Source: Candidatus Omnitrophota bacterium (lineage in GTDB: Bacteria > Omnitrophota > Gorgyraeia > JACQQV01). Taken from it: a DNA stretch of 64,000 nucleotides. Where the stretch lies: the NCBI GenBank assembly GCA_016206785.1, contig JACQQV010000028.1:5438-69437 (forward strand). The letters run 5' to 3'. This document shows, piece after piece, positions 1 through 64,000 of the stretch. The translations under genes and the position numbers were made by a program. The first letter of the stretch is position 1, and each line of letters starts with the position of its first letter. The notes beneath the pieces are model-generated. The model saw only the letters and a program-made list of their open reading frames with translations. It was not told the DNA's origin and did no database searches.

Positions 1-2
1 GT

Positions 3-131
3 GTAGGCCTTCTGGGTGAACTGATTGTTCACGCATCGCACGAGAACCCCCTTTCTCCGGAAAGGTCTTGTGAGATGGATGCGCCAGTTGTGATCAATCA
101 ATCTGAGGTATTGGATACAGAGATTACATGA
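3..131 (+). CDS. 3' end of an upstream gene (partial, product unknown)
   Basis: Frame open from the window edge and ending ...VLDTEIT* with the TGA overlapping the ATG at 128 (ATGA junction); no recognisable motif. Confidence 0.2.
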   Translation, partial: VGLLGELIVHASHENPLSPERSCEMDAPVVINQSEVLDTEIT

Positions 132-1258
132 GAGTATTTGTTACCACAGGAGACAGAATTCATCCGATCAAAGGAGGGGGCGCGCTCAGGACAACGAAGA
201 TCGCCGGGGAATTATGGAGCCAGAGTCATGAAGTCACTCTGCTTGCACCTTCGGAGGGAGAAGGGTCATTCAATGGGATCAAGGTCATTTCGGTGCCTGA
301 GGTCACGCAGGAAAAGTCCATTATCTTGGGCCCCATTCTTTTTACGCTAACATCTTTCCTGGCCCTGTGCAAGAACAGAAACAAAATCGATCTTGTCATC
401 TCACACAATTCAGTTGCAGCAATACCCAGTTTGATTTTTACAAAAATATTTAGGAAGAAATTTGTTTTGGACATCACGGATATTCAAACTGAATATTTTA
501 AAGAGACCCGGAAAGGCTTCTTGTGGAGCGTGGCCGTATATTTCATGATCATGATAGAGGTGTGGCTCATCAAACATTCGGGCAGGGTTGTCGTGGTATC
601 TAAGATCATGAAAGATACCCTTGTCAGAAAGGGCGTTCCTTCCGAAAGAATATTTGTTGTCTACGACGGTGTAGAAACGGAAAAGTTCTCGCTTCCTAAG
701 AAGAAACAACCGCATCCTGTGATTATTCATCACGGAAGTATCAGTCCCCATGACGGTGTGGAGTATATCCCCTATTCTGCCGTTGAAGTTTTAAAAAAAT
801 ATCCAACCGCAAAATTTTACATCGTGGGCTCAGGAAATAGAATTCACGCTGTGAGAGAGATTGTCAAAAGATTCGACTTGGAACCCTCTTTCGTGTTTAC
901 AGGTTGGAAACCGTACGAAGAAATGAAAAGTTACTTACAAATTGCCGATATCGGCTTAATCACACGCCCCAACACACTGGCAAATAATGCTGTATTGACG
1001 TTAAAGCTTTTAGAATATTGGGCAAGTGGGACAGCCCCGATCGCTGCAAGATTGAAAGGCATCCAGGAAATATCAGAAGAAAACGAAAATGTTTTGTTTT
1101 TTACACCCGAGTCACCCCTTGAATTGGCCGGATGTATTATTCGCTTGATCGAAGATCCTTTACTCTTAGCGAGGATCCAAGGGAACGGACAGAAGGTCGC
1201 GCAAAGATTCGATTGGGGTAGTTTAATAAAAGAAATCGTTCACCTAAGTATTCACTAA
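128..1258 (+). CDS. glycosyltransferase, family 4-like (GT-B fold)
   Basis: 376 aa; C-terminal GT4-type nucleotide-sugar binding motif ...LEYWASGTAPIAARLKGIQEI...; sits first in a co-directional glycan gene array. Confidence 0.6.
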   Translation: MRVFVTTGDRIHPIKGGGALRTTKIAGELWSQSHEVTLLAPSEGEGSFNGIKVISVPEVTQEKSIILGPILFTLTSFLALCKNRNKIDLVISHNSVAAIPSLIFTKIFRKKFVLDITDIQTEYFKETRKGFLWSVAVYFMIMIEVWLIKHSGRVVVVSKIMKDTLVRKGVPSERIFVVYDGVETEKFSLPKKKQPHPVIIHHGSISPHDGVEYIPYSAVEVLKKYPTAKFYIVGSGNRIHAVREIVKRFDLEPSFVFTGWKPYEEMKSYLQIADIGLITRPNTLANNAVLTLKLLEYWASGTAPIAARLKGIQEISEENENVLFFTPESPLELAGCIIRLIEDPLLLARIQGNGQKVAQRFDWGSLIKEIVHLSIH

Positions 1259-1260
1259 AA

Positions 1261-2361
1261 ATGATGAGAATTCTACACGTTGTCGGTGCGCGTCCTAATT
1301 TCATGAAAATCGCACCCCTTCTTCCGGCATTCTCGAAATATCGGGGGGTGACCCAGTATCTCATCCATACGGGGCAGCATTACGACGATGAGATGTCGAA
1401 ACGGTTTTTCCTCGACCTGGATATCAAACCGCCCGACATTTTCCTGGGTGTGGGTTCTGGTTCACACGCGGAACAGACAGGGAAGATTATGATCGCTTTT
1501 GAAAAGGTGCTCTGCAGAGAAAAACCGGATTGGGTGGTCGTGATGGGCGATGTCAATTCAACACTCGCAGCGGCACTTGTCTGTGCAAAAGAAAGGGTTC
1601 GTCTTGCCCATGTGGAGGCCGGGCTTCGGAGCTTTGACAGAACGATGGCGGAAGAGGTCAACCGTATCGTAACCGATCGCCTGTCCAATGCACTTTTCAC
1701 GACCTCCGAAGAGGCCAATGAAAACCTGAAACGGGAAGGAATCTCCGAAGACAAAATATTTTTTGTCGGAAACATCATGATTGATTCCCTCGTGAGATTC
1801 CGTCAGAAAGCAGAAAATTCCCCTATTCTAAAGGATCTTCAGCTGGCACCCAAGACATATGCCGTGATGACGCTTCATCGGCCGACCAACGTCGATGAGG
1901 CGACCCCCCTTCGAAACATTACGCAGGCATTGAGGGAGCTCCAGCAGGAGATCCGCATTATTTTTCCTGTTCATCCCCGCTGCGCCAAGAACCTTGAGCG
2001 GTTAAACCTGAAAGGGGAGTTTTCCAAAATGAAAAATGTGACGCTTGTCAACCCGCTCGGCTATCTTGATTTCTTAAAACTCTCTTCCGCGTCCCTTTTT
2101 GTGATGACAGATTCCGGGGGCGTTCAAGAGGAAACTACATTTCTCGACGTCCCTTGTTTAACGTTGCGGGAGAATACGGAGCGGCCCGTCACCGTCACCC
2201 AGGGAACAAATGAAATCGTCGGAAATGATCCTGAGCGGATCGTCCGGATGAGCCGCCAGATCCTTCAAGGGAGAAGGAAGACCGGAAGAGTTCCCGATCT
2301 TTGGGACGGTCAGACCGCTGAGCGGATCGCCGCGATCCTTATGAATGGTAGCATCAAATGA
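1261..2361 (+). CDS. wecB: UDP-N-acetylglucosamine 2-epimerase (non-hydrolysing), WecB/MnaA family
   Basis: 366 aa; MRILHVVGARPNFMKIAPL...HTGQHYD...AHVEAGLRSFDRTMAEEVNR, the canonical UDP-GlcNAc 2-epimerase signatures. Confidence 0.9.
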   Translation: MMRILHVVGARPNFMKIAPLLPAFSKYRGVTQYLIHTGQHYDDEMSKRFFLDLDIKPPDIFLGVGSGSHAEQTGKIMIAFEKVLCREKPDWVVVMGDVNSTLAAALVCAKERVRLAHVEAGLRSFDRTMAEEVNRIVTDRLSNALFTTSEEANENLKREGISEDKIFFVGNIMIDSLVRFRQKAENSPILKDLQLAPKTYAVMTLHRPTNVDEATPLRNITQALRELQQEIRIIFPVHPRCAKNLERLNLKGEFSKMKNVTLVNPLGYLDFLKLSSASLFVMTDSGGVQEETTFLDVPCLTLRENTERPVTVTQGTNEIVGNDPERIVRMSRQILQGRRKTGRVPDLWDGQTAERIAAILMNGSIK

Positions 2362-3713
2362 CCAAACGGTTCACGAATATTCTCCTTTTTCTCCTTCTGC
2401 TTTCAGGGGGCTTGTTGGGGCTCGAGTGGATCGGCCCCTGGATCATCCTTCTGGGAGGAACTTTGATAGGTGGAGGAGTGATTGTGTGGAAGGTCCCCCC
2501 GGGAGAGAAGCGCTATGTGCTTGAAGTTTTTCTCGCCGCCGTTTTACTCCGCGTGTGTACGATTTTGCCTTTTTTCGTTCTCTCTTATACGGGTGTGGGA
2601 TTCCATCCCGGTTTCTTCTTCGCCTCAGACGGTTATGGATATCATGAAAACGGCTGGCAAATTGCACAGTTGTGGGAAAAAGGTCTTCTCATCACTCCCA
2701 AGTTACTCATCGGTTCATTCACAGGGACGATGCCCAGCCCCTATGAATTCTGGAATGCTTTTATCTATTCTTTCACCGGAAAAAGTCCTTTGTCTCTTTT
2801 CTTCGTGAACGCACTCGTTGGTGTATGGTCCTCCCTCTTTGTCTTCCTCTTTACAGAAAAGTTTTTTGGAAGAAGAGCTGCACGACTTGCGATGCTCTTT
2901 TCTGCCTTTTGGCCCTCTCTGCTCTTTTGGTCTATCCAGAATCTGCGTGATCCTATGGTCAATTTGGCCATTTTTCTTCTGATGTGGTCCGCCCTTGAAC
3001 TTCGTTACCGCTTGAGCGTTCGATTTATCTTCACAGGACTGATTTCGTCTTACGTTCTTTTCAAGTTCAGGATGCCCGTCTGTTTACTCATCCTTTTTCT
3101 CATCTTTATTTGGTTTTTAGGGACGAGTCAGTTCTACAGAAAGATGAAACTGCTTTTCATCGTTTTGCTCGTCTTTATCTCTGTAGCGCAAGGCCTGAAA
3201 TTCTGGAAGAACCTTGAGGGGGCGTTTAAGCAAAAGATGGCAAAGGCCAGTGTAGAAGCTTTTTATACCACAGATGTCTCTATTGCCCAGTGGGTCGATT
3301 ATCTCCGGACGGCCAGGGCAAGCGGAGGATCCGCATTTTTAAAGGGGGTTGATTTTACGAATCCCAAGCAGGCTATCGTTTATCTGCCCGCCGCGATGGG
3401 CTATGCCCTCTTTGCTCCCTTCCCATGGCAAGGGGGGAGCGGATCTTCTCTTCTGGGCGCCTTTGAGATGTCCATTCTTTACCTTTGCCTCCCTTTTATT
3501 CTGGGGGGGATTCGACATTCCCTGCGAGTGATGCGGGATCAGACTTTTCTCATCCTGCTCGTTTTCTCCTTTCTTTCCTTACTGTTGGCACTTATCGAAG
3601 GAAATGTTGGGACGCTCTTTCGACATCGTTCCATGATGCTCAGTTTCATCCTTATTTTTATAGCGGTGGGACTATCCCATCCCTCCAGAAAGGTTGCCCG
3701 TCAAAATGTCTGA
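2358..3713 (+). CDS. polytopic membrane protein, possibly a Wzy-like polymerase or O-antigen-ligase-like protein
   Basis: 451 aa with 10 or more hydrophobic helices and a large loop; no catalytic motif recognised; the call rests on context in the glycan cluster. Confidence 0.35.
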   Translation: MTKRFTNILLFLLLLSGGLLGLEWIGPWIILLGGTLIGGGVIVWKVPPGEKRYVLEVFLAAVLLRVCTILPFFVLSYTGVGFHPGFFFASDGYGYHENGWQIAQLWEKGLLITPKLLIGSFTGTMPSPYEFWNAFIYSFTGKSPLSLFFVNALVGVWSSLFVFLFTEKFFGRRAARLAMLFSAFWPSLLFWSIQNLRDPMVNLAIFLLMWSALELRYRLSVRFIFTGLISSYVLFKFRMPVCLLILFLIFIWFLGTSQFYRKMKLLFIVLLVFISVAQGLKFWKNLEGAFKQKMAKASVEAFYTTDVSIAQWVDYLRTARASGGSAFLKGVDFTNPKQAIVYLPAAMGYALFAPFPWQGGSGSSLLGAFEMSILYLCLPFILGGIRHSLRVMRDQTFLILLVFSFLSLLLALIEGNVGTLFRHRSMMLSFILIFIAVGLSHPSRKVARQNV

Positions 3714-5172
3714 TTTCTCACAAATGACCTTGCCGAGAGAGGAAATAGTGGGGCAATCGGCAGCCAGCCCCCTAGAGGAAGTCTCGGAGAAGAGAAGAAA
3801 GGAGGTCCTGCTTTTCTGCGACAAACTGGCCGACACCTATGATGACTGGCATTCGAAGAACCGGTATTATTACCGCGAAGTGGAATCTTTCTGTTCAGAT
3901 ATTGTCTCGAAGGAATCTCGTATCCTTGAGATCGGATGCGGGACAGGGGATCTATTAAACAGAATCGCCAAAGAAGACGGAATAGGCATAGACATCAGTC
4001 CTCGCATGATTTCACTGGCTTCGAAAAAATATCCCCACTTGAAACTTCAGGTATCCGATATTGAACACTTGGAAGAAAGAGATCCCTTTGACTACGTCAT
4101 CATGTCTCACCTGATGGAATTTATTCCGGATTTATGGGCGTTTCTTGCCGAGGTCAAGAAACATACCCATCCGGAGACGCGGCTCGTTATCTTAACCACC
4201 AATCCTTTGTGGGAACCGATCATGCGGCTTGGGGCGAAATGGAGATTACGGAGTCCCGAAACCATTCGGAACTTCATCACCCGAAGAGACCTCGTCAACA
4301 TTCTTGAGTTACTCGGGTATGAGGTTACCTCGAGCGGCTTTAGGATCTTTTTCCCGAAAAGAATCCCCTTCATTTCGTTTTGGTTGAATAAAATCTTGCC
4401 GCGCCTTCCTGTTGTCAATAACCTCTGCGCCCTTCAATTTATCATTGCGAAGCCCGAGTCGACGGAGAAGAAGGTGCAGGAACTCTCTTGTTCAGTCATC
4501 GTCCCTTGTTTCAATGAAGCGGAAAACATCGAGGTGTGCGTGAAGCGGATCCCGAAAATGGGGATCCGGACAGAGGTGGTGGTCGTGGACGACGGCTCAA
4601 CGGATGGTACAGGAGAGAGGGCCCGCCGCATCGAAGACCCCGAGAAGGAGGTTCAAGTCATTTCCTACAGTCCGAACAGGGGAAAGGCGAGTGCGGTCCG
4701 CACCGGCATCGAAGCAGCTGGGGGAGACGTCCTCATGATTCTGGATGCGGACATGGCGGTCATGCCTGAGGAGTTACCCCGATTCTTCAAGGTTCTTTCC
4801 GAAGGAAGGGCTGAGTTTGTGAACGGAACGCGGATGGTCTATCCCATGGCCTCCGGGGCAATGAAATTTCTCAATTTTTTGGGCAATAAAATATTCGGCA
4901 TCATTCTAAGTTTTATTATGGAACAGAGAAATACCGACACGCTGTGCGGCACCAAGGCCTTCTTTAAGAAACATTTCAGGTCCTTTGTGAAAGGGAAGGA
5001 TGCGTGGGGAGATTTCGATCTTTTGTTTGAGGCGGCCCGGAAAAGATTAAAGATGGCCGAACTTCCGATTCACTACACGGTTCGCGAAAAGGGGAAATCC
5101 AAGATGAAACCCCTTCGGGACGGCGCGTCGATTCTCAAAACCTGTTTTCACGGTCTCAAAGGTATTCACTAA
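3694..5172 (+). CDS. bifunctional class I SAM-dependent methyltransferase / family 2 glycosyltransferase fusion
   Basis: N-terminal half has MTase motif I ILEIGCGTGDLL; C-terminal half has GT2 signatures SVIVPCFNEAENI...VVVVDDGSTDGT...ILDADMA (DxD). Start could instead be the ATG at 3706. Confidence 0.75.
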   Translation: MPVKMSDFSQMTLPREEIVGQSAASPLEEVSEKRRKEVLLFCDKLADTYDDWHSKNRYYYREVESFCSDIVSKESRILEIGCGTGDLLNRIAKEDGIGIDISPRMISLASKKYPHLKLQVSDIEHLEERDPFDYVIMSHLMEFIPDLWAFLAEVKKHTHPETRLVILTTNPLWEPIMRLGAKWRLRSPETIRNFITRRDLVNILELLGYEVTSSGFRIFFPKRIPFISFWLNKILPRLPVVNNLCALQFIIAKPESTEKKVQELSCSVIVPCFNEAENIEVCVKRIPKMGIRTEVVVVDDGSTDGTGERARRIEDPEKEVQVISYSPNRGKASAVRTGIEAAGGDVLMILDADMAVMPEELPRFFKVLSEGRAEFVNGTRMVYPMASGAMKFLNFLGNKIFGIILSFIMEQRNTDTLCGTKAFFKKHFRSFVKGKDAWGDFDLLFEAARKRLKMAELPIHYTVREKGKSKMKPLRDGASILKTCFHGLKGIH

Positions 5173-5187
5173 GGAGGCCTCTAGGAA

Positions 5188-5904
5188 GTGCAAACGGCAC
5201 AGGCAAACCCGGTCAGAGTAGAGGGGGAAATTCCTTATTGGACAACCGTTGCGGGGAGGCGCCGCGTCCTTCGCAGGGCCTTTTACCTTCGCACACTAGG
5301 GGGTATTGAAAAAGGGAAGGCGGTTTTGGAGGTGGGGTGTGGGGTTGGTACGTTTACAGAAAAATTGACAGAAGAAGGGGTACGCCTAACCGCCATCGAC
5401 ATTCTTCCGGACTTTGTGCAGAAGGCGTATCGCAGAATCAACCAACAGGCACATTGCGTCGTCGCAGACGCCATGGTGACACCTTTCTGCGCAGAAACGT
5501 TTGATGCCGTCGTGGGGAGTTCTATCCTACATCATTTGAATGCCGAAGCGGCGTTGAAGGAATTTTGGCGGGTGCTCCGTCCGGGAGGTCGCTTGGCATT
5601 GGCAGAGCCCAACATGCTTAATCCTCAGATCTTTGTGATGAAGAATGTGCCCGCGGTGAAACGATGGATGGGGGAAGATCCTGATGAAACAGCCTTTATC
5701 CGTTGGGGTCTTGCGCATACCCTGCAGAGGATCGGGTTTCAAGACATTCGCATCTTTCCCTATGATTATCTTCATCCTTCTACGCCTGCTTTCTTCATTC
5801 CCTTCGTTGAGAGGATGGGACAATGGTTTGAATGCATTCCGGTCCTCCGTGAATTTGCAGGTTCACTCATGATTGTCGCTAAGAAAGGGGATGTCTCTTC
5901 ATGA
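5188..5904 (+). CDS. class I SAM-dependent methyltransferase
   Basis: GTG start preceded by AGGAGG; motif I LEVGCGVGTFTEKL and post-I LRPGGRLALAEP. Confidence 0.75.
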   Translation: MQTAQANPVRVEGEIPYWTTVAGRRRVLRRAFYLRTLGGIEKGKAVLEVGCGVGTFTEKLTEEGVRLTAIDILPDFVQKAYRRINQQAHCVVADAMVTPFCAETFDAVVGSSILHHLNAEAALKEFWRVLRPGGRLALAEPNMLNPQIFVMKNVPAVKRWMGEDPDETAFIRWGLAHTLQRIGFQDIRIFPYDYLHPSTPAFFIPFVERMGQWFECIPVLREFAGSLMIVAKKGDVSS

Positions 5905-6590
5905 AATTGAGCATTGTGATGCCTGTCTATAATGAGAAAGAGACGATACAAAAGATCATTGAAAAGGTTAAACAGGTCCCTCTTGACCTTGAAAAGGAGA
6001 TCATTATCGTCGATGACGGCTCAACCGATGGAACGCGGCAGTTCTTGGAGGCGATGCCTCAAGACAATGTCAAAATTATTTACCACAGCAAGAACATGGG
6101 AAAGGGAGCCGCACTGCGAACAGGTTTTGCTCAGGCGGGGGGCGACGTCGTGATGACACAGGACTCCGATCTTGAATATGATCCTGCGGATTATGCCATC
6201 CTCCTCGACCCGATTCTCCGAGGTGCAGCGGATGTCGTCTATGGTTCGAGGCTTTCAGGCGGTAGGCCCCAGCGGGTCTATCTTTTCTGGCACAAGATGG
6301 GGAATAATTTTCTTACCTTTATTACCAATCTCCTTTATAACACAACCCTCACGGATATGGAAACAGGGTACAAGGTGTTTAGGAAAGAGGTCGTCCAGAG
6401 ACTTCGGTTGCGGTGTAAGGGGTTTTCCATCGAGCCCGAAATCACCGCCAAGGTGTTCAAGCAGAAGGTCCGTGTCTATGAAGTCCCTATTGCCTACTAC
6501 GGCCGATCCTATCAGGAGGGGAAAAAGATTACGTGGCGGCATGGCTTAAGCGCCCTTTTGACGCTCATCTGGTTCCGCTTTTTTGATTAA
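5901..6590 (+). CDS. family 2 glycosyltransferase, Dpm1/ArnC-like polyprenyl-phosphate sugar synthase
   Basis: MKLSIVMPVYNEKETI...IIVDDGSTDGT...TQDSDLEYDP (DxD) with a short C-terminal hydrophobic tail, typical of Dpm1/ArnC/GtrB-type GT2. Confidence 0.75.
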   Translation: MKLSIVMPVYNEKETIQKIIEKVKQVPLDLEKEIIIVDDGSTDGTRQFLEAMPQDNVKIIYHSKNMGKGAALRTGFAQAGGDVVMTQDSDLEYDPADYAILLDPILRGAADVVYGSRLSGGRPQRVYLFWHKMGNNFLTFITNLLYNTTLTDMETGYKVFRKEVVQRLRLRCKGFSIEPEITAKVFKQKVRVYEVPIAYYGRSYQEGKKITWRHGLSALLTLIWFRFFD

Positions 6591-6608
6591 ACTGCCAAAG
6601 GGTAAAGA

Positions 6609-7244
6609 ATGGTCAAGGCTTTCTCTGCTTATTATGAAGAACAAATTTTGCAACTGATCCAAAAAATGAGATTGCCAAAAGGAGATAGAGTATTAGATGC
6701 AGGTTGTGGATCCCGTGCACGATTTCAATCGGCCATTGAGTCGCTCGGATATTCTTATGTTGGCGTCGATCGAGAGCCCCCGCAAGGGAATAAGAGTACA
6801 CTCCGCTTCGATCTCAACCAAGGCTTTCCGACCATCGACTTTGATCATTTAATCTGTATCAATAGCCTGCAGACCTTTGAAAAAGGTGAGGATTTTATGG
6901 AACGGGCGGCCAAAGTGGTGAAGAAGGGTGGAAAGGTATTTTTGACCCTTCCCAACCGAAAAAGTTTCCACTATCACGTATGGAGATGGATGGATCGTTA
7001 TGTCTATCACGATTATTCGTTCATGAATCCTCTGACAGAACGGAGCGTCGCGGCCTTCTTTGAGAAACAGGGGTTTCGTCTCCTTGAAGAAGGGGGAGTG
7101 ATGGCTTTTCCAAATCAGGTGGGGCTTATTTCCCCTTCTTTTCTCCAGCCCCTATGGATTCGAGCGGATCACTGGCTTGACCGGCTTTTTAAAAGGAAGG
7201 CCGATCGATATTCCTATACCTACCTTATTCTCATGAGGGAGTAA
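6609..7244 (+). CDS. class I SAM-dependent methyltransferase-like protein
   Basis: Motif I VLDAGCGSRARF; about 211 aa Rossmann-type MTase architecture. Confidence 0.55.
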   Translation: MVKAFSAYYEEQILQLIQKMRLPKGDRVLDAGCGSRARFQSAIESLGYSYVGVDREPPQGNKSTLRFDLNQGFPTIDFDHLICINSLQTFEKGEDFMERAAKVVKKGGKVFLTLPNRKSFHYHVWRWMDRYVYHDYSFMNPLTERSVAAFFEKQGFRLLEEGGVMAFPNQVGLISPSFLQPLWIRADHWLDRLFKRKADRYSYTYLILMRE

Positions 7245-8372
7245 ATGGGGATCCCGTACGTTGTCATCACGGCAGATTACGAACTCTTTTTCGGTTCGGA
7301 GACCGGAACGACAAAGAACTGTTTGATCGTTCCGACGGAAATGCTGAGGGAAACGCTTCGGAGGTTCGGCGCCAAAATGACGCTGTTCGTCGACATCTTA
7401 TATTACAAAAAATTGTGCGATGAAGGGCGACGCTATCCTCATCTTTTAGAAGAGGCGGGAGCGATCAAGAGACAGATACAGTCGTTGGCCAAAGAAGGTC
7501 ATGAAGTCGCACTCCACGTTCATCCGCACTGGCTCGATGCCAGGTATGAAGGGAATCATTGGGTTCTCCCGCTCCATCGGTACAGACTTCATCAGCTGAG
7601 TCAAGTAAAAGACCTTTCATTATGGGAGACGATCGCCGGCTGTTTCACCCTATCCCGGGAGCTTTTAGAGTCGATCGTACGAGAGACAGAAGCAGACTAC
7701 CGTATCGTCTCTTTCCGAGCGGGGGGCTTCTGTCTCCAGCCTTTCCGGGACGTTCGTGAGACAATGAAGTCAAATCATCTTTTGATCGATTCGAGCGTGT
7801 TTCCAGGAGGGAAATGCCATACCCATGAACTGGCATTTGATTTTCGAAATTGTCCCGGAAGACCTTTCTGGCGTTTTGAAGAAGAGGTCACCGAGGAGAG
7901 AGGGAATGGAACCTTTCTTGAAATTCCCATTACGGCAATTCCGGTCACCTCTTGGCGAAGGGTTTGCCATGCTCTGTTACGTCGTCAAGGAGGACCGTGG
8001 GTGCGCTACGGGAATGGAGAAACGATGGCGATTCGGGATGCATCGTTTCGAACACCCCGATGGAAACTTTTTGCCAAACCGTTTTCTACTTCTGCCACCT
8101 ACCTCAATTACGAAAGCATGACCTTTAAAGAAATGCTCTATCTCTTCAATCGGTATCTTTCCCGTTATGGGGGCGATGAAAGGGTACCGATTGTTTTCTT
8201 GGGTCATCCGAAAGCGATTTCGAAGCGTTCCCTCTGCGAACTGAGACGTTTCTTAAAGGAAATCACATCCTCTCAAAAAGGGGTTCTGACGACGTTAAGG
8301 GGATTTTATGGGGAGATCGCCGAAGATCCTCTTTCCTCTATCTCTCCGTATGCAGGAGTAACCATGCGATGA
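7245..8372 (+). CDS. hypothetical protein, possibly a divergent polysaccharide deacetylase / carbohydrate-esterase-like enzyme
   Basis: 375 aa; His-rich segment EGHEVALHVHPHW resembles the metal-binding region of CE4-type deacetylases, but the TFDDG motif is absent; the call is weak. Confidence 0.3.
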   Translation: MGIPYVVITADYELFFGSETGTTKNCLIVPTEMLRETLRRFGAKMTLFVDILYYKKLCDEGRRYPHLLEEAGAIKRQIQSLAKEGHEVALHVHPHWLDARYEGNHWVLPLHRYRLHQLSQVKDLSLWETIAGCFTLSRELLESIVRETEADYRIVSFRAGGFCLQPFRDVRETMKSNHLLIDSSVFPGGKCHTHELAFDFRNCPGRPFWRFEEEVTEERGNGTFLEIPITAIPVTSWRRVCHALLRRQGGPWVRYGNGETMAIRDASFRTPRWKLFAKPFSTSATYLNYESMTFKEMLYLFNRYLSRYGGDERVPIVFLGHPKAISKRSLCELRRFLKEITSSQKGVLTTLRGFYGEIAEDPLSSISPYAGVTMR

Positions 8373-9394
8373 GAAAGTGGCATCGTACTCTTTTAATCCT
8401 GTGCGGGGTCATGGGAGGGCTTCTGGCAGGAGAAGGGGCGGCCCGCCTCTATTTTCTATTGTCTAACTCATCCGATCATTTACGGATCAGTGCAAACCCC
8501 AGGATGTTGGTGGAACCCGAACCCTCCGTCACTTACAGAAGTCGAACGGGTCAAAGGGTCCGTGTGAATCAATTGGGCCTCAAAGGAGAGGAGATCTCTC
8601 CTAGAAAACCGGGCGAATTTCGAATCTTAGCGGTGGGAGATTCCATTATGGCGGGAGAATATCTTCCGGAAGAAGAACGTCTTCCTAATCTCCTTGCCCG
8701 TCGTCTTGCCCAGTCGACGGCGGAGAGGGTTCTGGTCTGGAATGCAGCGGTGGGAGGATACAACGTTTGGCAGGTGCTGGCGACTCTTGAGTCCAAAGCG
8801 CCTCGGGTGGATCCGGATCTTGTCCTTATCGGTGTCTGTGCGAATGATTACATCCCCTTTAAAAATCGTGCGTATCGGATTGGAGGTCGCGTTTTCATTG
8901 TAGGGCGGGATGGATCCATAGCCCGGCATCTCAATTTCCTTTATCAACGGAGCGATCTTTATAAGTGGGGATACGATAAGCTGCGCGAGGTCGTCTTTTC
9001 GCGACTCATTGCCGAGGAGGGGTATGCCGCATACCTTCAAGACTATGCGGTATCTGTAGATTCTGCTCATGTCGAGCGGTGGAAAGAAGCACTGGAACAG
9101 ATGGTGAAGATCGCGAAAGGCCTCCAAGCAAAACCCGTCTTTATCTTTTTTCCTCTTCATCCTCAGGTGTACCGGGGAGAGGAGGCGATGAACCGTCGTT
9201 TGGTCTCATGGGCTGAAGAAAAGCATTATTCATTCGTGGATTTAACGGGGGTCTTTAGGAAAGAGGATCCTACCGGGATGAGTCTCTACCGAGAACGGGA
9301 TGTCGTCCATCCGAACGGGAGGGGCTTTCACATCGCAGCGGAGTCTCTGTATGAGGTTCTCCAAGGGCCTCACAGAATGGGGGGCCTTCGATGA
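8369..9394 (+). CDS. SGNH/GDSL hydrolase family protein (putative polysaccharide O-acyl esterase or transferase)
   Basis: N-terminal signal/TM helix; GDSL block ILAVGDSIMAGEY and C-terminal DxxH block DVVHPNGRGFHIA. Confidence 0.7.
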   Translation: MRKWHRTLLILCGVMGGLLAGEGAARLYFLLSNSSDHLRISANPRMLVEPEPSVTYRSRTGQRVRVNQLGLKGEEISPRKPGEFRILAVGDSIMAGEYLPEEERLPNLLARRLAQSTAERVLVWNAAVGGYNVWQVLATLESKAPRVDPDLVLIGVCANDYIPFKNRAYRIGGRVFIVGRDGSIARHLNFLYQRSDLYKWGYDKLREVVFSRLIAEEGYAAYLQDYAVSVDSAHVERWKEALEQMVKIAKGLQAKPVFIFFPLHPQVYRGEEAMNRRLVSWAEEKHYSFVDLTGVFRKEDPTGMSLYRERDVVHPNGRGFHIAAESLYEVLQGPHRMGGLR

Positions 9395-10890
9395 AGGGGG
9401 AGAATTCGTCAAAAGGATCCATCGAAGGATACCGCAGATTTATTTCTGATATTGGGATGATCGGCATCACGGAATTCGCTGTCAGGGCTTCCGGTCTGGT
9501 GACACTCCCGCTTCTCACGCGAATGTTGTTACCCTCAGAATACGGGTTGTGGGCCCTGATCTTGATTACGGTCACGATCGTTTCTTCACTCTTCCAGGGA
9601 GGGCTGGGAATTTCAATGGTGCGGTTCGTTCCTTCGGAAAAAGAAAGGGAAAGTCAGGCAAGAGTGATTTCCAGCATTCTGACAGGGGTCTCTGGGATGA
9701 GCCTCGGGGGAATGGTGTTTTTCTGGGCAATAGCGCCTGCCCTGGGAAATACATTCTTGAAAATTCCTGCAGAACAGATTCCCCTGTTTCGTCTCGGCGC
9801 CTTTTTCATCCCGCTCTACGCCGTCCGGGAGATCGTTGTCCGTGCATTCAGGGCCTTACGCTGGATGGGATATTTTGCCGTCATCAACTTTTTCAAAACC
9901 TTCTCAGAAATTGTAGGTCTGTTGCTTCTGTATCATGGGAGGGGAAGCGTTGCGGACGTTGTCCGATTGTATCTGGTCATTGAGGCTCTCACGGTGGGAG
10001 TAGGCCTTTGGACGCTGTACCGCAAGATCCCCTTTAAACATCCTGCCTATCATGAGGCAAGACCGTATCTCCTTTTCGGTCTTCCTCTCATGGCAAACGC
10101 GTTGCTCCTTCTGGTGATCCATTCTTCGGACCGTTATCTGTTGAGCTATTTTCTCGGACTCTCTGCCGCAGGTGTTTACTCGGCGGCGGTAAACCTCAGC
10201 ATGGTCACACTCCTTTTCCTCATGCCGATCCAGTCGGTTCTCTTGATCGCCACCGCCGACCTGTATGATTCTGGGCAAATGGACGAAGTCCGCAAGTATT
10301 TTAATTATTCGCTCAAGTACTATCTGATTTTGACATTCCCCATCGTCTCGGGCCTATTCCTGTACGGGAGACCTTTTGTGGAGATCATGACCACCGAATC
10401 CTACGCGGGAGAAAGATGGGTATTGCCAGGGCTTTCATTGGGATGTCTTTTCTACGGGGTCTACCAACTTCTCATTTTTGCAACCTATTTGCGCAAACAG
10501 ACCTATTGGGATCTGGGTCTTCTTCTCGGCGGATCACTCATCAATATCGTACTCAATCTGTTATTTATTCCTTTTCTTAAAACCACTGGGGCGGCGATGG
10601 CAACGGCCATCTCTTTTTTCCTCTTAGCCATTGTTGCGCATGAACTTTCAAGACGATACTTGAAATTTGTGTTCGATTTTGCGGTAGCGTTGAAGGTGCT
10701 TGTTGCCTCTGGGGCGATGATACTTGTCGTTGCGTCCGTTTCATCCAGAGAAACCATTTGGGATCCGTTTCCGATCCTCTTGGGGTGCTTGGTTTATGGG
10801 ACGGTGCTTGTTCTATTGCGGACCTTCCGGCTTCCGGAAATCCGCCTCTTGACAAGTTTCTTTCATGCCAGACCCGTTGTGAGGTCATAA
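9391..10890 (+). CDS. wzx: polysaccharide biosynthesis flippase (Wzx-like, MOP superfamily)
   Basis: 499 aa with about 12-14 hydrophobic helices and the overall Wzx/PST-family layout; located in a glycan cluster. Confidence 0.6.
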   Translation: MKGENSSKGSIEGYRRFISDIGMIGITEFAVRASGLVTLPLLTRMLLPSEYGLWALILITVTIVSSLFQGGLGISMVRFVPSEKERESQARVISSILTGVSGMSLGGMVFFWAIAPALGNTFLKIPAEQIPLFRLGAFFIPLYAVREIVVRAFRALRWMGYFAVINFFKTFSEIVGLLLLYHGRGSVADVVRLYLVIEALTVGVGLWTLYRKIPFKHPAYHEARPYLLFGLPLMANALLLLVIHSSDRYLLSYFLGLSAAGVYSAAVNLSMVTLLFLMPIQSVLLIATADLYDSGQMDEVRKYFNYSLKYYLILTFPIVSGLFLYGRPFVEIMTTESYAGERWVLPGLSLGCLFYGVYQLLIFATYLRKQTYWDLGLLLGGSLINIVLNLLFIPFLKTTGAAMATAISFFLLAIVAHELSRRYLKFVFDFAVALKVLVASGAMILVVASVSSRETIWDPFPILLGCLVYGTVLVLLRTFRLPEIRLLTSFFHARPVVRS

Positions 10891-12777
10891 ATGTCGGCCC
10901 TTTTTGGCTGGGCCGATGTGAATCGGCCACGCCTTTTGGAAAAGTTTGAACGATTAAGAAATAGCCTTGCCACGCTGAAAACGGCTTATGAAGATTGTTA
11001 TGTGAACGATCAAGTCGGCATCGGGAGGTTCCATCACGGGCTTTTATTTCCTTCCTCCCAACCTGTTTGGTCCCGCTCACGGCGGACGGCACTTTTTCTG
11101 GACGGCTACCTTTTTTTAAATGACACAGATAATTTCTCAACGTTTGAACGAAAGTCAGAAGAGGTGCTTCAGAAGATCGTGGAGGCCTATGAAGAGAAAG
11201 GGATTCCATTTATCCGGGAAATTCGTGGCGGAATTTTTAACCTCCTTATTCTCGATGACGCGGAGAACAAGCTCTATATCCTGAACGATCGTTTGGGCCT
11301 CCTTCCTCTCTATTACTTTGAAGAAGGGGGGGCATTTGGTTTTTCACCCCTCGCCAGACCTCTGGCGGAGAGTGGAGATAATACTGAAGCGGCGGATGAA
11401 GTCGCTCTTTCCGAACTCTTGCTTTATGGGTGGATGGTGGGGGAACGGACGGCCTACAAGCGGGTCAAGCTGATGGGTCCCGCATCGATTCTCACCTATG
11501 ATCTTTCGGAGAAGACGCTTCACAAGGAAACTTATGATCGATTGCATCATCAAAGGGGAGAAAAAAAAGGTTCTCATTCAGAATGGCTTGAACAGATGGA
11601 CGATCTTTTTAGAACCTCCATGAACCGTTATCGGGGTTCCTCGGGGCGCTACGGTCTGATGCTGAGTGGAGGCGTTGACTCCAGGCTCATCCTCGAATAT
11701 TTTTCGCCCAAAGAGAAATTGAAAGGCTATGTCTTTGGCGGCCGCGAGTATGACGATTCTCTGCTTGCGGAAAAGGTGGCCCGGGAGGCAAAAATAGAGT
11801 ACCGCCTTTTTGACGTCGGGAGCCGACATTTCTTGAATCGCTACGAATCGGCATTCGCTGCGATTGAAAGCCTTCTTGCCTGGTGGACAGATGAGGCCGC
11901 TCTCGTCATGCGAGAGGAAGGTTGCGGCCTCTGTTTCGACGGCATCTACGGTGACGGTTTTTTCGGCGGTTACTACTACCAGCATTTTAACTTGAAAAAT
12001 GCGCTTCTTGGTTTTCAGTTGACACCTTACCGCAATCTTCGACAACTCTCTCTTAGGATTGACCGCGCAAGCCGGCTTTTTACAGATGAATTTTTAAATC
12101 TGCTTCTTCGGGATGGATTTTTGGAAAGCATTCAAAATACGAGAGAAGGTCGTCTTCAGGATATTGAAGAATGGCTGTCGCCGCTTGAGGAGTCTATGCA
12201 GTATGAAGAAGAGGGAGAGGAACTCTTCAAACTGTGTGACATGCGCCGACGGGTGAGCAACCTTCAAGGGATCCGCGTCAGACGCTATCTCGAGATTGCC
12301 TATCCTTTCTGTGATGATGCGCTTATCAATTTCTCGTTTTCGCTTCCGATGGAGGCACGGGCTAATTACAGACTCTATTTTGCGTTCCTGAAGCACCTGA
12401 AAAAATTCCGCACCCTTCGTATCCCCTATGACAAAACCATGGTTCCCGCGGATGCACCCTATTTTCTTCAACTGGGTGGGATCGTCGGACAGAAAGCACG
12501 GCACGCCGTTCAAAGAAGACTCTCCAGTCTGAGTCGGGGAAAATTGTTCCCGAGGCGGAAACTGTTCATGGATTTCGACCTTTGGCTCCGAACAGACCCG
12601 GCATTTCGGGAGGTTGTCACTGAATTCTTCCAAGGTCCTTACTTTGATCCTGACAAGGTGGGACTTTTTATGAAGCGCTGGATGGGGTCGGAATTCTTTC
12701 TTGAGTACCGAATGGAGTACCTCCTTTCCTTTGCACTTTCCTGTAGGGCCGCTTCACAAAGCGAGGTGCTCGTGTGA
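10891..12777 (+). CDS. asparagine-synthase-family amidotransferase paralog (PP-loop domain), nucleophile position is Ser not Cys
   Basis: PP-loop LMLSGGVDSRLILEY (SGGxDS); the N-terminus MSALFGW aligns with MCGIxG of AsnB but has Ser at position 2. Confidence 0.65.
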   Translation: MSALFGWADVNRPRLLEKFERLRNSLATLKTAYEDCYVNDQVGIGRFHHGLLFPSSQPVWSRSRRTALFLDGYLFLNDTDNFSTFERKSEEVLQKIVEAYEEKGIPFIREIRGGIFNLLILDDAENKLYILNDRLGLLPLYYFEEGGAFGFSPLARPLAESGDNTEAADEVALSELLLYGWMVGERTAYKRVKLMGPASILTYDLSEKTLHKETYDRLHHQRGEKKGSHSEWLEQMDDLFRTSMNRYRGSSGRYGLMLSGGVDSRLILEYFSPKEKLKGYVFGGREYDDSLLAEKVAREAKIEYRLFDVGSRHFLNRYESAFAAIESLLAWWTDEAALVMREEGCGLCFDGIYGDGFFGGYYYQHFNLKNALLGFQLTPYRNLRQLSLRIDRASRLFTDEFLNLLLRDGFLESIQNTREGRLQDIEEWLSPLEESMQYEEEGEELFKLCDMRRRVSNLQGIRVRRYLEIAYPFCDDALINFSFSLPMEARANYRLYFAFLKHLKKFRTLRIPYDKTMVPADAPYFLQLGGIVGQKARHAVQRRLSSLSRGKLFPRRKLFMDFDLWLRTDPAFREVVTEFFQGPYFDPDKVGLFMKRWMGSEFFLEYRMEYLLSFALSCRAASQSEVLV

Positions 12778-14072
12778 AGAAACTCTTATTTGTCGCTTAT
12801 AGTTTTCCGCCTGTGGGCGCAAGCCGTTCAAGACGCGCCCTCTTTTTCTCAAAATACCTTGCCAAGGAAGGGTGGCAACTTTTTGTCCTGACGGTCAAAA
12901 GGCCGAGGGTGCCTGATTATGACGCAACACTCCTAAAGCGGATCCCTCCGGAAGTTCAGGTGGTGAGAAGTTCCTCATGGGAGCCCCTCCGATTTTCGGT
13001 AGGGAAGTTCCCCACAGAGCCTCACCGTCGCGAGGAAACAAGGTGGCTTCGAAAAGTCGCCCACTGGATTTTCTGCCCTGACTCGCGAATAGGATGGATC
13101 CCCTTCGCTCTTTGGAGAGGATGGCGGATGATCACTCAAGAGAAGATAGATGCCATCATGGTGATCGGGGAACCCTTTTCCAGTTTTCTGACAGGGGTTT
13201 TTCTCAAATGGATCACACGAAGACCACTTTTACTTGATTTTAGGGATGAATGGGTTCCTTTAAATACATACCGTGCCCCTGAAAAACCGGCCCTTATTTT
13301 GAAACTTGAGGAAAAACTGGAGGCTTTTGTGATTCGCCATGCAGACCGGATCACTTCGGTGACTCCCGCGATCATTAGCCATTTCAAAGACCGTTATCCG
13401 GAATTTTCAAAAAAGTTTTTCTATGTGCCCAATGGGTTTGATCCTGAAGAATATCCTTTGGCGCCGGAGAAAGATCGCGCCAATGGGAAGTGGACGGTGA
13501 CGTATGCAGGGTCCCTCTACGAGGGACGCTCACCCCAATATTTCTTTGAAGCCCTTGAGAGGCTGATGGAAGAATCGCCGGAGGCCGAGGAAAGATTGCG
13601 ATTTATTTTTTTGGGAACATCGGCACCTTCCGTCGAATCTTATTTTAGGCGGCCTTTGATTCAGAAAGTGACCGAGCGGTTGGGGTTTATTTCCTACGCA
13701 AAAACCCTTGAAATCTTGTGCCAAAGCCACCTTCTTTTGACTATTGCGGAGAAGGACGAAAGTTTCGCTCCACGATATGTCCCAGGAAAGCTTCTCGAAT
13801 ATCTGGGTGCGGGTCGCTACATCTTGGCTTTGGGAGGAGAAGGAAGCGTCAAAGAGATTATTGAATCCACCCGAACAGGTTGTATCGTGCCCGCAAGAGA
13901 TGTCGAAAAGATCAAAGAAGCCTTGAAAGAACGTTTCGAAGCATATAGGCGTAACGCCTTAGAGGTTCAAGCCAATAGAGAAGCCATTGCATGTTACCAG
14001 TGCCAGAACACTGTACGAACACTTGCCTCTCTTCTCGAAAGTCTTACTCATCGCCCGACGGAGATTCCTTAA
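12774..14072 (+). CDS. glycosyltransferase family 4
   Basis: 432 aa GT-B; C-terminal ...LEYLGAGRYILALGGEGSVKEIIESTRTGCIV matches the GT4 EX7E-like region; GTG start overlaps the upstream stop. Confidence 0.6.
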   Translation: MKKLLFVAYSFPPVGASRSRRALFFSKYLAKEGWQLFVLTVKRPRVPDYDATLLKRIPPEVQVVRSSSWEPLRFSVGKFPTEPHRREETRWLRKVAHWIFCPDSRIGWIPFALWRGWRMITQEKIDAIMVIGEPFSSFLTGVFLKWITRRPLLLDFRDEWVPLNTYRAPEKPALILKLEEKLEAFVIRHADRITSVTPAIISHFKDRYPEFSKKFFYVPNGFDPEEYPLAPEKDRANGKWTVTYAGSLYEGRSPQYFFEALERLMEESPEAEERLRFIFLGTSAPSVESYFRRPLIQKVTERLGFISYAKTLEILCQSHLLLTIAEKDESFAPRYVPGKLLEYLGAGRYILALGGEGSVKEIIESTRTGCIVPARDVEKIKEALKERFEAYRRNALEVQANREAIACYQCQNTVRTLASLLESLTHRPTEIP

Positions 14073-14073
14073 G

Positions 14074-15915
14074 ATGATGAAAGATCAAGATATCCTCTGT
14101 TTGTCCACCATCGACTGGGATTTTAATTGGCAAGGCCATCAAGAAATTATGGCCACTTTCGCCAAAAACGGGAACCGGGTCCTCTATATTGAAAACATGG
14201 GTGTTCGGGTGCCCACGTTAAAAGATTTTCCCCGTCTTTGGAAAAGGATCTTGAATTGGAAAAAAGGAATTCGTGGGATTCGAAAAGTCAGAGAGAATCT
14301 GTACGTCTTTTCACCGCTTATCCTCCCTTTTCCTTTTTCGCGGATCGCGACCCGAATCAACCGCTGGTTGATGTTGTCTCAATTAAAAGGGTGGCTGAAG
14401 GCAATGTCTTTTGATCATCCTATTCTTTGGTCATTTTTACCAACCGGAATGGCGGTGGATCTTATTGAACATCTCGATAAAAGACTTGTTGTGTACTATT
14501 GCGTTGCGGATTTTACAAAGCTCGTTGCCCATCCGCAAAAAGTTCGTCGGACGGAGGAAAAACTCCTTAAGCAATGTGACATCGTTTTTGCACAAGGGGA
14601 GGGATTGAAACGTGCTTGCGAGCGATATCATACCCCTGCTCACGTCTTTCCCTTCGGTGTCAATTCAGAAGTTTTTCTGGAAACGGAAAGAACTTCCCAT
14701 ATACCACAGGAACTCACATTCCTCAAGCGTCCCATCGTCGGTTATTGTGGAGGACTCCACCGGCACGTGGACTATGGTTTGGTCCGGTCGTTGGCGGTGA
14801 AGCATCCGGAATGGTCACTTGTTTTCGTAGGACCGGTTCAAACAGACATTTCCACGATACAAGATTTGGAGAATGTCTTCCTACTCGGTGAGAAGAGCCA
14901 TTCAGAACTCCCCTCCTATATCAGACAGTTTGATGTCTGTCTTGTTCCCTATCTTCTGTCTGACTATACCTCGACCGTTTATCCAACAAAGATGAACGAA
15001 TATCTCATCCTCGGAAAGCCGGTCATCTCAACGGATCTGCCCGAGATACGGAATTTTAACGCCCGTTTTCAAGATATTGTAAAGATTGGGCATAATCACG
15101 AAGAGTTCGAACGTTTTGTCTTGAGTTCGATGGATGACGATAATGGGGAGAAAAGGAACTTTCGTCAGGAAGTGGCTTTGGAGCAGGGCTGGGAAAAGCG
15201 CATCGAAGAGATGTCCGTTATTTTGCAGGCAGAACTCGACCGCAAGAGTCGAGTGAGGGAAGAAATGTGGCAGGAGTCCTTTCTTCATTTTTTAAAGGCT
15301 TCCCGGAAGGCCCTTCTGCGATGGGCGCTCTCAGGCCTCTTTCTCTTCGCACTCATTTTCTATACGCCCCTTCTCTGGTTTGCCGGCGGCCCTCTTAAGA
15401 TTTCCGATAAACTTCAAAAGGCCGATGCGATTGTGGTACTGGGGGGTGGCGTGGGAGAAACGGGAAACCCGGGGAAGAGCACCATCGAGCGGTCCCGATA
15501 CGCTGCAGAACTTTACCAGGCAGGTTGGGCTCCCGCAATCATTTTTTCATCCGGTTATGTCTATTCTTATCAAGAAGCGGAGGATATGAAACTCATCGCC
15601 ACCTCCAGCGACGTTCCTCCAAAAGCCATCTTACTCGAAACCAAATCTTCAAACACCTATGAGAATGTTCAATTTGTAAAGGATATTTTATATCAGAAAG
15701 GTTGGCGTTCCATTCTTCTCATCAGCGCCCCTTACCATATGCGTCGAGCGGCTCTTGTGTTCCGGAAGGTGGCACCAGAAATCAAGGTTCGTTATCTACC
15801 GGTTCAGAAGTGCGATTTTTATGAGAGAGGGAGGCGGTTGCAGGTGAGACAGCTTTTTGCCCTCCTTCATGAAGTAGGGGGGATCCTTTACTATTGGTGG
15901 AAGGGCTATGCGTAA
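14074..15915 (+). CDS. fusion protein: GT4 (WbuB-like) glycosyltransferase + TM helix + DUF218 (YdcF/ElyC-like) domain
   Basis: N-terminus DILCLSTIDWDFNWQGHQEIMATFAKNGNRVLYIEN is typical of WbuB-type GT4; one hydrophobic helix (LSGLFLFALIFYTPLLWF); C-terminus ADAIVVLGGGVGETGNPG...YENVQFVKDIL...ILLISAPYHMRRA is the DUF218 pattern. Confidence 0.65.
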   Translation: MMKDQDILCLSTIDWDFNWQGHQEIMATFAKNGNRVLYIENMGVRVPTLKDFPRLWKRILNWKKGIRGIRKVRENLYVFSPLILPFPFSRIATRINRWLMLSQLKGWLKAMSFDHPILWSFLPTGMAVDLIEHLDKRLVVYYCVADFTKLVAHPQKVRRTEEKLLKQCDIVFAQGEGLKRACERYHTPAHVFPFGVNSEVFLETERTSHIPQELTFLKRPIVGYCGGLHRHVDYGLVRSLAVKHPEWSLVFVGPVQTDISTIQDLENVFLLGEKSHSELPSYIRQFDVCLVPYLLSDYTSTVYPTKMNEYLILGKPVISTDLPEIRNFNARFQDIVKIGHNHEEFERFVLSSMDDDNGEKRNFRQEVALEQGWEKRIEEMSVILQAELDRKSRVREEMWQESFLHFLKASRKALLRWALSGLFLFALIFYTPLLWFAGGPLKISDKLQKADAIVVLGGGVGETGNPGKSTIERSRYAAELYQAGWAPAIIFSSGYVYSYQEAEDMKLIATSSDVPPKAILLETKSSNTYENVQFVKDILYQKGWRSILLISAPYHMRRAALVFRKVAPEIKVRYLPVQKCDFYERGRRLQVRQLFALLHEVGGILYYWWKGYA

Positions 15916-17146
15916 GTGGTCGGTTGTCGTCATTGGTATAGCAATACTTACTCAGTTTTTGTATGTTTGGCTACAGCCGGGAAGGCAACCTGAGGTGTGG
16001 GAGTATGAAACGATATCTCGGAATTTTCTAAATGGCAAAGGGATGACCATACGCTATCTGGAAACAGAATACCGGGGGCTTATGCATCCATTTTATCCTC
16101 TTCTTTGCATTGGGATCTATTGGTTGTTTGGAGGATCTCAGCGGGCAGTGACGTGGGCGCAAATGATCGCTTTTGGAGGTCTTGCTTGGGTGGTGTACGA
16201 GATTGGAAGAGAGGTCTTTTCTAAGGAAACGGGATTTTTGGCAACGCTCTTCGTTTGCCTCCATCCCGGGCTTTTCATTTATACGACGAGGAAACTTCAT
16301 CCACTTCTCTTTGATACTCTTTGGTTTTCACTTTTTCTCCTTTTCACATTGAAGATCCGGAAAAACGTCAATGTGGGGACATCTCTTCTTGGGGGAATTC
16401 TCCTTGGCGTCGCTTTTCTATCGCGGTCAACCCTCGTACTTTTTGCGGGACTCGCCTGCGGATGGCTTTTTAGACAGTGGACTTTTTATTGGAAGAAAAA
16501 GTTTCTCTATATTTCCGTCCTGCTTTTGACGGCCGCCGCGGTGTTGGTTCCATGGGCGATCCGTAACGCGATCGCTTTTCAGAAGTTTGTTCCGATAACG
16601 ACAACCTTCAGCCTTCAGCTTTGGCTTGGGAATAACCCGCATGCGAGCGGAACCTCTTTAACACCTTCGGGAGAGGCGGTATTAAGCCGCGATAGAGCGT
16701 TTCTAGAAAGGATTCGTCGGCTGGATGAGTTGAATCAGTCAAGGGCGTTTCAAGAAGCAGCCTTCGGTTATATTCGCGAACACCCCTTGGAGACGTTTCA
16801 GCTTTTCCTGAAGAAACTATACTATTTCTGGTGGTTCTCACCCCAATCGGGACTTTGGTACCCTTCCTCTTGGCTCTTGCTTTATCAAGGGTGGTACGGG
16901 ACGATGCTGGGCCTGGGAATCATCGGGATGTGGAGAGGGTTTGCTTCCCCCGTCCGGCGGGAGATGGTCGGGCTTCTTATCCTGTATCTCTTTTCAATAT
17001 CCTTCCTTCAAAGTTTTTTCTTTATTGAAGGACGTCATCGGTGGATCGTGGAGCCGGTTCTTTTGGTCTTTTCGGCAGAAGGGGCCCGTTTTGTGTGGTT
17101 TCAGGTGAGGACACTATGTGCGGAATTTGCGGCAAGATTAGCTTAA
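15908..17146 (+). CDS. polytopic membrane protein, putative GT-C-fold (ArnT/PMT-like) glycosyltransferase
   Basis: 412 aa with 10 or more TM helices and a soluble loop; no catalytic motif assigned; context only. Confidence 0.3.
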   Translation: MRKWSVVVIGIAILTQFLYVWLQPGRQPEVWEYETISRNFLNGKGMTIRYLETEYRGLMHPFYPLLCIGIYWLFGGSQRAVTWAQMIAFGGLAWVVYEIGREVFSKETGFLATLFVCLHPGLFIYTTRKLHPLLFDTLWFSLFLLFTLKIRKNVNVGTSLLGGILLGVAFLSRSTLVLFAGLACGWLFRQWTFYWKKKFLYISVLLLTAAAVLVPWAIRNAIAFQKFVPITTTFSLQLWLGNNPHASGTSLTPSGEAVLSRDRAFLERIRRLDELNQSRAFQEAAFGYIREHPLETFQLFLKKLYYFWWFSPQSGLWYPSSWLLLYQGWYGTMLGLGIIGMWRGFASPVRREMVGLLILYLFSISFLQSFFFIEGRHRWIVEPVLLVFSAEGARFVWFQVRTLCAEFAARLA

Positions 17147-19086
17147 ATCCAAACAGACCGGTTCATCCGGAAGTGATCGTTCGGATGGCGCGTACTCTTG
17201 CTCACCGCGGGCCGGAGGACGAAGGGGTCTATACGGATCAATCCGAGGAACCGCCTTTTCTTTCCATCGGTTTGGGTCACCGTCGGTTGAAGATCATCGA
17301 TCTTTCCGAACGTGCCCATCAACCCTTCTCGAACGAGACCGGAAAAATCTGGGTGGTTTTTAACGGGGAGATCTACAATTACCGGTCTCTTCGATCGGAA
17401 CTGATTCAGAAGGGTCATCCCTTCCGGTCGCAATCCGATACAGAAGTTCTCGTTCATCTTTATGAAGAGGAGGGGATCGACTTTGTGAATCGTCTGGATG
17501 GCATGTTCGCCTTCGCCCTCTGGGATGAGGAGAAGAAACTCTTGCTTCTTGCCCGGGACCCGATGGGGAAGAAGCCCCTCTTCTACGCGGAAGGAGACGA
17601 CGGAATTATTTTCGCATCGGAACTGAAGGCAATTCTGGAAGACCCTGATTTTAAAAGAGAGGTAGATCGCAGAGCGATTGATCAGTATCTTTCGCTTTAT
17701 TATATTCCTGCCCCCTTAACTATTTTTAAAGGGGTGAAGAAACTTTTGCCGGGATATGTCCTGATCTATGAATCAGGAAAAACGACTTCCCGGTCTTATT
17801 GGTCCCTTAACGCAGAAAGAGCGGGCGGTCTGTCGGAGAAGAAGACCAAAGAAAAACTCCTGGCCCTTCTTCAAGAGGCGACCCGGAAGCGTTTGGAAAG
17901 CGATGTACCCCTTGGCGTCTTTTTAAGCGGAGGAATCGATTCAAGTGCTGTGGTGGCGATGATGCGTCGGATTTCCCCAAAGGGGACGATCCGTTCCTTT
18001 TCGATCGGCTTCGAAGAATCTTCCTATGATGAAAGACCCTTTGCACGACTTGTCGCGGAAAACTTCAAGACCGAGCACCACGAATTTCTGATACGCCCCG
18101 ATCTTTTAAAGGTACTTCCTAAGATGGTCTGGAGTCTGGATGAACCGTTTGCAGACGCCTCGGCACTTCCGACCTTTTATCTTGCACAGCATACGCGTGA
18201 AGCAGTGACGGTGGCTTTAAACGGAGATGGAGGAGATGAACTCTTTGGTGGTTACGAGCGCTATGTGGCCAATGTTCTTTCGGAATGGTTGCGGTCCACC
18301 CATCTCACTTTTTCGGTGCGCACCCTCTCATCGCTGATCGCTACTCTCTTTAACGGCGAGGCGGATCGGGCGAATTTTTCCGTAAGACTTAAACGGTTTT
18401 CGGAGTCACTGGGCCGCTCTCCGGAGGAAAGGTACTTGGACTGGGTAGGGCTCTTTCGAAAAGATGAAAGAGAAAAACTGTACACCGCTTCTTTTAGGGA
18501 AAGCATTGAATCAGAAGGAGCTTTCGGGTATCTCAAAAAATGTTACGACCGCTTTCCGGAACATCCCTTTTCGGCGGCGACTCCTTTGGTGGACATGGTG
18601 AGTTATCTTCCTAACGACCTTCTGGTCAAGGCGGATCGGATGACCATGGCCCATGCGCTGGAGGGCCGGTCTCCTTTTTTAGACCGGGATCTTGTTGCCT
18701 TCGCAGCCTCTCTTCCTTTTTCGATGAAGGTACGGGGCCTTACCCAAAAATATATTTTAAAAAGAGCGCTTAGACCCTTTCTTCCGAAAGAAATTATAAA
18801 ACGGAAGAAGCAGGGTTTCGGTGTTCCAGTAGGACTCTGGTTTCGAAGAGAACTCCGGCCGATGCTTAAAGACACACTTCTTGGAGACCGCTTTCTCGAT
18901 CGGGGAATTTTCGAGAGAGAGGCGGTTCAACGATTGATTGAGAGACACCTCTCCGGGAAAGAGGACATGGGACAGTGCCTCTTTAGCCTTTTCATCCTCG
19001 AACTCTGGTACCGCATCTTCGTGGATGGGGAGAGAGAGGGGGTTTCTCGATCTGAGGAACAGATGTCTTTAGAGGTGAAGCGATGA
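17116..19086 (+). CDS. asnB: asparagine synthase (glutamine-hydrolysing) family amidotransferase
   Basis: MCGICGKISLN Cys-2 Ntn glutaminase start; PP-loop FLSGGIDSSAVVA; full two-domain AsnB architecture. Confidence 0.85.
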   Translation: MCGICGKISLNPNRPVHPEVIVRMARTLAHRGPEDEGVYTDQSEEPPFLSIGLGHRRLKIIDLSERAHQPFSNETGKIWVVFNGEIYNYRSLRSELIQKGHPFRSQSDTEVLVHLYEEEGIDFVNRLDGMFAFALWDEEKKLLLLARDPMGKKPLFYAEGDDGIIFASELKAILEDPDFKREVDRRAIDQYLSLYYIPAPLTIFKGVKKLLPGYVLIYESGKTTSRSYWSLNAERAGGLSEKKTKEKLLALLQEATRKRLESDVPLGVFLSGGIDSSAVVAMMRRISPKGTIRSFSIGFEESSYDERPFARLVAENFKTEHHEFLIRPDLLKVLPKMVWSLDEPFADASALPTFYLAQHTREAVTVALNGDGGDELFGGYERYVANVLSEWLRSTHLTFSVRTLSSLIATLFNGEADRANFSVRLKRFSESLGRSPEERYLDWVGLFRKDEREKLYTASFRESIESEGAFGYLKKCYDRFPEHPFSAATPLVDMVSYLPNDLLVKADRMTMAHALEGRSPFLDRDLVAFAASLPFSMKVRGLTQKYILKRALRPFLPKEIIKRKKQGFGVPVGLWFRRELRPMLKDTLLGDRFLDRGIFEREAVQRLIERHLSGKEDMGQCLFSLFILELWYRIFVDGEREGVSRSEEQMSLEVKR

Positions 19087-20252
19087 AGGTGATGCGTATC
19101 ATCACCCGTCTGAATGTGGGGGGGCCTGCCCGCCACGCAGCCCTTCTGGACGAGGGGCTCGAGAAGGAGGGAATTCAAAGTGTCGTCGTCACCGGTCGTG
19201 TCGGCGGGGAAGAGGGAGACATGTCCTACCTCTTTTCGGAAAGGGGAAAGTCTCCCGTTATTCTCCCGGAACTCCGACGGGAAATTCATCCGCTTCTAGA
19301 TGCTGTGTGTCTGTGGAAACTCTTTCAGATCATGCGACGCGAGCGTCCCGATATTGTCCATACCCATATGGCAAAGGCAGGTACGCTGGGTCGGCTGGCC
19401 GCGACGTTTGCGCGAGTTCCGGTGCGGATTCATACGTTTCACGGCCATGTCTTCGAGGGATATTTTAGCGCCTTCAAAACACGCTTTTTCCTGTCGATCG
19501 AGCGCTTTCTTGCGAGGCGTTCGAATTGTCTCATTGCGGTAAGTGATCATGTCCGTCAGGAGATCTGCCGTCGCTATCGGATCGGTTCCCCGAAAAGGGT
19601 CCGTGTGATTCCTGTGGGTCTCGATCTGGAGCCTTTCCTCCGGTTCAATGGGAAAGAGGGAACTCTTCGGGCTGAACTGAGACTTTCTCCCCACACCCGA
19701 CTCATTGGGATCGTGGGGCGCCTCGTCCCGATTAAAGACCATCTCTTTTTTCTGGAAGTGGCAGAAACACTCCTCAAGAAGCGACAAGATACCCATTTTG
19801 TAATTGTGGGAAAAGGGGAGGAGGAGGAAACGCTAAAGCGTTTGGTCCGCCAAAAAGGACTTTCACACTCTGTGACCTTCTTGGGTTGGAGGAGGAATTT
19901 GGCAGAGGTCTATCCGGACCTTGACGTCGTGGTACTCACCTCGCGGAATGAGGGGACACCTGTGTCTCTCATTGAAGCGATGGCCTCCGGAAAAGCGGTC
20001 GTCGCCACGCGGGTCGGGGGGGTTCCGGATGTCGTACAAGAGGGTCTGACAGGATACACCGTTTCTTCCGGAGACCTTTCAGGTTTTGCCGCAAAGATTG
20101 AACTTCTTTTAGATCATCCAGATCTGCAGCAGCAGATGGGGGAGGCTGGACGAAAATGGGTGACCGAGCGGTTTTCGAAAGAAAGACTTCTTCAAGACAT
20201 ACGAACCCTTTATCAGGAACTCTTATCGAAAGACAAGGGGGCCATGCCGTGA
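19083..20252 (+). CDS. glycosyltransferase family 4
   Basis: MKVMRIITRLNVGGPARHA ... EGTPVSLIEAMASGKAVVATRVGGVPDVV, classic GT4 motifs. Confidence 0.8.
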   Translation: MKVMRIITRLNVGGPARHAALLDEGLEKEGIQSVVVTGRVGGEEGDMSYLFSERGKSPVILPELRREIHPLLDAVCLWKLFQIMRRERPDIVHTHMAKAGTLGRLAATFARVPVRIHTFHGHVFEGYFSAFKTRFFLSIERFLARRSNCLIAVSDHVRQEICRRYRIGSPKRVRVIPVGLDLEPFLRFNGKEGTLRAELRLSPHTRLIGIVGRLVPIKDHLFFLEVAETLLKKRQDTHFVIVGKGEEEETLKRLVRQKGLSHSVTFLGWRRNLAEVYPDLDVVVLTSRNEGTPVSLIEAMASGKAVVATRVGGVPDVVQEGLTGYTVSSGDLSGFAAKIELLLDHPDLQQQMGEAGRKWVTERFSKERLLQDIRTLYQELLSKDKGAMP

Positions 20253-21208
20253 AAATTCTTGTGACCGGAGGCGCAGGATTCATCGGTTCCCACCTTTCGG
20301 AGGCTCTTCTGGAAAAAGGGGAGGAGGTCTGGGTGATCGATGACCTCTCAACGGGAAAGCTTGAGAATCTTGAAAAGATCGTGAAGCACCCCCGTTTTCA
20401 TCTTGTGGTGGATACCATCATGAATGAGAAGGTGATGGAGGAACTCATCGAGAAGGTCGATCAGATTTATCATCTTGCTGCGGCGGTGGGGGTGCGTCTC
20501 ATCATGGATAGGCCGATCGAAACCATCGAAACCAATGTGAGAGGAACCGAAATCGTTTTGAAGATCGCGAACCTATACAAACGAAAGGTTCTACTCGCTT
20601 CCACCTCTGAAATCTACGGGAACCATGTGGAGCATACCCTCAGTGAAGATGATAATCGCATCCTTGGGTCCGTGCGCAAGCGGCGATGGGCTTATGCCTC
20701 TTCGAAAACCGTAGATGAATTCTTGGCACTTGCCTACCATCTGGAGAAAAAGCTTCCGGTTGTCATCGCAAGAATCTTCAATACGGTAGGCCCGCGGCAA
20801 ACGGGGCAATATGGGATGGTGATTCCCAATTTCGTCCAGGCGGCCCTGCTGGGGAAGCCGATCCAGGTCTACGGCGACGGTAAACAATCGAGGAGTTTTA
20901 ACCATGTGAAAGATACGATTTCCGCCCTCATCGGTCTCATGAATGAACCTGCGGCGGAAGGGGATGTCTTCAACGTCGGAAATGGTGAAGAGATCACCAT
21001 CGCCGACCTTGCCGAAAAGATTAAGAAAATGACCGGTTCCCCATCGCCCATCGAATTTGTCCCTTATGAAGAGGCCTACGGATATGGGTTTGAGGACATG
21101 CAGCGGCGGACCCCGAATATTTCAAAAATCCGATCCCTCATCGGTTACACACCGAGTCGACATTTGGAGGAAACACTTCAAAGTGTTATCGATTATTTTA
21201 AGCAGTAA
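20249..21208 (+). CDS. NAD-dependent nucleotide-sugar epimerase/dehydratase (WbpP/TviC-like 4-epimerase family)
   Basis: GTG start overlapping the upstream stop (GTGA); [12 protein letters not shown] Rossmann motif; YASSK catalytic YxxxK. Confidence 0.75.
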   Translation: MKILVTGGAGFIGSHLSEALLEKGEEVWVIDDLSTGKLENLEKIVKHPRFHLVVDTIMNEKVMEELIEKVDQIYHLAAAVGVRLIMDRPIETIETNVRGTEIVLKIANLYKRKVLLASTSEIYGNHVEHTLSEDDNRILGSVRKRRWAYASSKTVDEFLALAYHLEKKLPVVIARIFNTVGPRQTGQYGMVIPNFVQAALLGKPIQVYGDGKQSRSFNHVKDTISALIGLMNEPAAEGDVFNVGNGEEITIADLAEKIKKMTGSPSPIEFVPYEEAYGYGFEDMQRRTPNISKIRSLIGYTPSRHLEETLQSVIDYFKQ

Positions 21209-21263
21209 TCCACTCTCCCAACTGGTTCAAGGATTTCTCGCGAGCTTCCTGATCGCGTTTTTG

Positions 21264-23039
21264 ATGACACCGGTCATGCAAAGGATGGCACTAAAAGTTC
21301 ATTGCGTGTCCCTCCCAAAGAAGGACCGCTGGCACTCTCAGCCGATCCCCTTGTTGGGAGGGCTCGCCATTTTCATCGCATTTCTGATTCCGTATCTCTT
21401 CTTCTTTAGAGGAAGCGACACCTTCTGGGTACTCCTTCTAGGGTCGCTCCTTTCTGTAACACTTGGGGTTTTTGACGACCGCCGTCATATGAAGCCTTCT
21501 TCAAAACTGATTGGGCAGATCGTGATCGCCTGCCTCACTATCGGCTTTGGGGTTAAATTTTCCTCAGAGATTCCGCCTTTGATTGGTCTTCCACTAACAC
21601 TACTCTGGATCGTCGGAATGATGAATGCGCTAAATCTCATGGATAACATGGACGGTCTGGCCTCCGGCATCGCGGCCATTTCCGCCCTTTCCCTGTGCGT
21701 GGAGACTTTTGTAAGTGGAAATTTTCCCATTGCACTTTTAATGAGTTTTGTCATCGGAGCGACCCTTGCTTTTCTTCGATACAATTTTGCTCCTGCCCGT
21801 ATTTTTATGGGCGACAGTGGAAGCATGTTATTGGGGTATCTCCTCTCCGTCGGCGCGATTTTACAGGCGAATCACAGCGTTCCAAACGTCGTCATGACGT
21901 TGGCGATTCCGGTTCTCATCCTCTCCGTCCCAATTTTTGATACCACCTTTGTCACCCTTGCGCGGAAATTGAATCAGCGTCCTATCTCCCAGGGAGGGCG
22001 AGATCATACGTCTCATCGCTTGGTCGCCTTCGGGCTTTCAGAGCGGAAGGCAGTACTCACCCTCTATGTTGTAAGCCTTTTCTTCGGGGCCCTTTCCCTT
22101 GTCTCCTTACAACTCAATCTGGCGGTCGTGACGGTCTTCATCGGCCTCGCCGTCCTCATCCTGTTTCTATTTGGGATGTTTCTGGGGGAGGTTAAGGTTT
22201 ATACCGATGAAGAAAGATTGAAAGTCAACGGAGAAAAACCGGGATGGATTTTCTTAAATGGTGTCATTCTCCACAAAAGGCGGATCGTGGAAGTGCTGGT
22301 CGATTTAACCGTCATCTGTCTCTCGTATCTCACAGGGTTCCTCCTGAGGTTCGAAGGGGCCATTTCTCCAAGGAATCTGCAGTTAATCCTCGATTCCCTG
22401 CCGGTCCTCATCGGTGTCAAATGTCTCTCTTTCTTCTCCTTCGGTTTGTATCGCGGTGTCTGGCGTTACGTCAGTCTCAATGACCTCGTCGCCATTTTTA
22501 AGGCGGTCCTAGTGGGAGAGATCGCCTCGGTTCTTTTTCTGGTTTACCTTTTCAGGTTCGAGGGATACTCACGGACCGTCTTTGTCATCGATGGGCTTCT
22601 CTCACTCGTTCTCATCGCCGGTTCGCGGGTCATCCTACGCCTTTTCCGAGAATTTTTCATCTCGCTCGGGGAGCGGGGTAAACGGATTCTGATCATGGGA
22701 GCAGGAGATGCGGGTGAACTCGCCCTTCGGGAAATCCGGAACAACCGGCAACTCAATTATAAATTGGTCGGGTTTATCGACGACGATTTCAAAAAACAGG
22801 GATACCTCATTCATGGAATACCTGTGTTGGGGACGCGGCGCCATCTGGTTGAAGTTGCGAAGCGGGAAAGAGTCGAGGAAGTCTTGATCGCGATTCCTTC
22901 TGCTTCTGAAAAGCAACTTGCGGATGTCTATGAAAATTGTGAGAAAAACCATATTTTGTGTCATCGCATGCCTTTTGTGTTGATTGCCCCTCGCCTCGGC
23001 GAGACAATGGAGGTTACCGAGATGGTGAAGAGCCGATGA
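21264..23039 (+). CDS. WecA/MraY-type polyprenyl-phosphate N-acetylhexosamine-1-phosphate transferase fused to a C-terminal TM + Rossmann-like (CapD/WbaP N-terminal-like) domain
   Basis: PNPT signatures KKDRWHSQPIPLLGG and MMNALNLMDNMDGLASG in the N-terminal half. The C-terminal half has ILIMGAGDAGELALREI...YKLVGFIDDD...IHGIPVLG, resembling the N-terminal regulatory domain of CapD/PglF/WbaP proteins. The true start is probably a non-ATG codon slightly upstream, since the frame is open back to 21210 and TM1 begins before 21264. Confidence 0.7.
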   Translation: MTPVMQRMALKVHCVSLPKKDRWHSQPIPLLGGLAIFIAFLIPYLFFFRGSDTFWVLLLGSLLSVTLGVFDDRRHMKPSSKLIGQIVIACLTIGFGVKFSSEIPPLIGLPLTLLWIVGMMNALNLMDNMDGLASGIAAISALSLCVETFVSGNFPIALLMSFVIGATLAFLRYNFAPARIFMGDSGSMLLGYLLSVGAILQANHSVPNVVMTLAIPVLILSVPIFDTTFVTLARKLNQRPISQGGRDHTSHRLVAFGLSERKAVLTLYVVSLFFGALSLVSLQLNLAVVTVFIGLAVLILFLFGMFLGEVKVYTDEERLKVNGEKPGWIFLNGVILHKRRIVEVLVDLTVICLSYLTGFLLRFEGAISPRNLQLILDSLPVLIGVKCLSFFSFGLYRGVWRYVSLNDLVAIFKAVLVGEIASVLFLVYLFRFEGYSRTVFVIDGLLSLVLIAGSRVILRLFREFFISLGERGKRILIMGAGDAGELALREIRNNRQLNYKLVGFIDDDFKKQGYLIHGIPVLGTRRHLVEVAKRERVEEVLIAIPSASEKQLADVYENCEKNHILCHRMPFVLIAPRLGETMEVTEMVKSR

Positions 23040-24226
23040 AGCGTTGCTTATATCTTACCTACGATGGTCTATTGGACCCTTTGGGCCAATCCCAGATCCT
23101 TCCTTATCTGGAGCGGTTTGCCACAAAGGGGATCCCATTCACCGTCGTAAGTTTCGAGAAAGTCGAGCGGACGAAGGAGACCGAGAAGGCGCAAGTGCTC
23201 CATCAAAGATTAGCGCAGCAGGGCATTGAATGGATTCCCTTGCGTTATCACAAATGGCCCCCTGTCCTTTCAACTTTGTTCGACCTATTCCAGGGGCTGT
23301 GTGTCTGCACCCGAGTGTGTCGGCGTAGACCTCCTCAGCTTGTTCATGCACGGAGTTTTGTGGCAGGACTCTTAGCCTTGTGGGTAAAGCATCTTAAGCG
23401 GATCCCGTTTCTTTTCGATGTGCGGGGTTTTTGGCCGGAAGAGCGGGTTGAAGGGGGATTATGGAGGCCCCGTGGTTTTCTGTATCGGTGCGCCAAATGG
23501 TGGGAGAGGCGGTTTCTGAGAGCAGCCGACGGGATGGTGGTCTTAAGTCATGTGGCGAAGGGACTCCTTGAACAGCGGTTGGAGAAAGACAACCCCTTCG
23601 CTCCTATCGAAGTCATTCCGACCTGTACGGATCTTCATCGATTTATCCCAGATCCTGTGAACAAAAACGGTCTTACACGAATCGTCTATGTAGGCTCGAT
23701 AGGAACGTGGTACCTGGTAAGAGAGATGGTTGAATTTTTTCAAGCGTTGCAGGAGAGGCTCCCGGAGGTCCGTTGGACTCTTTTGACACCGAGAGACGAA
23801 CCTCTCCTGACGAACGCTTTAAGAAAAGTAGACCGTACCTCTTATGAAATTCGCATGCTGAAGCACGAAGAGATTCCGAGGGTGTTGCAGACCGCGCAAG
23901 CGAGTCTTTGTTTTATCAAACCGGTCGGTTCCAAAAAGGCCTCATGCCCTACGAAGGTCGGCGAATCGCTGGCTTGCGGCGTTCCGGTCGTGATCACGAG
24001 AGGAATTGGAGATTGTGATGAGATTGTGCAACGGGAGCGGGTCGGCGTGGTCGTGACAGACCTTTCGCTGAGAGGTTATCGAGAAGCGATTGAGCGACTG
24101 ATCGCCTTGAGGGTGGAGGGCGCAGCACTTGCCCAACGGTGTCGGCGCGTTGCCCAGGACCATTTTGATCTCGACCGGGGTGTCGAAAAGTATCTGGCTC
24201 TTTATGAACGATTGATGAATCCATGA
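23036..24226 (+). CDS. glycosyltransferase family 4
   Basis: ATG overlapping the upstream stop (ATGA); ...PTKVGESLACGVPVVITRGIGDCDEIV GT4 C-terminal motif. Confidence 0.7.
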   Translation: MKRCLYLTYDGLLDPLGQSQILPYLERFATKGIPFTVVSFEKVERTKETEKAQVLHQRLAQQGIEWIPLRYHKWPPVLSTLFDLFQGLCVCTRVCRRRPPQLVHARSFVAGLLALWVKHLKRIPFLFDVRGFWPEERVEGGLWRPRGFLYRCAKWWERRFLRAADGMVVLSHVAKGLLEQRLEKDNPFAPIEVIPTCTDLHRFIPDPVNKNGLTRIVYVGSIGTWYLVREMVEFFQALQERLPEVRWTLLTPRDEPLLTNALRKVDRTSYEIRMLKHEEIPRVLQTAQASLCFIKPVGSKKASCPTKVGESLACGVPVVITRGIGDCDEIVQRERVGVVVTDLSLRGYREAIERLIALRVEGAALAQRCRRVAQDHFDLDRGVEKYLALYERLMNP

Positions 24227-25131
24227 GAAACCCCAATAGACGGGTCTTGGTGACAGGTGCTGCAGGAATGTTGGGAACGGCGCTTTGTTCGTCTCTTACG
24301 AGAAAAGAATTCCATGTTCTGAAAACAGATATACGGAGTGGGGAGAAAGAAATAGAACTTCTTGATGTCTCAAACTATGAAGAGGTTCAACAGTTCGTTC
24401 AAGAAACCAAGCCTCACCTCACAATGCATCTTGCTGCAGAGACGGATGTGGATAAGTGCCAGCTTGAAGTAGACCATGCCTATCGCGTCAATACCCTTGG
24501 AACGGAAAATGTCGCTTTGGCCTGTCAGAGGTGGGATATCCCGCTAGTGTACATCAGTACCGGTGCTGTTTTTGATGGCGAAAAACCAGAGCCCTACACC
24601 GAGTTTGATGAACCGAATCCGGTGAATGTCTATGCCAAGACAAAATGGGAGGGGGAAAAGATTGTGCAAACCCTTGTGCGGAAGCATTTCATCGTTCGGG
24701 CAGGATGGATGATTGGGGGAGGGAGGAAAGACAAAAAATTCGTTGCCAAAATCGTCGAACTTCTTCAAACGCAGAAAGAGATTCCTGTTGTGACGGACAA
24801 GTTCGGTAATCCTACCTTTACGAAGGATCTCTCGGAAAATTTACTTCTTCTGATCCAGACCGGACGCTTTGGACTTTATCATATGGTGAACCGGGGGGGA
24901 TGTTCCCGCTATCAGATCGCACAAAAGATTGCAGAGTGTATGGGAAAAAAGGATGTGGTGCTGAGACCCGTGACCTCCGAGGCCTTCCCACTTCCAGCCC
25001 CTCGCGGACGCTCTGAAATGCTTTTGAATTATCGGCTCTCCCTTTTGGGATTAGATCGCATGAGACCGTGGACAGAGGCGTTGAAAGATTATTTAAGCAC
25101 TCTTCAACAAGAGGAAATCGTTGTTCATTAA
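24223..25131 (+). CDS. RmlD-like NAD(P)-dependent sugar-nucleotide reductase (second RmlD paralog)
   Basis: VLVTGAAGMLGTAL, YAKTK (YxxxK), about 300 aa RmlD substrate-binding-domain layout. Confidence 0.65.
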   Translation: MRNPNRRVLVTGAAGMLGTALCSSLTRKEFHVLKTDIRSGEKEIELLDVSNYEEVQQFVQETKPHLTMHLAAETDVDKCQLEVDHAYRVNTLGTENVALACQRWDIPLVYISTGAVFDGEKPEPYTEFDEPNPVNVYAKTKWEGEKIVQTLVRKHFIVRAGWMIGGGRKDKKFVAKIVELLQTQKEIPVVTDKFGNPTFTKDLSENLLLLIQTGRFGLYHMVNRGGCSRYQIAQKIAECMGKKDVVLRPVTSEAFPLPAPRGRSEMLLNYRLSLLGLDRMRPWTEALKDYLSTLQQEEIVVH

Positions 25132-25133
25132 TC

Positions 25134-26222
25134 ATGAAGGTATTATTTTTAGTTCCCTATCCCATTGAAGGACCGAGCTCCCGATTCAGAGTGGCTCAGT
25201 ATCTCCCCTATTTGGAATCGCGGGGGATAAAATGCATTTTTCGCCCTTTTGTTTCTTCAGAGGCGTTTTCTATTCTTTACAAGAGAGGTTATCTCTTCCA
25301 AAAAGTAAGAATTGTGTTTATCGGTTTTTTAAAGCGTTTAAAAGACCTGGGGACTGCTCGGTACTGTGACGTTGTTTTTATTCACCTCGAGGCCTTTCCC
25401 CTCGGCCCCCCTTTCTTGGAATGGGTCCTTTATCGCACCCGGAGGCCGATCGTCTACGATCTGGATGATGCGATATTTCTTGGGAGAACGAGTCAAACCC
25501 CTATCATTCAGAAATTGAAATTTCCATCGAAGATCCCGACGATTATACGTTGGAGTAGGACTGTAATTACCTGTAACGAGTATCTCGGAAATTATGCCAG
25601 GCGATTCAACAGAGAAGTCGCTGTGATTCCAACACCCTTGGATACGGCAAAATTTGTTCCTCGTCCTTTAGAGAATCCTCATCCTCTGGTGATTGGTTGG
25701 ATTGGAAGTCATAGCACGACTCCCTTTTTGCGACAGCTCGATTCTGTTTTTCAAAAACTTGGTAAAAAATACAAATTTACCTTAAAAGTCGTCGGGGCTT
25801 CTCAAACAGTTCAGATTCCAGGGGTACACGTGGAAAACATCCCATGGTCCCTTGAACGGGATGTGCAGGCTTTTCAGGAAATCGACATCGGGGTTTATCC
25901 CCTTCCTCAGGAAGAGTGGATTTTAGGAAAAACGGGGTTCAAAACCATCCAATATATGTCTGTAGGGATACCGGTGGTAGCATCCCGTCTCGGGACGAAC
26001 CAGCAAATTATTGAAGAGGGTGTGAATGGCTTTCTCGTCAATTCTGAAGAGGAATGGCTCGATAAACTTTCCTTATTGATCGAAAACCCTGGGTTGAGAA
26101 AGAAATTCGGAGAGGAGGGGAGAAGGACCGTTGAGAAATGGTACGCGTTGGAGGCCCATCAAAATCGGATGTTAGAGGTATTTAAAAATCTTTCAAGGGA
26201 GGGGAAACTGCATGATTGCTGA
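25134..26222 (+). CDS. glycosyltransferase family 4
   Basis: MKVLFLVPYPIEGPSSRFRVAQY... with C-terminal ...GFKTIQYMSVGIPVVASRLGTNQQII GT4 pattern. Confidence 0.7.
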   Translation: MKVLFLVPYPIEGPSSRFRVAQYLPYLESRGIKCIFRPFVSSEAFSILYKRGYLFQKVRIVFIGFLKRLKDLGTARYCDVVFIHLEAFPLGPPFLEWVLYRTRRPIVYDLDDAIFLGRTSQTPIIQKLKFPSKIPTIIRWSRTVITCNEYLGNYARRFNREVAVIPTPLDTAKFVPRPLENPHPLVIGWIGSHSTTPFLRQLDSVFQKLGKKYKFTLKVVGASQTVQIPGVHVENIPWSLERDVQAFQEIDIGVYPLPQEEWILGKTGFKTIQYMSVGIPVVASRLGTNQQIIEEGVNGFLVNSEEEWLDKLSLLIENPGLRKKFGEEGRRTVEKWYALEAHQNRMLEVFKNLSREGKLHDC

Positions 26223-26667
26223 CGTAAAAGTGAAGACACTCAAGGTGATTCCCGACGAACGCGGGAGACTCATGGAAATTTTGCGAACCGACGATGAAGT
26301 ATTTCGAAAATTTGGGCAGATTTACCTCACCGTCGCCTATCCCGGTGTGGTGAAGGGATGGCATTATCATAAAGTACAGTATGACAATTTCGCCTGCGTG
26401 AGCGGAATGATCAAGCTCGTTCTTTACGATGCACGGGAGAATTCGCAGACCTATAAAAAGATCGACGAGTTTTTCATGGGACTTCACAATCCCATCTTGG
26501 TACAAATTCCTCCTTATGTTTATCACGGATTCAAAGCGATAGGAACTCAAGAGGGCCTCATGATCAATCTCTCCACGGAACTTTATTACTATAAGGAGCC
26601 GGATGAATTTCGACTTTCCCCTCATTCAAAAGAAATTCCATACGATTGGAGTAAAGTCGATGGCTAA
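26212..26667 (+). CDS. rfbC: dTDP-4-dehydrorhamnose 3,5-epimerase (short cupin type)
   Basis: 151 aa cupin; LKVIPDERGRLMEILR...GWHYHK; sits directly upstream of rfbA-rfbB-rfbD. Confidence 0.8.
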   Translation: MIADVKVKTLKVIPDERGRLMEILRTDDEVFRKFGQIYLTVAYPGVVKGWHYHKVQYDNFACVSGMIKLVLYDARENSQTYKKIDEFFMGLHNPILVQIPPYVYHGFKAIGTQEGLMINLSTELYYYKEPDEFRLSPHSKEIPYDWSKVDG

Positions 26668-27403
26668 AAACGAAAAGGTGCGCGGTATCATTTTGGCCGG
26701 TGGATTAGGAACAAGACTCCAACCGTTAACCGAGGTGACCAACAAGCACCTTTTGCCGGTCTACAACCAACCGATGATTTATTACCCGATTCAGACATTG
26801 GTGTCGGCAGGGATTCGTGACATCCTGATTGTCACAGGGGGAAATGATGCAGGGGATTTTTTGAGACTCCTTGGAAACGGGAAACAGTTTGGCCTTAAAC
26901 ATATCAATTACACCTACCAGAAAGGAGAGGGAGGTATTGCCGAGGCCCTTTCCCTTGCCGAACATTTTTCGCATGGGGGAAAAGTTATTGTGATCTTGGG
27001 AGACAATATCATCGAAAAAGGGATTGGGAAGTCTGTGGAGGCTTTTCGAAAGCAGGGGAAGGGAGCGAGAGTCCTTTTGAAAGAGGTGGAGGATCCTGAG
27101 CGTTTTGGAGTGGCAGAAATAAGGGGAGACAGACTCGTCGGCATTGAAGAGAAGCCGAAGAAGCCAAAATCCCGTTACATTGTGACAGGCATTTATATGT
27201 ATAATGCCCAGGTCTTCGATATCATTCGCACCTTGAAACCCTCCGGCCGAGGGGAATTGGAAATCACCGATGTGAACAACGCTTACATTGAGGAAGGGGA
27301 AATGCAATATGACCTTCTGGAGGGGTGGTGGTCGGATGCGGGGACTTTTGATTCGCTGTTGCGCGCGAACCAACTCGTGGCGGAGGGGGCCAAAAAGAGA
27401 TGA
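26660..27403 (+). CDS. rfbA: glucose-1-phosphate thymidylyltransferase (short form)
   Basis: RGIILAGGLGTRLQPLTEVTNKHLLPVYNQPMIYYPI...LGDNI, canonical sugar-1-P nucleotidyltransferase motifs. Confidence 0.85.
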   Translation: MAKNEKVRGIILAGGLGTRLQPLTEVTNKHLLPVYNQPMIYYPIQTLVSAGIRDILIVTGGNDAGDFLRLLGNGKQFGLKHINYTYQKGEGGIAEALSLAEHFSHGGKVIVILGDNIIEKGIGKSVEAFRKQGKGARVLLKEVEDPERFGVAEIRGDRLVGIEEKPKKPKSRYIVTGIYMYNAQVFDIIRTLKPSGRGELEITDVNNAYIEEGEMQYDLLEGWWSDAGTFDSLLRANQLVAEGAKKR

Positions 27404-28410
27404 AAAAGGTGCTCGTGACCGGCGGTCTCGGTTTCATCGGTTCTAATTTTGTAAGATTCCTTTTGAAGAAATACCCGGATCTCCAGGTGGTGAATCTTGA
27501 CAAAGAAACGTATTGCGGCAATCTGGAGAACCTGGAAGACGTTGAAGGAAACCCCCGGTACGAATTCATCCGAGGAGACATCTGCGACCCAGAGGGACTG
27601 GCCAAGGCGATGTCGGGATGTAGTTCCGTGTTCAACTTTGCAGCCCAGACCCATGTGGACCGCTCCATTTTAAATGCAGAAGAATTTGTGACGACCAATG
27701 TTTTTGGAACCTATGTGCTTTTGGAATCGGCAAAGCGCATGAGACTTGAAAAGTTCGTACAGATTTCAACGGATGAGGTGTATGGGAGTATTGAAAAGGG
27801 CTCTTTTTCTGAGGAGAGCACTCTTTATCCGAGCAGTCCTTATGCGGCAAGCAAGGCCTCCGCGGACCTCTTGTGCATGGCCTATTTCAAAACCTATGGG
27901 ATTCCCATTCTCATCACGCGGTGCACCAACAACTTCGGCCCCTTTCAGTATCCTGAGAAGCTTGTCCCCCTTTTTATTACGAATGCGATTGAAAATCGCA
28001 AACTTCCTTTGTATGGTGATGGTCTCAATCGGAGAGAGTGGGTTTATGTGTTAGATCACTGCGAGGCGATTGATCTTCTTTGGGAAAAGGGGGGAAACGG
28101 AGAAATTTACAATATCGGGTCCGGACACGAAATTTCAAACAAAGAGATGGCGCTCACCCTCTTGAAGGAGTTGGGAAAGGCAGAGTCATTGATTGAGTAT
28201 GTAAAGGATAGACCCGCCCATGATCGTCGCTATTCTGTCACCACGAAAAAACTCCGCTCACTCGGCTGGGAGCCGCACCACTCGTTCAAGAAGGCCCTTC
28301 GCGAAACAACCCTTTGGTACAAAGATCATGCACCCTGGTGGCAGAAACTGAAGAAGAAGAGAAAAGAGTTTCAGGATTACTACGATGTTCAGTACGGGGT
28401 GAGGGGATGA
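27400..28410 (+). CDS. rfbB: dTDP-glucose 4,6-dehydratase
   Basis: MKKVLVTGGLGFIGSNFVRFLL...YAASKASADL (YxxxK); standard RmlB length and motifs. Confidence 0.9.
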   Translation: MKKVLVTGGLGFIGSNFVRFLLKKYPDLQVVNLDKETYCGNLENLEDVEGNPRYEFIRGDICDPEGLAKAMSGCSSVFNFAAQTHVDRSILNAEEFVTTNVFGTYVLLESAKRMRLEKFVQISTDEVYGSIEKGSFSEESTLYPSSPYAASKASADLLCMAYFKTYGIPILITRCTNNFGPFQYPEKLVPLFITNAIENRKLPLYGDGLNRREWVYVLDHCEAIDLLWEKGGNGEIYNIGSGHEISNKEMALTLLKELGKAESLIEYVKDRPAHDRRYSVTTKKLRSLGWEPHHSFKKALRETTLWYKDHAPWWQKLKKKRKEFQDYYDVQYGVRG

Positions 28411-29312
28411 AGATTTTAATTACTGGGGTGACGGGAATGCTCGGGACCTCGCTCTCCCGTCTTTTTTTAGCACGGCATCATGAGGTTTGCGGACTTTCCC
28501 GTGGCAAAACGTCGCGTCTCCCCTTGCAAGGCGAAACACTTCTCAAGGTCGATATCACCGATGAGGCCGCGATAGACCGTGCGGTTCAATCGGCAAGACC
28601 CGACGTGGTCTTTCATGCCGCTGCCATTTCAGATGTCGATTTTTGTGAAACGTCCCCGGCGGAGGCCGATCGGGTCAATGGCGAAGGAACGCGCATCGTC
28701 GCAAAAGCCACTTGCACCTCTGGAGCGCTTTTTTGTTACCTCAGTACCGATTATGTATTTGACGGAGAAAACAAGGCTCCCTACCGGGAAGAAGATGTCT
28801 GCAATCCGATCAATCGTTATGGAAAATCCAAATGGGCAGGTGAGAAACAGACCCGCTCCCTCTGTCCGCGTCATTATATTGTGCGGACCTCTTGGCTCTT
28901 TGGAGAAAACCGCGATTCTTTCGTTCACCATGTTCTCGAATGGGCACTCTCTCGGAAAGAGATACGGCTTGTCGGAGACAAATGGGCCAATCCGACCTAT
29001 GCCCCTGATTTGGCGGAATGTCTCTATCGCCTGATCGAGACAAGGGCCCCTTTCGGAACCTATCACATCACCAATCAAGAAGGAGGATGCAGTTGGTTCG
29101 ACTATGGCAAGCAGATCCTTGCCTATCGCGGGATGAACGGTGTCGCCGTCACGTCGATGTCTTTGGCGAAATTAAAACGGCCCGCGAAAAGACCACCGAT
29201 GTCTGTCCTAAACATCGACAAATTTTTAGAAGCAACGGGATCACCACCTCGTTCTTGGCGGGAAGCACTGCGGGAATATCTCAGTTCTGTGTGCCCATCT
29301 CAAAAACCATGA
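28407..29312 (+). CDS. rfbD: dTDP-4-dehydrorhamnose reductase
   Basis: MKILITGVTGMLGTSL...YGKSKWAGE; RmlD family; completes the rfbCABD set. Confidence 0.85.
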   Translation: MKILITGVTGMLGTSLSRLFLARHHEVCGLSRGKTSRLPLQGETLLKVDITDEAAIDRAVQSARPDVVFHAAAISDVDFCETSPAEADRVNGEGTRIVAKATCTSGALFCYLSTDYVFDGENKAPYREEDVCNPINRYGKSKWAGEKQTRSLCPRHYIVRTSWLFGENRDSFVHHVLEWALSRKEIRLVGDKWANPTYAPDLAECLYRLIETRAPFGTYHITNQEGGCSWFDYGKQILAYRGMNGVAVTSMSLAKLKRPAKRPPMSVLNIDKFLEATGSPPRSWREALREYLSSVCPSQKP

Positions 29313-29322
29313 GGAGAATAAC

Positions 29323-30276
29323 GTGAAAGTCCTGATTACAGGGATTACCGGTTTTGTAGGGAGTCATCTGGCAGAATACCTTCTTACCAAGAAAAATGTC
29401 GAAGTCTATGGGATTGAACGGTGGAGGAGCAAGGAAGACAATATCCTGAACATTAAGGAAAAGATTCGGTTGAGTTATTGCGACCTGCGGGATGCCTCGT
29501 CGGTCCATGAAATTATCCGGAAGATTAAGCCGGAGCGGATCTTTCATCTCGCCGCCCAATCGTTCGTCCTTTCCTCCTGGATGGCACCGGCGGAAACACT
29601 GACGACAAACATCATTGGGGAGCTCAATCTTTTTGAAGCGGTGCGTGAGTTGGGACTGCATCCCCGCATCCATATCGCCGGCTCTTCCGAAGAATACGGT
29701 TCAGTATTAGAAAAAGAATTGCCGGTCAAAGAGACCAATCCCTTACGCCCCTTAAGTCCTTATGGTGTTTCAAAGGTTGGACAGGATCTTTTAGCCTATC
29801 AGTACCACCAAAGTTACGGCCTTTATGTGGTGCGGACCCGGGCCTTTAACCACACCGGACCCCGCCGCGGGGAAGTATTTGCAACCAGTAACTTTGCAAA
29901 ACAGATCGCTTTGATTGAAAAAAGGAGACAGGAGCCGGTCGTCAAAGTCGGCAATCTTACTTCCAGGAGAGATTTCACGGATGTGAGGGATGTGGTGAAA
30001 GCCTATTGGCTTGCACTGGAGAAAGGGGAGAAAGGGGAGGTCTATAACATCTGTTCGGGAAAAGACTACACGATGCGGCAGGTACTGAATCTCCTTTTAC
30101 AAATGGCGAAAGTGAAACCCAAAATCAAGCAGGATCCCAGACGGATGCGGCCAAGCGATGTCATGCGTCTTCTCGGTGACAATACGAAATTCAGGAAACT
30201 CACAGGATGGAAACCCGAGATCCCCTTCCGGAAAACGTTGAAAGATCTACTCAACTATTGGAGAGAAAGAGTATAA
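29323..30276 (+). CDS. GDP-6-deoxy-D-lyxo-4-hexulose reductase (Rmd)-like NAD-dependent epimerase/dehydratase
   Basis: Blocks RTRAFNHTGPRRG, VGNLTSRRDFTDVRDV, VYNICSG, DPRRMRPSDV and TGWKPEI match remembered Rmd/GDP-sugar reductase signatures; GAGGAG RBS before the GTG. Confidence 0.65.
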   Translation: MKVLITGITGFVGSHLAEYLLTKKNVEVYGIERWRSKEDNILNIKEKIRLSYCDLRDASSVHEIIRKIKPERIFHLAAQSFVLSSWMAPAETLTTNIIGELNLFEAVRELGLHPRIHIAGSSEEYGSVLEKELPVKETNPLRPLSPYGVSKVGQDLLAYQYHQSYGLYVVRTRAFNHTGPRRGEVFATSNFAKQIALIEKRRQEPVVKVGNLTSRRDFTDVRDVVKAYWLALEKGEKGEVYNICSGKDYTMRQVLNLLLQMAKVKPKIKQDPRRMRPSDVMRLLGDNTKFRKLTGWKPEIPFRKTLKDLLNYWRERV

Positions 30277-31578
30277 ATGAAAACGTGTAAAGAAAAAATA
30301 CGGTCTAAGAAAGCGAAGATTGCCATCGTGGGGCTCGGCTATGTGGGACTTCCTCTGGCAGTCGGTTTTGCAAAGAAGGGGTTCACCGTTTTCGGTATCG
30401 ACGTCGATGAGAAACGGATTTCTAGCATTCGAGAAGGGAAGTCTTATATTTTGGATATCCCCTCGGAGACGTTACGGCGGGTCGTTCGCGAAAAGACCTT
30501 GGTTCCCACCAAGGACTGTCAAAAAGTGAGATCCTCAGATATTGTGGTGATCTGTGTTCCGACACCCCTTCGCAAAACAAAAGATCCCGACCTTTCTTTT
30601 GTCATCTCCGCTGTCCAAAGTTTGGCCCCTTTTGTTCATCGGGGGCAACTTCTGATTCTGGAAAGCACCACGTATCCCGGGACAACCGAGGAGGTAATTC
30701 TTCCTCTCCTGGAGAGCCGTGGGCTTAAAGCAGGAAAGGATTTTTGCCTCTGCTTCTCACCCGAACGGGTGGACCCAGGCAATTCAAAATACCATACCGA
30801 AAATATTCCGAAGGTGGTTGGGGGAATCACTCGAGAATGTTCGGAACTCGGAAAACTTTTTTACGCGCAGCTGATCCGAGAGGTCATCACGGTGTCGAGT
30901 CCACGTGTGGCAGAAATGGTCAAGCTCCTCGAGAATACCTTCCGGAGTGTCAATATCGCTCTCGTGAATGAACTCGCCCTCATGTGTCATCATCTCCATC
31001 TCGATGTGTGGGAAGTGATTGAAGCGGCCAAGACAAAACCATTCGGGTTTATGCCCTTTTATCCAGGACCTGGTTTGGGAGGTCACTGCATCCCCATCGA
31101 CCCGATCTATCTTCTGTGGAAAGCAAGGCTCCATGGATTTGAGGTAAGGTTCATTGAACTGGCCACCCAGATTAACTCCTACATGCCGAAACATGTTTCG
31201 GAAAGAACGGCCGAAATATTGAACGATGCCAGAAAACCCCTTCAGGGATCCCGCATTCTCATCCTCGGCGTCTCCTATAAAAGAAACGTCAATGATACAC
31301 GGGAATCGCCAGCCCTCGAGATCCTCCATCATCTTAAGGAAAAGGGGTCAGAAGTGTTTTACCACGATCCCTATGTCCCTGTTTTAAAACTTGAGAAGGG
31401 ACAGATGAAATCCTCTCCTTTGACAGATCGATTTCTCCGAACGATCGACTGTGTAGTGGTTGTGACTGATCATACCATCGATTATCAGAAAATTTTTGAA
31501 AAAAGCTCTCTTATTTTGGATACACGAAATGCCCTGTGTCATGTGAAGGGAAAAGGGGCAAAAGTGGTCAAGTTGTAG
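30277..31578 (+). CDS. UDP-glucose/GDP-mannose dehydrogenase family nucleotide-sugar dehydrogenase
   Basis: KIAIVGLGYVGLPLAVGFAKKGFTVFGIDVDEKRI N-terminal NAD motif; 433 aa with a catalytic Cys region (GGHCIPID). Confidence 0.85.
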   Translation: MKTCKEKIRSKKAKIAIVGLGYVGLPLAVGFAKKGFTVFGIDVDEKRISSIREGKSYILDIPSETLRRVVREKTLVPTKDCQKVRSSDIVVICVPTPLRKTKDPDLSFVISAVQSLAPFVHRGQLLILESTTYPGTTEEVILPLLESRGLKAGKDFCLCFSPERVDPGNSKYHTENIPKVVGGITRECSELGKLFYAQLIREVITVSSPRVAEMVKLLENTFRSVNIALVNELALMCHHLHLDVWEVIEAAKTKPFGFMPFYPGPGLGGHCIPIDPIYLLWKARLHGFEVRFIELATQINSYMPKHVSERTAEILNDARKPLQGSRILILGVSYKRNVNDTRESPALEILHHLKEKGSEVFYHDPYVPVLKLEKGQMKSSPLTDRFLRTIDCVVVVTDHTIDYQKIFEKSSLILDTRNALCHVKGKGAKVVKL

Positions 31579-31598
31579 GTGAACAGAGGAGGTGTAAG

Positions 31599-31844
31599 AT
31601 GGGGAATGCTTCACTGACGATGCAGCAGAAAAGGGTCTATGAGTTTGTGAAAGAATATATTCTCACAAACAAAAGACCTCCGTACATTCGGGAGATTCAA
31701 GGTGGTTGTGGGAGTATTTCTTACAAAGCAGCATTAGACAAACTTGTGGCATTGGAAAGGAAAGGGTATATCCGTAGAGCTCCGAACAAGCACCGCGGCA
31801 TTGTGCTGGAGGAAGAACTCTCACTGGGTCGGGAGGCCTCATGA
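31599..31844 (+). CDS. LexA-type winged-helix DNA-binding-domain-only protein (no S24 peptidase domain)
   Basis: AGGAGG 7 nt upstream; [65 protein letters not shown] parallels the LexA N-terminal DBD (LTxRQxEV...PPxxREI...KGxI...RGIxL); the protein stops after about 82 aa. Confidence 0.6.
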
Positions 31845-32776
31845 AGGTTTTCGTTACGGGTGGAGCAGGGTTTATCGGCTCTCATTTCATTGACCTCCTG
31901 ATGGACAAAGACCATGAGGTCATCTGTATGGACAACTTAATCACTGGGAACTCGCAGAATCTTTCACGTTTCCAGTCGAACAAGCGCTTCACCTTTCTCC
32001 AGCAAGACGTGACGAAACCGATTGAGGTAGAAGGTCCCATCGACTACGTGCTCCATTTTGCCTCTCCGGCAAGTCCCGTGGATTACCTCACCTATCCGAT
32101 TCCCACTTTGAAAGTCGGATCACTGGGCACGCACAATGCGCTCGGCCTCGCGAAGGCAAAAAAGGCAAAATTCTTGCTAGCCTCCACCAGTGAGGTGTAT
32201 GGGGATCCTCTCGTGAGTCCACAACCGGAAAGTTATTGGGGGAATGTCAATCCGATTGGGCCTCGGGGTGTTTATGACGAAGCAAAACGTTTTGCAGAAG
32301 CGATCACACTGGCATATCACCGTTCCCATCGCATCGATACAAAGATCGCCCGCATTTTTAATACCTATGGACCCCGCATGCGGAAAGAGGATGGTCGAGC
32401 GGTTCCTAACTTTATCACTCAGGCCCTAAAAGGAGAACCTCTGACCGTCTACGGAGAGGGGAATCAAACCCGCAGTTTCTGTTTTATCTCGGACCTCATT
32501 CAAGGTTTGTCCCGGTTGATGGAATCCCCATTGAACGAACCGGTCAATCTGGGAAATCCAGAAGAAATGACCATTTTAGAGCTTGCCCAGAAAATCATTC
32601 ATTTGACTCAGTGCAAAAGTAAAATCGAATGGAGGCCTCTTCCCACCGACGACCCCAAACAGAGACGCCCAGATATTTCAAAGGCGCAAAGAGAGTTAAA
32701 GTGGAAACCGGTTGTCCCCCTTGACGAAGGGTTGCACCTCACCATCGAAGATTTCCGGAAGAGAATGAAGGAGTAA
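31841..32776 (+). CDS. uxs: UDP-glucuronate decarboxylase (UDP-xylose synthase)
   Basis: [15 protein letters not shown]...[10 protein letters not shown]...YDEAKR...[11 protein letters not shown], a near-canonical UXS/ArnA-decarboxylase-family sequence. Confidence 0.85.
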
Positions 32777-32780
32777 ACGA

Positions 32781-34484
32781 GTGATTATTGTTGGTTTGGG
32801 AAGTCCTTTTGGACACGACCCCTCCGCCGCCCTTTTGGTCGACGGAGAAGTGATTGCGGCCACAGAAGAGGAGCGGTTCGTCCGGCAAAAACATGCCCCT
32901 GGCCTTTTGCCCATTCAGGCGCTCCGTTTCTGTCTCGAAAAAGCGGGACTCCGACCTGAAGCAGTGACCCATGTCGCCTTTCCATGGTCGCGACAGGCGT
33001 ATAACCGCTGCCGGTGGGGAACCATCCGTCGCACCCTTTCCCGCCCCGATTATGTCGCCCGGGTTCTCTTCCGGGGGGGGAAGAGCGAGAGAATGATGAG
33101 AGACCATGTTCAGAAGACGCTTCGAGAAGTCGGCATCGACCCCCGAAAGGTATCGCTCCATTTTGTAGAACACCATTTGGCACACGCCGCCTCCGCCTAC
33201 CACCTCTCCGGCTTTCAGGAATCGGCCATTATGACGGTAGACGCCGCAGGTGAATTTACCTCCACACTCTTTGGGGAGGGAAAAGGGGGAAAGATTCTGG
33301 TCCGGAAAGAGATTGTGGTTCCTGACTCCCTCGGCGTTTTCTACACCGTCATGACCGATTACTTGGGATTTGAAAGGGATGACGGGGAGTACAAGGTGAT
33401 GGGAATGGCTCCCTACGGAGATCCTGCCCGATGCGACCTCTCAAGATACATCCGCTGGGACCGAGAAACATTTCGTCTTAACGAACAGCATTTCCGTCCT
33501 CCCCGCACCCGGCGGTATCAACCGGATCGCTGGTTTTCAAAAGAGATGGTCGAGCACCTCGGTCCTCCTCGAAACGGCGATAGTCTGGATGAACCGTATA
33601 TTCATGTCGCCGCGGCTTCCCAAAGAACTCTTGAAGAGGTAACCCTTACCTTGCTTGAAAGTTACCTCAGTGATGCGCTCAAAAAATATGAGGGCCATCT
33701 TTGCTTTGCAGGGGGGTGTGCGTTGAACGTCTCTTTGAACCGGAGGCTCATTGAGCATCCATTGGTCAAACGTCTCTTTGTCCAGCCCGCCGCCAACGAT
33801 GCGGGTGCTCCCCTCGGTGCTGCGACCTATGTGGCCGCAGAACTCGGTCAGAAGATAAAACCGATGGGACACGTATATCTTGGTCCCAGTTATTCGAACG
33901 AGGAGATCCGAGAACATCTTAGGGATCGTGAGATCAAAACGACCTACCATGACAATATAGAGGAAGTGAGCGCAACTCTCCTTTCTCAAGGGAAGATCTT
34001 GGCCTGGTTCCAGGGGGCGATGGAGTTCGGACCCCGCGCGCTAGGGAATCGCTCCATCCTTGCCCATCCCGCCATCAAAGGGATTGCGGATGACATCAAT
34101 GAGCGGATCAAGTACCGGGAGAGATGGCGTCCTTTCTGCCCTTCTCTGCTTCCTGAATATGCAGAGGAGATTTTAGGAGTCGATCATCCTTCTCCCTATA
34201 TGACGTTTTCGTTTAAGGTCAGAGAGTCGTGGAAAAATAAAATCCCTGAAGTGGTTCATGTGGATGGAACACTCCGTCCGCAGATTGTCGATCCCCGAAC
34301 CAACCCACGGTTCTACACCCTTCTCAAAAAATTCCATGAAAAGACGGATCTTCCGGTTCTTCTCAACACCTCCCTCAACCGTCGGGGAGAACCGATGGTC
34401 TGCTCTCCGCAGGATGCGACCACCCTATTCTATGGATCAGGCCTTGAATACCTTGTCATGGGAAATTATTTGATAAAGAAATGA
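32781..34484 (+). CDS. carbamoyltransferase (NodU/CmcH family)
   Basis: IIVGLGSPFGHDPSAALLVDGEVIAATEEERF... YrdC/Kae1-like N-terminus plus about 570 aa, the NodU/CmcH O-carbamoyltransferase pattern. Confidence 0.8.
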   Translation: MIIVGLGSPFGHDPSAALLVDGEVIAATEEERFVRQKHAPGLLPIQALRFCLEKAGLRPEAVTHVAFPWSRQAYNRCRWGTIRRTLSRPDYVARVLFRGGKSERMMRDHVQKTLREVGIDPRKVSLHFVEHHLAHAASAYHLSGFQESAIMTVDAAGEFTSTLFGEGKGGKILVRKEIVVPDSLGVFYTVMTDYLGFERDDGEYKVMGMAPYGDPARCDLSRYIRWDRETFRLNEQHFRPPRTRRYQPDRWFSKEMVEHLGPPRNGDSLDEPYIHVAAASQRTLEEVTLTLLESYLSDALKKYEGHLCFAGGCALNVSLNRRLIEHPLVKRLFVQPAANDAGAPLGAATYVAAELGQKIKPMGHVYLGPSYSNEEIREHLRDREIKTTYHDNIEEVSATLLSQGKILAWFQGAMEFGPRALGNRSILAHPAIKGIADDINERIKYRERWRPFCPSLLPEYAEEILGVDHPSPYMTFSFKVRESWKNKIPEVVHVDGTLRPQIVDPRTNPRFYTLLKKFHEKTDLPVLLNTSLNRRGEPMVCSPQDATTLFYGSGLEYLVMGNYLIKK

Positions 34485-35572
34485 GCGAAAGACGGATTCT
34501 AATCGCCAATCCCTTCGGGGTGGGGGACGTTCTCTTCACAACTCCTGTGGTACGGGCCCTGCGGGATTATTTCCCAAAGGCGACACTTGGATATCTCTGT
34601 AACCGACGGACCGAGGAGATGATGCGGGTGAATTCTTGCATCGACGCAGTCTTCGTTTTTGAAAAGGATGAATACCGGAGACTTTGGAAGGAATCGAAGA
34701 GGAAGTGCCTTCAACAATTTCTCAAGTTGTTACAGGAGATCCGCCGCTGCCAATTCGATACGCTGGTCGATTTTTCGCTTAATTGGCATTACAGTTTCTT
34801 GGGTGCACTTCTTGGTGTTCGCAGGCGCATCGGATTCAACTACCGAGGCCGCGGCAGATTCCTGACCCGGCGCCAGGATCTTCCCGGTTTTGAGGAAAAA
34901 CATGTGGTCGAGTATTATTTGGGGCTTCTGAAATTTCTGGGAGTCCCTTTCTTACAATCGCCGCGCATGGAGTTTCCTCTCCTCGAGGAAGATCGCCGAT
35001 GGGCAAAAGCGTTTCTGGAGGCCCACAAGATCCCCAGCGAGAAAACGATTTTCGGGATGGCGCCCGGCGGGGGAACGACCTGGGGGGATAGCGCTTCTTA
35101 TAAACATTGGCCCAAAGGTCATTATAGGCAATTGGCGAATCGTCTTTTAGAAGATCGGGAGGGGGTGTTTCTCCTCTTTGGGGATGAGAGGGAACGCCCT
35201 CTTTGTGAAGAGATTGCAAAAGGGGTTCTTGGGAGAAGCGTTGTTGCTGCGGGAAAGACAACACTTCGTCAGCTTCGCGCGCTCCTTGAGCGATGCACGA
35301 TGCTTGTCTGTAACGATGGGGGGATTCTTCATGTGGGGGTGAGTGCCGATATCCCGACGCTTTCTTTTTACGGACCGGTGGATCCTGTCGTCTACGGGCC
35401 TTTCCCATCCGGTGAGCGCCATGGCGTGTTGACTATCCCTCTTTGCTGTCGTCCCTGTTACCGTCGGTTTAAATATCCTCTCTGCGAGAGACAGGTTTGT
35501 CTTGAATGGATTTCTCCCGAGCAGGCCTTTCGGGAAGCCTCTCGCCTTCTGGATGCGGCGGCCGTTTCCTAA
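34481..35572 (+). CDS. glycosyltransferase family 9 (ADP-heptose:LPS heptosyltransferase-like)
   Basis: RILIANPFGVGDVLFTTPVVRALRD N-terminal GT9 motif; about 360 aa. Confidence 0.8.
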   Translation: MSERRILIANPFGVGDVLFTTPVVRALRDYFPKATLGYLCNRRTEEMMRVNSCIDAVFVFEKDEYRRLWKESKRKCLQQFLKLLQEIRRCQFDTLVDFSLNWHYSFLGALLGVRRRIGFNYRGRGRFLTRRQDLPGFEEKHVVEYYLGLLKFLGVPFLQSPRMEFPLLEEDRRWAKAFLEAHKIPSEKTIFGMAPGGGTTWGDSASYKHWPKGHYRQLANRLLEDREGVFLLFGDERERPLCEEIAKGVLGRSVVAAGKTTLRQLRALLERCTMLVCNDGGILHVGVSADIPTLSFYGPVDPVVYGPFPSGERHGVLTIPLCCRPCYRRFKYPLCERQVCLEWISPEQAFREASRLLDAAAVS

Positions 35573-35589
35573 ATTTTGGAAAAAGAGCG

Positions 35590-36687
35590 ATGAAGATCGG
35601 CCTTCAGGTGCAATCAACCTTCAAACAGATGACGGGGATCGGACAATATACCGCTCATCTCGTTCAGGCTCTTGCATCCCTGGACAAAGAGAACGAGTAT
35701 TTTCTGTTGAATTATGTTCCGTGGTACAATTTTAGAAAACGTTTACGCGGCGTCGATGCCCCTGCAAGAAATTTTAAGCGGGATATCCGGTGGATTCCCC
35801 CTCATTGGGCGAATCCTACGAAGAAACTAAACCTCTTTCATACCTCCCATTTCAACTGGTTTCCGTGGGTGGCATGCAGGATGGTTCTGACCCTTCATGG
35901 CTTCGCCTGGAGAAGTTACCCTGAAGGCTTCTCGAAGGAGGTTCACCGCATCATGGAGGAAGGGATGTCTGAGGCGGCGCGTCGGGCAGATTGTCTCGTT
36001 GCCGTTTCTGAAACGATCCGGCGTGATTTAATGGAATATTTTCCTGTGAAGGAAAAGAAAGTGAAAGTTGTTTATAACGCCGCGGGAGAACACTTTAAAC
36101 CTCTTCATGATCGGGAGGAAGCAAAGAACCGCCTTTCGGGGTATGGCATCTCTTCCCCCTATCTTCTTTTTGTCGGAAGCATTGAGCCGGTGAAGAATGT
36201 CGCGGGACTTTTGCGCGCTTACGAGAAGATTCATCGCGACGTTCCGCACCATCTTGTGATCATCGGTATGCCGGGGTGGCGGCATGAAGCCATTCAATCG
36301 TTTTCCTCAGAAATGAGGCTCGACGACAAAGTCCATTGGCTCGGCTATGTCCCCTCCGAGGAACTCGTTTTTTTCTATAATATGGCCGACATTTTTATTT
36401 ATCCTTCTTTTTACGAGGGATTCGGGATACCGATTCTGGAGGCGTTCCAATGCGGCACCCCGGTGATCACTTCGAAGGCCCCTGCGATGTCGGAAGTGGC
36501 AGGTGATGCCGCATGTCTCATCGATCCTCATGAGGTAGAAAGCATTTCAGGGGCAATGCTTGAGCTGGTCCGAAATCAGACCCTGCGGGAGGACCTTTCA
36601 AGGAAGGGATTGGAACGGGCAAGGCAATTTTCGTGGAAAAAGGCGGCGGGCGAGATGCTTTCCCTCTTTAAGGAGGTGGCAGTGTGA
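35590..36687 (+). CDS. glycosyltransferase family 4
   Basis: ...YPSFYEGFGIPILEAFQCGTPVITSKAPAMSEVAGDAACLIDP, GT4 EX7E region. Confidence 0.8.
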   Translation: MKIGLQVQSTFKQMTGIGQYTAHLVQALASLDKENEYFLLNYVPWYNFRKRLRGVDAPARNFKRDIRWIPPHWANPTKKLNLFHTSHFNWFPWVACRMVLTLHGFAWRSYPEGFSKEVHRIMEEGMSEAARRADCLVAVSETIRRDLMEYFPVKEKKVKVVYNAAGEHFKPLHDREEAKNRLSGYGISSPYLLFVGSIEPVKNVAGLLRAYEKIHRDVPHHLVIIGMPGWRHEAIQSFSSEMRLDDKVHWLGYVPSEELVFFYNMADIFIYPSFYEGFGIPILEAFQCGTPVITSKAPAMSEVAGDAACLIDPHEVESISGAMLELVRNQTLREDLSRKGLERARQFSWKKAAGEMLSLFKEVAV

Positions 36688-37796
36688 AAATTTTGGTGAC
36701 AGGAGGAGCCGGGTTTATCGGGTCCCATCTTGTAGATGCCCTTGTAACACGTGACCATGAGGTCGTTGTCTACGATGCCTTTGTGGAGCAGGTGCATGGA
36801 CGGAAAAAACCGGATTACCTCAATCAGGAAGCAACCTATGTCAAAGAAGACGTTCGAAACCGGGAAGCCTTGAAAAAGGTGATCAGAACCTCTGACCTCA
36901 TTTTTCATGAGGCCTCCGCCGTCGGCGTGGGACAGTCGATGTATCAGGTTTCAGAATATGTAGAGGCCAATACTCAGGGAACTGCCGTTCTCCTGGATAT
37001 CCTGGTGCGCGAGAAAACGAAGGTCAAAAAGGTAGTGATTGCAAGTTCTATGAGTATTTATGGGGAAGGGCGTTATCTCTGCTCCGCCTGCGGAAAGATT
37101 GCCCCTTCTCCCCGCTCAGAGAAGCAATTGCAAAAAGGGGAGTGGGAGATGCACTGCCCCGCCTGCAACGCAAAGGTGAGGGCCATTCCAACCGATGAAT
37201 CGAAACCTCTGGAATCGACCTCTCTGTACGCAATGACAAAACGCCACCAGGAAGAGATGACCCTTCTCCTTGGAAAGACCTATCGTCTACCAGTCGTTGC
37301 GCTCCGTTACTTTAATGTCTACGGGCCTCGACAGGCCCTTTCCAACCCCTATACGGGGGTCTGCGCAATTTTTTCAAGCCGCGTCAAGAACGGGAAACCT
37401 CCTCTCGTTTATGAGGATGGACTTCAGAGTCGTGATTTCGTTCATGTGGAAGACATCGTCCGTGCGAATCTTTTGGTGATGGAAAAGAAAGAGGCAGACT
37501 ACCAGGTGTTTAATGTTGGAAGCGGAAAGGCCGTTTCGATTCTCGAGATCGCAAATGCCTTGATCCGTCTTTATGGAAAAGCCCTTTCTCCACAAGTGGT
37601 CGGAAAATACCGCAGCGGAGACATCCGACACTGTTTCGCCGATATCTCCCGCATCAGTTCTCTGGGGTATCGCCCCAAATGGTCTCTGCAGGAGGGGCTC
37701 CAGGATCTGGTCCGGTGGGGAGCGACGCAGAAAGCGGTTGACCGGAGCGAGATTGCAGATCGAGAACTCCTGAAGAGGGGGCTCAGGCAGCCGTGA
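36684..37796 (+). CDS. NAD-dependent epimerase/dehydratase with an inserted Cys4 zinc-ribbon
   Basis: [15 protein letters not shown]; YAMTK (YxxxK); about 35-aa insert CSACGKIAPSPRSEKQLQKGEWEMHCPACNAKV between the SSxxxYG block and the active-site Tyr. Confidence 0.7.
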   Translation: MKILVTGGAGFIGSHLVDALVTRDHEVVVYDAFVEQVHGRKKPDYLNQEATYVKEDVRNREALKKVIRTSDLIFHEASAVGVGQSMYQVSEYVEANTQGTAVLLDILVREKTKVKKVVIASSMSIYGEGRYLCSACGKIAPSPRSEKQLQKGEWEMHCPACNAKVRAIPTDESKPLESTSLYAMTKRHQEEMTLLLGKTYRLPVVALRYFNVYGPRQALSNPYTGVCAIFSSRVKNGKPPLVYEDGLQSRDFVHVEDIVRANLLVMEKKEADYQVFNVGSGKAVSILEIANALIRLYGKALSPQVVGKYRSGDIRHCFADISRISSLGYRPKWSLQEGLQDLVRWGATQKAVDRSEIADRELLKRGLRQP

Positions 37797-38902
37797 AAAG
37801 AATCCCACTAGTCGATTTAAGGGCCCAATATCGCCTTCTCGAGAGAGACATTCGGCATGCGCTACGGGTCATTTTCAGCGACATGAAACTTTTTCTCGGT
37901 GAGAATGTGAAGGCATTTGAGAAGGAATTTGCCGCGTTTTGTGGTGTTCCTTATGCCATCGGTGTCGGATCAGGGACGGAAGCGCTTCATTTTGCCCTCC
38001 GCTCACTCGGCGTTGGAGAGGGAGACAGGGTCATCACCGTTCCCTTTACATTTATTGGAACGGTTGAAGCGATCCTCCAAGCAGGGGCAAAACCCATTTT
38101 TGTCGATATCGATCCTTTCTCTCATACCATCGATTCCTCGAAGGTTGAAGAAAAAATTACCAAAAAGACAAAGGCGATCATCCCCGTTCACCTCTATGGA
38201 CAGCCGTGCGAGATGGCCCCACTACTCCGTCTTTCCAAAAAATATGGCGTCCCGATCCTTGAGGATGCGGCACAGGCCCATGGCGCGATGGAGAACGGAG
38301 AGAAAGTCGGCTCCATCGGGAAGGCCGGTTGTTTCAGTTTTTATTATGCCAAGAACCTCGGTGCGTATGGAGAAGGGGGGATGGTGGTGACGCGGGACAA
38401 ACGGATTGCGGAGAGAATCCGTCTTCTCAGGAATCATGGCGCAGCGACCAAATATGCCCATATCCTCCCCGGTTTTAATGGAAGGCTTGATGAAATTCAG
38501 GCAGCGGTGTTGAGGATTAAATTGAGGCGGCTTTCGCAATGGAACGCCTTGAGGAGACAACATGCAGGGCGTTATCGGGAGGCCTTTGCGGATCTGCCGA
38601 TCGCCCTTCCCGCCGAAGGGGCTCAAAAATATCATGTCTATCATCTTTTTGTCATCCGGACCCGCAAAAGGGACGCCCTCAGAAAATATCTCCTTGACCG
38701 GGACATTGAAACGGGCGTTCATTATCCGATCCCTCTTCACCTGCAGCAGGCCCTCCGCGCCTTCCGGTTTCACCGGGGCGATTTTCCAGAGAGCGAAAGG
38801 GCTGCTTCAGAGGTTCTTTCGTTGCCGATCTATCCGGAACTGACGTCCAACGATCAGGGACGGATCATTCGAGGGGTGAGGCGCTTCTTTAAGAAATGGT
38901 GA
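37793..38902 (+). CDS. DegT/DnrJ/EryC1/StrS family PLP-dependent sugar aminotransferase
   Basis: FEKEFAAFCGVPYAIGVGSGTEALHFAL...ITVPFTFIGTVEAI...VDID...DAAQAHG...FSFYYAKNLGAYGEGG, canonical DegT blocks. Confidence 0.85.
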   Translation: MKRIPLVDLRAQYRLLERDIRHALRVIFSDMKLFLGENVKAFEKEFAAFCGVPYAIGVGSGTEALHFALRSLGVGEGDRVITVPFTFIGTVEAILQAGAKPIFVDIDPFSHTIDSSKVEEKITKKTKAIIPVHLYGQPCEMAPLLRLSKKYGVPILEDAAQAHGAMENGEKVGSIGKAGCFSFYYAKNLGAYGEGGMVVTRDKRIAERIRLLRNHGAATKYAHILPGFNGRLDEIQAAVLRIKLRRLSQWNALRRQHAGRYREAFADLPIALPAEGAQKYHVYHLFVIRTRKRDALRKYLLDRDIETGVHYPIPLHLQQALRAFRFHRGDFPESERAASEVLSLPIYPELTSNDQGRIIRGVRRFFKKW

Positions 38903-38903
38903 T

Positions 38904-39662
38904 ATGGGAAAAATTCCTTTGAGTGTTGTGATTCTGGCGAAGAATGAGGAGAGGGGGATCGCCGATGCCCTTCAAAGCGTCGCTTGGGCCGAGGACGTTG
39001 TGGTCATTGATGATATGAGTAACGACCGGACACCGGAGATCGCAAAACGCCACGGCGCCCGTGTCATTCAAAAGAGGATGGAACTTGAAGGAAAACACCG
39101 CAACGATGCCTATGCCCTTGCGAAACATGAATGGGTTCTTTCTCTGGACGCAGACGAAGAGGTTTCTCCCGCGCTTAAGGCGGAGATCGCAACGGTTTTA
39201 AGCGACGATACCTACGCCGGATATTCGATTCCGCTCCGGAATTATATCGGAGATCAGTGGGTTCGTCATGGCGGTTGGTATCCTGCGGGTAAACTCCGAT
39301 TGTTTCGGAAAGAGAAATTCCGCTATGAAGAGGTGGGGGTCCATCCACGGGCCTTCTGTGACGGAAAGGTGGGAACCCTGAAGGGAGACATCCTCCACAA
39401 GGGGTATCCTGATTTTGGTCACTTCTTGGAGAGTCTCAACCGCCAGACCACGTTGGAGGCGGAGAAATGGTTTCAAGACAAAAGAAAGATGAATTTTTTC
39501 CTCTCTTTCTACAGGGCACTCGACCGTTTCATCCGGACCTATTTTCTGAAGAGGGGATTTCTGGATGGTTTTATCGGGTTCATGGTAGCGCTTTTCGCGT
39601 TTCTGTATCAAATGATGAGCTATGCAAAGTATAGAGACTTAAAACGACGAGACAAACGGTGA
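38904..39662 (+). CDS. family 2 glycosyltransferase (WaaE/KdtX-like or ArnC-like)
   Basis: LSVVILAKNEERGI...VVVIDDMSNDRT...LSLDADEEV (DxD) with a C-terminal amphipathic or hydrophobic tail. Confidence 0.7.
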   Translation: MGKIPLSVVILAKNEERGIADALQSVAWAEDVVVIDDMSNDRTPEIAKRHGARVIQKRMELEGKHRNDAYALAKHEWVLSLDADEEVSPALKAEIATVLSDDTYAGYSIPLRNYIGDQWVRHGGWYPAGKLRLFRKEKFRYEEVGVHPRAFCDGKVGTLKGDILHKGYPDFGHFLESLNRQTTLEAEKWFQDKRKMNFFLSFYRALDRFIRTYFLKRGFLDGFIGFMVALFAFLYQMMSYAKYRDLKRRDKR

Positions 39663-41737
39663 TAACGGCATTGGGTCACGTACTTCTTTTTTCCGGGATG
39701 AACGCGATGGTCGCCGCAACGACTTTTACTCTGGCAAAGTCTCTCTTTTCTTTGAAGGGAGGGAGAGACCTTCTCCTCGCAAGTTTCCTTTTGTATTTGG
39801 CAGAGATCTTCACTGTGGAACTTTTCTGGAGCACCTGGAATCGGATGCGCCTCCTCCCCATTCTTGGGACCGTTTCCCTCCTTTTTCTAGTCACGATTCT
39901 TTTTGGGCGGAGAAAAGCGGAGTCTTCCATTTCCAAGGAGTTTCAAGAGTGTCTTGGATGGATCACTCGGAATCGCATACTTCTTTTCACGGCATCGGTC
40001 CTTTTAGGTTTTTTGGTTACCAAGGTCATTTACAACCTCCGATATCCGCCGCTTGGCTGGGATTCGATCGGCTACCACCTCGTTTTCCCCGTGGAGTGGT
40101 TGAAACGGGGGAGAATTTGGTTTTATCAAGTCGTTTTTTCCGATCCTTCCCCCTCTTATTATCCTTTTATGGGAGGCCTCTATTATTTCTGGCTTCTCCT
40201 CCCGTTCCGAAATGCTTTCATGGCAGACCTCGGCCAACTTCCGTTTTATCTGGCTCTTCTCCTCGCGACCTATGGATTTTCTCGACGGATCGGCCTCGAT
40301 CGAGAGATCTCTCTCTATGGAGCTTTTCTATTCGGCCTGATCCCCAATGTCTTAAAACAGGTGGAAATCAGTTATGTCGATTTAATCATCGCCTCTTACT
40401 TTATGAGTGCTCTCTATTTTCTCTCTCTTCTAAGCCGGGAATGGAATTTTTCCCACCTCTTCTTTGTCTCACTTGCTTCAGGACTTTTAATCGGTACGAA
40501 AACCCACGGTCTCCTATGGTTCGCCCTCCTCTGTCCCTATTTTTTGGGAGTCGCGGTCAAGCACTTCCGTCGAAAGGGGGAAACCTTCCTTTTATATGGA
40601 GCCACTCTCCTCGGCGTGATACTTCTTTTCGGAGGGTTGAGTTATATACGCAATTATCTTTTGACCCAAAACATCACATATCCGATCTCTCTTCAGATAG
40701 GCCCTTATTTGGCAAAAGGTATCATTTCCTATGCGGATTATCGCTATAATGCGCATGGCGCTTTCCGTTGGGAGGAATTTTACTTTCATAACGGATTGGG
40801 GGTACAGCTGTTGCTTCTCATCACACCGGGACTTTTTCTGGCCCTATGGATGGAATTTTGGAAGAAAAAAGCGGACCTTGAAAGGGTGTACTGGGTTTCT
40901 CTCCCTTTTTTAATCTTTCTCGTTTTTTTGTTCGTAAATCCCTTTCCGGGGAACGAGCGTTATATCTATCATGGTCTTGCCTTGGGTTGTGTCGTTGCTC
41001 TCTCCGTTTTTGATCGATTGTTTCCGAAAAAAGTCGTACGGATTTTTGTCTTGGTCTGCGTGCTCGGTTCCGCCGCAGAACTTGCAGGCCATTGGGAACT
41101 TTTCTTTTCGCTGCTGGGCGTGGGACTTTTCGTGGGATGGGGAGAGATGTATCGTCGGGGTTTCCTGAGCCGGCGCCTTTCCAAATGGCCGGTCGTTTCC
41201 CTTTGCTCCATACTCGGAATCGCTGCCTTAATTTTCCTAGAAATCCTGTATCGGCAAAACGAGTTTAACCTGTATCCCCGTAGTCAATTCTCAAATTATG
41301 ATACCCGTCTTGCTGAAGCATGGAAATGGGTAAATGAGCACACCTCTTTAACCGGCTCGAAAGTTGCTTATGCGGGTTCCTGCCTTCCTTTCCCCCTTTA
41401 TGGAACCGGTCTTAAAAATGACGTCTCTTATGTCACCGTAAATGGAATACCTCCCAATCTTCATCTTTGCGACGGAGATTACCGTCGGGGGGCACGCTAT
41501 GAAACGTGGGAGAGAATGCTTCTTGAAGGGAAGATAGACCTCCTCATTGTTTATGATATGGTCTACCGACGGAACCTACCTCCTTTTAATCCGCGAAGGG
41601 TTGGTGTGGAAGAATATCCGATCGGTGTTTTTCCGTTGGAGGATGAATGGGCGAGGAATCATCCCGAACGACTGAAACCTGTTTTTCAAAATGAAAGGGT
41701 CCATATTTATACTGTTCAGAAAGAAGGGTTGACATGA
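39659..41737 (+). CDS. large polytopic membrane protein, putative GT-C-fold (ArnT/PMT-like) glycosyltransferase
   Basis: 692 aa; about 12 TM helices followed by a soluble domain of about 150 aa; placed immediately after a GT2 polyprenyl-P-sugar-synthase-like gene, as in ArnC/ArnT pairs. Confidence 0.4.
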   Translation: MITALGHVLLFSGMNAMVAATTFTLAKSLFSLKGGRDLLLASFLLYLAEIFTVELFWSTWNRMRLLPILGTVSLLFLVTILFGRRKAESSISKEFQECLGWITRNRILLFTASVLLGFLVTKVIYNLRYPPLGWDSIGYHLVFPVEWLKRGRIWFYQVVFSDPSPSYYPFMGGLYYFWLLLPFRNAFMADLGQLPFYLALLLATYGFSRRIGLDREISLYGAFLFGLIPNVLKQVEISYVDLIIASYFMSALYFLSLLSREWNFSHLFFVSLASGLLIGTKTHGLLWFALLCPYFLGVAVKHFRRKGETFLLYGATLLGVILLFGGLSYIRNYLLTQNITYPISLQIGPYLAKGIISYADYRYNAHGAFRWEEFYFHNGLGVQLLLLITPGLFLALWMEFWKKKADLERVYWVSLPFLIFLVFLFVNPFPGNERYIYHGLALGCVVALSVFDRLFPKKVVRIFVLVCVLGSAAELAGHWELFFSLLGVGLFVGWGEMYRRGFLSRRLSKWPVVSLCSILGIAALIFLEILYRQNEFNLYPRSQFSNYDTRLAEAWKWVNEHTSLTGSKVAYAGSCLPFPLYGTGLKNDVSYVTVNGIPPNLHLCDGDYRRGARYETWERMLLEGKIDLLIVYDMVYRRNLPPFNPRRVGVEEYPIGVFPLEDEWARNHPERLKPVFQNERVHIYTVQKEGLT

Positions 41738-42777
41738 AAATTTTGATTACAGGGGGGGCAGGACTTGTCGGGAGTCATGCGGCCGAATATTATGCCAAGA
41801 AAAAATGGAAGGTGATTGTTCTGGACAACCTTGCCCGGTCCAAACTCTTTAAGGCGGAACGGGAGAGTGTCGAGTACAACTGGAAATACCTTGCCCCATT
41901 TCGGAACATCCTACGCATTAAAGGAGATGTTCGAAACCGCAGTGACCTGAAACGCGCACTCGGCAGGGGGGTAGATGTCTTGTTGCACGCGGCGGGACAG
42001 CCCGGTGTCGGATTCTCCATCTCTGATCCTCGGGAAGATTTTAGCATTAATGCTTTTGGAACGCTCAATGTCCTCGAGGAGCTTAGAAAGGTATCTCCGA
42101 GGGCTGCGTTCCTTTTCTGCTCGACGAACAAAATTTATGGTGAGAATGTCGATGCCGTTCCTTTGAGAAAAACAAAAACACGATACTGTTTTGTGGGACG
42201 CAAAGGAATTGATGAGACATTCCCAATCGATCTGGCTGCCCATACGCCCTATGGGGTGAGTAAATATGTGGCAGACCTCTACACGCAGGAGTACGGTGTA
42301 CTTTACAAAATGAAAACGGGGGTTTTCCGAATGAGTTGCATCTATGGAACCCGTCAATTTGGGTTTGAGGATCAGGGGTGGGTTGCTCACTTTGTCATTC
42401 AGGCGGTGACAGGTCGGCCTCTCACGATTTTTGGAGACGGAAAGCAGGTGAGAGATGTTCTCTATGTGGAGGATCTTGTAAAGGCCTATGATCGCTTTAT
42501 CCAGAGCCCCTTGAAACAGGGTGTTTTTAATATCGGAGGGGGTGCGAACCACACGACATCTCTTCTGGAGCTCTTGGATCTCCTGAAAGAACAGCTCCCT
42601 TTCCGCTCGCCTGTTTCCTTCAGCAACTGGAGGGCGAGCGATCAGAAGGTCTATATTTCGGACATCGGAAAGATAAAGCGTCAACTGGGATGGTCACCCC
42701 GCATCGGCTTTCAAGAAGGGTTGGAGAGATTGATTCAATGGGTGGAAAAGAACCGGATGCTCTTTGAAAAACGATGA
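41734..42777 (+). CDS. NAD-dependent epimerase/dehydratase (CDP-paratose-2-epimerase- or heptose-epimerase-like)
   Basis: MKILITGGAGLVGSHAAEYY; YGVSKYVADLY (YxxxK); lies next to gmhB and the GT9 gene. Confidence 0.6.
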   Translation: MKILITGGAGLVGSHAAEYYAKKKWKVIVLDNLARSKLFKAERESVEYNWKYLAPFRNILRIKGDVRNRSDLKRALGRGVDVLLHAAGQPGVGFSISDPREDFSINAFGTLNVLEELRKVSPRAAFLFCSTNKIYGENVDAVPLRKTKTRYCFVGRKGIDETFPIDLAAHTPYGVSKYVADLYTQEYGVLYKMKTGVFRMSCIYGTRQFGFEDQGWVAHFVIQAVTGRPLTIFGDGKQVRDVLYVEDLVKAYDRFIQSPLKQGVFNIGGGANHTTSLLELLDLLKEQLPFRSPVSFSNWRASDQKVYISDIGKIKRQLGWSPRIGFQEGLERLIQWVEKNRMLFEKR

Positions 42778-43343
42778 AGAAGAAACCAAAATATATCTTT
42801 TTGGACCGGGACGGTGTCATCAATGTCGATGCCGGTAATGGGTATGTGGACAACTGGAAAAAATTCCGATTTCTACCGGGGTCCCTAAAGGCCCTCAGGC
42901 TTTTAAGAGAAAATGGGTACAAGGTCGTGGTGGTTTCTAATCAGGCGGGAGTCGCCAAAGGATTTTATTCTTTGAAAGACCTTCATGAGATGACGCAGCG
43001 GATTAAGCGGGCCGTCGAGGGACATGGGGGAAAACTCTCCGCGGTCTATTACTGTCCTCACCGACGGGAAGATCATTGCAGTTGCCGGAAGCCCCGGACA
43101 AGTCTTTTTAGACAAGCAAAGAAGAGATTCGGGATGAGATTTCGGGAAACCATTCTGGTGGGAGATTCCATGGTCGATGTTGCGGCAGGCAAAGCCCTCC
43201 GATGCAAAACCATCCTTGTCCTTTCTGGAAGAGAAAAACTTTCCCGCAGGTCAGCATGGAAAGTCAAGCCCGACGGCGTTCAAAAGAATCTCCTAGAGGC
43301 GGTCCGCTGGATTCTTCAGAGGGGGCATCGTTCCAAGCCATGA
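42774..43343 (+). CDS. gmhB: D-glycero-D-manno-heptose 1,7-bisphosphate phosphatase (HAD-IIIA)
   Basis: IFLDRDGVIN (DxDGT-like HAD motif I), VVVSNQAGVAKG, CPHRREDHCSCRKP zinc-binding loop, GDSMVD motif IV. Confidence 0.8.
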   Translation: MKKKPKYIFLDRDGVINVDAGNGYVDNWKKFRFLPGSLKALRLLRENGYKVVVVSNQAGVAKGFYSLKDLHEMTQRIKRAVEGHGGKLSAVYYCPHRREDHCSCRKPRTSLFRQAKKRFGMRFRETILVGDSMVDVAAGKALRCKTILVLSGREKLSRRSAWKVKPDGVQKNLLEAVRWILQRGHRSKP

Positions 43344-44461
43344 AAATCGTGATTGTCTATGCGTCGAGCGGGGCGGGTCATCAGAAATCCGCCGAGGCGC
43401 TTTTCAGAGTTGCCAAGGGACGACCAGGCCTCAGCGCCCTTCTCATCGATTCTCTCGATTATACAACACCTCTTTTCCATCTTCTCTATCCGAGGGCCTA
43501 TCTATTTCTCGTGAGATACCTTCCGACCGTGTGGGGATTTTTCTATGACGGACTCAACTTCGCCTTTATCGGCCACATCCTTAAATACCTTCGGCGGTTC
43601 CTCAATGCCATGAACGGAGGGGTCCTTGAGAAATTTTTCCTCTCCGAAAATCCGGATGTCATTGTCTCCACCCATTTTTTTGCAAGTGAGGTGGCCTCCA
43701 CCCTCAAGGAGAGGGGAAGACTTCATGCGCGGCTGTTTACGGTTGTGACGGATTTCAGCATTCATTCTGTCTGGGTCTCTCCCTTGACAGACGGATATGT
43801 GGTAGGTTCCAAGGATACGGAGGAGGCGCTTATCCGTCGGGGAGTTCCCAAAGAAACGATCTCTATCTTAGGAATTCCAATTGATCCTGTGTTTGAAAGG
43901 GAGGAGGATCGGGCGAATCTTTCACGGCAACTTGGCATCTTTCCTGAAAAATTCACTGTGCTTGTGGCGAGCGGCGGTTTCGGCGTCGGCCCGATTGAGA
44001 GTCTTGTCTCCCGGCTTTCCCGTGATGAGCGATTACAACTTTTGGTCGTCTGTGGCCACAACCGCCCCCTCTACAAACGCCTTACGGAAAGGACGGAAAG
44101 AATCAATCACCGTGTGAAACTCTTTGGATTCGTTCACAACATCCATGAACTGATGTCTGTAAGTGACTGCATGGTGAGTAAGTCGGGGGGGCTCACGATG
44201 TCCGAAGCCCTCGTCAAAAAACTCCCTTCCTTTATTCTTTATCCCATCCCGGGTCAAGAGACGGGGAATCGGGATGTCCTTGTCCGTCACCGAAGCGCCA
44301 TCACCGTGAGGAATATTCACGATCTTGAGAAGCGGTTTGAAGATCTTGACCGCCTTCAAGAGGAACTTGCGGGAGTGAGACGCCATATCGAGGCCTTCAG
44401 AAAAATCCAGGCAGCCCAACGCGTCATCGACCACGTCATTTCCAAAGAGGAAAAACGATGA
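43340..44461 (+). CDS. MGDG-synthase-like / processive diacylglycerol glycosyltransferase (GT28 family)
   Basis: MKIVIVYASSGAGHQKSAEAL N-terminal MGDG-synthase-type motif; C-terminal GT28 (MurG-like) region ...SKSGGLTMSEALVKKLPSFILYPIPGQE. Confidence 0.7.
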   Translation: MKIVIVYASSGAGHQKSAEALFRVAKGRPGLSALLIDSLDYTTPLFHLLYPRAYLFLVRYLPTVWGFFYDGLNFAFIGHILKYLRRFLNAMNGGVLEKFFLSENPDVIVSTHFFASEVASTLKERGRLHARLFTVVTDFSIHSVWVSPLTDGYVVGSKDTEEALIRRGVPKETISILGIPIDPVFEREEDRANLSRQLGIFPEKFTVLVASGGFGVGPIESLVSRLSRDERLQLLVVCGHNRPLYKRLTERTERINHRVKLFGFVHNIHELMSVSDCMVSKSGGLTMSEALVKKLPSFILYPIPGQETGNRDVLVRHRSAITVRNIHDLEKRFEDLDRLQEELAGVRRHIEAFRKIQAAQRVIDHVISKEEKR

Positions 44462-45168
44462 ACCCTGCTCTTCAAGAAGAACTTCGTAAACTCAGGCGTT
44501 CTTTGCAAGGTTTCCTTGAAGCCGAGAAGGGTTTCGGTGTGGAGGCGGTGATGGGAAAAGGGGTTGGCCGCGAGAAGAACGTTATGCACAGCGTTGTCTC
44601 TTTAGACAGGAATCTTGAGCCTCTCCGGCAAGAAGTTTCCGTCTGCATCAAATGTCCCCTTCATCAAGGTCGGCGGCAGACCGTTTTTGGAGAAGGATCT
44701 CCCAGCGCAAAACTCATGTTCGTCGGTGAAGCACCTGGAAGCGAAGAAGATCAACAGGGCCGGCCCTTCGTGGGGCAGGCAGGGAAACTTCTTACCAAAA
44801 TCATCGAGGCGATCGGCCTCAAACGGGAAGACGTCTATATTGCAAATATTATTAAGTGCCGTCCTCCTGGAAACAGGGCCCCTCTTCCTGAAGAGATTCA
44901 TTCCTGTGAACCGTATCTGGTGAGGCAGATTGAGTTCATTCGCCCAAGACTTATTTGCGCTCTCGGAAAATATGCGGCGATGGTCCTCGTTCGAAAGGAG
45001 GAATCGATCTCCCTTCTCCGCGGAAATTTCTACGATTATCAGGGAATTCCTGTGATGCCGACCTTTCACCCTGCCTACCTTCTAAGAAATCCCTCCGCCA
45101 AGAGACTCGTCTGGGAAGATATGAAGAAACTAAAGACCACCCTTGAGAAGTTGGAAACATCACCGTGA
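44458..45168 (+). CDS. uracil-DNA glycosylase, family 4 (4Fe-4S type)
   Basis: CIKCPLH...GEGSPSAKLMFVGEAPG...IIKCRPPGNR...HPAYLLR motifs. Confidence 0.85.
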   Translation: MNPALQEELRKLRRSLQGFLEAEKGFGVEAVMGKGVGREKNVMHSVVSLDRNLEPLRQEVSVCIKCPLHQGRRQTVFGEGSPSAKLMFVGEAPGSEEDQQGRPFVGQAGKLLTKIIEAIGLKREDVYIANIIKCRPPGNRAPLPEEIHSCEPYLVRQIEFIRPRLICALGKYAAMVLVRKEESISLLRGNFYDYQGIPVMPTFHPAYLLRNPSAKRLVWEDMKKLKTTLEKLETSP

Positions 45169-47156
45169 AAAAGGGTCTTCTCTATGCACAGGTCGTTCTT
45201 CCGCTTCCACTCGATCGCTCTTTTGACTACCTCATCCCTTCTTCCTTAATGAAGAAGGTCGGCATCGGAAAGCGGGTACGGGTTCCTTTCGGAAAAGAGG
45301 GGAAGGTGGGTTACATCGTCGGGTTTTCGTCAAGGAGCCCTCTTCCCCCGAAATCGGTCAAGCCCCTGGGTATGGTGATCGATGAGGAACCGCTCCTCGA
45401 CGAACGGCTTTTCGAACTCTCCAAGAGACTGCGCGATTATTATCTCTGTTCGTGGGGGGAAGCGCTTGAAGCGATGCTCCCGACCTCTCTTTTACCTCGC
45501 AAAAGGGGAATTCCCTTCTCCTCGGTCATGGAAGGTCCTCTCGAAACGGTCCCCTCTTTGAATGAAGAACAAAAGCGCTCCTTCCAGGAGATCGTCTCAC
45601 ATGTTGCCCAGGAAAGACCCGCCACCTTTCTTCTGGTGGGTCCAGAGGGAAGCGGTAAGATGGAACTGACCCTTCAGGTCATTCGCACCTGTCTCGAGAA
45701 AGAGCGCTCGAGCATCGTTCTTTTTCCTGAAATTTCTCTTCTCCGTAGAGAAGAGGAACGCTTTCGACGGCGGTTCGGAGAAAAAGTCTGTTCGCTTCAC
45801 AGCCAACTCTCTCCATTGAAGCGCTACGAGATCTGGATGTCCCTCAAAAAAGGGAATGGCCGTGTCGTGTTGGGGGTCCGTTCCGCCGTTTTTAGCCCTG
45901 TCCAACAGCTAGGGCTCATCGTTCTTTATGAAGAAGGTGATTCCAGTTACAAGCAGGAAGAATCCCCCCGTTATCATGCAAGACAGATTGCCTTGATGCG
46001 GTCAGAACTTGAAGGGTGCTCCATTCTTCTTGAAAGTTCGGTTCCATCGCTTGAGTCGTATGCCGAGGTGGAAAGGGGACGCTATGTTCTTTTGAGACTT
46101 TCGCGTACCTTTCCAGAGAAACATCCCCCCAGCATCCGTATTGTCGACATGCGGGAAGAGCTGCGCGATCAAAAGAGAAAGGTTCTTTTTTCAAAGGAAC
46201 TTGAACGAAAAATCGCGGAAGTGCTTAAAGAAAAAGGACAGGTCCTCCTTTTTTTAAACCGTCGTGGTTTTTCGACCTTCATTCACTGCCGTAAGTGCGG
46301 CTCGACCCTTCGCTGTCCCAACTGCAGCATTTCCTTGAAATACCATTTTGAGCCAAAGCGTCTCATCTGCCATTACTGCAATGTCCAGGAGAAAGCTCCT
46401 GAAATTTGTCCTGCCTGCCGGGAGAGTTATCTTCAATATTCAGGAGTAGGGACCGAGCGTGTGGAGAGCGAAATTCACCGTCTTTTCCCTGAGGCGCGGA
46501 TCGGCCGGCTGGATGCGGATGTTGCAAAAAGCGCGCGCTCGCAAGAGGAGGCGCTGACCTCGTTCCGTCGCGGAGAGGTCGATCTTCTCGTCGGGACACA
46601 GATGGTGGTGAGAGAACTGGTTCCCCAAGGGATACCCCTCGTTGGCATTCTTTCCGCAGACACCCTTCTGAATAGACCCGATTTTCGCTCTGCGGAGAGG
46701 ACTTTCGGTGTGCTCTCCCGTCTCATGAGTCAGGCGGCGAGAGCGGAGGGGACGGGGGAGGTGATCATTCAGACCTTCTCGCCGGAAAAGATCGCCTTTC
46801 TGGCAGATACTTCCCAGGATTACTCCGCTTTTTACCAGGAAGAGATCCGCTCCAGGAAGGAGCTCGGCTTTCCCCCTTTCGGTTTTCTGACCCAGATGAC
46901 CTTTTCGGGAAAAAAGGAAGAAAAGGTCACTTCTCTCTCCAACTCGTTTAAAAAATCTCTCAATCGTCTTAAGCAAAAGAAGAGACTCGCCCTCCTCGGT
47001 CCTGCACCGTGCCTCGTTTACCAGTTGAAGGGGGAATATCGGTGGCAGCTTCTCATCAAGTCTGAGAAACCGATCGGTGAGTCTCTCAGGAAAATCCTTA
47101 AACGTTCGCAGGAAAGCCGGGCCGTTAAAATTACAGTCGACGTGGATCCGCTATGA
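45165..47156 (+). CDS. priA: primosomal protein N' (PriA) homolog with degenerate helicase motifs
   Basis: N-terminal 3'-DNA-binding region; Cys-rich zinc-binding insert CRKCGSTLRCPNCSISLKYHFEPKRLICHYCN...CPACRE. Motif I reads GPEGSGKM (canonical GxTGSGKT); motif II reads IVLYEEGDSSYKQ (canonical IVIDEEHDSSYKQ); motif VI reads QAARAEGTG (canonical QVAGRAGR). Confidence 0.8.
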   Translation: MKKGLLYAQVVLPLPLDRSFDYLIPSSLMKKVGIGKRVRVPFGKEGKVGYIVGFSSRSPLPPKSVKPLGMVIDEEPLLDERLFELSKRLRDYYLCSWGEALEAMLPTSLLPRKRGIPFSSVMEGPLETVPSLNEEQKRSFQEIVSHVAQERPATFLLVGPEGSGKMELTLQVIRTCLEKERSSIVLFPEISLLRREEERFRRRFGEKVCSLHSQLSPLKRYEIWMSLKKGNGRVVLGVRSAVFSPVQQLGLIVLYEEGDSSYKQEESPRYHARQIALMRSELEGCSILLESSVPSLESYAEVERGRYVLLRLSRTFPEKHPPSIRIVDMREELRDQKRKVLFSKELERKIAEVLKEKGQVLLFLNRRGFSTFIHCRKCGSTLRCPNCSISLKYHFEPKRLICHYCNVQEKAPEICPACRESYLQYSGVGTERVESEIHRLFPEARIGRLDADVAKSARSQEEALTSFRRGEVDLLVGTQMVVRELVPQGIPLVGILSADTLLNRPDFRSAERTFGVLSRLMSQAARAEGTGEVIIQTFSPEKIAFLADTSQDYSAFYQEEIRSRKELGFPPFGFLTQMTFSGKKEEKVTSLSNSFKKSLNRLKQKKRLALLGPAPCLVYQLKGEYRWQLLIKSEKPIGESLRKILKRSQESRAVKITVDVDPL

Positions 47157-48088
47157 AAATTATTTTCTTTGGAACATCCGATTTCGCCATTCCGTCCCTT
47201 GAGGTACTTCTCCGTTCGGGGCATGATCTTGTGTCCGTTGTCACACAGCCGGATAAACCGGGCGGTCGGAACCGAGAGCTTCTTCAGGGTCCGGTGAAAC
47301 AGTGGGCGAGTGCCGCCTCCCTCCCGACCCTGCAACCGGAGGAACTCTCCGATTTTTCTTTCATGATGGGGCTTAAGAAAATGAGCCCTGAACTTTTCGT
47401 GGTTGTCTCCTATGGAAAAATTCTCCCACCTTTTCTGCTCGCGCTTCCACCGCACGGGGCGATCAACGTCCATCCCTCCCTCCTTCCCAAATACCGCGGT
47501 GCCAGCCCGATCCCTTGGGCCATTTTAAATGGCGACTCCAAAACAGGGATCTCCATTCTTCGGATGACGGAGAAGGTTGACGCGGGAGAAATTCTCCTGC
47601 AAAAGGAAGTGGGGATCGGAAAAGAAGAAGACGCCTCCCAACTTTCAAAGAGACTTTCAGCGCTGGGGGGCGAACTTCTTCTGGAGCTGCTTCGCAAGAT
47701 TGAGAAGGGGGAAGTGGAGGCTTTTCCTCAAAAGGGGGTAGTGACTTTTGCCCCCCGATTTAAAAAGGAGGAAGGACGGATCGATTGGAGGAGAAGCGCT
47801 GAAGAACTTTCTCGTCAAATCCGAGCGCTTGTTCCATGGCCCGGCAGTTTTACCCTTCTTCATGGAAAGCGGTGGGTCGTCTGGAAAGGGAAAGCGATCG
47901 GGGAGAAGAGAGAAGGGAAACCGGGTGAGATCGTCGGACTTGGCCCTGAAGGCATTGCCGTGGCAACGGGAAAGGGGAAACTTCTTCTGGAAGAAATTCA
48001 GCTGGAGGGAAAGGAAAAGATGAAAAGCGGCTCCTTTCTCCTGGGCCATCCCCTTCGTCTGGGTGAAACTTTTTCTTGTAATCCTTGA
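47153..48088 (+). CDS. fmt: methionyl-tRNA formyltransferase
   Basis: MKIIFFGTSDFAIPSLEVLL...VVTQPDKPGGRN...HPSLLPKYRGASPI, canonical Fmt. Confidence 0.9.
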   Translation: MKIIFFGTSDFAIPSLEVLLRSGHDLVSVVTQPDKPGGRNRELLQGPVKQWASAASLPTLQPEELSDFSFMMGLKKMSPELFVVVSYGKILPPFLLALPPHGAINVHPSLLPKYRGASPIPWAILNGDSKTGISILRMTEKVDAGEILLQKEVGIGKEEDASQLSKRLSALGGELLLELLRKIEKGEVEAFPQKGVVTFAPRFKKEEGRIDWRRSAEELSRQIRALVPWPGSFTLLHGKRWVVWKGKAIGEKREGKPGEIVGLGPEGIAVATGKGKLLLEEIQLEGKEKMKSGSFLLGHPLRLGETFSCNP

Positions 48089-48103
48089 AATTCGTGCTAT
48101 AAT
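48076..48103 (+). promoter_or_regulatory. sigma70-like promoter (-35 TTGTAA, 16-nt spacer, -10 TATAAT) upstream of the GalT-like pair
   Basis: TTGTAATCCTTGAAATTCGTGCTATAAT read directly; an A-rich stretch follows; it sits in the only sizeable gap (about 60 nt) after fmt. Confidence 0.45.
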
Positions 48104-49175
48104 TAAAAAACGTCTTATTTTTCCTAACATTGTCTGAATAGGTCAGTTATGCCAGAATTAAGAAAGGATCCGGTCGTCGGCCGTTGGATGATTATCGCTA
48201 CGGAACGGTCAAAACGGCCGACCGATTTTGAAGGAGGTCACACGCAGCCCCAAGAGGAAGGTCCCTGCCCTTTTTGCCAAGGGCATGAATCGGAGACCCC
48301 TCCTGAAATCTTCTCATTGCGTCAGCCCGGCACAAAACCGGATAGCCCAGGTTGGGATGTGCGAGTGGTTTCCAACGTCTCTCCCATTCTTCGAATCGAA
48401 GGGGACATCCAGCGACGGGCAAAGGGGATGTATGACACGATGCATGGCCTCGGAGCCCACGAGGTCATCATTGAGACACCTCACCATGCCCGGAACATGG
48501 CGGACCTTGAAAGGGCCCAGATTGCCAAAGTCCTGACCGCCTATGCCCAACGTCTCAATGACCTCGACAGGGATCCCCGTTTCAAATACGTTCTGATCTT
48601 CAAAAATCATGGGCTCGCCGCCGGAGGGGGAGATATCCTCCATACCCGCTCGCAGTTGATCGCCATGGCGGTCAACCCGAAACTCATTAAGGAAGAGTTG
48701 TTGGGTGCCCACCGCTATTTTGATTACCGGGAACGGTGCATCTTCTGCGATATCATCCAGCAGGAACTGGAAACAGGGGAACGGATTGTAGCGGAAACAG
48801 ATACGATGGTCGGTTTCTGTCCTTATGCCTCGCCCTTCCCATTTGAAATGTGGGTCCTTCCCAAGCGCCACAGCCCCGACTTCGGGAAAATTTCTGAAGT
48901 GGAAAAATGGGACATGGCGTCGGTCTTGAAGACGGCCCTTTCCAAACTGTCCCAAGCGCTCCAGGACCCTCCTTATAATTATGTCCTGCACACCGCTCCC
49001 TTCCGTCGGGAAAAGTTGGGATATTGGAAAACGATTGAGGAAGATTTTCACTGGCACCTGGAGATTATGCCGCGACTGACGAAGGTTGCCGGCTTTGAAT
49101 GGGGATCGGGGGTCTACATCAACCCGACGCCGCCGGAAGAGGCGGCTGCGTATTTGAGGAAACTGGAGACAACGG

Positions 49176-51243
<2,068 letters not shown>

Positions 51244-51265
51244 AAATGCCCGAGGGACTACGACG

Positions 51266-52465
51266 ATGTCCCAGAAGCTGACGATTCGGGACCTTGATCT
51301 GCGCGGGAAAAGGGTTCTCATCCGTGTCGATTATAACGTTCCGCTCAATACAAAATTTGCGGTGACGGATGACAGAAGGATTCGCGCAACCTTACCGACC
51401 CTTCGCTATGGCCGTGACAAGGGGGCGCGCATGGTTTTGATGAGCCATCTCGGTCGACCCGACGGGAAAATCGTGGAGGAACTCCGGATGGCACCTGTAG
51501 CACGTCGCCTTGGGGAACTCCTCGGTCATTCGGTACAGTACACCCGGGATTGTATCGGAGAGGACGTGCTCCGTCATTCCAAAGAGCTACGGGCGGGAGA
51601 CATGCTCCTCCTTGAAAATGTGCGGTTTCATGCCGAGGAGGAGAAAAACGACCCTGACTTTGCCCAGAGACTCTCGCAACTCGGGGATGTCTATGTCAAC
51701 GACGCCTTCGGGACCGCCCACCGGGCTCACGCCTCGACCACGGGGGTGGCAAAATTCCTCCCGGCCGCGATGGGGTTTTTGATGGAAAGGGAGGTGGAAG
51801 CCCTTTCTAAAATTTTAAAAAATCCAGAGCGCCCCTTTGCCATGATTATTGGAGGAGCAAAGGTTTCGGACAAAGTGGGAATTTTTGAAAATTTGATCGC
51901 TTCCCTGGATATGCTTCTCATCGGCGGGGCGATGGCCTATACTTTCCTGAAAGTTCAGGGTCTCTCCGTCGGAAAATCGAAGGTGGAGGAGGAGAAACTC
52001 GATCTTGCAAAGGAACTCCTTTCAAAAATGGAGAAGAGAAACCTCCTCCTAAAACTTCCCATCGATCACGTGACGGCATCCGTTTCTCTCAAGCCGAGCC
52101 CTCCCACGGAGCGGTTCGTCCGAAAGAAAGAAATTCCTGAGAATGAATTCGGATATGATATCGGCCCTGAAACGGTAAAGGGTTTTGAAGAAGCCCTTTC
52201 AAAAGCAAAGACCGTTCTTTGGAACGGTCCTTTAGGCGTTTTTGAAAATGTCCTCTTCGAGAAAGGGACGCGGGAGATCGCTGAATTTTTAGCGAAACAA
52301 AAGGGGATGACGACCATCCTCGGAGGGGGGGATACCGCCGCGGCGATTGCCCAATTCAAACTGACCGACCGGATGACCCATGTCTCAACCGGCGGCGGTG
52401 CGAGCCTTGAGTTTCTCGAAGGAAAAGTTTTACCCGGAATCGCTGCGTTGACCGACAAAAAGTAG
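51266..52465 (+). CDS. pgk: phosphoglycerate kinase
   Basis: DLDLRGKRVLIRVDYNVP...MSHLGRP...GGGASLEFLEGK. Confidence 0.95.
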   Translation: MSQKLTIRDLDLRGKRVLIRVDYNVPLNTKFAVTDDRRIRATLPTLRYGRDKGARMVLMSHLGRPDGKIVEELRMAPVARRLGELLGHSVQYTRDCIGEDVLRHSKELRAGDMLLLENVRFHAEEEKNDPDFAQRLSQLGDVYVNDAFGTAHRAHASTTGVAKFLPAAMGFLMEREVEALSKILKNPERPFAMIIGGAKVSDKVGIFENLIASLDMLLIGGAMAYTFLKVQGLSVGKSKVEEEKLDLAKELLSKMEKRNLLLKLPIDHVTASVSLKPSPPTERFVRKKEIPENEFGYDIGPETVKGFEEALSKAKTVLWNGPLGVFENVLFEKGTREIAEFLAKQKGMTTILGGGDTAAAIAQFKLTDRMTHVSTGGGASLEFLEGKVLPGIAALTDKK

Positions 52466-52471
52466 ATTACA

Positions 52472-53248
52472 ATGCGTAAAATACTGATTGCTGGAAACTG
52501 GAAAATGTATAAGACGGTGGAGGAATCGGTCGCTTTTGCCAAAAGGCTTCGACAAGAGCTCCCGGAAACCGAAGGGATCACTGTAGCGATTTGCCCTCCT
52601 TTCACCTCCCTTTCCTCTGTTTCAGAGATCCTTCGCGGATCTCAAATCGCTCTCGGGGCACAAGATGTTCACTTTGAGGAAGAAGGTGCTTTTACCGGAG
52701 AGGTGTCTCCAAAGATGCTTGTCGCCGCAGGATGCCGGTATGTCATTATCGGTCACTCCGAAAGACGGGCCTATTTCTCAGAGACGAATGCGCTCATCCA
52801 TCAAAAACTTCGTGCATCCCTCCGGAGCGGTCTTACGCCGATTCTCTGCGTCGGGGAACGGCTTGAAGAAAGGGAAAAGGGGAAGACCTTTGAGGTGGTG
52901 GAAAACCACATGAGCGTTTTGAAGGGGATCGAAAAGGAAGAGGTCAAAAAGGTCGTGATGGCGTATGAACCGGTTTGGGCGATCGGAACCGGAAAGACCG
53001 CCACACCCGCGCAGGCACAAGAGGTCCACGTGGTTCTACGGAAACTTCTTCAAACATTTTATGACGCAGAGGTTTCTCAATCAACCCGGATCCTTTACGG
53101 AGGAAGTGTGAAGCCTGAAAATAGCGAGGCCCTTGTCAGGGAAGCCGATATCGACGGGGCGCTGGTGGGGGGGGCGAGCCTCGAGGTGCCCTCCTTCATC
53201 AAAATCATTCAAGGGGCCCAATCCAAAATAAAGAGTGGTGTCCAATGA
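52472..53248 (+). CDS. tpiA: triosephosphate isomerase
   Basis: IAGNWKMYKT...IIGHSERR...AYEPVWAIGTGKTAT. Confidence 0.95.
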   Translation: MRKILIAGNWKMYKTVEESVAFAKRLRQELPETEGITVAICPPFTSLSSVSEILRGSQIALGAQDVHFEEEGAFTGEVSPKMLVAAGCRYVIIGHSERRAYFSETNALIHQKLRASLRSGLTPILCVGERLEEREKGKTFEVVENHMSVLKGIEKEEVKKVVMAYEPVWAIGTGKTATPAQAQEVHVVLRKLLQTFYDAEVSQSTRILYGGSVKPENSEALVREADIDGALVGGASLEVPSFIKIIQGAQSKIKSGVQ

Positions 53249-53616
53249 TTTTCCTTGTGGTTCTCCATGTGATCGTATCCCTCGTGTTAATTCTTGTCAT
53301 TCTCCTTCAGGCAGGAAAAGGGGGGGGTCTCTCCGAATCGTTCGGTGGAGCCTCACAGCAGCTTTTTGGAACAAAAAGTTCCACCTTTCTCAACCGGGCC
53401 ACAGCGATCTGTGCGATCCTTTTCCTTCTGACCTGTCTTTCCCTCGGGATCCTCTCCAGTCACGGCCGGAGGTCTCTCATGGAAAATGCCCCTCCCGGCC
53501 AAGCAGCGTCTGAGGGAAAGAGGGAGGACTCGACGGCGCCGGTGGCATTCCCTTCGGAAAAAGGGGAAACTCCAACGACGGGGACTCCAGAAGAAAAAAG
53601 TGAAAAGACTCCGTAG
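53245..53616 (+). CDS. secG: preprotein translocase subunit SecG (with C-terminal extension)
   Basis: VLILVILLQAGKGGGLSESFGG...FLNRATAICAILFL; follows tpiA as in the conserved gap-pgk-tpiA-secG arrangement. Confidence 0.85.
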   Translation: MIFLVVLHVIVSLVLILVILLQAGKGGGLSESFGGASQQLFGTKSSTFLNRATAICAILFLLTCLSLGILSSHGRRSLMENAPPGQAASEGKREDSTAPVAFPSEKGETPTTGTPEEKSEKTP

Positions 53617-55270
53617 CAGAGTCCAAAACATTTTTGTTCAAAAGAAACCGCTTTTCAGAGCGGTTTTTTTGTTTCTTTGGATGAGCACCCTTCCCGCGTG
53701 CGGGACCAAACCCTCTGCACCTACCGGCCTCTCTTTCGAGGGAGGGCCGGTTTATGGGGATATGTTCGTGGCGGGCTCGATTGCTGAGCCGAAGAACCTT
53801 ATCCCGATTCTTGCCTCGGACAGCGCATCAGGCGCCATCGTCGGCGAGGTCTTTAACGGTCTTGTGAAATATGACGAGAAGATCACGCTTGTCGGAGACC
53901 TTGCCGAACGATGGGAGGTTGAACGGGAAGGGCTCGAGATTATTTTTTATTTAAGGAAGGGGGTGAGGTGGCACGACGGACGCCCCTTTACCGCGGACGA
54001 CGTTCTCTTTACTTACCAGAAACTCATCGATCCGACAGTGAAAACCCCCTATAGTGGTGATTTTGAAAAGGTGGAGCGCCTCGAAAAACTCGACGATTAC
54101 ACCGTGAAGGTCCTCTATAAAGAGCCCTTTTCCCCGGGGCTGGCCAGTTGGGGGATGTCGATCATGCCCAAGCACATTTTGGAAAAGGAGGATTTCAACA
54201 AGAGTCCTTTTTCAAGACAGCCGATCGGGACAGGCCCCTACCGTTTTAAGCGTTGGAAGACGGGACAATTTGTGGAACTTGAAGCAAACGCCGACTATTT
54301 CGAAGGGCGCCCCTATATCGGCCGGTATCTTTACCGGATTATCCCTGACCAGTCGACCCTCTTCTTGGAACTCCGGGCAGAAGGGGTTGATTCGCTTGGG
54401 TTATCCCCGCTCCAGTATCGCCGTCAGACCGAGAATCACTTTTTCAAAAAGAGCTACCGGAAGTTTCGCTATCCCAGTTTCGGCTACACCTATATCGGTT
54501 ATAACCTTTCCGATCCCCGTTTTAGCGACCCCCGGATTCGGAAAGCGCTCACCCTCGCTGTGAACCGGCAAGAGATCATTGACAAAATTCTCCTCGGGCT
54601 CGGGAAAGAATGTACTGGCCCATTTGTTCATGAATCATGGGCCTACCATCCCGATGTAAAACCCCTCCCTTATGATCCGGAGGAAGCGAAACGTCTTTTG
54701 GCAGAGGGGGGGTGGCGCGACACAGACGGAGATGGATGGCTTGATCAAGAGGGAAAACCTTTTGAGTTTACCCTTCTCGTCAATCAGGGAAATGAAGAAC
54801 GGAAACTCATCGCGGAACTTGTGCAGCGGGAGTGGCAGAGGCTCGGGATCAAGGTAAAAATCAGGGTGATTGAATGGGCGGCCTTTATCACCGAGTTTAT
54901 CGACAAAAAGCGCTTCGAGGCCTTTATCCTCGGCTGGGCCCTTTCGCGCGATCCGGACCTCTACGACATCTGGCACTCTTCAAAGACACGGGAAGGGGAA
55001 TTCAATTTCATCCAGTACAAAAATCACGAGGTGGATCAATTGATAGAGGAGGGAAGACGGATTTTCGACCAGGAAAAGCGGAAGACCATTTACCACAAAC
55101 TTCACCAACTCATTTATCATGACCAGCCTTGCACTTTTTTGTATGTGGCAGACACCCTCCCGATTGTCCATGCGCGCTTTCGGGGAATCAAACCTGCCCC
55201 GATCGGGATCGGGTACAATTTCATCAAATGGTATGTTCCGAAGCCGGAACAGAAATATATCACCCCATGA
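53600..55270 (+). CDS. ABC transporter substrate-binding lipoprotein, family 5 (OppA/DppA-like)
   Basis: Lipoprotein-type signal ...[20 protein letters not shown]|GT; family-5 SBP length and blocks. The start is uncertain (GTG 53600, ATT 53630 or ATG 53681), and the signal-peptide coding region overlaps the terminator hairpin. Confidence 0.7.
53645..53678 (+). terminator. rho-independent terminator-like hairpin + T-tract after secG
   Basis: AAACCGCT-TTTCAG-AGCGGTTT stem (8 bp) followed by TTTTTTTGTTTCTTT; read directly. Confidence 0.5.
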
Positions 55271-56256
55271 CGCAGTATCTCTTAAAACAGATCCTTTCCC
55301 GCATCCCGATTCTCTTAGGAATCACACTCATCACTTTTATGGTGATCCACCTTGCGCCGGGAAAGCCGACCGACCTTCAAACGGAACTAAACCCGAAGGT
55401 CTCTTATGAGGCGCGGCAGCGGCTTGAAAAACTTTATGGACTCGACAGACCCTTGACCGTCCAGTATGGCGATTGGCTTTTTCGCCTCATGCGGTTCGAT
55501 TTCGGAAGATCCTTTCAGGACGACCGACCGGTTCTCGAGAAAATCTTGGAGCGGATTCCGATCACCCTTGCGATTAACCTTCTTTCCCTTATCCTCATCT
55601 TCGCCATCGCACTTCCGATCGGTGTGCTTTCCGCCGTAAAACAGCATTCGCTTTTTGACAAATCGGTCACCCTTTTTGTCTTTATCGGTTTTGCAGCCCC
55701 CGAATTTTGGATTGCATTACTCCTTATGGAACTTTTCGGGGTGACGCTCGGCTGGCTCCCTGTGTCAGGCATCAGGTCCTTCGGTTCTGAAACCCTTCCG
55801 TGGTTTTTGCAGATGGTCGATGTCGGAAAGCACCTTATCCTCCCTTTATTTATCGCCGCCTTCGGAAGTCTTGCCGGACTTTCCCGTTACATGCGGGGGA
55901 GTATGCTCAATGTGATCCGACAAGACTACATCCGGACCGCCCGCGCCAAAGGACTTTCGGAACATGTCGTGATTTACAAACATGCCCTTCGGAATGCCCT
56001 TCTCCCGGTTGTGACGATTTTGGGACTTTCGGTGCCGGGGCTTATCGGAGGAAGTGTCATTTTTGAGACGATTTTTGGAATTCCGGGAATGGGGAAACTC
56101 TTTTTTGACGGCGTCATGGCGCGCGATTATCCCACCCTTATGGGAATTTTGGTGATCGGTGCGGTCCTTACGCTTCTGGGGAATTTTCTTGCAGACCTTG
56201 CCTACGGCTGGGTCGACCCGAGGATCCGTCTTAAAGGGGAAAAGGTCAAAGGATGA
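55267..56256 (+). CDS. oppB: oligopeptide/dipeptide ABC transporter permease (OppB/DppB-like)
   Basis: [32 protein letters not shown]...EAA-like motif IRTARAKGL. Confidence 0.85.
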
Positions 56257-57086
56257 AGCGGCTCCTTCGGAATAAGCTTGCGTTTTTTGGCCTTGTCCTT
56301 GTCGTTCTTCTTGCCCTTGTCGCACTCCTTGCACCTTTGCTCGCCTCTCACGATCCTTCCGCCATCGACCTTTCAAACCGTCTTGTCGGTCCCTCATGGA
56401 GACATCCTTTGGGGACCGACCAACTCGGAAGGGACCTTCTCTCTCGAATGATTTACGGTTCACGCATTTCACTTTCCGTCGGATTTGTGGCGGTCGGGAT
56501 CTCTGTTCTCATCGGCATTGCACTCGGTTCCATCGCCGGATACTTCGGTGGCCGGATCGACACCCTCATCATGCGATTTGTCGACATCATGCTCTGTTTC
56601 CCCACCTTTTTCCTCATCCTTTCTGTCATCGCCCTTCTTGAACCGAATATCTTTACCATCATGGCAGTGATCGGGGTGACTTCTTGGATGGGGGTGGCCC
56701 GTTTGATTCGTGCAGAGATTTTGTCTTTGAAAGAGCAGGAATTTATCTTAGCGGCGCGCGCGATCGGGGCAGGACCTTTCCGGATGATCGTGCGGCATCT
56801 CGTCCCGAATGCGATCACGCCTGTTTTGGTAAGCGCCACCCTCGGCATTGCAGCGGCAATCCTGGTCGAATCGTCACTCAGTTTTTTAGGGATCGGCGTT
56901 CAGCCCCCTACGCCGAGTTGGGGGAACATTTTAACAGAAGGAAAATCGGTCCTCGGGATCGCCTGGTGGCTTACTTTATTTCCGGGTCTTGCGATTCTCA
57001 TTACGGTGTTGGCGTACAACCTCCTCGGCGAAGGATTGCGGGATCTCCTCGATCCACGGTTGAGAGACCAGGTGCAGAGTAAGTAG
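56253..57086 (+). CDS. oppC: oligopeptide/dipeptide ABC transporter permease (OppC/DppC-like)
   Basis: Six TM helices; ...[22 protein letters not shown] permease signature. Confidence 0.85.
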
Positions 57087-57127
57087 TTGCCGTGGAAACC
57101 ACGTCAACTTTCAATCAAGGTTAAGAA

Positions 57128-57910
57128 ATGGGTTCACTACTCGAAATCCAAAACCTGTGTATTTCTTTTGGGCCGTTCAAGGCGGTCGATGGGGTGGGTC
57201 TCACGCTTAAGGAGGGAGAGTTTTTCGCGCTCGTTGGTGAAAGCGGTTCTGGAAAGACTTTAACTGCCCTTTCAGTGACCCGCCTCCTTCCGAGCGCCGC
57301 AACCCTTGAAAGCGGCAAAGTCCTTTTCCAAGGAGAAGATCTTCTTTCTTTAGGCGAGGGGGCGTTGCGTGCCTTTCGGGGAGGAAAAATAAGTTATGTT
57401 TTTCAGGAACCTTCCACTTCCTTAAATCCGGTTCTTACGATTGGGGATCAAATCATGGAAGTGATTCTCCTCCACGGACGGGACGATCAAAAGGAAGCGC
57501 GGAGGGAAGCGATTGTCCTGTTGGAGAAGGTGGGGATCCCCTCCACCCCAACGATCCTTGAAGCATATCCGCACCAGCTTTCAGGGGGAATGAAACAGCG
57601 GGCGATGATCGCGATGGCGCTTGTATCGCATCCCACCCTCCTCATCGCGGATGAACCCACGACAGCACTCGATGTGACCATTCAAGCCCAGATCCTCGAA
57701 CTTCTTTTAGAGATGAAGCGTGAATTGTCTCTCACCATTTTCTTCATCACCCATGACTTGGGACTTGTTTCCGCGATTGCGGATCATGTGGCGGTCATGC
57801 AGAAGGGGAAGATTGTCGAAGAAGGAGAATGCGCGCAGATTTTCTCACGTCCCAAACATCCCTATACGGAGATGCTTTTACAATGCATGGAATTCAAAAC
57901 GCTCTCTTAG
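57128..57910 (+). CDS. oppD: ABC transporter ATP-binding protein (OppD/DppD-like)
   Basis: Walker A GESGSGKT, signature LSGGMKQR, Walker B LLIADEPTTALD. Confidence 0.9.
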   Translation: MGSLLEIQNLCISFGPFKAVDGVGLTLKEGEFFALVGESGSGKTLTALSVTRLLPSAATLESGKVLFQGEDLLSLGEGALRAFRGGKISYVFQEPSTSLNPVLTIGDQIMEVILLHGRDDQKEARREAIVLLEKVGIPSTPTILEAYPHQLSGGMKQRAMIAMALVSHPTLLIADEPTTALDVTIQAQILELLLEMKRELSLTIFFITHDLGLVSAIADHVAVMQKGKIVEEGECAQIFSRPKHPYTEMLLQCMEFKTLS

Positions 57911-58857
57911 AAGTCGAGAATCTCCGAAAGGAGTTTCCGATTGAAAGGGGCCTCCTTCGAAAAGAAAAAGGAAAGGTGCAGGCCCTTTCCGGCGTCAGTT
58001 TTGAAATCCAGGAAGGGGAAATCATCGGCCTTGTTGGAGAATCAGGCTGTGGGAAGACGACTCTCGCGAAACTGATCCTACGGCTCCTTTTCCCGAACGG
58101 AGGAGAAATCCGTTATCAGGGGAAAGATCTTTTGACTCTCGAAGGAAAGGAGCTTAAAGCGTTCCGGAGAGAAATCCAGATGGTTTTTCAGGATCCCTTC
58201 GGTTCCTTAAACCCGAGAATGAAGATTAAAGAGATTGTTGGGGAACCGCTCCTCATTCATGGAATCGGATCAAGTAAAGAAAGACACAGGAAAGTGATCG
58301 ATCTCCTTGAATCGGTCGGGCTTCAGGAACTTCATGCAGGGCGCTACCCCCATGAGTTTAGCGGGGGGGAGAGGCAGCGGATCGGGATCGCGCGCTCCCT
58401 TGCGCTTTCGCCGAGGCTTTTAGTTCTGGATGAGCCGGTCTCAAGCCTTGACCTTTCGATTCAAGCACAGATCCTCCGGCTTCTTCTTTCGCTCAAGAAG
58501 GAAAGAAACCTCACCTATCTTTTCATCTCTCATGATCTTCGGGTCGTTTCAAAAATGAGCGATCGCGTGTTGGTGATGTATTTAGGGAAAATTGTGGAGA
58601 GCGGCACGACCACAGAAATTTTTGAAAAACCGGAACATCCGTATACCCGCGCACTTCTTGCAAGTCAACCCCAAACCATCAAGGAAAAGGGATTCAAAGG
58701 GATCCCGAAGGGGGAAATTCCTTCACCGGCGAATCCTCCTTCCGGCTGTCGCTATCGCACCCGTTGCCCTCATGCTGAAAAGAAGTGCGCCGAAGAAGAG
58801 CCCCTTCTTCTCGAACGAACTCCAGGTCACTTCGTTGCGTGTCATTTTGAGTTGTAA
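57883..58857 (+). CDS. oppF: ABC transporter ATP-binding protein (OppF/DppF-like) with C-terminal oligopeptide-transporter domain
   Basis: GESGCGKTT, FSGGERQR, LLVLDEPVSSLD; C-terminal CRYRTRCPHAEKKC block. Confidence 0.9.
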   Translation: MHGIQNALLEVENLRKEFPIERGLLRKEKGKVQALSGVSFEIQEGEIIGLVGESGCGKTTLAKLILRLLFPNGGEIRYQGKDLLTLEGKELKAFRREIQMVFQDPFGSLNPRMKIKEIVGEPLLIHGIGSSKERHRKVIDLLESVGLQELHAGRYPHEFSGGERQRIGIARSLALSPRLLVLDEPVSSLDLSIQAQILRLLLSLKKERNLTYLFISHDLRVVSKMSDRVLVMYLGKIVESGTTTEIFEKPEHPYTRALLASQPQTIKEKGFKGIPKGEIPSPANPPSGCRYRTRCPHAEKKCAEEEPLLLERTPGHFVACHFEL

Positions 58858-58904
58858 GATTCGGTAGGCGTGATAGAATCAGTATAGGAAACCAGCGGAG
58901 CGCT

Positions 58905-59771
58905 GTGCCTGACCCTAAAAAACTTCCTTATCTTTTAAAACTTCTGGAGGATGAGTCGCAACTCGTACAGGAGGCGGTCCTCAAGGAACTCGCCGCCTTT
59001 GGGCCGTCGCTTGAGGAGGAACTCGCCCGCCTTCCCGAAGCGATGAACGCCCAAAAGCGGCAAGTGCTCAAAACCCTTCTTGCGGACGATGAGAGAAAGT
59101 GGCTCAAACAGATCTGGCCCTCTTGGTTTCGGCTTGAAGGAGATCGAGAAAAGCTGGAGGCGGCCTTGACCCTCCTTTCCGAATTTCAGAGCGGCCGGCA
59201 CTATCCAGCAAAACTGAAAGCCCTTCTCGACGTGCTCTCCGAGGAGTATCAGGCCTCCACCCCCCAAAAAGATGAAGCCACCCTTGCCGATTTTCTATTC
59301 AAGGTGAAGCAGTTGAAGGGGGCGGAGGAGGACTATTACAACCCGCAGAACTCAAACCTCATTTATGTGATCGAGAAAAAGCGGGGGATCCCGATCAGCC
59401 TGGCCTGTGTCTATATCCTTGTTGGACATCGGCTCGGCCTCAACGTAGAGGGATGCAACTTCCCCGGTCATTTCCTGGCCCGCATACGGCCGGAGGGGCA
59501 CACGATTTTTGTCGACTGTTTCAACGACGGGACGTTCCTCGAAGAGAAAGAGATCCTCGCAATGAACACGGATTCCTTCCAATCCCTCAAAGAGATTTTC
59601 GATGCGGATACAGATGCCGAGACGATGATGAACCGCGTCCTCCGGAACCTTGTCGGGGCGTATCAACAGGCCGGCGATGCGGCGAATAGTTATCTCATGT
59701 TCGAACTCCTCAATATCCTGGAGAGAGACCGTCTCGGACAGACCGACCGCGACGACATCCGGTTTAATTAG
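58905..59771 (+). CDS. transglutaminase-like / TPR protein (YchA/SirB1-like, UPF0162)
   Basis: ...NLIYVIEKKRGIPISLACVYILVGHRLGLNVEGCNFPGHFLARI: conserved Cys and His of the transglutaminase-like core; helical TPR-like C-terminus. Confidence 0.6.
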   Translation: MPDPKKLPYLLKLLEDESQLVQEAVLKELAAFGPSLEEELARLPEAMNAQKRQVLKTLLADDERKWLKQIWPSWFRLEGDREKLEAALTLLSEFQSGRHYPAKLKALLDVLSEEYQASTPQKDEATLADFLFKVKQLKGAEEDYYNPQNSNLIYVIEKKRGIPISLACVYILVGHRLGLNVEGCNFPGHFLARIRPEGHTIFVDCFNDGTFLEEKEILAMNTDSFQSLKEIFDADTDAETMMNRVLRNLVGAYQQAGDAANSYLMFELLNILERDRLGQTDRDDIRFN

Positions 59772-60015
59772 AAGAAAAGATCGACTCTTCGGGAATCTCT
59801 CTTCTGCATCGGTCCTTTTTATCCTTCACGATCTTTTAGAATCAGGAGAAGCAAAACGGGGGGACTTGGGACTCTCGGCCTCCGTGGGGCCCGGATTTGC
59901 GATGGAGGCGGTTCTCCTCCAGTGGTAAGTTATTTCAGTTCCTTGGGAAGGTTCTCGATCTTGGAGGCGAGGATAATAGACGAGTAGAAAGCGGGGCCGA
60001 AGAAAATAGAACCGT

Positions 60016-60068
60016 CCCCTAATTTCTAATTTGCCCTAATTTGGTCCCCTAATTTGCAATATGCAAAT
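60016..60068. repeat. short direct-repeat array (CCCTAATTTG-like, 3-4 copies) ending in a TTGCAATATGCAA palindrome, immediately 3' of the RHS gene
   Basis: tCCCCTAATTTC TAATTTG CCCTAATTTG gTCCCCTAATTTG CAATATGCAAAT read directly from the sequence. Confidence 0.5.
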
Positions 60069-60073
60069 CACCA

Positions 60074-63000
60074 CTATTTTAACCTAGAGATCGTCTGCTG
60101 TATCATCGGTGTCGTAGCAGCTTTTTGTGCCCACTCCGCAGCCTTTATTAAGTGCCGAGAGGTACTTCCTATGGCGATCTGAGCAGCCAACCCTAAACCG
60201 TAGACTAGTGCTGGATTGCTCGTTGCCAAAGCGTAGAGACCATATCCTCCCAATCCTGCCACACTTAGCGCACCTACACCTACAAGACCATAACTGGCAT
60301 AATAACCGGCATAACCAACATAACCCATCTGTTCTTCTGTTAGAAGCTGAGAAGTGTAGCCAGTTGGTGATGCAGTAAGCACCTCCCCATAACGCCTACG
60401 AGGAGGTTGCCAAGCGTATGATGACACTGTCTGTATTGTCCTAAAAGTCGGCCTTCGCCGATACGACCTTCGCCGAGATGGCCTTCTTACCCTACCATAT
60501 CCCTTTCTAGGTTTCTTTGACTTCAGACCTAGCGTGTCCGTATTATTCTGTGGATTGTTTCCTACATAAGTATATCCATTGCCGTAATTCACAGAATCTT
60601 GCCACATCCCTTCGGGGTCGCGCTGGAGGAAGCGGCCGGTTGATGGTTCATAGTACCGATTCTTAAAATACAGCAGGCCTGATTCGGGATCGGAGCGTTG
60701 ACCGGTGAAGCGGTAGCGGTTGCCGGTCGGTGTGGTGGTTGATACGACAGCACTACCATAGGCGTCGTAGTCGTACCGTTCAGCGACGACACCGCTCGCA
60801 TCAGTGATTGCCTCCACATGCTGGAGTGGGTTCTGGTGGTAGAAGAAAGTTTCGTTTGACTCGAAGGCGCCATTTCCACTAAGGTCCTGCTTGGTCTGGA
60901 GGTGGTGATCATCGCCTAGACCGTCGACATACTGGGCTTTCAATTGGCCAGCTCCATCACGCTCCTCGATCACCGACCAGCGGTTGTAGAAGTAAAGCCG
61001 GGTTTCATTGACTCCACCCAAGCCTTGAACATTACGGAACACGCGGCGATTCTCCGTGTCGTAGACGTACTTGGCGAACTTGCTTGAATCGGACTTGTCC
61101 TCAATGCGGACGATGCGGTTGTGCACGTCGTAGGTATACGTCCGGGTACCGTCATCCTTGAGATTACCGTTTGCATCATACGTACGGGCGGAGGCGCCGA
61201 CTGTAGTGTAGGCGTTCACGGCATTCGGGGCAAGGGTGGTCGTGGTAAGGGATCCGCCCGCAGGCTGGTCACCCACGCTGCGCCAGTTCTGCGCGCCGTC
61301 GAGCGTCCAGCTTTTCTGCCGTTCGGTGTAGGTGGTAATGGCCGGGTTAGCAAGTTGGTTGTTGACGATGGCAGTAAATTCGCTGCTTAAGCCGGGAACA
61401 TGGAACGAGGACTGCGTCAGGCGCGAGAGCGAGTCATAAGCGAAGATATCGGCCTGTTGGTCACCTTCATGACTAAACTGCTCGTACAATCGGTCACCGG
61501 TTCGATTGTAAGCGTAACGGAGATCGACGACTACGGTACCGGATCGGTCATGGTGGTACCGGATGGGTCGTCGGTCACCGTCATACGTCAAGGCGAGGGA
61601 AACACCGTTTGTAGAGACGTAGTTCTGTGCGAGCGGACGGGTAGGTCCCATGTAGTTGAAAGTGGCGATGTCATTAGCCGGGTCGCTATCAGGAACGATC
61701 AGGTTTCCGGTTCCCGTGCCCGGACCCTCTTCAATCAGGGTCACCCGATCTAACCCATCGAACCCGCGAGTAATCTTCCGGCCATCTGGGTATGTAAGCT
61801 GAATCAGCCGGCCGTCTTGATTGTATTCGTAAGTTACCGTTCTTGCAGGGTCGGCGTTGAGGTTCTGCGTCTGTGAGGTAAGGCGCGAAAGCGAGTCGTA
61901 CGTCGAGGTCACGTAGGCATCGTCGTCCTCTGGGGACCCATCGGAATTATTGGAGAAGGTGACTCTTGATAACCCGTCGAACTGCCAATGATTATTGTGA
62001 ATGCCACTGACGCCCGACCCGAACGTGGTCACCTCTTCATCGATTTTTCTCCCGAGATCGTCGTAGCCTGTGGTGGCCGGACTCGATCGCACTGAACCGT
62101 TGGGGTCGGTGATCTGCGTGACATGATCATCGCGGTCGTAGACATACTGATAGGTGGTATCATCAGCGAAACGCTCAGTCACCAACCGGTTGAGGTCATC
62201 GTAGACGTAGGTCGTTGTGCTGCGCGCTGTGGCGTCGAGCGGATCGTCGTCATCGGTGCGGGACACCACGCGGGAATTCGGATCGAAGTCGTAATCCACC
62301 TGAACTTTGCCGTCCGGATTGTGCGGATTGGACAGATCGAGCGCAGCCCCGCCGATGCCGCCCTCCCTGAGGTCGTAGATTCCCCGGACGAGACGGTTGA
62401 GACCGTCGTACACCTTAGTGACACTATTTCCATCGCTATTGATATCGGTAAAACCGACAGGCGTGGAGCTGAACGGAAAACGATAATTCACATTAGACAC
62501 CGTATCGAGGACCAGAGGTCCTCGGGCATCCGAGGTAAAGACGGCGTTGCCCCGGGAGTCATACTTCGTCCGTGTGGTGTTACCAAGGTTATCGGTTTCG
62601 CGGATCTTGCGGTTGACTGCATCATAAAGTGATACACGCGTGTAGGTCTCATCCGGTGCAGTTGTGGGGGAACGTTCCACTTCGACAATTTGAATCACGT
62701 TTCCATTATCGTCATAGATCGTGGAGCGTTCATTCTGTACGGTGCCCCCTCCGGATTTTGGCAAGGGTTGATCAAGTGTTATTACGACACGGTCAAGACC
62801 GTCATAATGAGTCTCGTTCATATCTCCATCTGGTTCTATCGTGCGAAACAGTTTACTGTTACGATTAAAATGAGAATGGGTGACGTACTCTGAAACTTGA
62901 GGATCATTGGTAGGACCCGGCGTACGAAAATACGCCTGTCGCGCACGGAAGGGGCGATTGAGCTCATCCTCATCTGTATTCGATTCGGACAACCTTTTAT

Positions 63001-64000
63001 TGACTACGCGATCACCCGGAACTCCACGGGTATTGGACCCCACCGGCCCAAACTGAAGGGTTTGGATGCGGTTGTTCTCCGGATCATAATGAGACTCTGA
63101 TTCATACCCCATCGCATCCACCACTCGTATGAGCCGATCATTGCCATCATAAGTATTCGTGGTAACATCACCGCCTTCGGCGTTGGCCTGACCGTTATCT
63201 TCAGCATCAATAGAGGTGATAAGGTTCTTATTGCCATCGTAATTCTTTGTCGAGGTGGCGGTGCTGCTTGTCGTCGAGAACTGGGTGATGTCGATATTCT
63301 CATGGGCCTTACCGCTGGCGTGAAGTGCAATGAACACTGCGTCAATCCCGCCGCGCGATTCTTTGAATAGGAGATTCCGCTCGTCAAACACAGTCGCTGT
63401 GATATTGTTCGGCTGCCGTTCGGGATTACCGCCCGGGAGCGTTGCCACCGGGCTAACCGTGAGTACCCGGTTCTGATTTTTATCATAGGCATACAAAGTA
63501 GTGATCGATTCGGTCGGGCCAACTTCGCCATTACTCACTTCGCGAACCTCGGCGATCTGTTTATCGAGAATATCATATTCCTTGGTGGTGGTTAGAAATG
63601 GATTGGCTATTACGGATTGGTTATTCTCGTCGTTATTCTCCACATCCTCCTGAATGAGGTTGTCATTCGCGTCGTAGAAGAGCACCCGTTCGTAGTTCAA
63701 ACTGGATAAAACATTGTTCGGCTCTTCACCATTTTCGTTGAACGAGGCCCCGACCACACCGGTGGTTTCCCGGATGAGTTGATTGAGCGAATTGATTTCG
63801 TAGGTAGTAGTAATCCCACGGCCGTCCGTCACGGATGTCACATTCCCGACCCGATCATACGTGTACGATTCTTTGGCATTTACATATTCCGCAGTACGGC
63901 TTCGTCGGCTCGTACCGGCGTTTGTGATCGGACTTGCTAAGGTAGGATCATGATCATGGATGACCCTCCGTTTGTAGCCACCCGTTGAGGGATCTGCTCC
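60074..64000 (-). CDS. RHS/YD-repeat polymorphic toxin (N-terminus off-window) with unrecognised C-terminal toxin domain
   Basis: The minus-strand frame is open to the window edge with no stop between 63842 and 64000. Dozens of YD repeats are present (YDxxGNxxxxxD, e.g. YDANGNLKDDGTRTYTYDVHNRIVRIED). The RHS core ...LLYFKNRYYEPSTGRFLQRDPEGMW...NPQNNTDTLGL ends in the DPxGL-type cleavage motif. After it come about 190 aa, KSKKPRKGYGRVRRPSRRRSYRRRP... then GYVGYAGYYASYGLVGVGALSVAGLGGYGLYALA... Confidence 0.9.
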   Translation of the reverse strand, partial: GADPSTGGYKRRVIHDHDPTLASPITNAGTSRRSRTAEYVNAKESYTYDRVGNVTSVTDGRGITTTYEINSLNQLIRETTGVVGASFNENGEEPNNVLSSLNYERVLFYDANDNLIQEDVENNDENNQSVIANPFLTTTKEYDILDKQIAEVREVSNGEVGPTESITTLYAYDKNQNRVLTVSPVATLPGGNPERQPNNITATVFDERNLLFKESRGGIDAVFIALHASGKAHENIDITQFSTTSSTATSTKNYDGNKNLITSIDAEDNGQANAEGGDVTTNTYDGNDRLIRVVDAMGYESESHYDPENNRIQTLQFGPVGSNTRGVPGDRVVNKRLSESNTDEDELNRPFRARQAYFRTPGPTNDPQVSEYVTHSHFNRNSKLFRTIEPDGDMNETHYDGLDRVVITLDQPLPKSGGGTVQNERSTIYDDNGNVIQIVEVERSPTTAPDETYTRVSLYDAVNRKIRETDNLGNTTRTKYDSRGNAVFTSDARGPLVLDTVSNVNYRFPFSSTPVGFTDINSDGNSVTKVYDGLNRLVRGIYDLREGGIGGAALDLSNPHNPDGKVQVDYDFDPNSRVVSRTDDDDPLDATARSTTTYVYDDLNRLVTERFADDTTYQYVYDRDDHVTQITDPNGSVRSSPATTGYDDLGRKIDEEVTTFGSGVSGIHNNHWQFDGLSRVTFSNNSDGSPEDDDAYVTSTYDSLSRLTSQTQNLNADPARTVTYEYNQDGRLIQLTYPDGRKITRGFDGLDRVTLIEEGPGTGTGNLIVPDSDPANDIATFNYMGPTRPLAQNYVSTNGVSLALTYDGDRRPIRYHHDRSGTVVVDLRYAYNRTGDRLYEQFSHEGDQQADIFAYDSLSRLTQSSFHVPGLSSEFTAIVNNQLANPAITTYTERQKSWTLDGAQNWRSVGDQPAGGSLTTTTLAPNAVNAYTTVGASARTYDANGNLKDDGTRTYTYDVHNRIVRIEDKSDSSKFAKYVYDTENRRVFRNVQGLGGVNETRLYFYNRWSVIEERDGAGQLKAQYVDGLGDDHHLQTKQDLSGNGAFESNETFFYHQNPLQHVEAITDASGVVAERYDYDAYGSAVVSTTTPTGNRYRFTGQRSDPESGLLYFKNRYYEPSTGRFLQRDPEGMWQDSVNYGNGYTYVGNNPQNNTDTLGLKSKKPRKGYGRVRRPSRRRSYRRRPTFRTIQTVSSYAWQPPRRRYGEVLTASPTGYTSQLLTEEQMGYVGYAGYYASYGLVGVGALSVAGLGGYGLYALATSNPALVYGLGLAAQIAIGSTSRHLIKAAEWAQKAATTPMIQQTISRLK

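Follow-up and report, generated by a model that had tools for sequence, protein, structure and literature searches.

In Pseudomonas, the carbamoyltransferase WapO (PA5005) is encoded within the lipopolysaccharide (LPS) core cluster and is linked to carbamoyl-heptose, a precedent for part of the locus described here (PMC8005017). A 2026 preprint describes a hypervariable O-antigen/capsule cassette with a heptosyltransferase II in Omnitrophota. The present locus lies in a stretch of 64,000 nucleotides (the window); identical NCBI proteins, encoded on a contig of 74.5 kb, carry the locus tags HY590_04165 and HY590_04305 and the label 'MAG: Candidatus Omnitrophica bacterium'. On balance, we favour its assignment as the principal locus for envelope glycans in a diderm member of Candidatus Omnitrophica, most likely for LPS, with conserved core-type modules around a variable cassette resembling those for O-units or exopolysaccharides.

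The window contains 54 consecutive open reading frames (ORFs) at 128-59771, on the + strand only, the first 39 of which (128-44461) are the glycan genes. Pfam, NCBIfam and PDB matches, together with fold searches, assign a glycan-related domain to 38 of these 39, in agreement with the single-strand glycan-biosynthesis super-cluster proposed in the initial annotation. The sole non-glycan ORF (g28, 31599-31844) codes for a LexA-type DNA-binding protein of 81 aa. This gene and that of a candidate CE4-like deacetylase (g8) had both been missed. Using refined start codons, selected from candidate starts, 4-nt ATGA/GTGA overlaps occur at 19 of the 38 internal junctions and overlaps of any kind at 25. 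The widest intergenic gap is 20 nt, and the non-coding spacer sums to 90 nt in 44 kb. Overlaps of 4 nt also join ORFs 39 to 40, 40 to 41 and 41 to 42, i.e., they run on into the following non-glycan genes:

44458..48088, +: family-4 uracil-DNA glycosylase (udg), PriA and Fmt, linked with the cluster through 4-nt overlaps

The co-directional, overlapping layout extends through udg-priA-fmt and housekeeping genes as far as 59771, and is therefore not specific to the cluster. The terminator-like sites of the cluster fall within coding sequence and are at chance level, not enriched relative to shuffles (38 versus 27.4 +/- 5.9; 30 versus 26.9 +/- 5.0), consistent with the reported lack of detectable terminators. 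No tRNA, Rfam family or long repeat was found. The reported absence of transposases and integrases likewise holds among the scanned + strand ORFs of the window and in the Pfam lists for the upstream 10 kb.

The left boundary of the cluster, previously placed at 128, is the edge of the window and not the true cluster end. A contig (L084) that is 100% identical to window positions 1-1307 carries glycan genes for at least 10 kb further upstream. These code for a WaaA-like Kdo transferase (435 aa, with Kdo-transferase as the only family matched, 164 bits), KdsB (298 bits; cut-off 255), KdsC (132 bits; cut-off 107), three ArnT/PMT-like GT-C enzymes (PMT_2) and an ArnC-like GT2, the last of which reaches into the window. 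For the WaaA, GT9, ArnC-like, DegT and RmlA proteins, the scores are under the NCBIfam equivalog cut-offs and the assignment is at the family level only. The 5' end of the window comprises:

1..131, +: 3' end of the ArnC-like GT2 (polyprenyl-phosphate sugar synthase type), starting upstream in L084; whole protein 329 aa, ArnC model 215 bits over positions 3-294 of 316, cut-off 529 not reached
g1, 128..1258, +: GT4-type glycosyltransferase (Glyco_transf_4, Glycos_transf_1)
g2, 1261..2361, +: WecB, non-hydrolysing UDP-GlcNAc 2-epimerase (TIGR00236 350 bits; cut-off 210)
g3, 2358..3713, +: GT-C membrane glycosyltransferase, GT39/PMT_2-like (weak PMT_2 match; about nine or more TM-like segments; NCBI name GT39 family protein; homologues match PF13231)
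g4, 3706..5172, +: fusion of N-terminal SAM methyltransferase (Methyltransf_23, residues 55-213) and C-terminal AglJ/DPM1/ArnC-like GT2 (Glycos_transf_2, 267-425)
g5, 5188..5904, +: SAM methyltransferase (Methyltransf_11/25)
g6, 5901..6590, +: small GT2, polyprenyl-phosphate sugar synthase type (Glycos_transf_2 124 bits; best NCBIfam matches AglJ, PpgS and ArnC, every one below cut-off)

Of these, g2, g3 and g6 have conserved counterparts in L089, which belongs to the relative compared below and where the g6 orthologue (69% identity) adjoins that of g3. The centre of the locus follows:

g7, 6609..7244, +: SAM methyltransferase (Methyltransf_23)
g8, 7245..8372, +: putative divergent NodB-fold (CE4-like) polysaccharide deacetylase (fold match, homologues)
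g9, 8369..9394, +: SGNH/GDSL hydrolase or acyltransferase (Lipase_GDSL_2 65.8 bits), with an N-terminal hydrophobic, TM-like segment at residues 7-25
g10, 9391..10890, +: Wzx-type MOP flippase (Polysacc_synt_3 and Polysacc_synt, each above cut-off; HfsF-like 95 bits)
g11, 10891..12777, +: AsnB-like protein (Asn_synthase 63 bits) without the N-terminal catalytic Cys (N-terminus MSALFG, Cys2 absent)
g12, 12774..14072, +: GT4-type glycosyltransferase (Glyco_transf_4)
g13, 14074..15915, +: fusion of a TuaH-like GT4-type domain (Glycos_transf_1; TuaH-like 101.7 bits), one TM-like segment and DUF218 (100 bits, residues 480-630 of the longer ORF)
g14, 15908..17146, +: GT-C membrane glycosyltransferase (PMT_2 40.9 bits; cut-off 26.1)
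g15, 17116..19086, +: glutamine-dependent AsnB-type amidotransferase (TIGR01536 502 bits, cut-off 267; XrtA-type TIGR03108 613.6 bits, below cut-off 816.9; N-terminus MCGI)
g16, 19083..20252, +: GT4 glycosyltransferase (Glycos_transf_1 138 bits)
g17, 20249..21208, +: SDR related to UDP-glucuronate decarboxylases, i.e., UXS and the ArnA C-terminal domain (human UXS1 217 bits; ArnA about 120 bits)
g18, 21183..23039, +: WecA/MraY-type polyprenyl-phosphate HexNAc-1-P transferase (Glycos_transf_4 122 bits; WecA model 110 bits, below cut-off) with C-terminal TM and CoA_binding_3 (79 bits)
g19, 23036..24226, +: GT4-type glycosyltransferase
g20, 24223..25131, +: RmlD-family reductase, copy 1 (TIGR01214 258.7 bits; cut-off 224)
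g21, 25134..26222, +: GT-B glycosyltransferase (Glyco_trans_1_4 47.7 bits; GT1/GT4 C-terminal domain alone detected)
g22, 26212..26667, +: divergent RmlC-like cupin, NDP-sugar epimerase or isomerase (dTDP_sugar_isom 57.7 bits; PDB 3ejk 75.6 bits; TIGR01221 38.8 bits, cut-off 155.75)
g23, 26660..27403, +: RmlA-like glucose-1-phosphate thymidylyltransferase (NTP_transferase 202 bits; TIGR01207 253 bits, below cut-off 360)
g24, 27400..28410, +: RmlB, dTDP-glucose 4,6-dehydratase (TIGR01181 432.5 bits; cut-off 365)

The g8 protein has no match in Pfam or NCBIfam, and some of its homologues are named polysaccharide deacetylase or match PF01522. With its AF2 model (pLDDT 90, pTM 0.90), the best PDB matches in a fold search were deacetylases acting on polysaccharide, peptidoglycan or chitin (probability 1.0). 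Residues D11, H91 and H93 are invariant and H95 nearly so. The fold evidence supports its assignment as a CE4-like deacetylase. The architecture of g18 is a common one, as most of its best 150 representatives measure about 580-650 aa and align across nearly the whole query. The 3' third of the cluster comprises:

g25, 28407..29312, +: RmlD, copy 2 (TIGR01214 268 bits; cut-off 224)
g26, 29323..30276, +: Rmd-like GDP-4-keto-6-deoxy-sugar reductase (PDB 2pk3 311 bits; GDP-heptose 4,6-dehydratase 7us5 248 bits)
g27, 30277..31578, +: NDP-sugar 6-dehydrogenase of the UDP-ManNAc dehydrogenase (WecC/Cap5O) type (TIGR03026 448 bits, above cut-off)
g28, 31599..31844, +: LexA-type N-terminal DNA-binding domain alone (LexA_DNA_bind 54 bits)
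g29, 31841..32776, +: UDP-glucuronate decarboxylase, Uxs (human UXS1 362 bits, full length)
g30, 32781..34484, +: NodU/CmcH-type O-carbamoyltransferase (Carbam_trans_N 157 bits, Carbam_trans_C 230 bits)
g31, 34481..35572, +: GT9, heptosyltransferase family (Glyco_transf_9 103 bits; heptosyltransferase II model 106 bits, below cut-off 134.6)
g32, 35590..36687, +: GT4 glycosyltransferase (Glycos_transf_1 125 bits)
g33, 36684..37796, +: SDR 4-epimerase-like protein, matched in two stretches around an insertion of about 35 aa (best PDB matches UDP-hexose and UDP-uronate 4-epimerases)
g34, 37793..38902, +: DegT/ArnB/PseC-type sugar aminotransferase (DegT 404 bits; PseC model 273 and ArnB model 237 bits, neither reaching cut-off)
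g35, 38904..39662, +: small GT2 (Glycos_transf_2 62 bits) with a C-terminal hydrophobic segment (TM-like, residues 219-237)
g36, 39659..41737, +: putative GT-C-fold membrane glycosyltransferase, 692 aa, of a rare family without a Pfam model (fold match)
g37, 41734..42777, +: CDP-tyvelose 2-epimerase-like SDR (PDB 9rl0 257 bits, 1orr 221 bits)
g38, 42774..43343, +: GmhB-type heptose 1,7-bisphosphate phosphatase (NF006506 179.9 bits, just above cut-off 178)
g39, 43340..44461, +: GT28/MGDG-synthase-like, resembling UgtP-type diglucosyl-diacylglycerol synthase (MGDG_synth 104 bits; NF010135 213 bits, below cut-off 500); the final glycan gene

At the family level, we recovered the previously named WecB, Wzx, WecA-type transferase, RmlA-like protein, RmlB, two RmlD proteins, Rmd-like reductase, Uxs, DegT, GT9, GmhB, three methyltransferase domains, two AsnB-like proteins, NodU-type carbamoyltransferase and SGNH protein. 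Within the proposed rfbCABD set, RmlA-like, RmlB and RmlD enzymes stand, but RmlC is represented by just a distant cupin relative. The proposed conversion of UDP-GlcA to UDP-xylose retains its Uxs but not its dehydrogenase: g27 is much closer to UDP-ManNAc dehydrogenases (PDB 4r16 245 bits, Cap5O 242 bits) than to UDP-glucose dehydrogenase (145 bits), so the locus has no obvious UDP-GlcA source for Uxs. Similarly, GT9 and GmhB of the proposed heptose module remain, but its epimerase, g37, scores 60.7 bits with HldD (cut-off 274.6) and is tyvelose-epimerase-like. The window encodes seven GT4-type, three GT2, one GT9, one GT28-like, three GT-C and one PNPT enzyme; the earlier counts of eight GT4 and four GT2 were each one too many, and that of two GT-C-like proteins too low. 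The third GT-C is g36, formerly considered Wzy-like. It has no Pfam or NCBIfam match, and only ten homologues were found, two of which match PMT_2 or PMT; both with a taxon label are from Omnitrophica/Omnitrophota. The best Foldseek matches of its AF2 model (pTM 0.83) are STT3, ArnT (TM-score 0.54), PglB, AglB, DPY19, AftD and ALG9, and this fold evidence supports its placement among the GT-C enzymes. The cluster contains neither a Wzy_C-family protein (Wzy or WaaL) nor Wzz, Wza/Wzc or an ABC exporter.

The initial annotation predicted a single, heavily decorated heteropolysaccharide. In a related groundwater contig, both flanks are conserved: the 5' genes g2, g3 and g6 in L089, as noted above, and the 3' part in L086, where g25-g42 have orthologues with 55-88% identity in the same order, except for the missing DegT (g34). 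Synteny covers the Rmd-like reductase, dehydrogenase, LexA-type protein (70% identity, position kept), Uxs, carbamoyltransferase, GT9, GT4 and epimerase, and continues through the GT2, GT-C, TyvE-like, GmhB and GT28-like genes. For g7-g24, the examined parts of the relative's contig (those on either side of the 16.5 kb at 13341-29817) contain no orthologues; the sole matches, at 25-38% identity, are to GT, GT-C and SDR genes and reach no more than the level of distant paralogues. The centre therefore looks variable within the compared parts, and the locus composite. Together with the Kdo genes just upstream, this pattern suggests that genes resembling an LPS core set are combined with a variable cassette, and the whole block probably does not serve one polymer.

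The link to LPS is drawn from the neighbouring Kdo genes, GT9 and GmhB. Counting against it, several central genes have their best matches, below cut-off, in PEP-CTERM/XrtA exopolysaccharide families, and PMT_2-family GT-C enzymes glycosylate proteins too. Genes for lipid A (lpx), WaaL, Wzy, Wzz, GmhA, HldE and HldD were found neither in the 64-kb window nor among the Pfam families of the upstream 10 kb. We nevertheless prefer LPS as the product, and the following pathway can be proposed. The RmlA-like, RmlB, RmlC-like and two RmlD enzymes would supply dTDP-L-rhamnose, and WecB with the WecC-type dehydrogenase UDP-ManNAc and UDP-ManNAcA. Uxs and the second UXS/ArnA-like enzyme may provide a pentose or 4-keto-pentose donor from UDP-GlcA produced elsewhere, the Rmd-like reductase a GDP-6-deoxy sugar and DegT an amino sugar. 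The WecA-type transferase would start the chain on undecaprenyl phosphate, and the seven GT4-type enzymes would extend it in the cytoplasm. Decoration would fall to the methyltransferases, the Cys2-bearing AsnB amidotransferase, the carbamoyltransferase, the CE4-like deacetylase and the SGNH enzyme, and flipping across the membrane to Wzx. In the periplasm, the GT-C enzymes may attach further sugars from polyprenyl-phosphate sugars made by the adjoining small GT2 enzymes. GT9, GmhB and the adjacent carbamoyltransferase would probably build a carbamoylated heptose-type core. The locus has no genes for the polymerase and ligase steps.

The kind of locus is ordinary and the host unusual, an uncultivated groundwater bacterium (Candidatus Omnitrophica). 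The pairing of a small GT2 with a neighbouring GT-C resembles that of ArnC and ArnT, and a small GT2 adjoins the g36-family gene in all five loci compared. Four of the five encode a carbamoyltransferase (in L091, a gene truncated at the edge of the contig may be a fifth), and four a GT9, the remaining locus, L087, being too short to reach the GT9 and carbamoyltransferase positions. In three distant g36-family loci, a Wzy_C-family gene adjoins GT9, an arrangement that resembles core and ligase regions.

The plus strand of the window carries 54 consecutive ORFs (128-59771), followed by one gene on the minus strand. The first 39 of these ORFs (g1-g39, 128-44461) are the glycan genes, and 38 of the 39 contain a glycan-related domain. 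The initial annotation had described a glycan super-cluster of about 44 kb; the feature is real and this broad designation right, but not all of its details hold, and both the size and the composite nature of the locus were understated. It is a very large but otherwise standard polysaccharide locus. Gene content and comparison with relatives point, with reasonable probability, to a lipopolysaccharide (LPS) locus in which conserved core-type modules are combined with a variable O-unit-like cassette.

All 39 glycan ORFs lie on one strand; 25 of their 38 internal junctions overlap, ATGA or GTGA overlaps are found at 19 of the 38, and the widest gap is 20 nt (counts that rest on start codons refined by choice among listed candidates), in agreement with the single-strand, overlapping arrangement first described. 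The reported lack of detectable terminators also holds: terminator-like sites lie inside genes and are about as frequent as in shuffled sequence. Searches of the window for tRNAs, Rfam families and notable repeats found none. Three more 4-nt overlaps carry the same packing on into the genes for a family-4 uracil-DNA glycosylase (udg), PriA and Fmt; strand bias and overlaps therefore belong to the whole region rather than marking the cluster, and dense packing by itself does not mark out a functional unit. A compact genome, and not special regulation, probably lies behind this layout. The first gap of more than 50 nt (48089-48148) overlaps the best promoter-like match of the window. Short contigs identical to the window are present in three sequencing runs, and proteins identical to window ORFs carry the NCBI label "MAG: Candidatus Omnitrophica bacterium". 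PriA was not informative on taxonomy: among the matches listed in a scan of species genomes, identity reached at most 43% and many phyla were represented. Beyond the cluster, the following features were observed:

48076-48103 (+): putative sigma-70-like promoter, the best match (TTGTAA, 16-nt spacer, TATAAT, upstream TG), starting in the last fmt codons and running into the 48089-48148 gap
48149-49210 and 49176-50189 (+): two galactose-1-phosphate uridylyltransferase/HIT-type paralogues in tandem (also DUF4921/DUF4931-like), directly preceding gap-pgk-tpi-secG
53641-53670 (+): sole convincing intergenic terminator-like hairpin, after secG, with a 13-bp stem and then a T run
60074-63841 (-): RHS-repeat protein of 1255 aa, the only large minus-strand gene, with no C-terminal toxin domain recognisable by Pfam

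The right end of the cluster at 44461 is real, whereas the left end is only the edge of the window, since a second contig (L084) is 100% identical to positions 1-1307 and extends upstream on the same strand. With the L084 genes, the locus measures at least 54 kb and connects with genes for the LPS inner core. Read from its far end towards the window, L084 encodes a truncated PMT_2 protein, a member of the Kdo-transferase family, KdsB and KdsC, followed by a fusion of a GT4 and an adenylate-forming ligase, two further PMT/PMT_2 proteins and finally an ArnC-like GT2, the end of which occupies window positions 1-131. The fusion (L084 3502-6036, 844 aa), with its PaaK/CapK-like ligase domain, thus lies between kdsC and two genes for membrane glycosyltransferases of the GT-C fold class.

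A Kdo transferase and the CMP-Kdo supply enzymes KdsB (298 bits, cut-off 255) and KdsC (132 bits, cut-off 107) are therefore encoded directly upstream of the window, the transferase WaaA being assigned at family level only (164 bits, cut-off 438). Within the window, g31 is a GT9 enzyme (103 bits to Pfam Glyco_transf_9, cut-off 22) that falls below the cut-offs of the NCBIfam models for heptosyltransferases I, II and III (best 106 against 134.6 bits). From the nucleotide-heptose pathway (GmhA, HldE or HddA/HddC, GmhB, HldD) only GmhB was found (g38, 179.9 bits against 178). The epimerase formerly counted with these genes, g37, resembles tyvelose 2-epimerase and reaches only 60.7 of the 274.6 bits required by the HldD model; a complete heptose module was thus rejected, and what is left of it is GT9 and GmhB. 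No lpx, waaL or wzy genes were seen in the 64-kb window or the 10 kb upstream.

The locus was compared with that of a relative, a 51.9-kb groundwater contig (ERZ978390 k127_592047). This contig contains orthologues of g25-g42 in the same order, at 55-88% identity and with the DegT gene missing, and its start carries orthologues of g2, g3 and g6. For g7-g24, only distant, paralogue-level matches and no orthologues were found in the 35 kb of the relative that were compared, which lie on either side of positions 13341-29817. The pattern is that of a locus with conserved flanks, as in many O-antigen loci. The DegT gene (37793-38902, +) is a single-gene difference within a conserved block: it is present in the window and absent from the otherwise collinear module of the relative.

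Domain and family searches confirmed many of the individual gene calls at family level, namely WecB, Wzx, the WecA-type polyprenyl-phosphate sugar-phosphate transferase (PNPT), RmlB, two RmlD proteins, an RmlA-like protein, DegT, GT9 and GmhB, together with three methyltransferase domains, two AsnB-like proteins, a NodU-type carbamoyltransferase, an SGNH protein and a GT28/MGDG-synthase-like enzyme. The calls of an Rmd-like reductase (g26, 311 bits to PDB 2pk3) and of Uxs (g29, 362 bits to human UXS1) also stand. Many family scores remain under equivalog cut-offs, and some assignments changed. The counts of one GT9, one GT28-like enzyme and one PNPT stand, whereas there are seven GT4-type enzymes rather than eight, three GT2 rather than four and three GT-C rather than two. 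In the proposed module leading to UDP-xylose, Uxs is clear, but the adjacent dehydrogenase (g27) is closer to UDP-ManNAc dehydrogenases (245 and 242 bits) than to UDP-glucose dehydrogenases (145 bits), which fits WecB and leaves Uxs without a local source of UDP-GlcA; g17 is a second UXS/ArnA-like enzyme, more distant than g29. Of the proposed rhamnose set, RmlB (432 bits, cut-off 365) and the two RmlD proteins (259 and 268 bits, cut-off 224) reach equivalog level, and the rest fall below it (RmlA-like, 253 against 360 bits; RmlC, 38.8 against 155.75 bits), g22 being a divergent, distant RmlC-like cupin.

Several proteins of the cluster have distinctive sequence or domain features:

7245-8372 (+): g8, locus tag HY590_04165, without a Pfam match; CE4-like NodB fold, model pLDDT 90
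10891-12777 (+): g11, AsnB-like; N-terminus MSALFG, without Cys2, and a weak glutaminase-domain match
14074-15915 (+): g13, a TuaH-like GT4-type domain, one hydrophobic segment and a DUF218 (SanA/ElyC-type) domain
17116-19086 (+): g15, AsnB-like; N-terminus MCGI, with the catalytic Cys2 of glutamine amidotransferases
21183-23039 (+): g18, WecA-type PNPT with a C-terminal TM and CoA_binding_3 region
31599-31844 (+): g28, 81 aa, a LexA-type N-terminal DNA-binding domain only, the peptidase domain being absent
39659-41737 (+): g36, locus tag HY590_04305, 692 aa, no Pfam match
43340-44461 (+): g39, the last cluster gene; UgtP-type diglucosyl-diacylglycerol synthase-like (213 bits, below cut-off)

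A profile built from 28 homologues of g8 gave no PDB match; a later fold search led to CE4 deacetylases, and g8 is predicted from its model to be a CE4-like deacetylase of the NodB fold. The N-terminus and weak glutaminase domain of g11 indicate that it is probably not glutamine-hydrolysing. The small protein g28, located between the sugar dehydrogenase and Uxs, has an orthologue in the same position in the relative (L086 3060-3305, 70% identical) and may be a regulator within the cluster. The product of g39, which is conserved in the relative, may be a membrane glycolipid and not part of the polysaccharide. The C-terminal region of g18 resembles the non-catalytic N-terminal half of WbaP/WcaJ. 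This fusion was rejected as a novelty: most of its best 150 representatives (50% identity) are about 580-650 aa long, and their alignments span almost all of g18. Some relatives reach about 930-975 aa, and one 1110 aa.

A further change concerns the 692-aa membrane protein g36, which had been regarded as Wzy-like. Its homologues are few, and two of them match PMT_2 or PMT. The AlphaFold model (AF2, pTM 0.83) comprises an N-terminal part, to residue 534, that is made up solely of helices (about 22), and a mixed helix/strand C-terminal domain (549-686), and the top 17 Foldseek matches in the PDB are all GT-C enzymes (probability 0.99-1.00), the best of them STT3, ArnT, PglB, AglB, DPY19, AftD and ALG9. 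The protein thus combines a multi-TM N-terminal module, a soluble C-terminal domain and likeness to GT-C enzymes, and was rejected as Wzy on the grounds of this fold and of the PMT_2/PMT matches of its homologues. The invariant residues D135 and D241 are candidate catalytic residues. A second contender for Wzy, g3, was rejected because its homologues are PMT_2/GT39 proteins. As g3 and g14 are also GT-C enzymes, the five multi-TM proteins are accounted for: Wzx (g10, Polysacc_synt_3 82.7 and Polysacc_synt 82.6 bits, both above cut-off), the PNPT (g18, Glycos_transf_4, PF00953, 122 bits, above the 27-bit cut-off) and three GT-C proteins. No cluster ORF matched Wzy_C, neither WaaL nor an ABC exporter was found among the multi-TM proteins of the window or in the cluster, and Wzz/PCP and Wza/Wzc are missing both from the 54 window ORFs and from the Pfam lists of the L084 genes.

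The g36 family is rare, with proteins of about 690 aa and without a Pfam model. In five of five loci its neighbour is a small GT2, presumably of the polyprenyl-phosphate-sugar synthase type; four of the five also contain a carbamoyltransferase and four a GT9, the fifth being a short contig that ends before those positions. Three distant loci contain a Wzy_C-family gene beside GT9. In distant Omnitrophota loci, small SxtJ-like and DUF5989 proteins follow the carbamoyltransferase (L088 19335-19907, L090 3915-4484 and L091 1082-1655); they are absent from the window and the close relative. In the window organism and this relative, Wzx is present in the locus and Wzy and WaaL are absent from it, and six GT-C enzymes lie within about 54 kb, three in the window and three upstream. 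One could imagine that this Omnitrophota lineage builds much of its outer LPS glycan in the periplasm with an unusually large set of GT-C enzymes, one of which, in the window organism and this relative, replaces the polymerase or ligase. We regard this as quite improbable; if true, it would be a novel mode of assembling O-chain and core.

These observations bear on how the locus as a whole should be read. The initial proposal, in which the entire 44 kb forms a single transcription unit and a single Wzx/Wzy-dependent pathway for one heavily decorated heteropolysaccharide (such as an O-antigen or capsule), is in keeping with the single strand, the overlapping junctions and a terminator-like signal no higher than chance, and with the presence of a PNPT initiator, Wzx, many glycosyltransferases and sugar-nucleotide genes. 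The proposal is weakened by the absence of Wzy, Wzz, WaaL and export machinery and the reassignment of the proposed Wzy to GT-C, by a relative that keeps the flanks while the center is unseen in the parts compared, by the Kdo genes directly upstream, and by an overlap pattern that continues into udg, priA and fmt; we consider it unlikely. The XrtA-type matches of the central cassette raise the alternative that it is part of a PEP-CTERM/exosortase-type exopolysaccharide system. The best NCBIfam matches of g15 (TIGR03108, 613.6 bits), g16 (TIGR03088, 185.5 bits) and g1, g12 and g19 (all TIGR04063) belong to XrtA-system families, and the C-terminal region of g18 matches TIGR03013, although not as its best match. 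Every one of these XrtA-family scores is, however, below its curated cut-off (for g15, 816.9 bits), and genes for an exosortase, a PEP-CTERM protein, Wza and Wzc are absent from the window and the 10 kb upstream, which makes this alternative very unlikely.

A locus for protein glycosylation or an S-layer glycan, in which PMT_2/GT39-like GT-C enzymes would move polyprenyl-phosphate-linked sugars onto secreted or surface proteins and the remaining genes would build the glycan, was also considered. All six GT-C proteins match PMT/PMT_2 (g36 through its homologues), g3 is named a GT39 protein by NCBI, the small GT2s find their best matches in archaeal AglJ and dolichyl-phosphate hexose transferases, and in the fold search g36 comes closest to the STT3 oligosaccharyltransferase. 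The ArnT family, however, is PMT_2 as well, the neighbors are Kdo genes, GT9 and GmhB, and the locus is without a gene for an S-layer or acceptor protein. The TM-scores of g36 to STT3 and ArnT are alike and low (0.4-0.54), so that its acceptor cannot be read from the fold. We therefore hold this explanation to be rather improbable. In the favored reading of an LPS locus with core-type modules and a variable cassette, family membership suggests that the PNPT and GT4 enzymes would build an undecaprenyl-linked unit to be flipped by Wzx, that the small GT2s and neighboring GT-C enzymes would attach sugars on the periplasmic side, much as ArnC and ArnT do, and that GT9, GmhB and the adjacent carbamoyltransferase would form a part resembling the Pseudomonas core.

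The Omnitrophota are a widespread, mostly uncultivated phylum with very small cells, and we know of no member for which the structure of a surface glycan has been established. The envelope sugars predicted from the corrected gene map are Kdo, a heptose-type and perhaps carbamoylated core, rhamnose, a pentose or amino-pentose, and ManNAcA or its amide, with methyl groups in addition. The rare GT-C family of g36, with its fixed GT2 partner, also stands out from this map.

The locus shares with Wzx/Wzy-dependent O-antigen (rfb) clusters a WecA-type initiator, Wzx, many GT4 and GT2 enzymes, rml genes, the pair of WecB and a WecC-type dehydrogenase and a DegT aminotransferase. Like them, it has a slightly lower GC content than the neighboring housekeeping genes (0.48-0.50 against 0.52) and conserved flanks around a center unseen in the compared parts of the relative. 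Unlike them, it is without Wzy, Wzz and WaaL, contains six GT-C enzymes (three of them upstream of the window), extends over at least 54 kb, and adjoins Kdo genes rather than lying apart from a waa locus. In the Pseudomonas core, heptose II bears a carbamoyl group, presumably added by WapO (PA5005; PMC8005017). The Pseudomonas waa cluster and the present locus both place a carbamoyltransferase next to a GT4 and a gene of the GT9 heptosyltransferase family, whereas here the heptose kinases, GmhA, HldE and HldD are absent and the GT9 and GmhB scores are family-level or borderline.

The Arn pathway (ArnB, ArnC, ArnA, ArnD, ArnT) is the undecaprenyl-phosphate-linked aminoarabinose modification of lipid A. 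Its counterparts in the locus are ArnC-like small GT2s adjoining ArnT/PMT_2-like GT-C enzymes, a UXS/ArnA-like decarboxylase, a DegT/ArnB-like aminotransferase and a NodB-fold enzyme. Here, however, the components are scattered over 40 kb and score well below equivalog level (ArnB 237 against 631, ArnC 215 against 529 and ArnA 143 against 777 bits); the ArnA formyltransferase domain and ArnE/F were not found, Fmt being the only formyltransferase. A hypervariable O-antigen/capsule cassette with heptosyltransferase II and many glycosyltransferases, which varies between strains, has already been reported in Omnitrophota (bioRxiv 10.64898/2026.05.20.726742). By its description, that cassette resembles the present locus in phylum, groundwater origin and the many glycosyltransferases, with g31 as a family-level (GT9) counterpart of its heptosyltransferase II; its Wzc, O-antigen ligase, LPS exporter and AlgI/AlgJ were not seen here.

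Follow-up and report, generated by a model that had tools for sequence, protein, structure and literature searches.

The priA locus and the identity of its product

The 64-kb stretch of Omnitrophota DNA analyzed here (hereafter the window) contains a single PriA-like ORF, which starts with a GTG codon and encodes a 663-aa protein (priA, 45165..47156, + strand). It lies between two genes of the same strand: a uracil-DNA-glycosylase-family (UDG) gene upstream (44458..45168, +; the same sequence is recognized as PF03167:UDG in locus L089), whose end overlaps the priA start by 4 nt (GTGA) such that the two are translationally coupled, and the methionyl-tRNA formyltransferase gene (fmt) downstream (47153..48088, +; Formyl_trans_N/C in L089 and in all related loci), whose start overlaps the priA stop by 4 nt (ATGA). 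The UDG-priA adjacency recurs in the close relatives of this protein (clade A, see below), their canonical sisters and other degenerate lineages, and the gene order HAD-MGDG synthase-UDG-priA-(def)-fmt is common to clade A and the canonical sisters. Since the UDG-priA-fmt position equals the canonical PriA locus of sister Omnitrophota, the window gene is a positional ortholog. Elsewhere, the window holds a ~43-kb polysaccharide cluster, glycolysis genes, an Opp transporter, and an RHS protein; no DnaB, helicase loader, SSB, or other helicase was found within it.

The protein is identical to a database entry (P0001) annotated as "primosomal protein N' [Candidatus Omnitrophica bacterium]". It matches TIGR00595 with 543.1 bits (cutoff 230.35) across residues 156-663, scores under the cutoffs of the stricter PRK05580 sub-models (e.g., 690.8 vs 813), recovers Klebsiella pneumoniae PriA (4NL4, E=3e-111), and shows 30-34% identity across its full length to the solved PriAs (4NL4, 6DGD, 8FAK), all of which are canonical. 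The AF2 model (pLDDT 86.9, pTM 0.87) has the two-lobe SF2 RecA-like helicase core fold, and Foldseek searches with it retrieve 8FAK_H (E=7e-59, TM 0.81), 4NL4 (TM 0.81), and 6DCR_A (TM 0.80). [quoted passage not shown] The description in an earlier note on this DNA, made by inspection of the sequence, of a PriA homolog with a Cys-rich zinc insert agrees with the PF17764, PF18319, PF18074, TIGR00595, and 4NL4 matches. The protein is thus a PriA member by descent and architecture, with a catalytic center predicted to be non-canonical.

Degeneration of the catalytic and translocation motifs

We compared the helicase motifs by residue-by-residue alignment to a solved PriA and to 108 canonical sister Omnitrophota PriAs, and took per-residue counts for clade A over 11 members. 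The window protein departs from canonical PriA through replacement of catalytic residues in six motifs, namely I, Ia, II, III, V, and VI. Motif I or Walker A (45639..45662, +) reads GPEGSGKM for the canonical GITASGKT, with the Lys kept and the Thr changed to Met (T166M); the Thr is present in 108/108 canonical proteins, while clade A varies here (M4/T4/I1 and others) and retains K165 in 10/11 members, the window protein included. Motif Ia (45726..45752, +) reads PEISLLRRE for PEISLTPQT: T193, P194, and Q195 are lost in clade A, with the Pro and Gln found in none of the 11 members. Motif II or Walker B (45927..45941, +) is YEEGD in place of DEEHE/D (D255Y and H258G), the Asp being found in 0/11 clade A members (F4/C4/Y2/T1) vs 108/108 canonical proteins and the His in 2/11 vs 107/108, with E257 invariant across clade A, the canonical proteins, and the second degenerate group described below (clade B). 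In motif III (46032..46046, +; ESSVP for GSATP) position 290 is Glu in all 11 clade A members as against Gly in all 108 canonical ones (G290E). Motif V (46596..46628, +; TQMVVRELVPQ for TQMIAKGLDFP) is half-degenerate, with TQ(M) retained, K483R in 9/11 clade A members, G484, D486, and P488 retained in 0/11, and F487 in 1/11. Finally, RLMSQAAR (46719..46742, +) is the counterpart of the canonical motif VI QVAGRAGR, with Arg in place of the Gln, Gln (Q523) in place of the first Arg, neither glycine left, and the second Arg, R526, still present; across clade A, Q519 survives in 1/11, G522 in 4/11, G525 in 0/11, and R526 in 6/11 members, and R523 is changed to Gln in 9-10/11.

The Walker A and motif II readings of the earlier note (GPEGSGKM with Thr to Met; YEEGD for DEEHD) match this alignment exactly, and its view of motif VI as degenerate stands, though its register was off by 4 residues. 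The motifs had not been mis-assigned: the alignment reveals no canonical GxGKT or DExH elsewhere in the protein. The degeneracy of motifs Ia, III, and V and the absence of a winged-helix domain (see below) did not figure in that note.

A search of genome contigs yielded, among the matches listed, PriAs of <=43% identity from many phyla and no clade A genome; 80 PriA loci from this search served as a multi-phylum panel. The motif losses are far beyond chance: the residues concerned show no change in 108/108 canonical Omnitrophota proteins, 79/80 members of the panel, and 138/150 PriA representatives at 50% identity. In clade A, canonical-conserved columns were lost in 30/50 cases inside the ATPase and translocation motifs vs 9/128 elsewhere (OR ~20, p=3e-13).

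Retention of the DNA-binding and zinc modules

The remaining modules are retained, as the earlier note had stated for the DNA-binding and zinc parts: no canonical-conserved column is lost in the 3'BD, motif Ib, the aromatic-rich loop (ARL), motif IV, or the CRR, all of which are intact. The 3'BD (aa 9-106; 45189..45482, +; PF17764, E=4e-29) keeps all 12 canonical-conserved columns, and its pocket residues F20/D21/Y22/G43/K66, equivalent to F16/D17/Y18/G37/K61 of Escherichia coli PriA, are the same in all 11 clade A members. Motif Ib (RSAVFSP; 45879..45899, +) retains R239, S240, A241, F243, and P245 (0/6 columns lost), and the ARL (YKQEESPRYHAR; 45948..45983, +), which in E. coli PriA contacts fork junctions (PMC5175346), has lost none of its 7 conserved columns. 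Motif IV (FLNRRGF; 46251..46271, +) is invariant in clade A and the canonical proteins (0/9 columns lost). The CRR (46287..46418, +; PF18319, E=5e-10) bears eight zinc-ligand cysteines (C375, 378, 384, 387, 402, 405, 415, and 418) forming two Zn sites inserted in lobe 2, and none of the eight varies in clade A (11/11), clade B (120/120), the canonical sisters (108/108), or any of the 12 degenerate representatives. The CTD (aa 571-662; 46875..47150, +; PF18074, E=1e-19) is likewise intact.

At the site of the winged-helix (WH) domain of E. coli and Klebsiella PriA, there is instead a 26-aa linker (45483..45560, +), with residues 111-133 of the alignment query spanning residues 121-215 of the Klebsiella chain, such that the 3'BD and lobe 1 are separated by ~26 residues vs ~93 in Klebsiella; residues 109-117 of the AF2 model have pLDDT < 50. 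The absence of this domain brings the protein close to the engineered E. coli WH-deletion construct 6DCR, which is among its best structural matches (TM 0.80/0.83). The canonical Omnitrophota PriAs have a matching length (median 667 aa) and likewise lack the WH, as do 39/150 PriA representatives, indicating that the domain is not universal in the family.

We also considered whether the 3'-pocket Asp (E. coli D17) is fixed in pseudohelicases as a compensation. All clade A (11/11) and clade B (116/116) proteins carry Asp at this position, as against His, Thr, or Ser in 108/108 canonical sisters; however, broader panels disagree (T 22, D 13, and H 5 in other phyla; Asp in 4/12 degenerate vs 24/85 canonical representatives, p=0.74), and the idea was rejected.

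A lineage trait under purifying selection

Clade A, as we term the group with these common lesions, comprises 11 full-length proteins and one partial protein, counted as cluster representatives from independent sources (NCBI, ENA, JGI, and Logan); the relatives of the window protein within it are 54-76% identical to it and come from Omnitrophota metagenomes. One member, P0010, is encoded in genome GCA_964374045.1. All full-length members are intact ORFs of 660-666 aa, and the clade is monophyletic in 50/50 and 100/100 bootstraps. The earlier note had asked whether orthologs in related genomes share the substitutions: they do, which makes the lesions a trait of the lineage rather than a case of local decay. 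Clade A groups with the Omnitrophota PriAs with 94% bootstrap support, or 70% with relaxed columns masked, in a tree containing no Deinococcus sequences.

The gene is under purifying selection: the dN/dS of the closest pair, P0001/P0002, is ~0.13 (0.127 overall; 0.09-0.15 per domain, both helicase lobes included), with dS (1.19) near saturation even here. In other pairs dS is infinite (P0001-P0008 and P0008-P0010) or 1.8-2.8 (the rest), and the dN/dS is given from the first pair only as synonymous sites are saturated in most others. Clade A keeps 117/178 canonical-conserved columns, among them all zinc ligands. When compared at matched divergence (mean identity 0.58 in clade A vs 0.59 in the canonical sisters), conservation in clade A is lower in the two helicase lobes (0.55 vs 0.66 and 0.58 vs 0.73) and higher in the 3'BD (0.607 vs 0.504), the motif IV region, and the CTD (0.570 vs 0.466).

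Further degenerate PriAs in Omnitrophota

A second, larger group of degenerate Omnitrophota PriAs, clade B (L037/P0121-P0240), comprises at least 120 clusters, and as the last of the matches listed still shows 58% identity, further members are probable. It resembles clade A in phylum, locus (gene order HAD-MGDG synthase-priA-fmt-galT-gap), and the degenerate state of its helicase motifs, but its lesions are different and more radical: Walker A has become D-L-D-G-x-A-R-W, with Lys changed to Arg (111/120) and Thr to Trp, and motif VI has been deleted. Clade B still has motif II, as DEEQD, the motif III Gly, the 3'BD, and the YKQ of the ARL; the median length is 615 aa, ~50 aa below that of clade A. 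Among short (<700 aa) PriA representatives 11/39 are degenerate, and at least 8 further lineages at 50% identity carry differing sets of dead motifs, some having lost only motifs Ia and VI with Walker A and B intact.

In neighbor-joining trees of PriA, clades A and B are grouped with 100% support using all columns, 74% after masking of relaxed columns, and 39% from the CRR and CTD only. A single shared loss was nonetheless not adopted, given that the two clades have practically no derived residues in common and that trees of the flanking genes give the grouping support of 0% (fmt) and 2% (MGDG synthase); pairwise identities are star-like. Long-branch or relaxation attraction likely contributes to the grouping in the PriA tree. 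Together, clade A, clade B, and the further lineages resemble either a series of independent losses or different stages of a stepwise decay. The description of this as an uncommon PriA state in the earlier note holds across bacteria, but not within the Omnitrophota-like PriA subfamily, in which such degeneration is common. What is new here is that PriAs with putatively inactivated motors are widespread in the Omnitrophota-like group.

Predicted function and alternative explanations

We consider it likely that the window gene, as the positional ortholog, is the native PriA of its genome turned pseudohelicase. The shared lesions, the dN/dS of 0.13, the predicted fold, and the confinement of the losses to motifs lend support to the earlier reading of a probably helicase-inactive, fork-binding platform: we infer a loss of ATPase and helicase activity, and by extrapolation the protein would serve as a platform for primosome loading. 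The role of clade A PriA would then most likely be restricted to recognizing forks and serving as a scaffold for loading. The sequences show that an ancestor of this small clade lost the residues for Mg-ATP coordination and hydrolysis (Walker-B Asp to an aromatic residue or Cys, first motif VI Arg to Gln, and motif III Gly to Glu) together with those coupling hydrolysis to translocation on ssDNA (motif Ia TPQ and motif V G-x-D-F-P). The remaining P-loop then drifted separately in each descendant, and purifying selection has maintained the two RecA-like lobes as a folded scaffold. Abandoned forks would still be recognized, with the 3'BD pocket taking the 3' end of the nascent leading strand and the ARL and CRR acting at the fork junction; the protein itself would be unable to unwind the duplex lagging-strand arm, as is the case for Deinococcus radiodurans PriA and E. 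coli PriA K230R.

An alternative that we regard as rather unlikely is that the protein, while no longer a motor, still binds ATP/ADP or hydrolyzes ATP very slowly, with the nucleotide state gating its conformation (e.g., movement of the CRR). The window protein and P0002 keep a near-intact P-loop (G159-x-x-G162-x-G164-K165), and the former also E256/E257 and R526; K165 persists in nearly all of clade A despite drifting neighbors, E257 is invariant throughout, and clade B and the Deinococcus-Thermus PriAs have Arg, likewise basic, in place of the Walker Lys. With K165 and E257 under selection, nucleotide binding and even slow hydrolysis are possible. However, in most clade A members the P-loop glycines are unrecognizable (e.g., GGTSEEKQ, EGGSDDKT, and GELGTDPM), and nucleotide binding can therefore not be the conserved function of the clade; moreover, 11/11 members no longer have the Walker-B Asp, 7/11 lack the Mg-ligand Thr, and 10/11 lack the first motif VI Arg, and D. 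radiodurans PriA has no measurable ATPase (PMC4504706).

Distinctly improbable in our view is a redundant paralog, whereby a canonical PriA would be encoded elsewhere in the genome and the window copy would be a spare with, or drifting toward, another DNA-binding role. The portion of the genome inspected is 64 kb, which leaves room for such a copy; yet no second PriA occurs in it, PriA is normally single-copy, and the window gene sits at the exact canonical Omnitrophota PriA locus, as do the genes of clade B and of further degenerate lineages. The Deinococcus pseudohelicase, too, is described as the organism's own PriA (PMC4504706). Scarcely credible is a pseudogene or a sequencing or assembly artefact in one MAG, for which nothing speaks beyond the degenerate motifs themselves, and which is refuted by the intact ORF, the identical protein in an NCBI MAG and an independent Logan assembly, the lesions in eleven further cluster representatives from different projects, the low dN/dS, the confident fold prediction, and the retention of conserved columns and every zinc ligand.

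The native pseudohelicase reading has wider implications. PriA is the central initiator of replication restart in bacteria, and it is a puzzle that its helicase motifs are widely conserved although E. coli tolerates their loss. Repeated disabling of the motor in a second phylum, with the 3'-end pocket, ARL, zinc region, and CTD strictly kept, offers a natural separation-of-function series that marks the indispensable parts of PriA, and the canonical and dead orthologs at one locus in sister genomes are candidates for biochemical comparison. It is also a warning for annotation, since proteins labeled "primosomal protein N'" or "replication restart helicase" are here almost certainly unable to unwind DNA, judging by their motifs. 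We tentatively raise the possibility that helicase-dead PriA is a recurrent and possibly dominant state in a large radiation comprising Omnitrophota and allied lineages whose PriA lacks the winged helix. If so, restart in these ultra-small bacteria would routinely run without PriA-driven unwinding, the evolutionarily indispensable function of PriA would be fork recognition and helicase-loader scaffolding, and the selection still acting on the Walker Lys/Arg and E257 would suggest that the old ATP pocket has kept a non-catalytic role.

Comparison with known PriA systems

Clade A adds a second natural case of a PriA with a probably dead motor to that of Deinococcus. The D. radiodurans pseudohelicase (Lopper, Boone & Morrow 2015; PMC4504706), a precedent uncited in the earlier note, has no ATPase and no unwinding activity, binds ssDNA and forks near-normally, and binds DnaB. 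Like the window protein, it is full-length, its DNA-binding domain and Cys-rich region are conserved, and its Walker A/B motifs are degenerate; its measured state (no ATPase or unwinding, fork binding, scaffold) is that predicted for the window protein. As in clade A, the degeneracy in Deinococcus-Thermus is lineage-wide and not sporadic. The lesions, however, differ: the Deinococcus-Thermus PriAs have a Lys-to-Arg change in the GKT of Walker A (PMC4504706), whereas the window protein keeps the Lys and has Thr-to-Met, Asp-to-Tyr (Walker B), Gly-to-Glu (III), and Arg-to-Gln (VI) changes. Further, the Omnitrophota proteins lack the winged-helix domain. Given the placement of clade A within the Omnitrophota PriAs and the Omnitrophota synteny, its predicted pseudohelicase state arose independently of Deinococcus, and the retention of K165, with Lys-to-Arg occurring instead in clade B, indicates a different molecular route to one state.

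The engineered E. coli PriA variants K230R and K230A/D have a dead ATP site and still assemble primosomes (PMC5778457, PMC4504706). The ATP-site-dead PriA of the priA300 (K230R) strain supports replication restart, but neither the PriA-PriC pathway nor Mu transposition works with helicase-dead PriA in E. coli (PMC5778457). These are single-residue changes in an otherwise intact motor, in contrast to the six degenerate motifs fixed by evolution in the window protein; K230R nevertheless provides a functional model for the abilities that would be left to a natural pseudohelicase.

Identity of the window PriA

The gene at 45165-47156 on the plus strand of the window encodes a 663-aa protein from a GTG start that overlaps the stop of the upstream uracil-DNA-glycosylase-family (UDG) gene by 4 nt; its own stop overlaps the ATG of fmt, again by 4 nt. 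An earlier note on this DNA had taken the product for PriA, an assignment borne out by Pfam matches to the 3'-DNA-end-binding domain (3'BD; PF17764, E=4e-29), the Cys-rich zinc ribbon (PF18319, E=5e-10), and the C-terminal domain (CTD; PF18074, E=1e-19), by the NCBIfam model TIGR00595 (543 bits vs a cutoff of 230), and by Klebsiella PriA 4NL4 as the top solved-structure match (E=3e-111). The generic helicase models are weak on this protein, with ResIII and Helicase_C barely above their cutoffs and DEAD under its own. Public data hold an identical protein, labelled 'primosomal protein N' [Candidatus Omnitrophica bacterium]'. Its AlphaFold model is confident (pLDDT 86.9, pTM 0.87) and superimposes on PriA structures with TM scores of 0.80-0.81, among them 8FAK, which is bound to a fork, and 6DCR, an E. 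coli construct from which the winged helix was deleted. The window PriA is devoid of the ~90-residue winged-helix domain of enterobacterial PriA, and because this domain is likewise missing from all Omnitrophota PriAs, canonical ones included, its absence is unrelated to the motif loss described below.

Degeneration of the helicase motifs and the residual ATP pocket

SF2 helicases rely on their Walker-A Thr and Walker-B Asp for Mg2+ coordination, on the arginines of motif VI for contact with the gamma-phosphate, and on motifs Ia and V for contact with the translocating strand. We read these motifs by alignment to Klebsiella PriA and 108 canonical sister proteins from Omnitrophota. As the earlier note had proposed, motif I of the window PriA is GPEGSGKM, with Met in place of a Thr found in 108/108 canonical sisters, and motif II reads YEEGD, where Tyr stands for the canonical Asp and Gly for the His. 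The degeneracy that it had claimed for motif VI also stands, with the Gln, both Gly, and the first Arg lost, but the string that it quoted was off by four residues: the canonical Q-V-A-G-R-A-G-R aligns to R-L-M-S-Q-A-A-R, wherein the second Arg is kept, albeit not conserved among the relatives. Beyond these three motifs, motifs Ia (PEISLLRRE vs canonical PEISLTPQT), III (ESSVP vs GSATP), and V (TQMVVRELVPQ vs TQMIAKGLDFP) are also degenerate. The motif assignments are correct, and no alternative GxGKT or DExH is present in other parts of the protein.

A homology search across NCBI, ENA, JGI, and Logan recovered the nearest cluster representatives, 11 full-length and one partial (54-100% identity; hereinafter clade A), and showed a sharp break: clade A proteins mostly lack precomputed DEAD/ResIII calls, which all matches at <=46% identity possess. 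Within this clade, two residues of the old ATP pocket stay conserved while the motif residues beside them drift, namely the Walker Lys K165 (window 45657-45659; 10/11) and the second Glu of DEEH, E257 (window 45933-45935), which is invariant everywhere (11/11 in clade A). This conservation, as read from the alignment, suggests a retained non-catalytic role, and the pocket, which in the window PriA still displays G-x-x-G-x-G-K, may serve in residual nucleotide binding or as a salt bridge.

Genomic context

Clade A genes always occur in the order HAD phosphatase, MGDG-synthase-like, UDG, priA, fmt, galT, gap, pgk, tpi, and secG, and the canonical sisters have a like context (HAD, MGDG synthase, UDG, priA, (def), fmt). 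The window priA is a positional ortholog at the native PriA locus and is unlikely to be a spare copy. A second PriA copy elsewhere in the genome is improbable given this shared context and the absence of a second PriA-like ORF from the 64-kb window; the same window also contains no other replication genes.

The surroundings display further features. The galactose-1-phosphate uridylyltransferase/HIT-like genes 3' of fmt are tandem, overlapping paralogs (window 48149-49210 and 49176-50189, plus strand); the pair is kept in clade B, a second degenerate lineage (see below), and some canonical loci, and some clade A relatives have only one copy. Upstream lie ~43 kb of near-unbroken same-strand genes for surface polysaccharide/glycoconjugate synthesis (128-43343, plus strand), coding for many GT1, GT2, and GT4 glycosyltransferases, methyltransferases, two asparagine-synthase-like amidotransferases, a carbamoyltransferase, UDP-GlcNAc 2-epimerase, UDP-glucose dehydrogenase, a flippase, and PMT_2, along with several ORFs with no Pfam match (2358-3713, 7245-8372, 39659-41737). 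On the contig of one clade A relative (P0008), a 798-aa NAD-dependent epimerase belonging to the upstream sugar cluster carries an intein (PF14890; L002:3236-5632, plus strand), and its 347-aa ortholog in L003 has none. The sole long minus-strand gene among the annotated ORFs of the otherwise plus-strand window codes for a 1255-aa RHS-repeat protein (60074-63841), which may function in toxin delivery or contact-dependent competition.

Selection on clade A

The substitutions are a lineage trait: all 12 clade A sequences share the degenerate motifs in the alignment, the other 108 aligned sequences all read GITASGKT, DEEHE, GSATP, KGLDFP, and QVAGRAGRG, and the 11 full-length clade A proteins are monophyletic in 50/50 and 100/100 NJ bootstraps. 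The dN/dS of the closest clade A pair is 0.127 (0.09-0.15 in each domain, both helicase lobes included), and together with the shared motifs this rules out local decay of the window gene.

As mean within-group identities match (0.58 in clade A, 0.59 in the canonical set), the two groups can be fairly compared by domain. Conservation in clade A vs the canonical set is lower in helicase lobes 1 (0.55 vs 0.66) and 2b (0.58 vs 0.73), and higher in the 3'BD (0.61 vs 0.50), motif IV region (0.70 vs 0.56), and CTD (0.57 vs 0.47). At 178 columns that are >=95% conserved in canonical proteins, clade A has kept 117, lost 32, and switched seven to a new fixed residue, including G290E (11/11) and R523Q (10/11). 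With a single cut-off for column loss (ancestral residue in <=5/11 members), 30/50 conserved columns are lost in motifs Q, I, Ia, II, III, V, and VI vs 9/128 elsewhere (odds ratio ~20, p=3e-13), and none in the 3'BD, motif Ib, aromatic-rich loop, motif IV, or Cys-rich region. This concentration of losses, the dN/dS values, and the confident fold therefore indicate, at the level of sequence, that the motor chemistry has been freed from selection, with the fold and all DNA-recognition elements still under it.

Clade B and other degenerate versions

Of 80 PriAs drawn from many phyla by patterns outside the ATPase motifs, 79 were canonical; the remaining one came from another Omnitrophota MAG and led us to clade B. 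This much larger lineage comprises at least 120 clusters (58-98% identity; median 615 aa; P0121-P0240, e.g., L037:2125-3975, plus strand, L088:8001-9866, L090:6001-7854, and L091:6001-7845), with all those listed of the same type, and occupies the same HAD-MGDG synthase-priA-fmt locus. Its degeneration is different and more radical: Walker A reads D-L-D-G-x-A-R-W (Lys to Arg, Thr to Trp) and motif II persists as DEEQD; of the other motifs, VI has been deleted and Ia and V lost. The Walker Lys position is Arg or Lys in 117/120 listed members, and the Lys to Arg change is as in Deinococcus-Thermus and priA300. The 3'-end-pocket Asp (D21, window 45225-45227; D17 in E. coli) shows no variation in clades A and B; H, T, or S occupies this position in 108/108 canonical sisters. 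A tie of this Asp to pseudohelicase status was rejected on broader panels (p=0.74). Between priA and fmt, one clade B genome encodes a four-helix-bundle protein of 126 aa (L088:9910-10290, plus strand) from the bAvd/23S_rRNA_IVP family, known as an accessory protein of diversity-generating retroelements.

An exhaustive profile search followed by motif typing of the 150 top-ranking 50%-identity representatives uncovered 12 degenerate PriAs, 11 of them among the 39 that fall below 700 aa. They vary in pattern, some keeping Walker A and B with only motifs Ia and VI lost (P0268, P0318), and P0246 resembling the window protein (GSGKM and YEEHD); all 12 retain the eight cysteines, the YKQ of the aromatic-rich loop, and the 3'BD Tyr and Lys/Arg. 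Ten representatives from this typing with partial or complete catalytic-motif loss (P0241, P0242, P0246, P0249, P0268, P0269, P0274, P0292, P0318, P0369) may be snapshots of stepwise decay. The UDG-priA(-fmt) adjacency recurs in the two degenerate representatives placed in context (L092:7001-9007, L093:7001-9013). Immediately upstream of UDG-priA on the P0246 contig is a CODH/acetyl-CoA synthase (Wood-Ljungdahl) cluster (L092:144-6313, plus strand), a metabolic clue to that lineage.

The degenerate lineages may stem from one ancient loss or several: they cluster together in the PriA tree; virtually no derived residues are common to clades A and B, the two are not grouped in the trees of the flanking fmt and MGDG-synthase genes (0% and 2%, respectively), and pairwise identities are star-like.

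Proposed function and comparison with known systems

[quoted passage not shown] The 3'BD pocket residues D17, Y18, G37, and K61 bind the nascent 3' end (PMC5778457), and the fork junction is contacted by the aromatic-rich loop (PMC5175346). The naturally degenerate Walker boxes of D. radiodurans PriA go with no measurable ATPase and only ~4% unwinding, and it binds ssDNA (215 nM) and forks (108 nM) nearly as E. coli PriA does and interacts with DnaB (PMC4504706). The DNA-recognition residues of the 3'BD pocket and aromatic-rich loop are invariant in clade A, from which we infer that the window PriA would recognise abandoned forks and scaffold DnaB reloading without ATP-driven unwinding. Sequence and analogy to these proteins point to a probably inactive motor that may still bind partners; the platform role proposed in the earlier note is supported to this extent by the degenerate catalytic motifs and the invariant recognition residues.

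The PriA pseudohelicase concept was set up in 2015 for Deinococcus-Thermus (PMC4504706), and the window PriA therefore adds to a known kind. In the literature library searched, no paper names PriA together with Omnitrophota or Omnitrophica. The recurrence and breadth of the phenomenon in Omnitrophota, with canonical and degenerate orthologs sharing one locus, make the long-standing question of what PriA helicase activity is for more tractable. By its sequence, the window PriA is a further, independently derived predicted pseudohelicase beside that of Deinococcus-Thermus, reached by a different molecular route, one that keeps the Lys but gives up the Asp, Thr, and Arg.

Follow-up and report, generated by a model that had tools for sequence, protein, structure and literature searches.

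An uninterrupted open reading frame enters the window (the whole stretch of DNA analysed, 64,000 nucleotides) on the minus strand at its edge, position 64000, and runs to a stop codon at 60076-60074. Its product is MBI4436635.1 (P0001; locus tag HY590_04405), a protein of 2029 aa from a Candidatus Omnitrophota MAG; the shell and core part lying in the window is identical to residues 722-1880 of P0001, and the 5' 721 codons are outside the window. The core is followed by a C-terminal tip of 149 aa (60523-60077, minus strand; 16.4 kDa, pI 10.8, net charge +19), which consists of four parts. The features of the locus are the following:

60524-64000, minus strand: RHS/YD-repeat shell closed by the RHS-associated core, 1159 codons with no stop in frame.
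60524-60619, minus strand: aspartyl autoprotease motif DPEG-X23-DTLGL, read from the sequence.
60389-60523, minus strand: Arg-rich cationic arm, tip residues 1-45, with 14 Arg, 4 Lys and no acidic residue (net charge +18, pI 12).
60329-60388, minus strand: polar acidic linker, tip residues 46-65 (net charge -3).
60158-60328, minus strand: uncharged segment, tip residues 66-122, 57 aa with 13 Gly, 10 Ala, 8 Tyr and 8 Leu (GRAVY 0.89).
60077-60157, minus strand: two basic amphipathic helices, tip residues 123-149 (hydrophobic moment 0.55-0.57, net charge +4).
60074-60601, minus strand: low-GC3 module that begins ~25 codons before the core end and takes in the whole tip with its stop, delimited by a maximum-likelihood GC3 change-point.
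59932-60073, no strand: spacer 3' of the RHS stop, 142 bp, GC 0.44.
59785-59931, plus strand: truncated KAS III / type III PKS-like gene reduced to a remnant of its last ~46 codons and stop, convergent with the RHS gene.

The preliminary description of this DNA had recognised a minus-strand RHS protein, which was borne out by the PF05593 repeats (E 1.6e-26 over 9 stretches in the window part; E 7.1e-44 over 15 stretches in full-length P0001), a match to the YD repeat TIGR01643 (E 1.5e-17), the RHS-associated core TIGR03696 (68.4 bits at a cutoff of 32.5, aa 1078-1159) and the frame open to 64000. The core match terminated exactly at ...NNPQNNTDTLGL (DTLGL), the DPxGL position at which the core had been said to end, and in 164 of 164 core relatives the alignment to the RHS protein stopped at DPxGL, with unrelated tips beyond. 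The N-terminal plug region (PF20148, DUF6531; E 5.9e-13) was recognised in the part of P0001 that lies beyond the window, at residues 123-194. A frame disrupted upstream would have marked a pseudogene; the frame was stop-free over 1308 codons within the window and over 2029 overall. Together, these features support the assignment of the tip-bearing gene to the RHS polymorphic toxins, with a frame that is intact in the window. The same locus was present in two assemblies, the MAG and the Logan contig L001, the latter terminating inside the RHS gene, and differed between them only by a 6-nt indel in the repeats of the 3' spacer.

RHS toxins carry a reference motif DPxG-(X18-23)-DPxGL, and the role of such a two-Asp autoprotease motif in Rhs proteins has been described (PMC10684867). 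Here its halves are DPEG at 60619-60608 and DTLGL at 60538-60524; the X23 spacing is common to 11 relatives and both catalytic Asp are kept. In the second half, Thr stands where 51 of 51 relatives have Pro. Cleavage is predicted after the Leu, at 60524/60523.

The tip had been put at about 190 aa, which is ~40 aa too long compared with the 149 aa measured, the interval given for it (60074-60640) reaching 39 codons back into the core. An Arg-rich stretch and, after it, a Gly/Ala/Tyr-rich hydrophobic stretch were both found behind the core in the described order, and the Arg arm and the uncharged segment together account for ~100 of the 149 residues. At the local base composition a 149-codon open frame is expected by chance with P = 2.5e-4; each of the other five frames across the tip contains 5-12 stops. 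None of 20,000 shuffles reached 18 Arg+Lys in 45 residues, and the charge-free run of 58 residues had a shuffle P of ~5e-6. The extreme, ordered charge layout of the tip looks selected. On the DNA level, both low-complexity segments contain short tandem repeats, namely a 15-nt duplication (x2.5, 60449-60486) in the Arg arm and 9/12-nt repeats (60290-60325) in the uncharged segment. A second, degenerate core-end motif inside the tip (GLYALATSNPALVYGLGL aligned to NLYAYVGNNPVNxxDPLGL), hinted at by BLASTP, was dismissed as chance: an HMM of 51 core ends scored it at -1.9 bits, and ~10% of shuffles did equally well.

The tip had also been called visibly AT-rich. This was weakly true of bulk GC (0.490 in the tip against 0.532 in the core, with 18% of same-size core windows equally low), so that bulk GC, unremarkable in the tip, was dropped as a module marker in favour of GC3, where the statement held strongly. 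Indeed, GC3 was 0.383 in the tip, whereas the core had 0.596 and host genes had 0.545. No in-frame core window was as low, and of 647 in-frame windows taken from 51 genes nearby, 99.85% had a higher value. Moreover, Arg is encoded by AGG/AGA in the tip and by CGC/CGG in the core, so the windowed GC and codon-usage comparison suggested in the preliminary description marks the tip as foreign at GC3, with a switch in Arg codons. In terms of host codon likelihood, the tip frame was the best one for residues 46-149 and not the best for the Arg arm. The GC3 change-point fell at codon 1134 (window position ~60600), between the two Asp motifs and inside the conserved core end, which is what tip swapping predicts. 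The low-GC3 block is presumed, from its codon usage, to be a recombined (swapped) unit. It might have been acquired by recombination in the conserved core end, with a related RHS gene of a lower-GC3 genome as donor.

The absence of a match to known toxin families (nucleases, deaminases, ADP-ribosyltransferases, peptidases, Ntox/Tox) was confirmed by profile searches. The tip had no match above cutoff in Pfam, NCBIfam, PADLOC, PHROGs or the PDB sequences, and phmmer against the full set of PDB chain sequences, among them the Tse5 entries 8cp6 and 9i9y, returned nothing at E<=10. Exhaustive phmmer against 1.84 billion representatives recovered only the protein itself (P0001) and a spurious repeat protein (P0002); long RHS proteins were covered there via 50%-identity representatives only, so that a tip on an RHS protein that is not itself a representative would have escaped it. 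No homologue emerged from the word-index search, whose listing was confined to proteins of <=644 aa and missed P0001 itself, nor from GTDB genomes, JGI metagenomes, plasmids and phages. The tip is thus known from a single sequence, identical in the MAG and the Logan contig. Unclassifiable RHS tips are common. Two single-sequence AlphaFold runs on the tip reached pLDDT 60 and 67 and pTM 0.22-0.30; in these low-confidence models the Arg arm was devoid of regular structure, helices extended over residues 63-148 in both runs, 4-5 of them within the final ~90 aa, and a Foldseek comparison of the low-confidence tip model with the PDB yielded nothing at E<=0.001, only noise.

The only Pfam family at E<=1 was TT_ORF1 (E 0.025, below cutoff), the match falling on the Arg-rich arm with which the TT-virus ORF1 protein binds nucleic acid. 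This sole weak family match, together with the 14 Arg and 4 Lys per 45 residues, would fit an improbable reading in which the tip acts in the cytoplasm through its Arg arm, as a protamine- or ARM-like polycation on nucleic acids or ribosomes, with the uncharged segment serving as an entry device only. Permeabilising delivery modules have precedents in the Tde1 N-terminus (PMC10240207) and in CDI toxins, which are divided into an entry and an effector part (PMC11630599). However, these precedents pair the translocation module with a folded catalytic or ionophore domain, none of which was found in the tip, and the TT_ORF1 match is one of composition only. Since polycationic peptides are membrane-active themselves, this reading largely merges with the membrane-active cargo preferred here (see below).

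The uncharged segment, interrupted by TSNP, is a candidate membrane-inserting helical hairpin. The repeated GxxxG spacing claimed for it was not there: residues 66-122 contain no GxxxG (2.6 expected from shuffles), small-xxx-small motifs are depleted (8 against 12.6 in shuffles), and the sole small-residue ladder is A105-G109-A113-A117-T121. The glycines are spaced i+3 instead, as in GYVGYAGYY. A glycine zipper is defined as (G/A/S)xxxGxxxG or GxxxGxxx(G/S/T) (PMC12744356), and with no GxxxG the tip is therefore not a canonical one; the spacing of Gly-rich hydrophobic stretches should be checked before they are named glycine zippers. Hydrophobicity was marginal, the best 19-mer of the segment having a KD of 1.44 and a summed Hessa-scale energy of ~+3.8 kcal/mol, and no 19-residue window of the tip attained the usual transmembrane threshold of KD 1.6. 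Such marginal hydrophobicity is expected of a toxin that needs solubility before insertion.

The same composition could suit a tail that is not a toxin, i.e. a membrane anchor or an aggregation/adhesion element of a surface RHS protein, with aggregation like that of CdzC/CdzD. The low-complexity Gly/Tyr-rich i+3 repeat could self-associate, basic residues on both sides of the uncharged segment are anchor-like, the variant DTLGL might stay uncleaved, and relatives in the RHS subfamily have adhesin-type N-terminal TSP3 repeats. In solved Rhs and Tc structures, however, post-plug sequence sits inside the shell (PMC10684867), so that, short of being released, it could not anchor or stick. A shift in composition with its boundary at the core end is, moreover, the classic signature of a swapped tip. 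We regard this function as very unlikely.

No further copy of the tip or the core was detected in the window, and the expected co-directional immunity gene was, as had been noted, missing immediately downstream of the RHS stop. The earlier claim of no minus-strand ORF above ~25 codons between the stop and 59771 agrees with the longest one found in 59772-60073, which has 21 codons and is charged, not hydrophobic. The spacer carries 3-4 copies of CCCTAATTTG at 60014-60064, and the rest of the window shows no enrichment of the CAAATTAGGG motif; no immunity-size ORF, terminator-like site, Rfam match or unusual RNA fold (z = 0.62) was detected in the spacer. The ~300-bp gap between the RHS stop and 59771 is not empty, the KAS III remnant lying inside it. 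This remnant matched PF08541 (E 7.7e-11, profile positions 45-90 of 90) and PF02797 (E 1.2e-6) and has a host-like GC3 of 0.51; its 5' part is deleted directly beyond the stop of a transglutaminase-like gene (59771). The locus has therefore undergone deletions. Synteny via this transglutaminase-like neighbour led to one Verrucomicrobiota locus (34% identical) and was uninformative.

As for delivery, P0001 has no PAAR, LXG or signal peptide, and its annotated N-terminus begins within a weakly matched Flg_new_2 domain. In comparison, a full-length homologue (39% identical) starts with a 337-aa leader containing a signal/anchor and TSP3 repeats. With an N-terminus that, as annotated, lacks a signal peptide or delivery domain, export of the toxin is hypothetical. 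The window, which does not extend to the 5' flank of the RHS gene, showed no PAAR, VgrG or T6SS context; its 60 kb include polysaccharide-synthesis genes, PriA and an Opp transporter. Members of the Omnitrophota are regarded as ultra-small predators (bioRxiv 10.1101/2023.11.21.568195).

Several of these observations bear on the main rival explanation, by which the tip is decaying or neutral, an imported or partly slippage-built tail that is no longer an active toxin. Decay would explain the persistence of the gene with no immunity partner downstream, and it is consistent with the orphan status of the tip (self-match only among the 1.84 billion representatives), the Pro to Thr change in the cleavage motif (in 0 of 51 relatives), the tandem repeats in both low-complexity segments, the Arg-arm frame not ranking top on host codon usage, the missing signal peptide compared with the leader-bearing homologue, and the partial deletion of the adjacent KAS III gene. 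An inactive tip would make the locus an example of tip swapping that left an orphaned, decaying tail. Against this stand the absence of stops across the whole 2029-codon frame, 1308 codons of it within the window, the low probability of the open tip frame arising by chance, the charge layout that looks selected, the two retained catalytic Asp and the identity of the locus in two assemblies. Overall, decay is unlikely, albeit a possibility that has to be taken seriously.

The reading we favour, tentatively and with a little less than even confidence, is that the tip is a non-enzymatic membrane-active cargo with a mode of action like that of Tse5-CT, an interpretation based on composition, charge layout and analogy. 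A pore-forming or depolarising mechanism is, on the same three grounds, the most plausible one; the tip itself, short and of low complexity, would not suffice for an enzyme. Self-cleavage after DTLGL would leave the 149-aa cargo loose in the shell. The cationic arm and the amphipathic helices might then dock on anionic lipid, and the inside-negative membrane potential might aid insertion of the marginally hydrophobic segment as a helical hairpin. Oligomers of the inserted tip would leak ions, so that the target would be depolarised as by Tse5-CT. The immunity gene is perhaps elsewhere, lost, or needless if prey rather than siblings are targeted. An Rhs shell makes cytoplasmic immunity unnecessary (PMC12744356). 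With the producer protected in this way from the cargo it makes, immunity would be required solely against toxin delivered by kin, which could account for the absence of an adjacent immunity gene.

Against the membrane-active reading are the lack of homology to characterised membrane toxins and of a confident tip structure, as well as the absent glycine zipper, a KD below 1.6, the missing immunity gene, the Thr in the cleavage motif and the annotated N-terminus with neither signal peptide nor delivery domain. A bolder version of it, and a quite improbable one, makes the tip the first of a new class of RHS cargo, an immunity-less, non-enzymatic polycationic membrane toxin of Arg arm and zipper-less uncharged hairpin, used by a predatory nanobacterium against prey and not kin. 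No immunity gene would be needed in that case, because the shell protects the producer and siblings are never targeted. In a phylum taken to live as predators, the absence of an immunity gene that is present at comparable loci would make this locus a concrete case for the question of whether polymorphic toxins are directed against prey as well as kin.

Among the closest points of comparison are the hydrophobic tips of three uncharacterised metagenomic RHS proteins, P0069, P0086 and P0007 (the last from an Omnitrophota MAG), whose cores match the same RHS core family at E 1e-14 to 1e-33. These tips have uncharged runs of 45-49 aa compared with 57 aa here, and their sequences are unrelated to the tip of P0001. 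They contain 2-9 true GxxxG, against none in the latter, and have no Arg arm, the maximum net charge in 45 aa being +10 instead of +18. In 3 of 4 hydrophobic-tip relatives an ORF for a polytopic membrane protein of 81-116 aa lies at -14 to +19 nt from the RHS stop, whereas nothing comparable exists at the P0001 locus. Glycine-zipper toxins (Tse4, TspA, EsxX/TelE, CdzC/CdzD and the VacA transmembrane region) share with the tip a Gly-rich, uncharged, marginally hydrophobic segment (PMC12744356, PMC10240207, PMC5380434), but their defining motif is missing from it, with no GxxxG and glycines at i+3.

The CDI ionophore toxins of the CdiA-CT EC93 family are non-enzymatic, combine a variable N-part with a small, all-helical, membrane-spanning part, and are always paired with a gene for a 72-100-aa 2-TM CdiI immunity protein (PMC11630599). 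The two-part build of the tip, with the 4-5 helices modelled at low confidence in its last ~90 aa, recalls this arrangement, although a CDI five-helix bundle was not confidently predicted (pLDDT 60-67, pTM 0.22-0.30) and no sequence match was found. In CDI the carrier is a CdiA filament bearing a VENN motif instead of an RHS shell, and a 2-TM immunity gene is absent at the RHS locus.

The nearest parallel is Tse5 (PA2684, RhsP1) of Pseudomonas aeruginosa, an Rhs protein with a disordered, encapsulated CT cargo of 149 aa and ~16 kDa; Tse5-CT was shown experimentally to insert spontaneously into lipid and to form ion-selective pores (PMC9637101, PMC10684867), and its immunity protein is Tsi5. 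The Omnitrophota tip has no detectable sequence similarity to Tse5-CT and a far more extreme Arg arm (+18), its host belongs to the Omnitrophota, and its locus shows no Tsi5-like 2-TM gene downstream and no PAAR, VgrG or T6SS. In common are the Rhs shell with a two-Asp motif (DPXG-X19-DPXG in Tse5, DPEG-X23-DTLG here), a cargo of 149 aa and ~16 kDa with no predicted enzymatic function, its disordered or helical nature with hydrophobic and amphipathic segments, and a shell able to shield the producer (PMC9637101, PMC10684867, PMC12744356). Overall, the tip belongs to a well-known class of RHS toxins, for which an Rhs-borne pore-forming toxin, Tse5, has already been characterised. If active, it would provide, after Tse5, a second and unrelated Rhs shell with a membrane-inserting rather than enzymatic cargo, for which the glycine zipper would be dispensable.

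The minus-strand RHS frame stays open across all 1308 of its codons in the window, from the edge at 64000 to the stop codon at 60074-60076. Nine RHS repeats (PF05593, E 1.6e-26) and an RHS-associated core domain (TIGR03696, 68.4 bits against a cutoff of 32.5), whose C-terminal edge falls exactly at ...NNPQNNTDTLGL, bear out the RHS toxin identity proposed in the preliminary description. The protein belongs to the RHS polymorphic-toxin family, and its gene is intact inside the window. Exhaustive phmmer recovered the complete protein (2029 aa, MBI4436635.1, hypothetical protein HY590_04405) from a 74.5-kb contig of a Candidatus Omnitrophica/Omnitrophota MAG, with a DUF6531 plug region near its N-terminus. 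The same locus with an identical tip occurs in a separate Logan assembly (run SRR12113385, contig L001), the sole difference from the window across 7.5 kb being a 6-nt indel in the spacer; therefore, the junctions are not one assembler's artefact.

The annotated N-terminus (residues 1-115, outside the window) has neither a signal peptide nor a PAAR domain, and the start falls within a Flg_new_2 domain that is only weakly matched. A full-length homologue, 39% identical (L003:2135-6739), has a signal/anchor and TSP3 repeats in a leader of 337 aa. The gene under study may have lost its 5' end, be split or have a wrongly annotated start. No secretion system was found in 60 kb of the window, which instead holds polysaccharide-synthesis, PriA and Opp transporter genes. 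From 128 to about 44500 (+), some 40 same-strand, often overlapping genes make up a very large polysaccharide/glycoconjugate biosynthesis cluster, including GT1, GT2 and GT4 glycosyltransferases, a methyltransferase-GT2 fusion, a Wzx-like flippase, two asparagine-synthase paralogues, a carbamoyltransferase and a 692-aa ORF (39659-41737) without a Pfam match.

The C-terminal end of the shell reads DPEG-X23-DTLGL, the counterpart of the two-aspartate autoprotease motif of Tse5 and other Rhs proteins (PMC10684867). The X23 spacing recurs in 11 relatives. At the second motif, the Pro of all 51 relatives examined is replaced by Thr. An apparent second "core-end" motif within the tip was ruled out as chance. 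The features of the 3' part of the locus are as follows:

60619-60524, minus strand: C-terminal end of the shell with the two-aspartate motif
60523-60077, minus strand: tip, 149 aa, 16.4 kDa, cationic
Tip residues 1-45: 14 Arg, 4 Lys, zero acidic residues, net +18
Tip residues 46-65: polar and acidic linker
Tip residues 66-122: zero charged residues; 13 Gly, 10 Ala, 8 Tyr, 8 Leu; GRAVY 0.89; TSNP break
Tip residues 123-149: two basic amphipathic helices, hydrophobic moment 0.55-0.57
3' of the RHS stop: spacer, 142 bp, GC 0.44, with 3-4 copies of CCCTAATTTG (CAAATTAGGG on the RHS strand) at 60014-60064, beginning 13 nt past the stop
59785-59931, plus strand: KAS III / type III PKS-like remnant, last ~46 codons (PF08541 E 7.7e-11, PF02797 E 1.2e-6)

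Codon usage places the border of the foreign block inside the two-aspartate motif. The tip was thought to be AT-rich, and its third codon positions are clearly so (GC3 0.383, compared with 0.596 for the core and 0.545 ± 0.04 for 51 genes nearby), whereas its bulk GC of 0.490 is ordinary, 18% of same-size core windows being as low. Tip GC3 lies below all in-frame core windows and below 99.85% of 647 host-gene windows, and for Arg the core uses CGC/CGG, the tip AGG/AGA. The best change-point, codon 1134 (about window 60600), falls after the first Asp motif and before the second, 25 codons 5' of the predicted cleavage site. Such a shift inside the conserved core end is the footprint expected of tip replacement by recombination, and it implies that the tip was once part of a related RHS gene in a lower-GC3 genome. 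The interval 60074-60640, previously assigned to a tip of ~190 aa, is wrong for the tip itself, as it takes in 39 core codons, but roughly matches the imported module.

The layout of the tip is far from random. Its Arg/Lys density was matched in 0 of 20,000 shuffles, an uncharged run of 58 residues has a shuffle P of ~5e-6, and the 149-codon frame would be open by chance with P = 2.5e-4, the other five frames carrying 5-12 stops. In 48 other tips, all from core relatives, net charge reached at most +10 per 45 residues and no uncharged run exceeded 49, so the present tip is an outlier by both measures. Parts of both low-complexity segments are encoded by short tandem DNA repeats, namely an in-frame 15-nt unit repeated 2.5 times (60449-60486, SRRRS/YRRRP) and 9/12-nt units (60290-60325, GYVGYAGYY), and replication slippage may have helped to build both. 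Hydrophobicity is marginal (best 19-mer KD 1.44, ~+3.8 kcal/mol on the summed Hessa scale). A decaying, inactive tip is the main rival of the membrane-active reading given below, and the less probable of the two. The glycine zipper suggested before was an over-interpretation of an otherwise real and mostly sound observation: the uncharged segment has 0 GxxxG motifs against 2.6 expected, small-xxx-small pairs are rarer than expected, and its glycines follow an i+3 spacing (GYVGYAGYY, for example). In the three relatives with long uncharged runs in their tips, each tip has 2-9 GxxxG motifs.

As suspected from the outset, the tip matches no known toxin domain: Pfam, NCBIfam, PADLOC, PHROGs and PDB sequences at E<=10 (Tse5 entries included) gave zero matches, as did GTDB genomes, JGI metagenomes, plasmids and phages. 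Among 1.84 billion representative proteins, phmmer matched the full-length parent protein alone. The word-index homology search gave only proteins of <=644 aa and missed the 2029-aa protein, though present in the collection; its negatives do not extend to full-length RHS proteins, and long RHS proteins were consequently covered as 50%-identity representatives only, the tips of non-representative members being invisible. The tip falls outside every catalogued tip family. Two single-sequence AlphaFold models were all-helical over residues 63-148 at low confidence (pLDDT 60 and 67, pTM 0.22 and 0.30), and a fold search with the low-confidence model returned noise only.

An immunity gene beside the RHS stop, already reported as missing, is absent: the longest minus-strand ORF between the stop and 59771 has 21 codons and is charged. 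Further copies of the tip or core end were not found within the window. The spacer has neither a terminator-like site nor an Rfam match, and its fold is ordinary; CCCTAATTTG shows no enrichment in the rest of the window, and in L001 the repeat array (5821-5870) has one extra complete copy, which is the 6-nt indel. The KAS III-like remnant lost its 5' part directly after the stop of a transglutaminase-like gene at 59771; its GC3 is host-like (0.51), and it is therefore native and outside the imported tip. The only membrane-like small ORF close to the RHS stop is antisense (60054-60182, +; 42 codons, TTG start, opposite the last 36 tip codons), with a hydrophobic product (…NLEIVCCIIGVVAAFCAHSAAFI…), and is probably a chance ORF. 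Of four RHS relatives whose tips are hydrophobic, three, one of them from an Omnitrophota MAG (L002, GCA_030692045.1), have an 81-116-aa polytopic membrane ORF without a Pfam family at -14 to +19 nt from the stop codon; lacking one, the present locus truly departs from the local rule. The tips preceding these ORFs (contigs L002, L005 and L006) are uncharacterised and hydrophobic, and the pairing looks like a recurrent, uncatalogued one, a membrane toxin with an immunity partner that is itself a membrane protein. Since the Rhs shell shields the producing cell from the toxin it carries (PMC12744356), only toxin that arrives from outside calls for immunity, which may be encoded elsewhere, have been lost, or be dispensable if prey are the target. 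Omnitrophota are considered predatory nanobacteria (bioRxiv 10.1101/2023.11.21.568195).

The tip has no catalytic domain, and an RHS shell, a two-Asp motif and a cationic cargo of foreign codon usage are present. From its composition, charge layout and analogy with Tse5-CT, the pore-forming toxin of the Pseudomonas aeruginosa Rhs protein Tse5, we tentatively read it as a similar membrane-active cargo. The protein would cut itself after DTLGL and retain the cargo within the shell; once delivered, the Arg arm and amphipathic helices would dock at anionic membranes, and the uncharged segment would go in as a helical hairpin and oligomerise, dissipating the membrane potential as Tse5-CT does. The same Arg arm could belong to a cytoplasmic polycation toxin with the hydrophobic part as its entry device, which is rather improbable, and a tail serving as a non-toxin anchor or aggregation element is very improbable.

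RHS tips that defy classification are common. Two points are unusual here: an extreme Arg arm is joined to a long uncharged segment, and no immunity gene lies alongside. The preliminary description over-rated the tip. The Tse5-CT-like reading draws on a parallel: Tse5-CT, like this tip, is a 149-aa, ~16-kDa Rhs shell cargo without predicted enzymatic function, and it is disordered in its shell, with no function predicted from sequence (PMC9637101, PMC10684867). Having no GxxxG, the tip does not belong with the glycine-zipper toxins; nor does it belong to the Tse5-CT family, though by analogy it plausibly works likewise.
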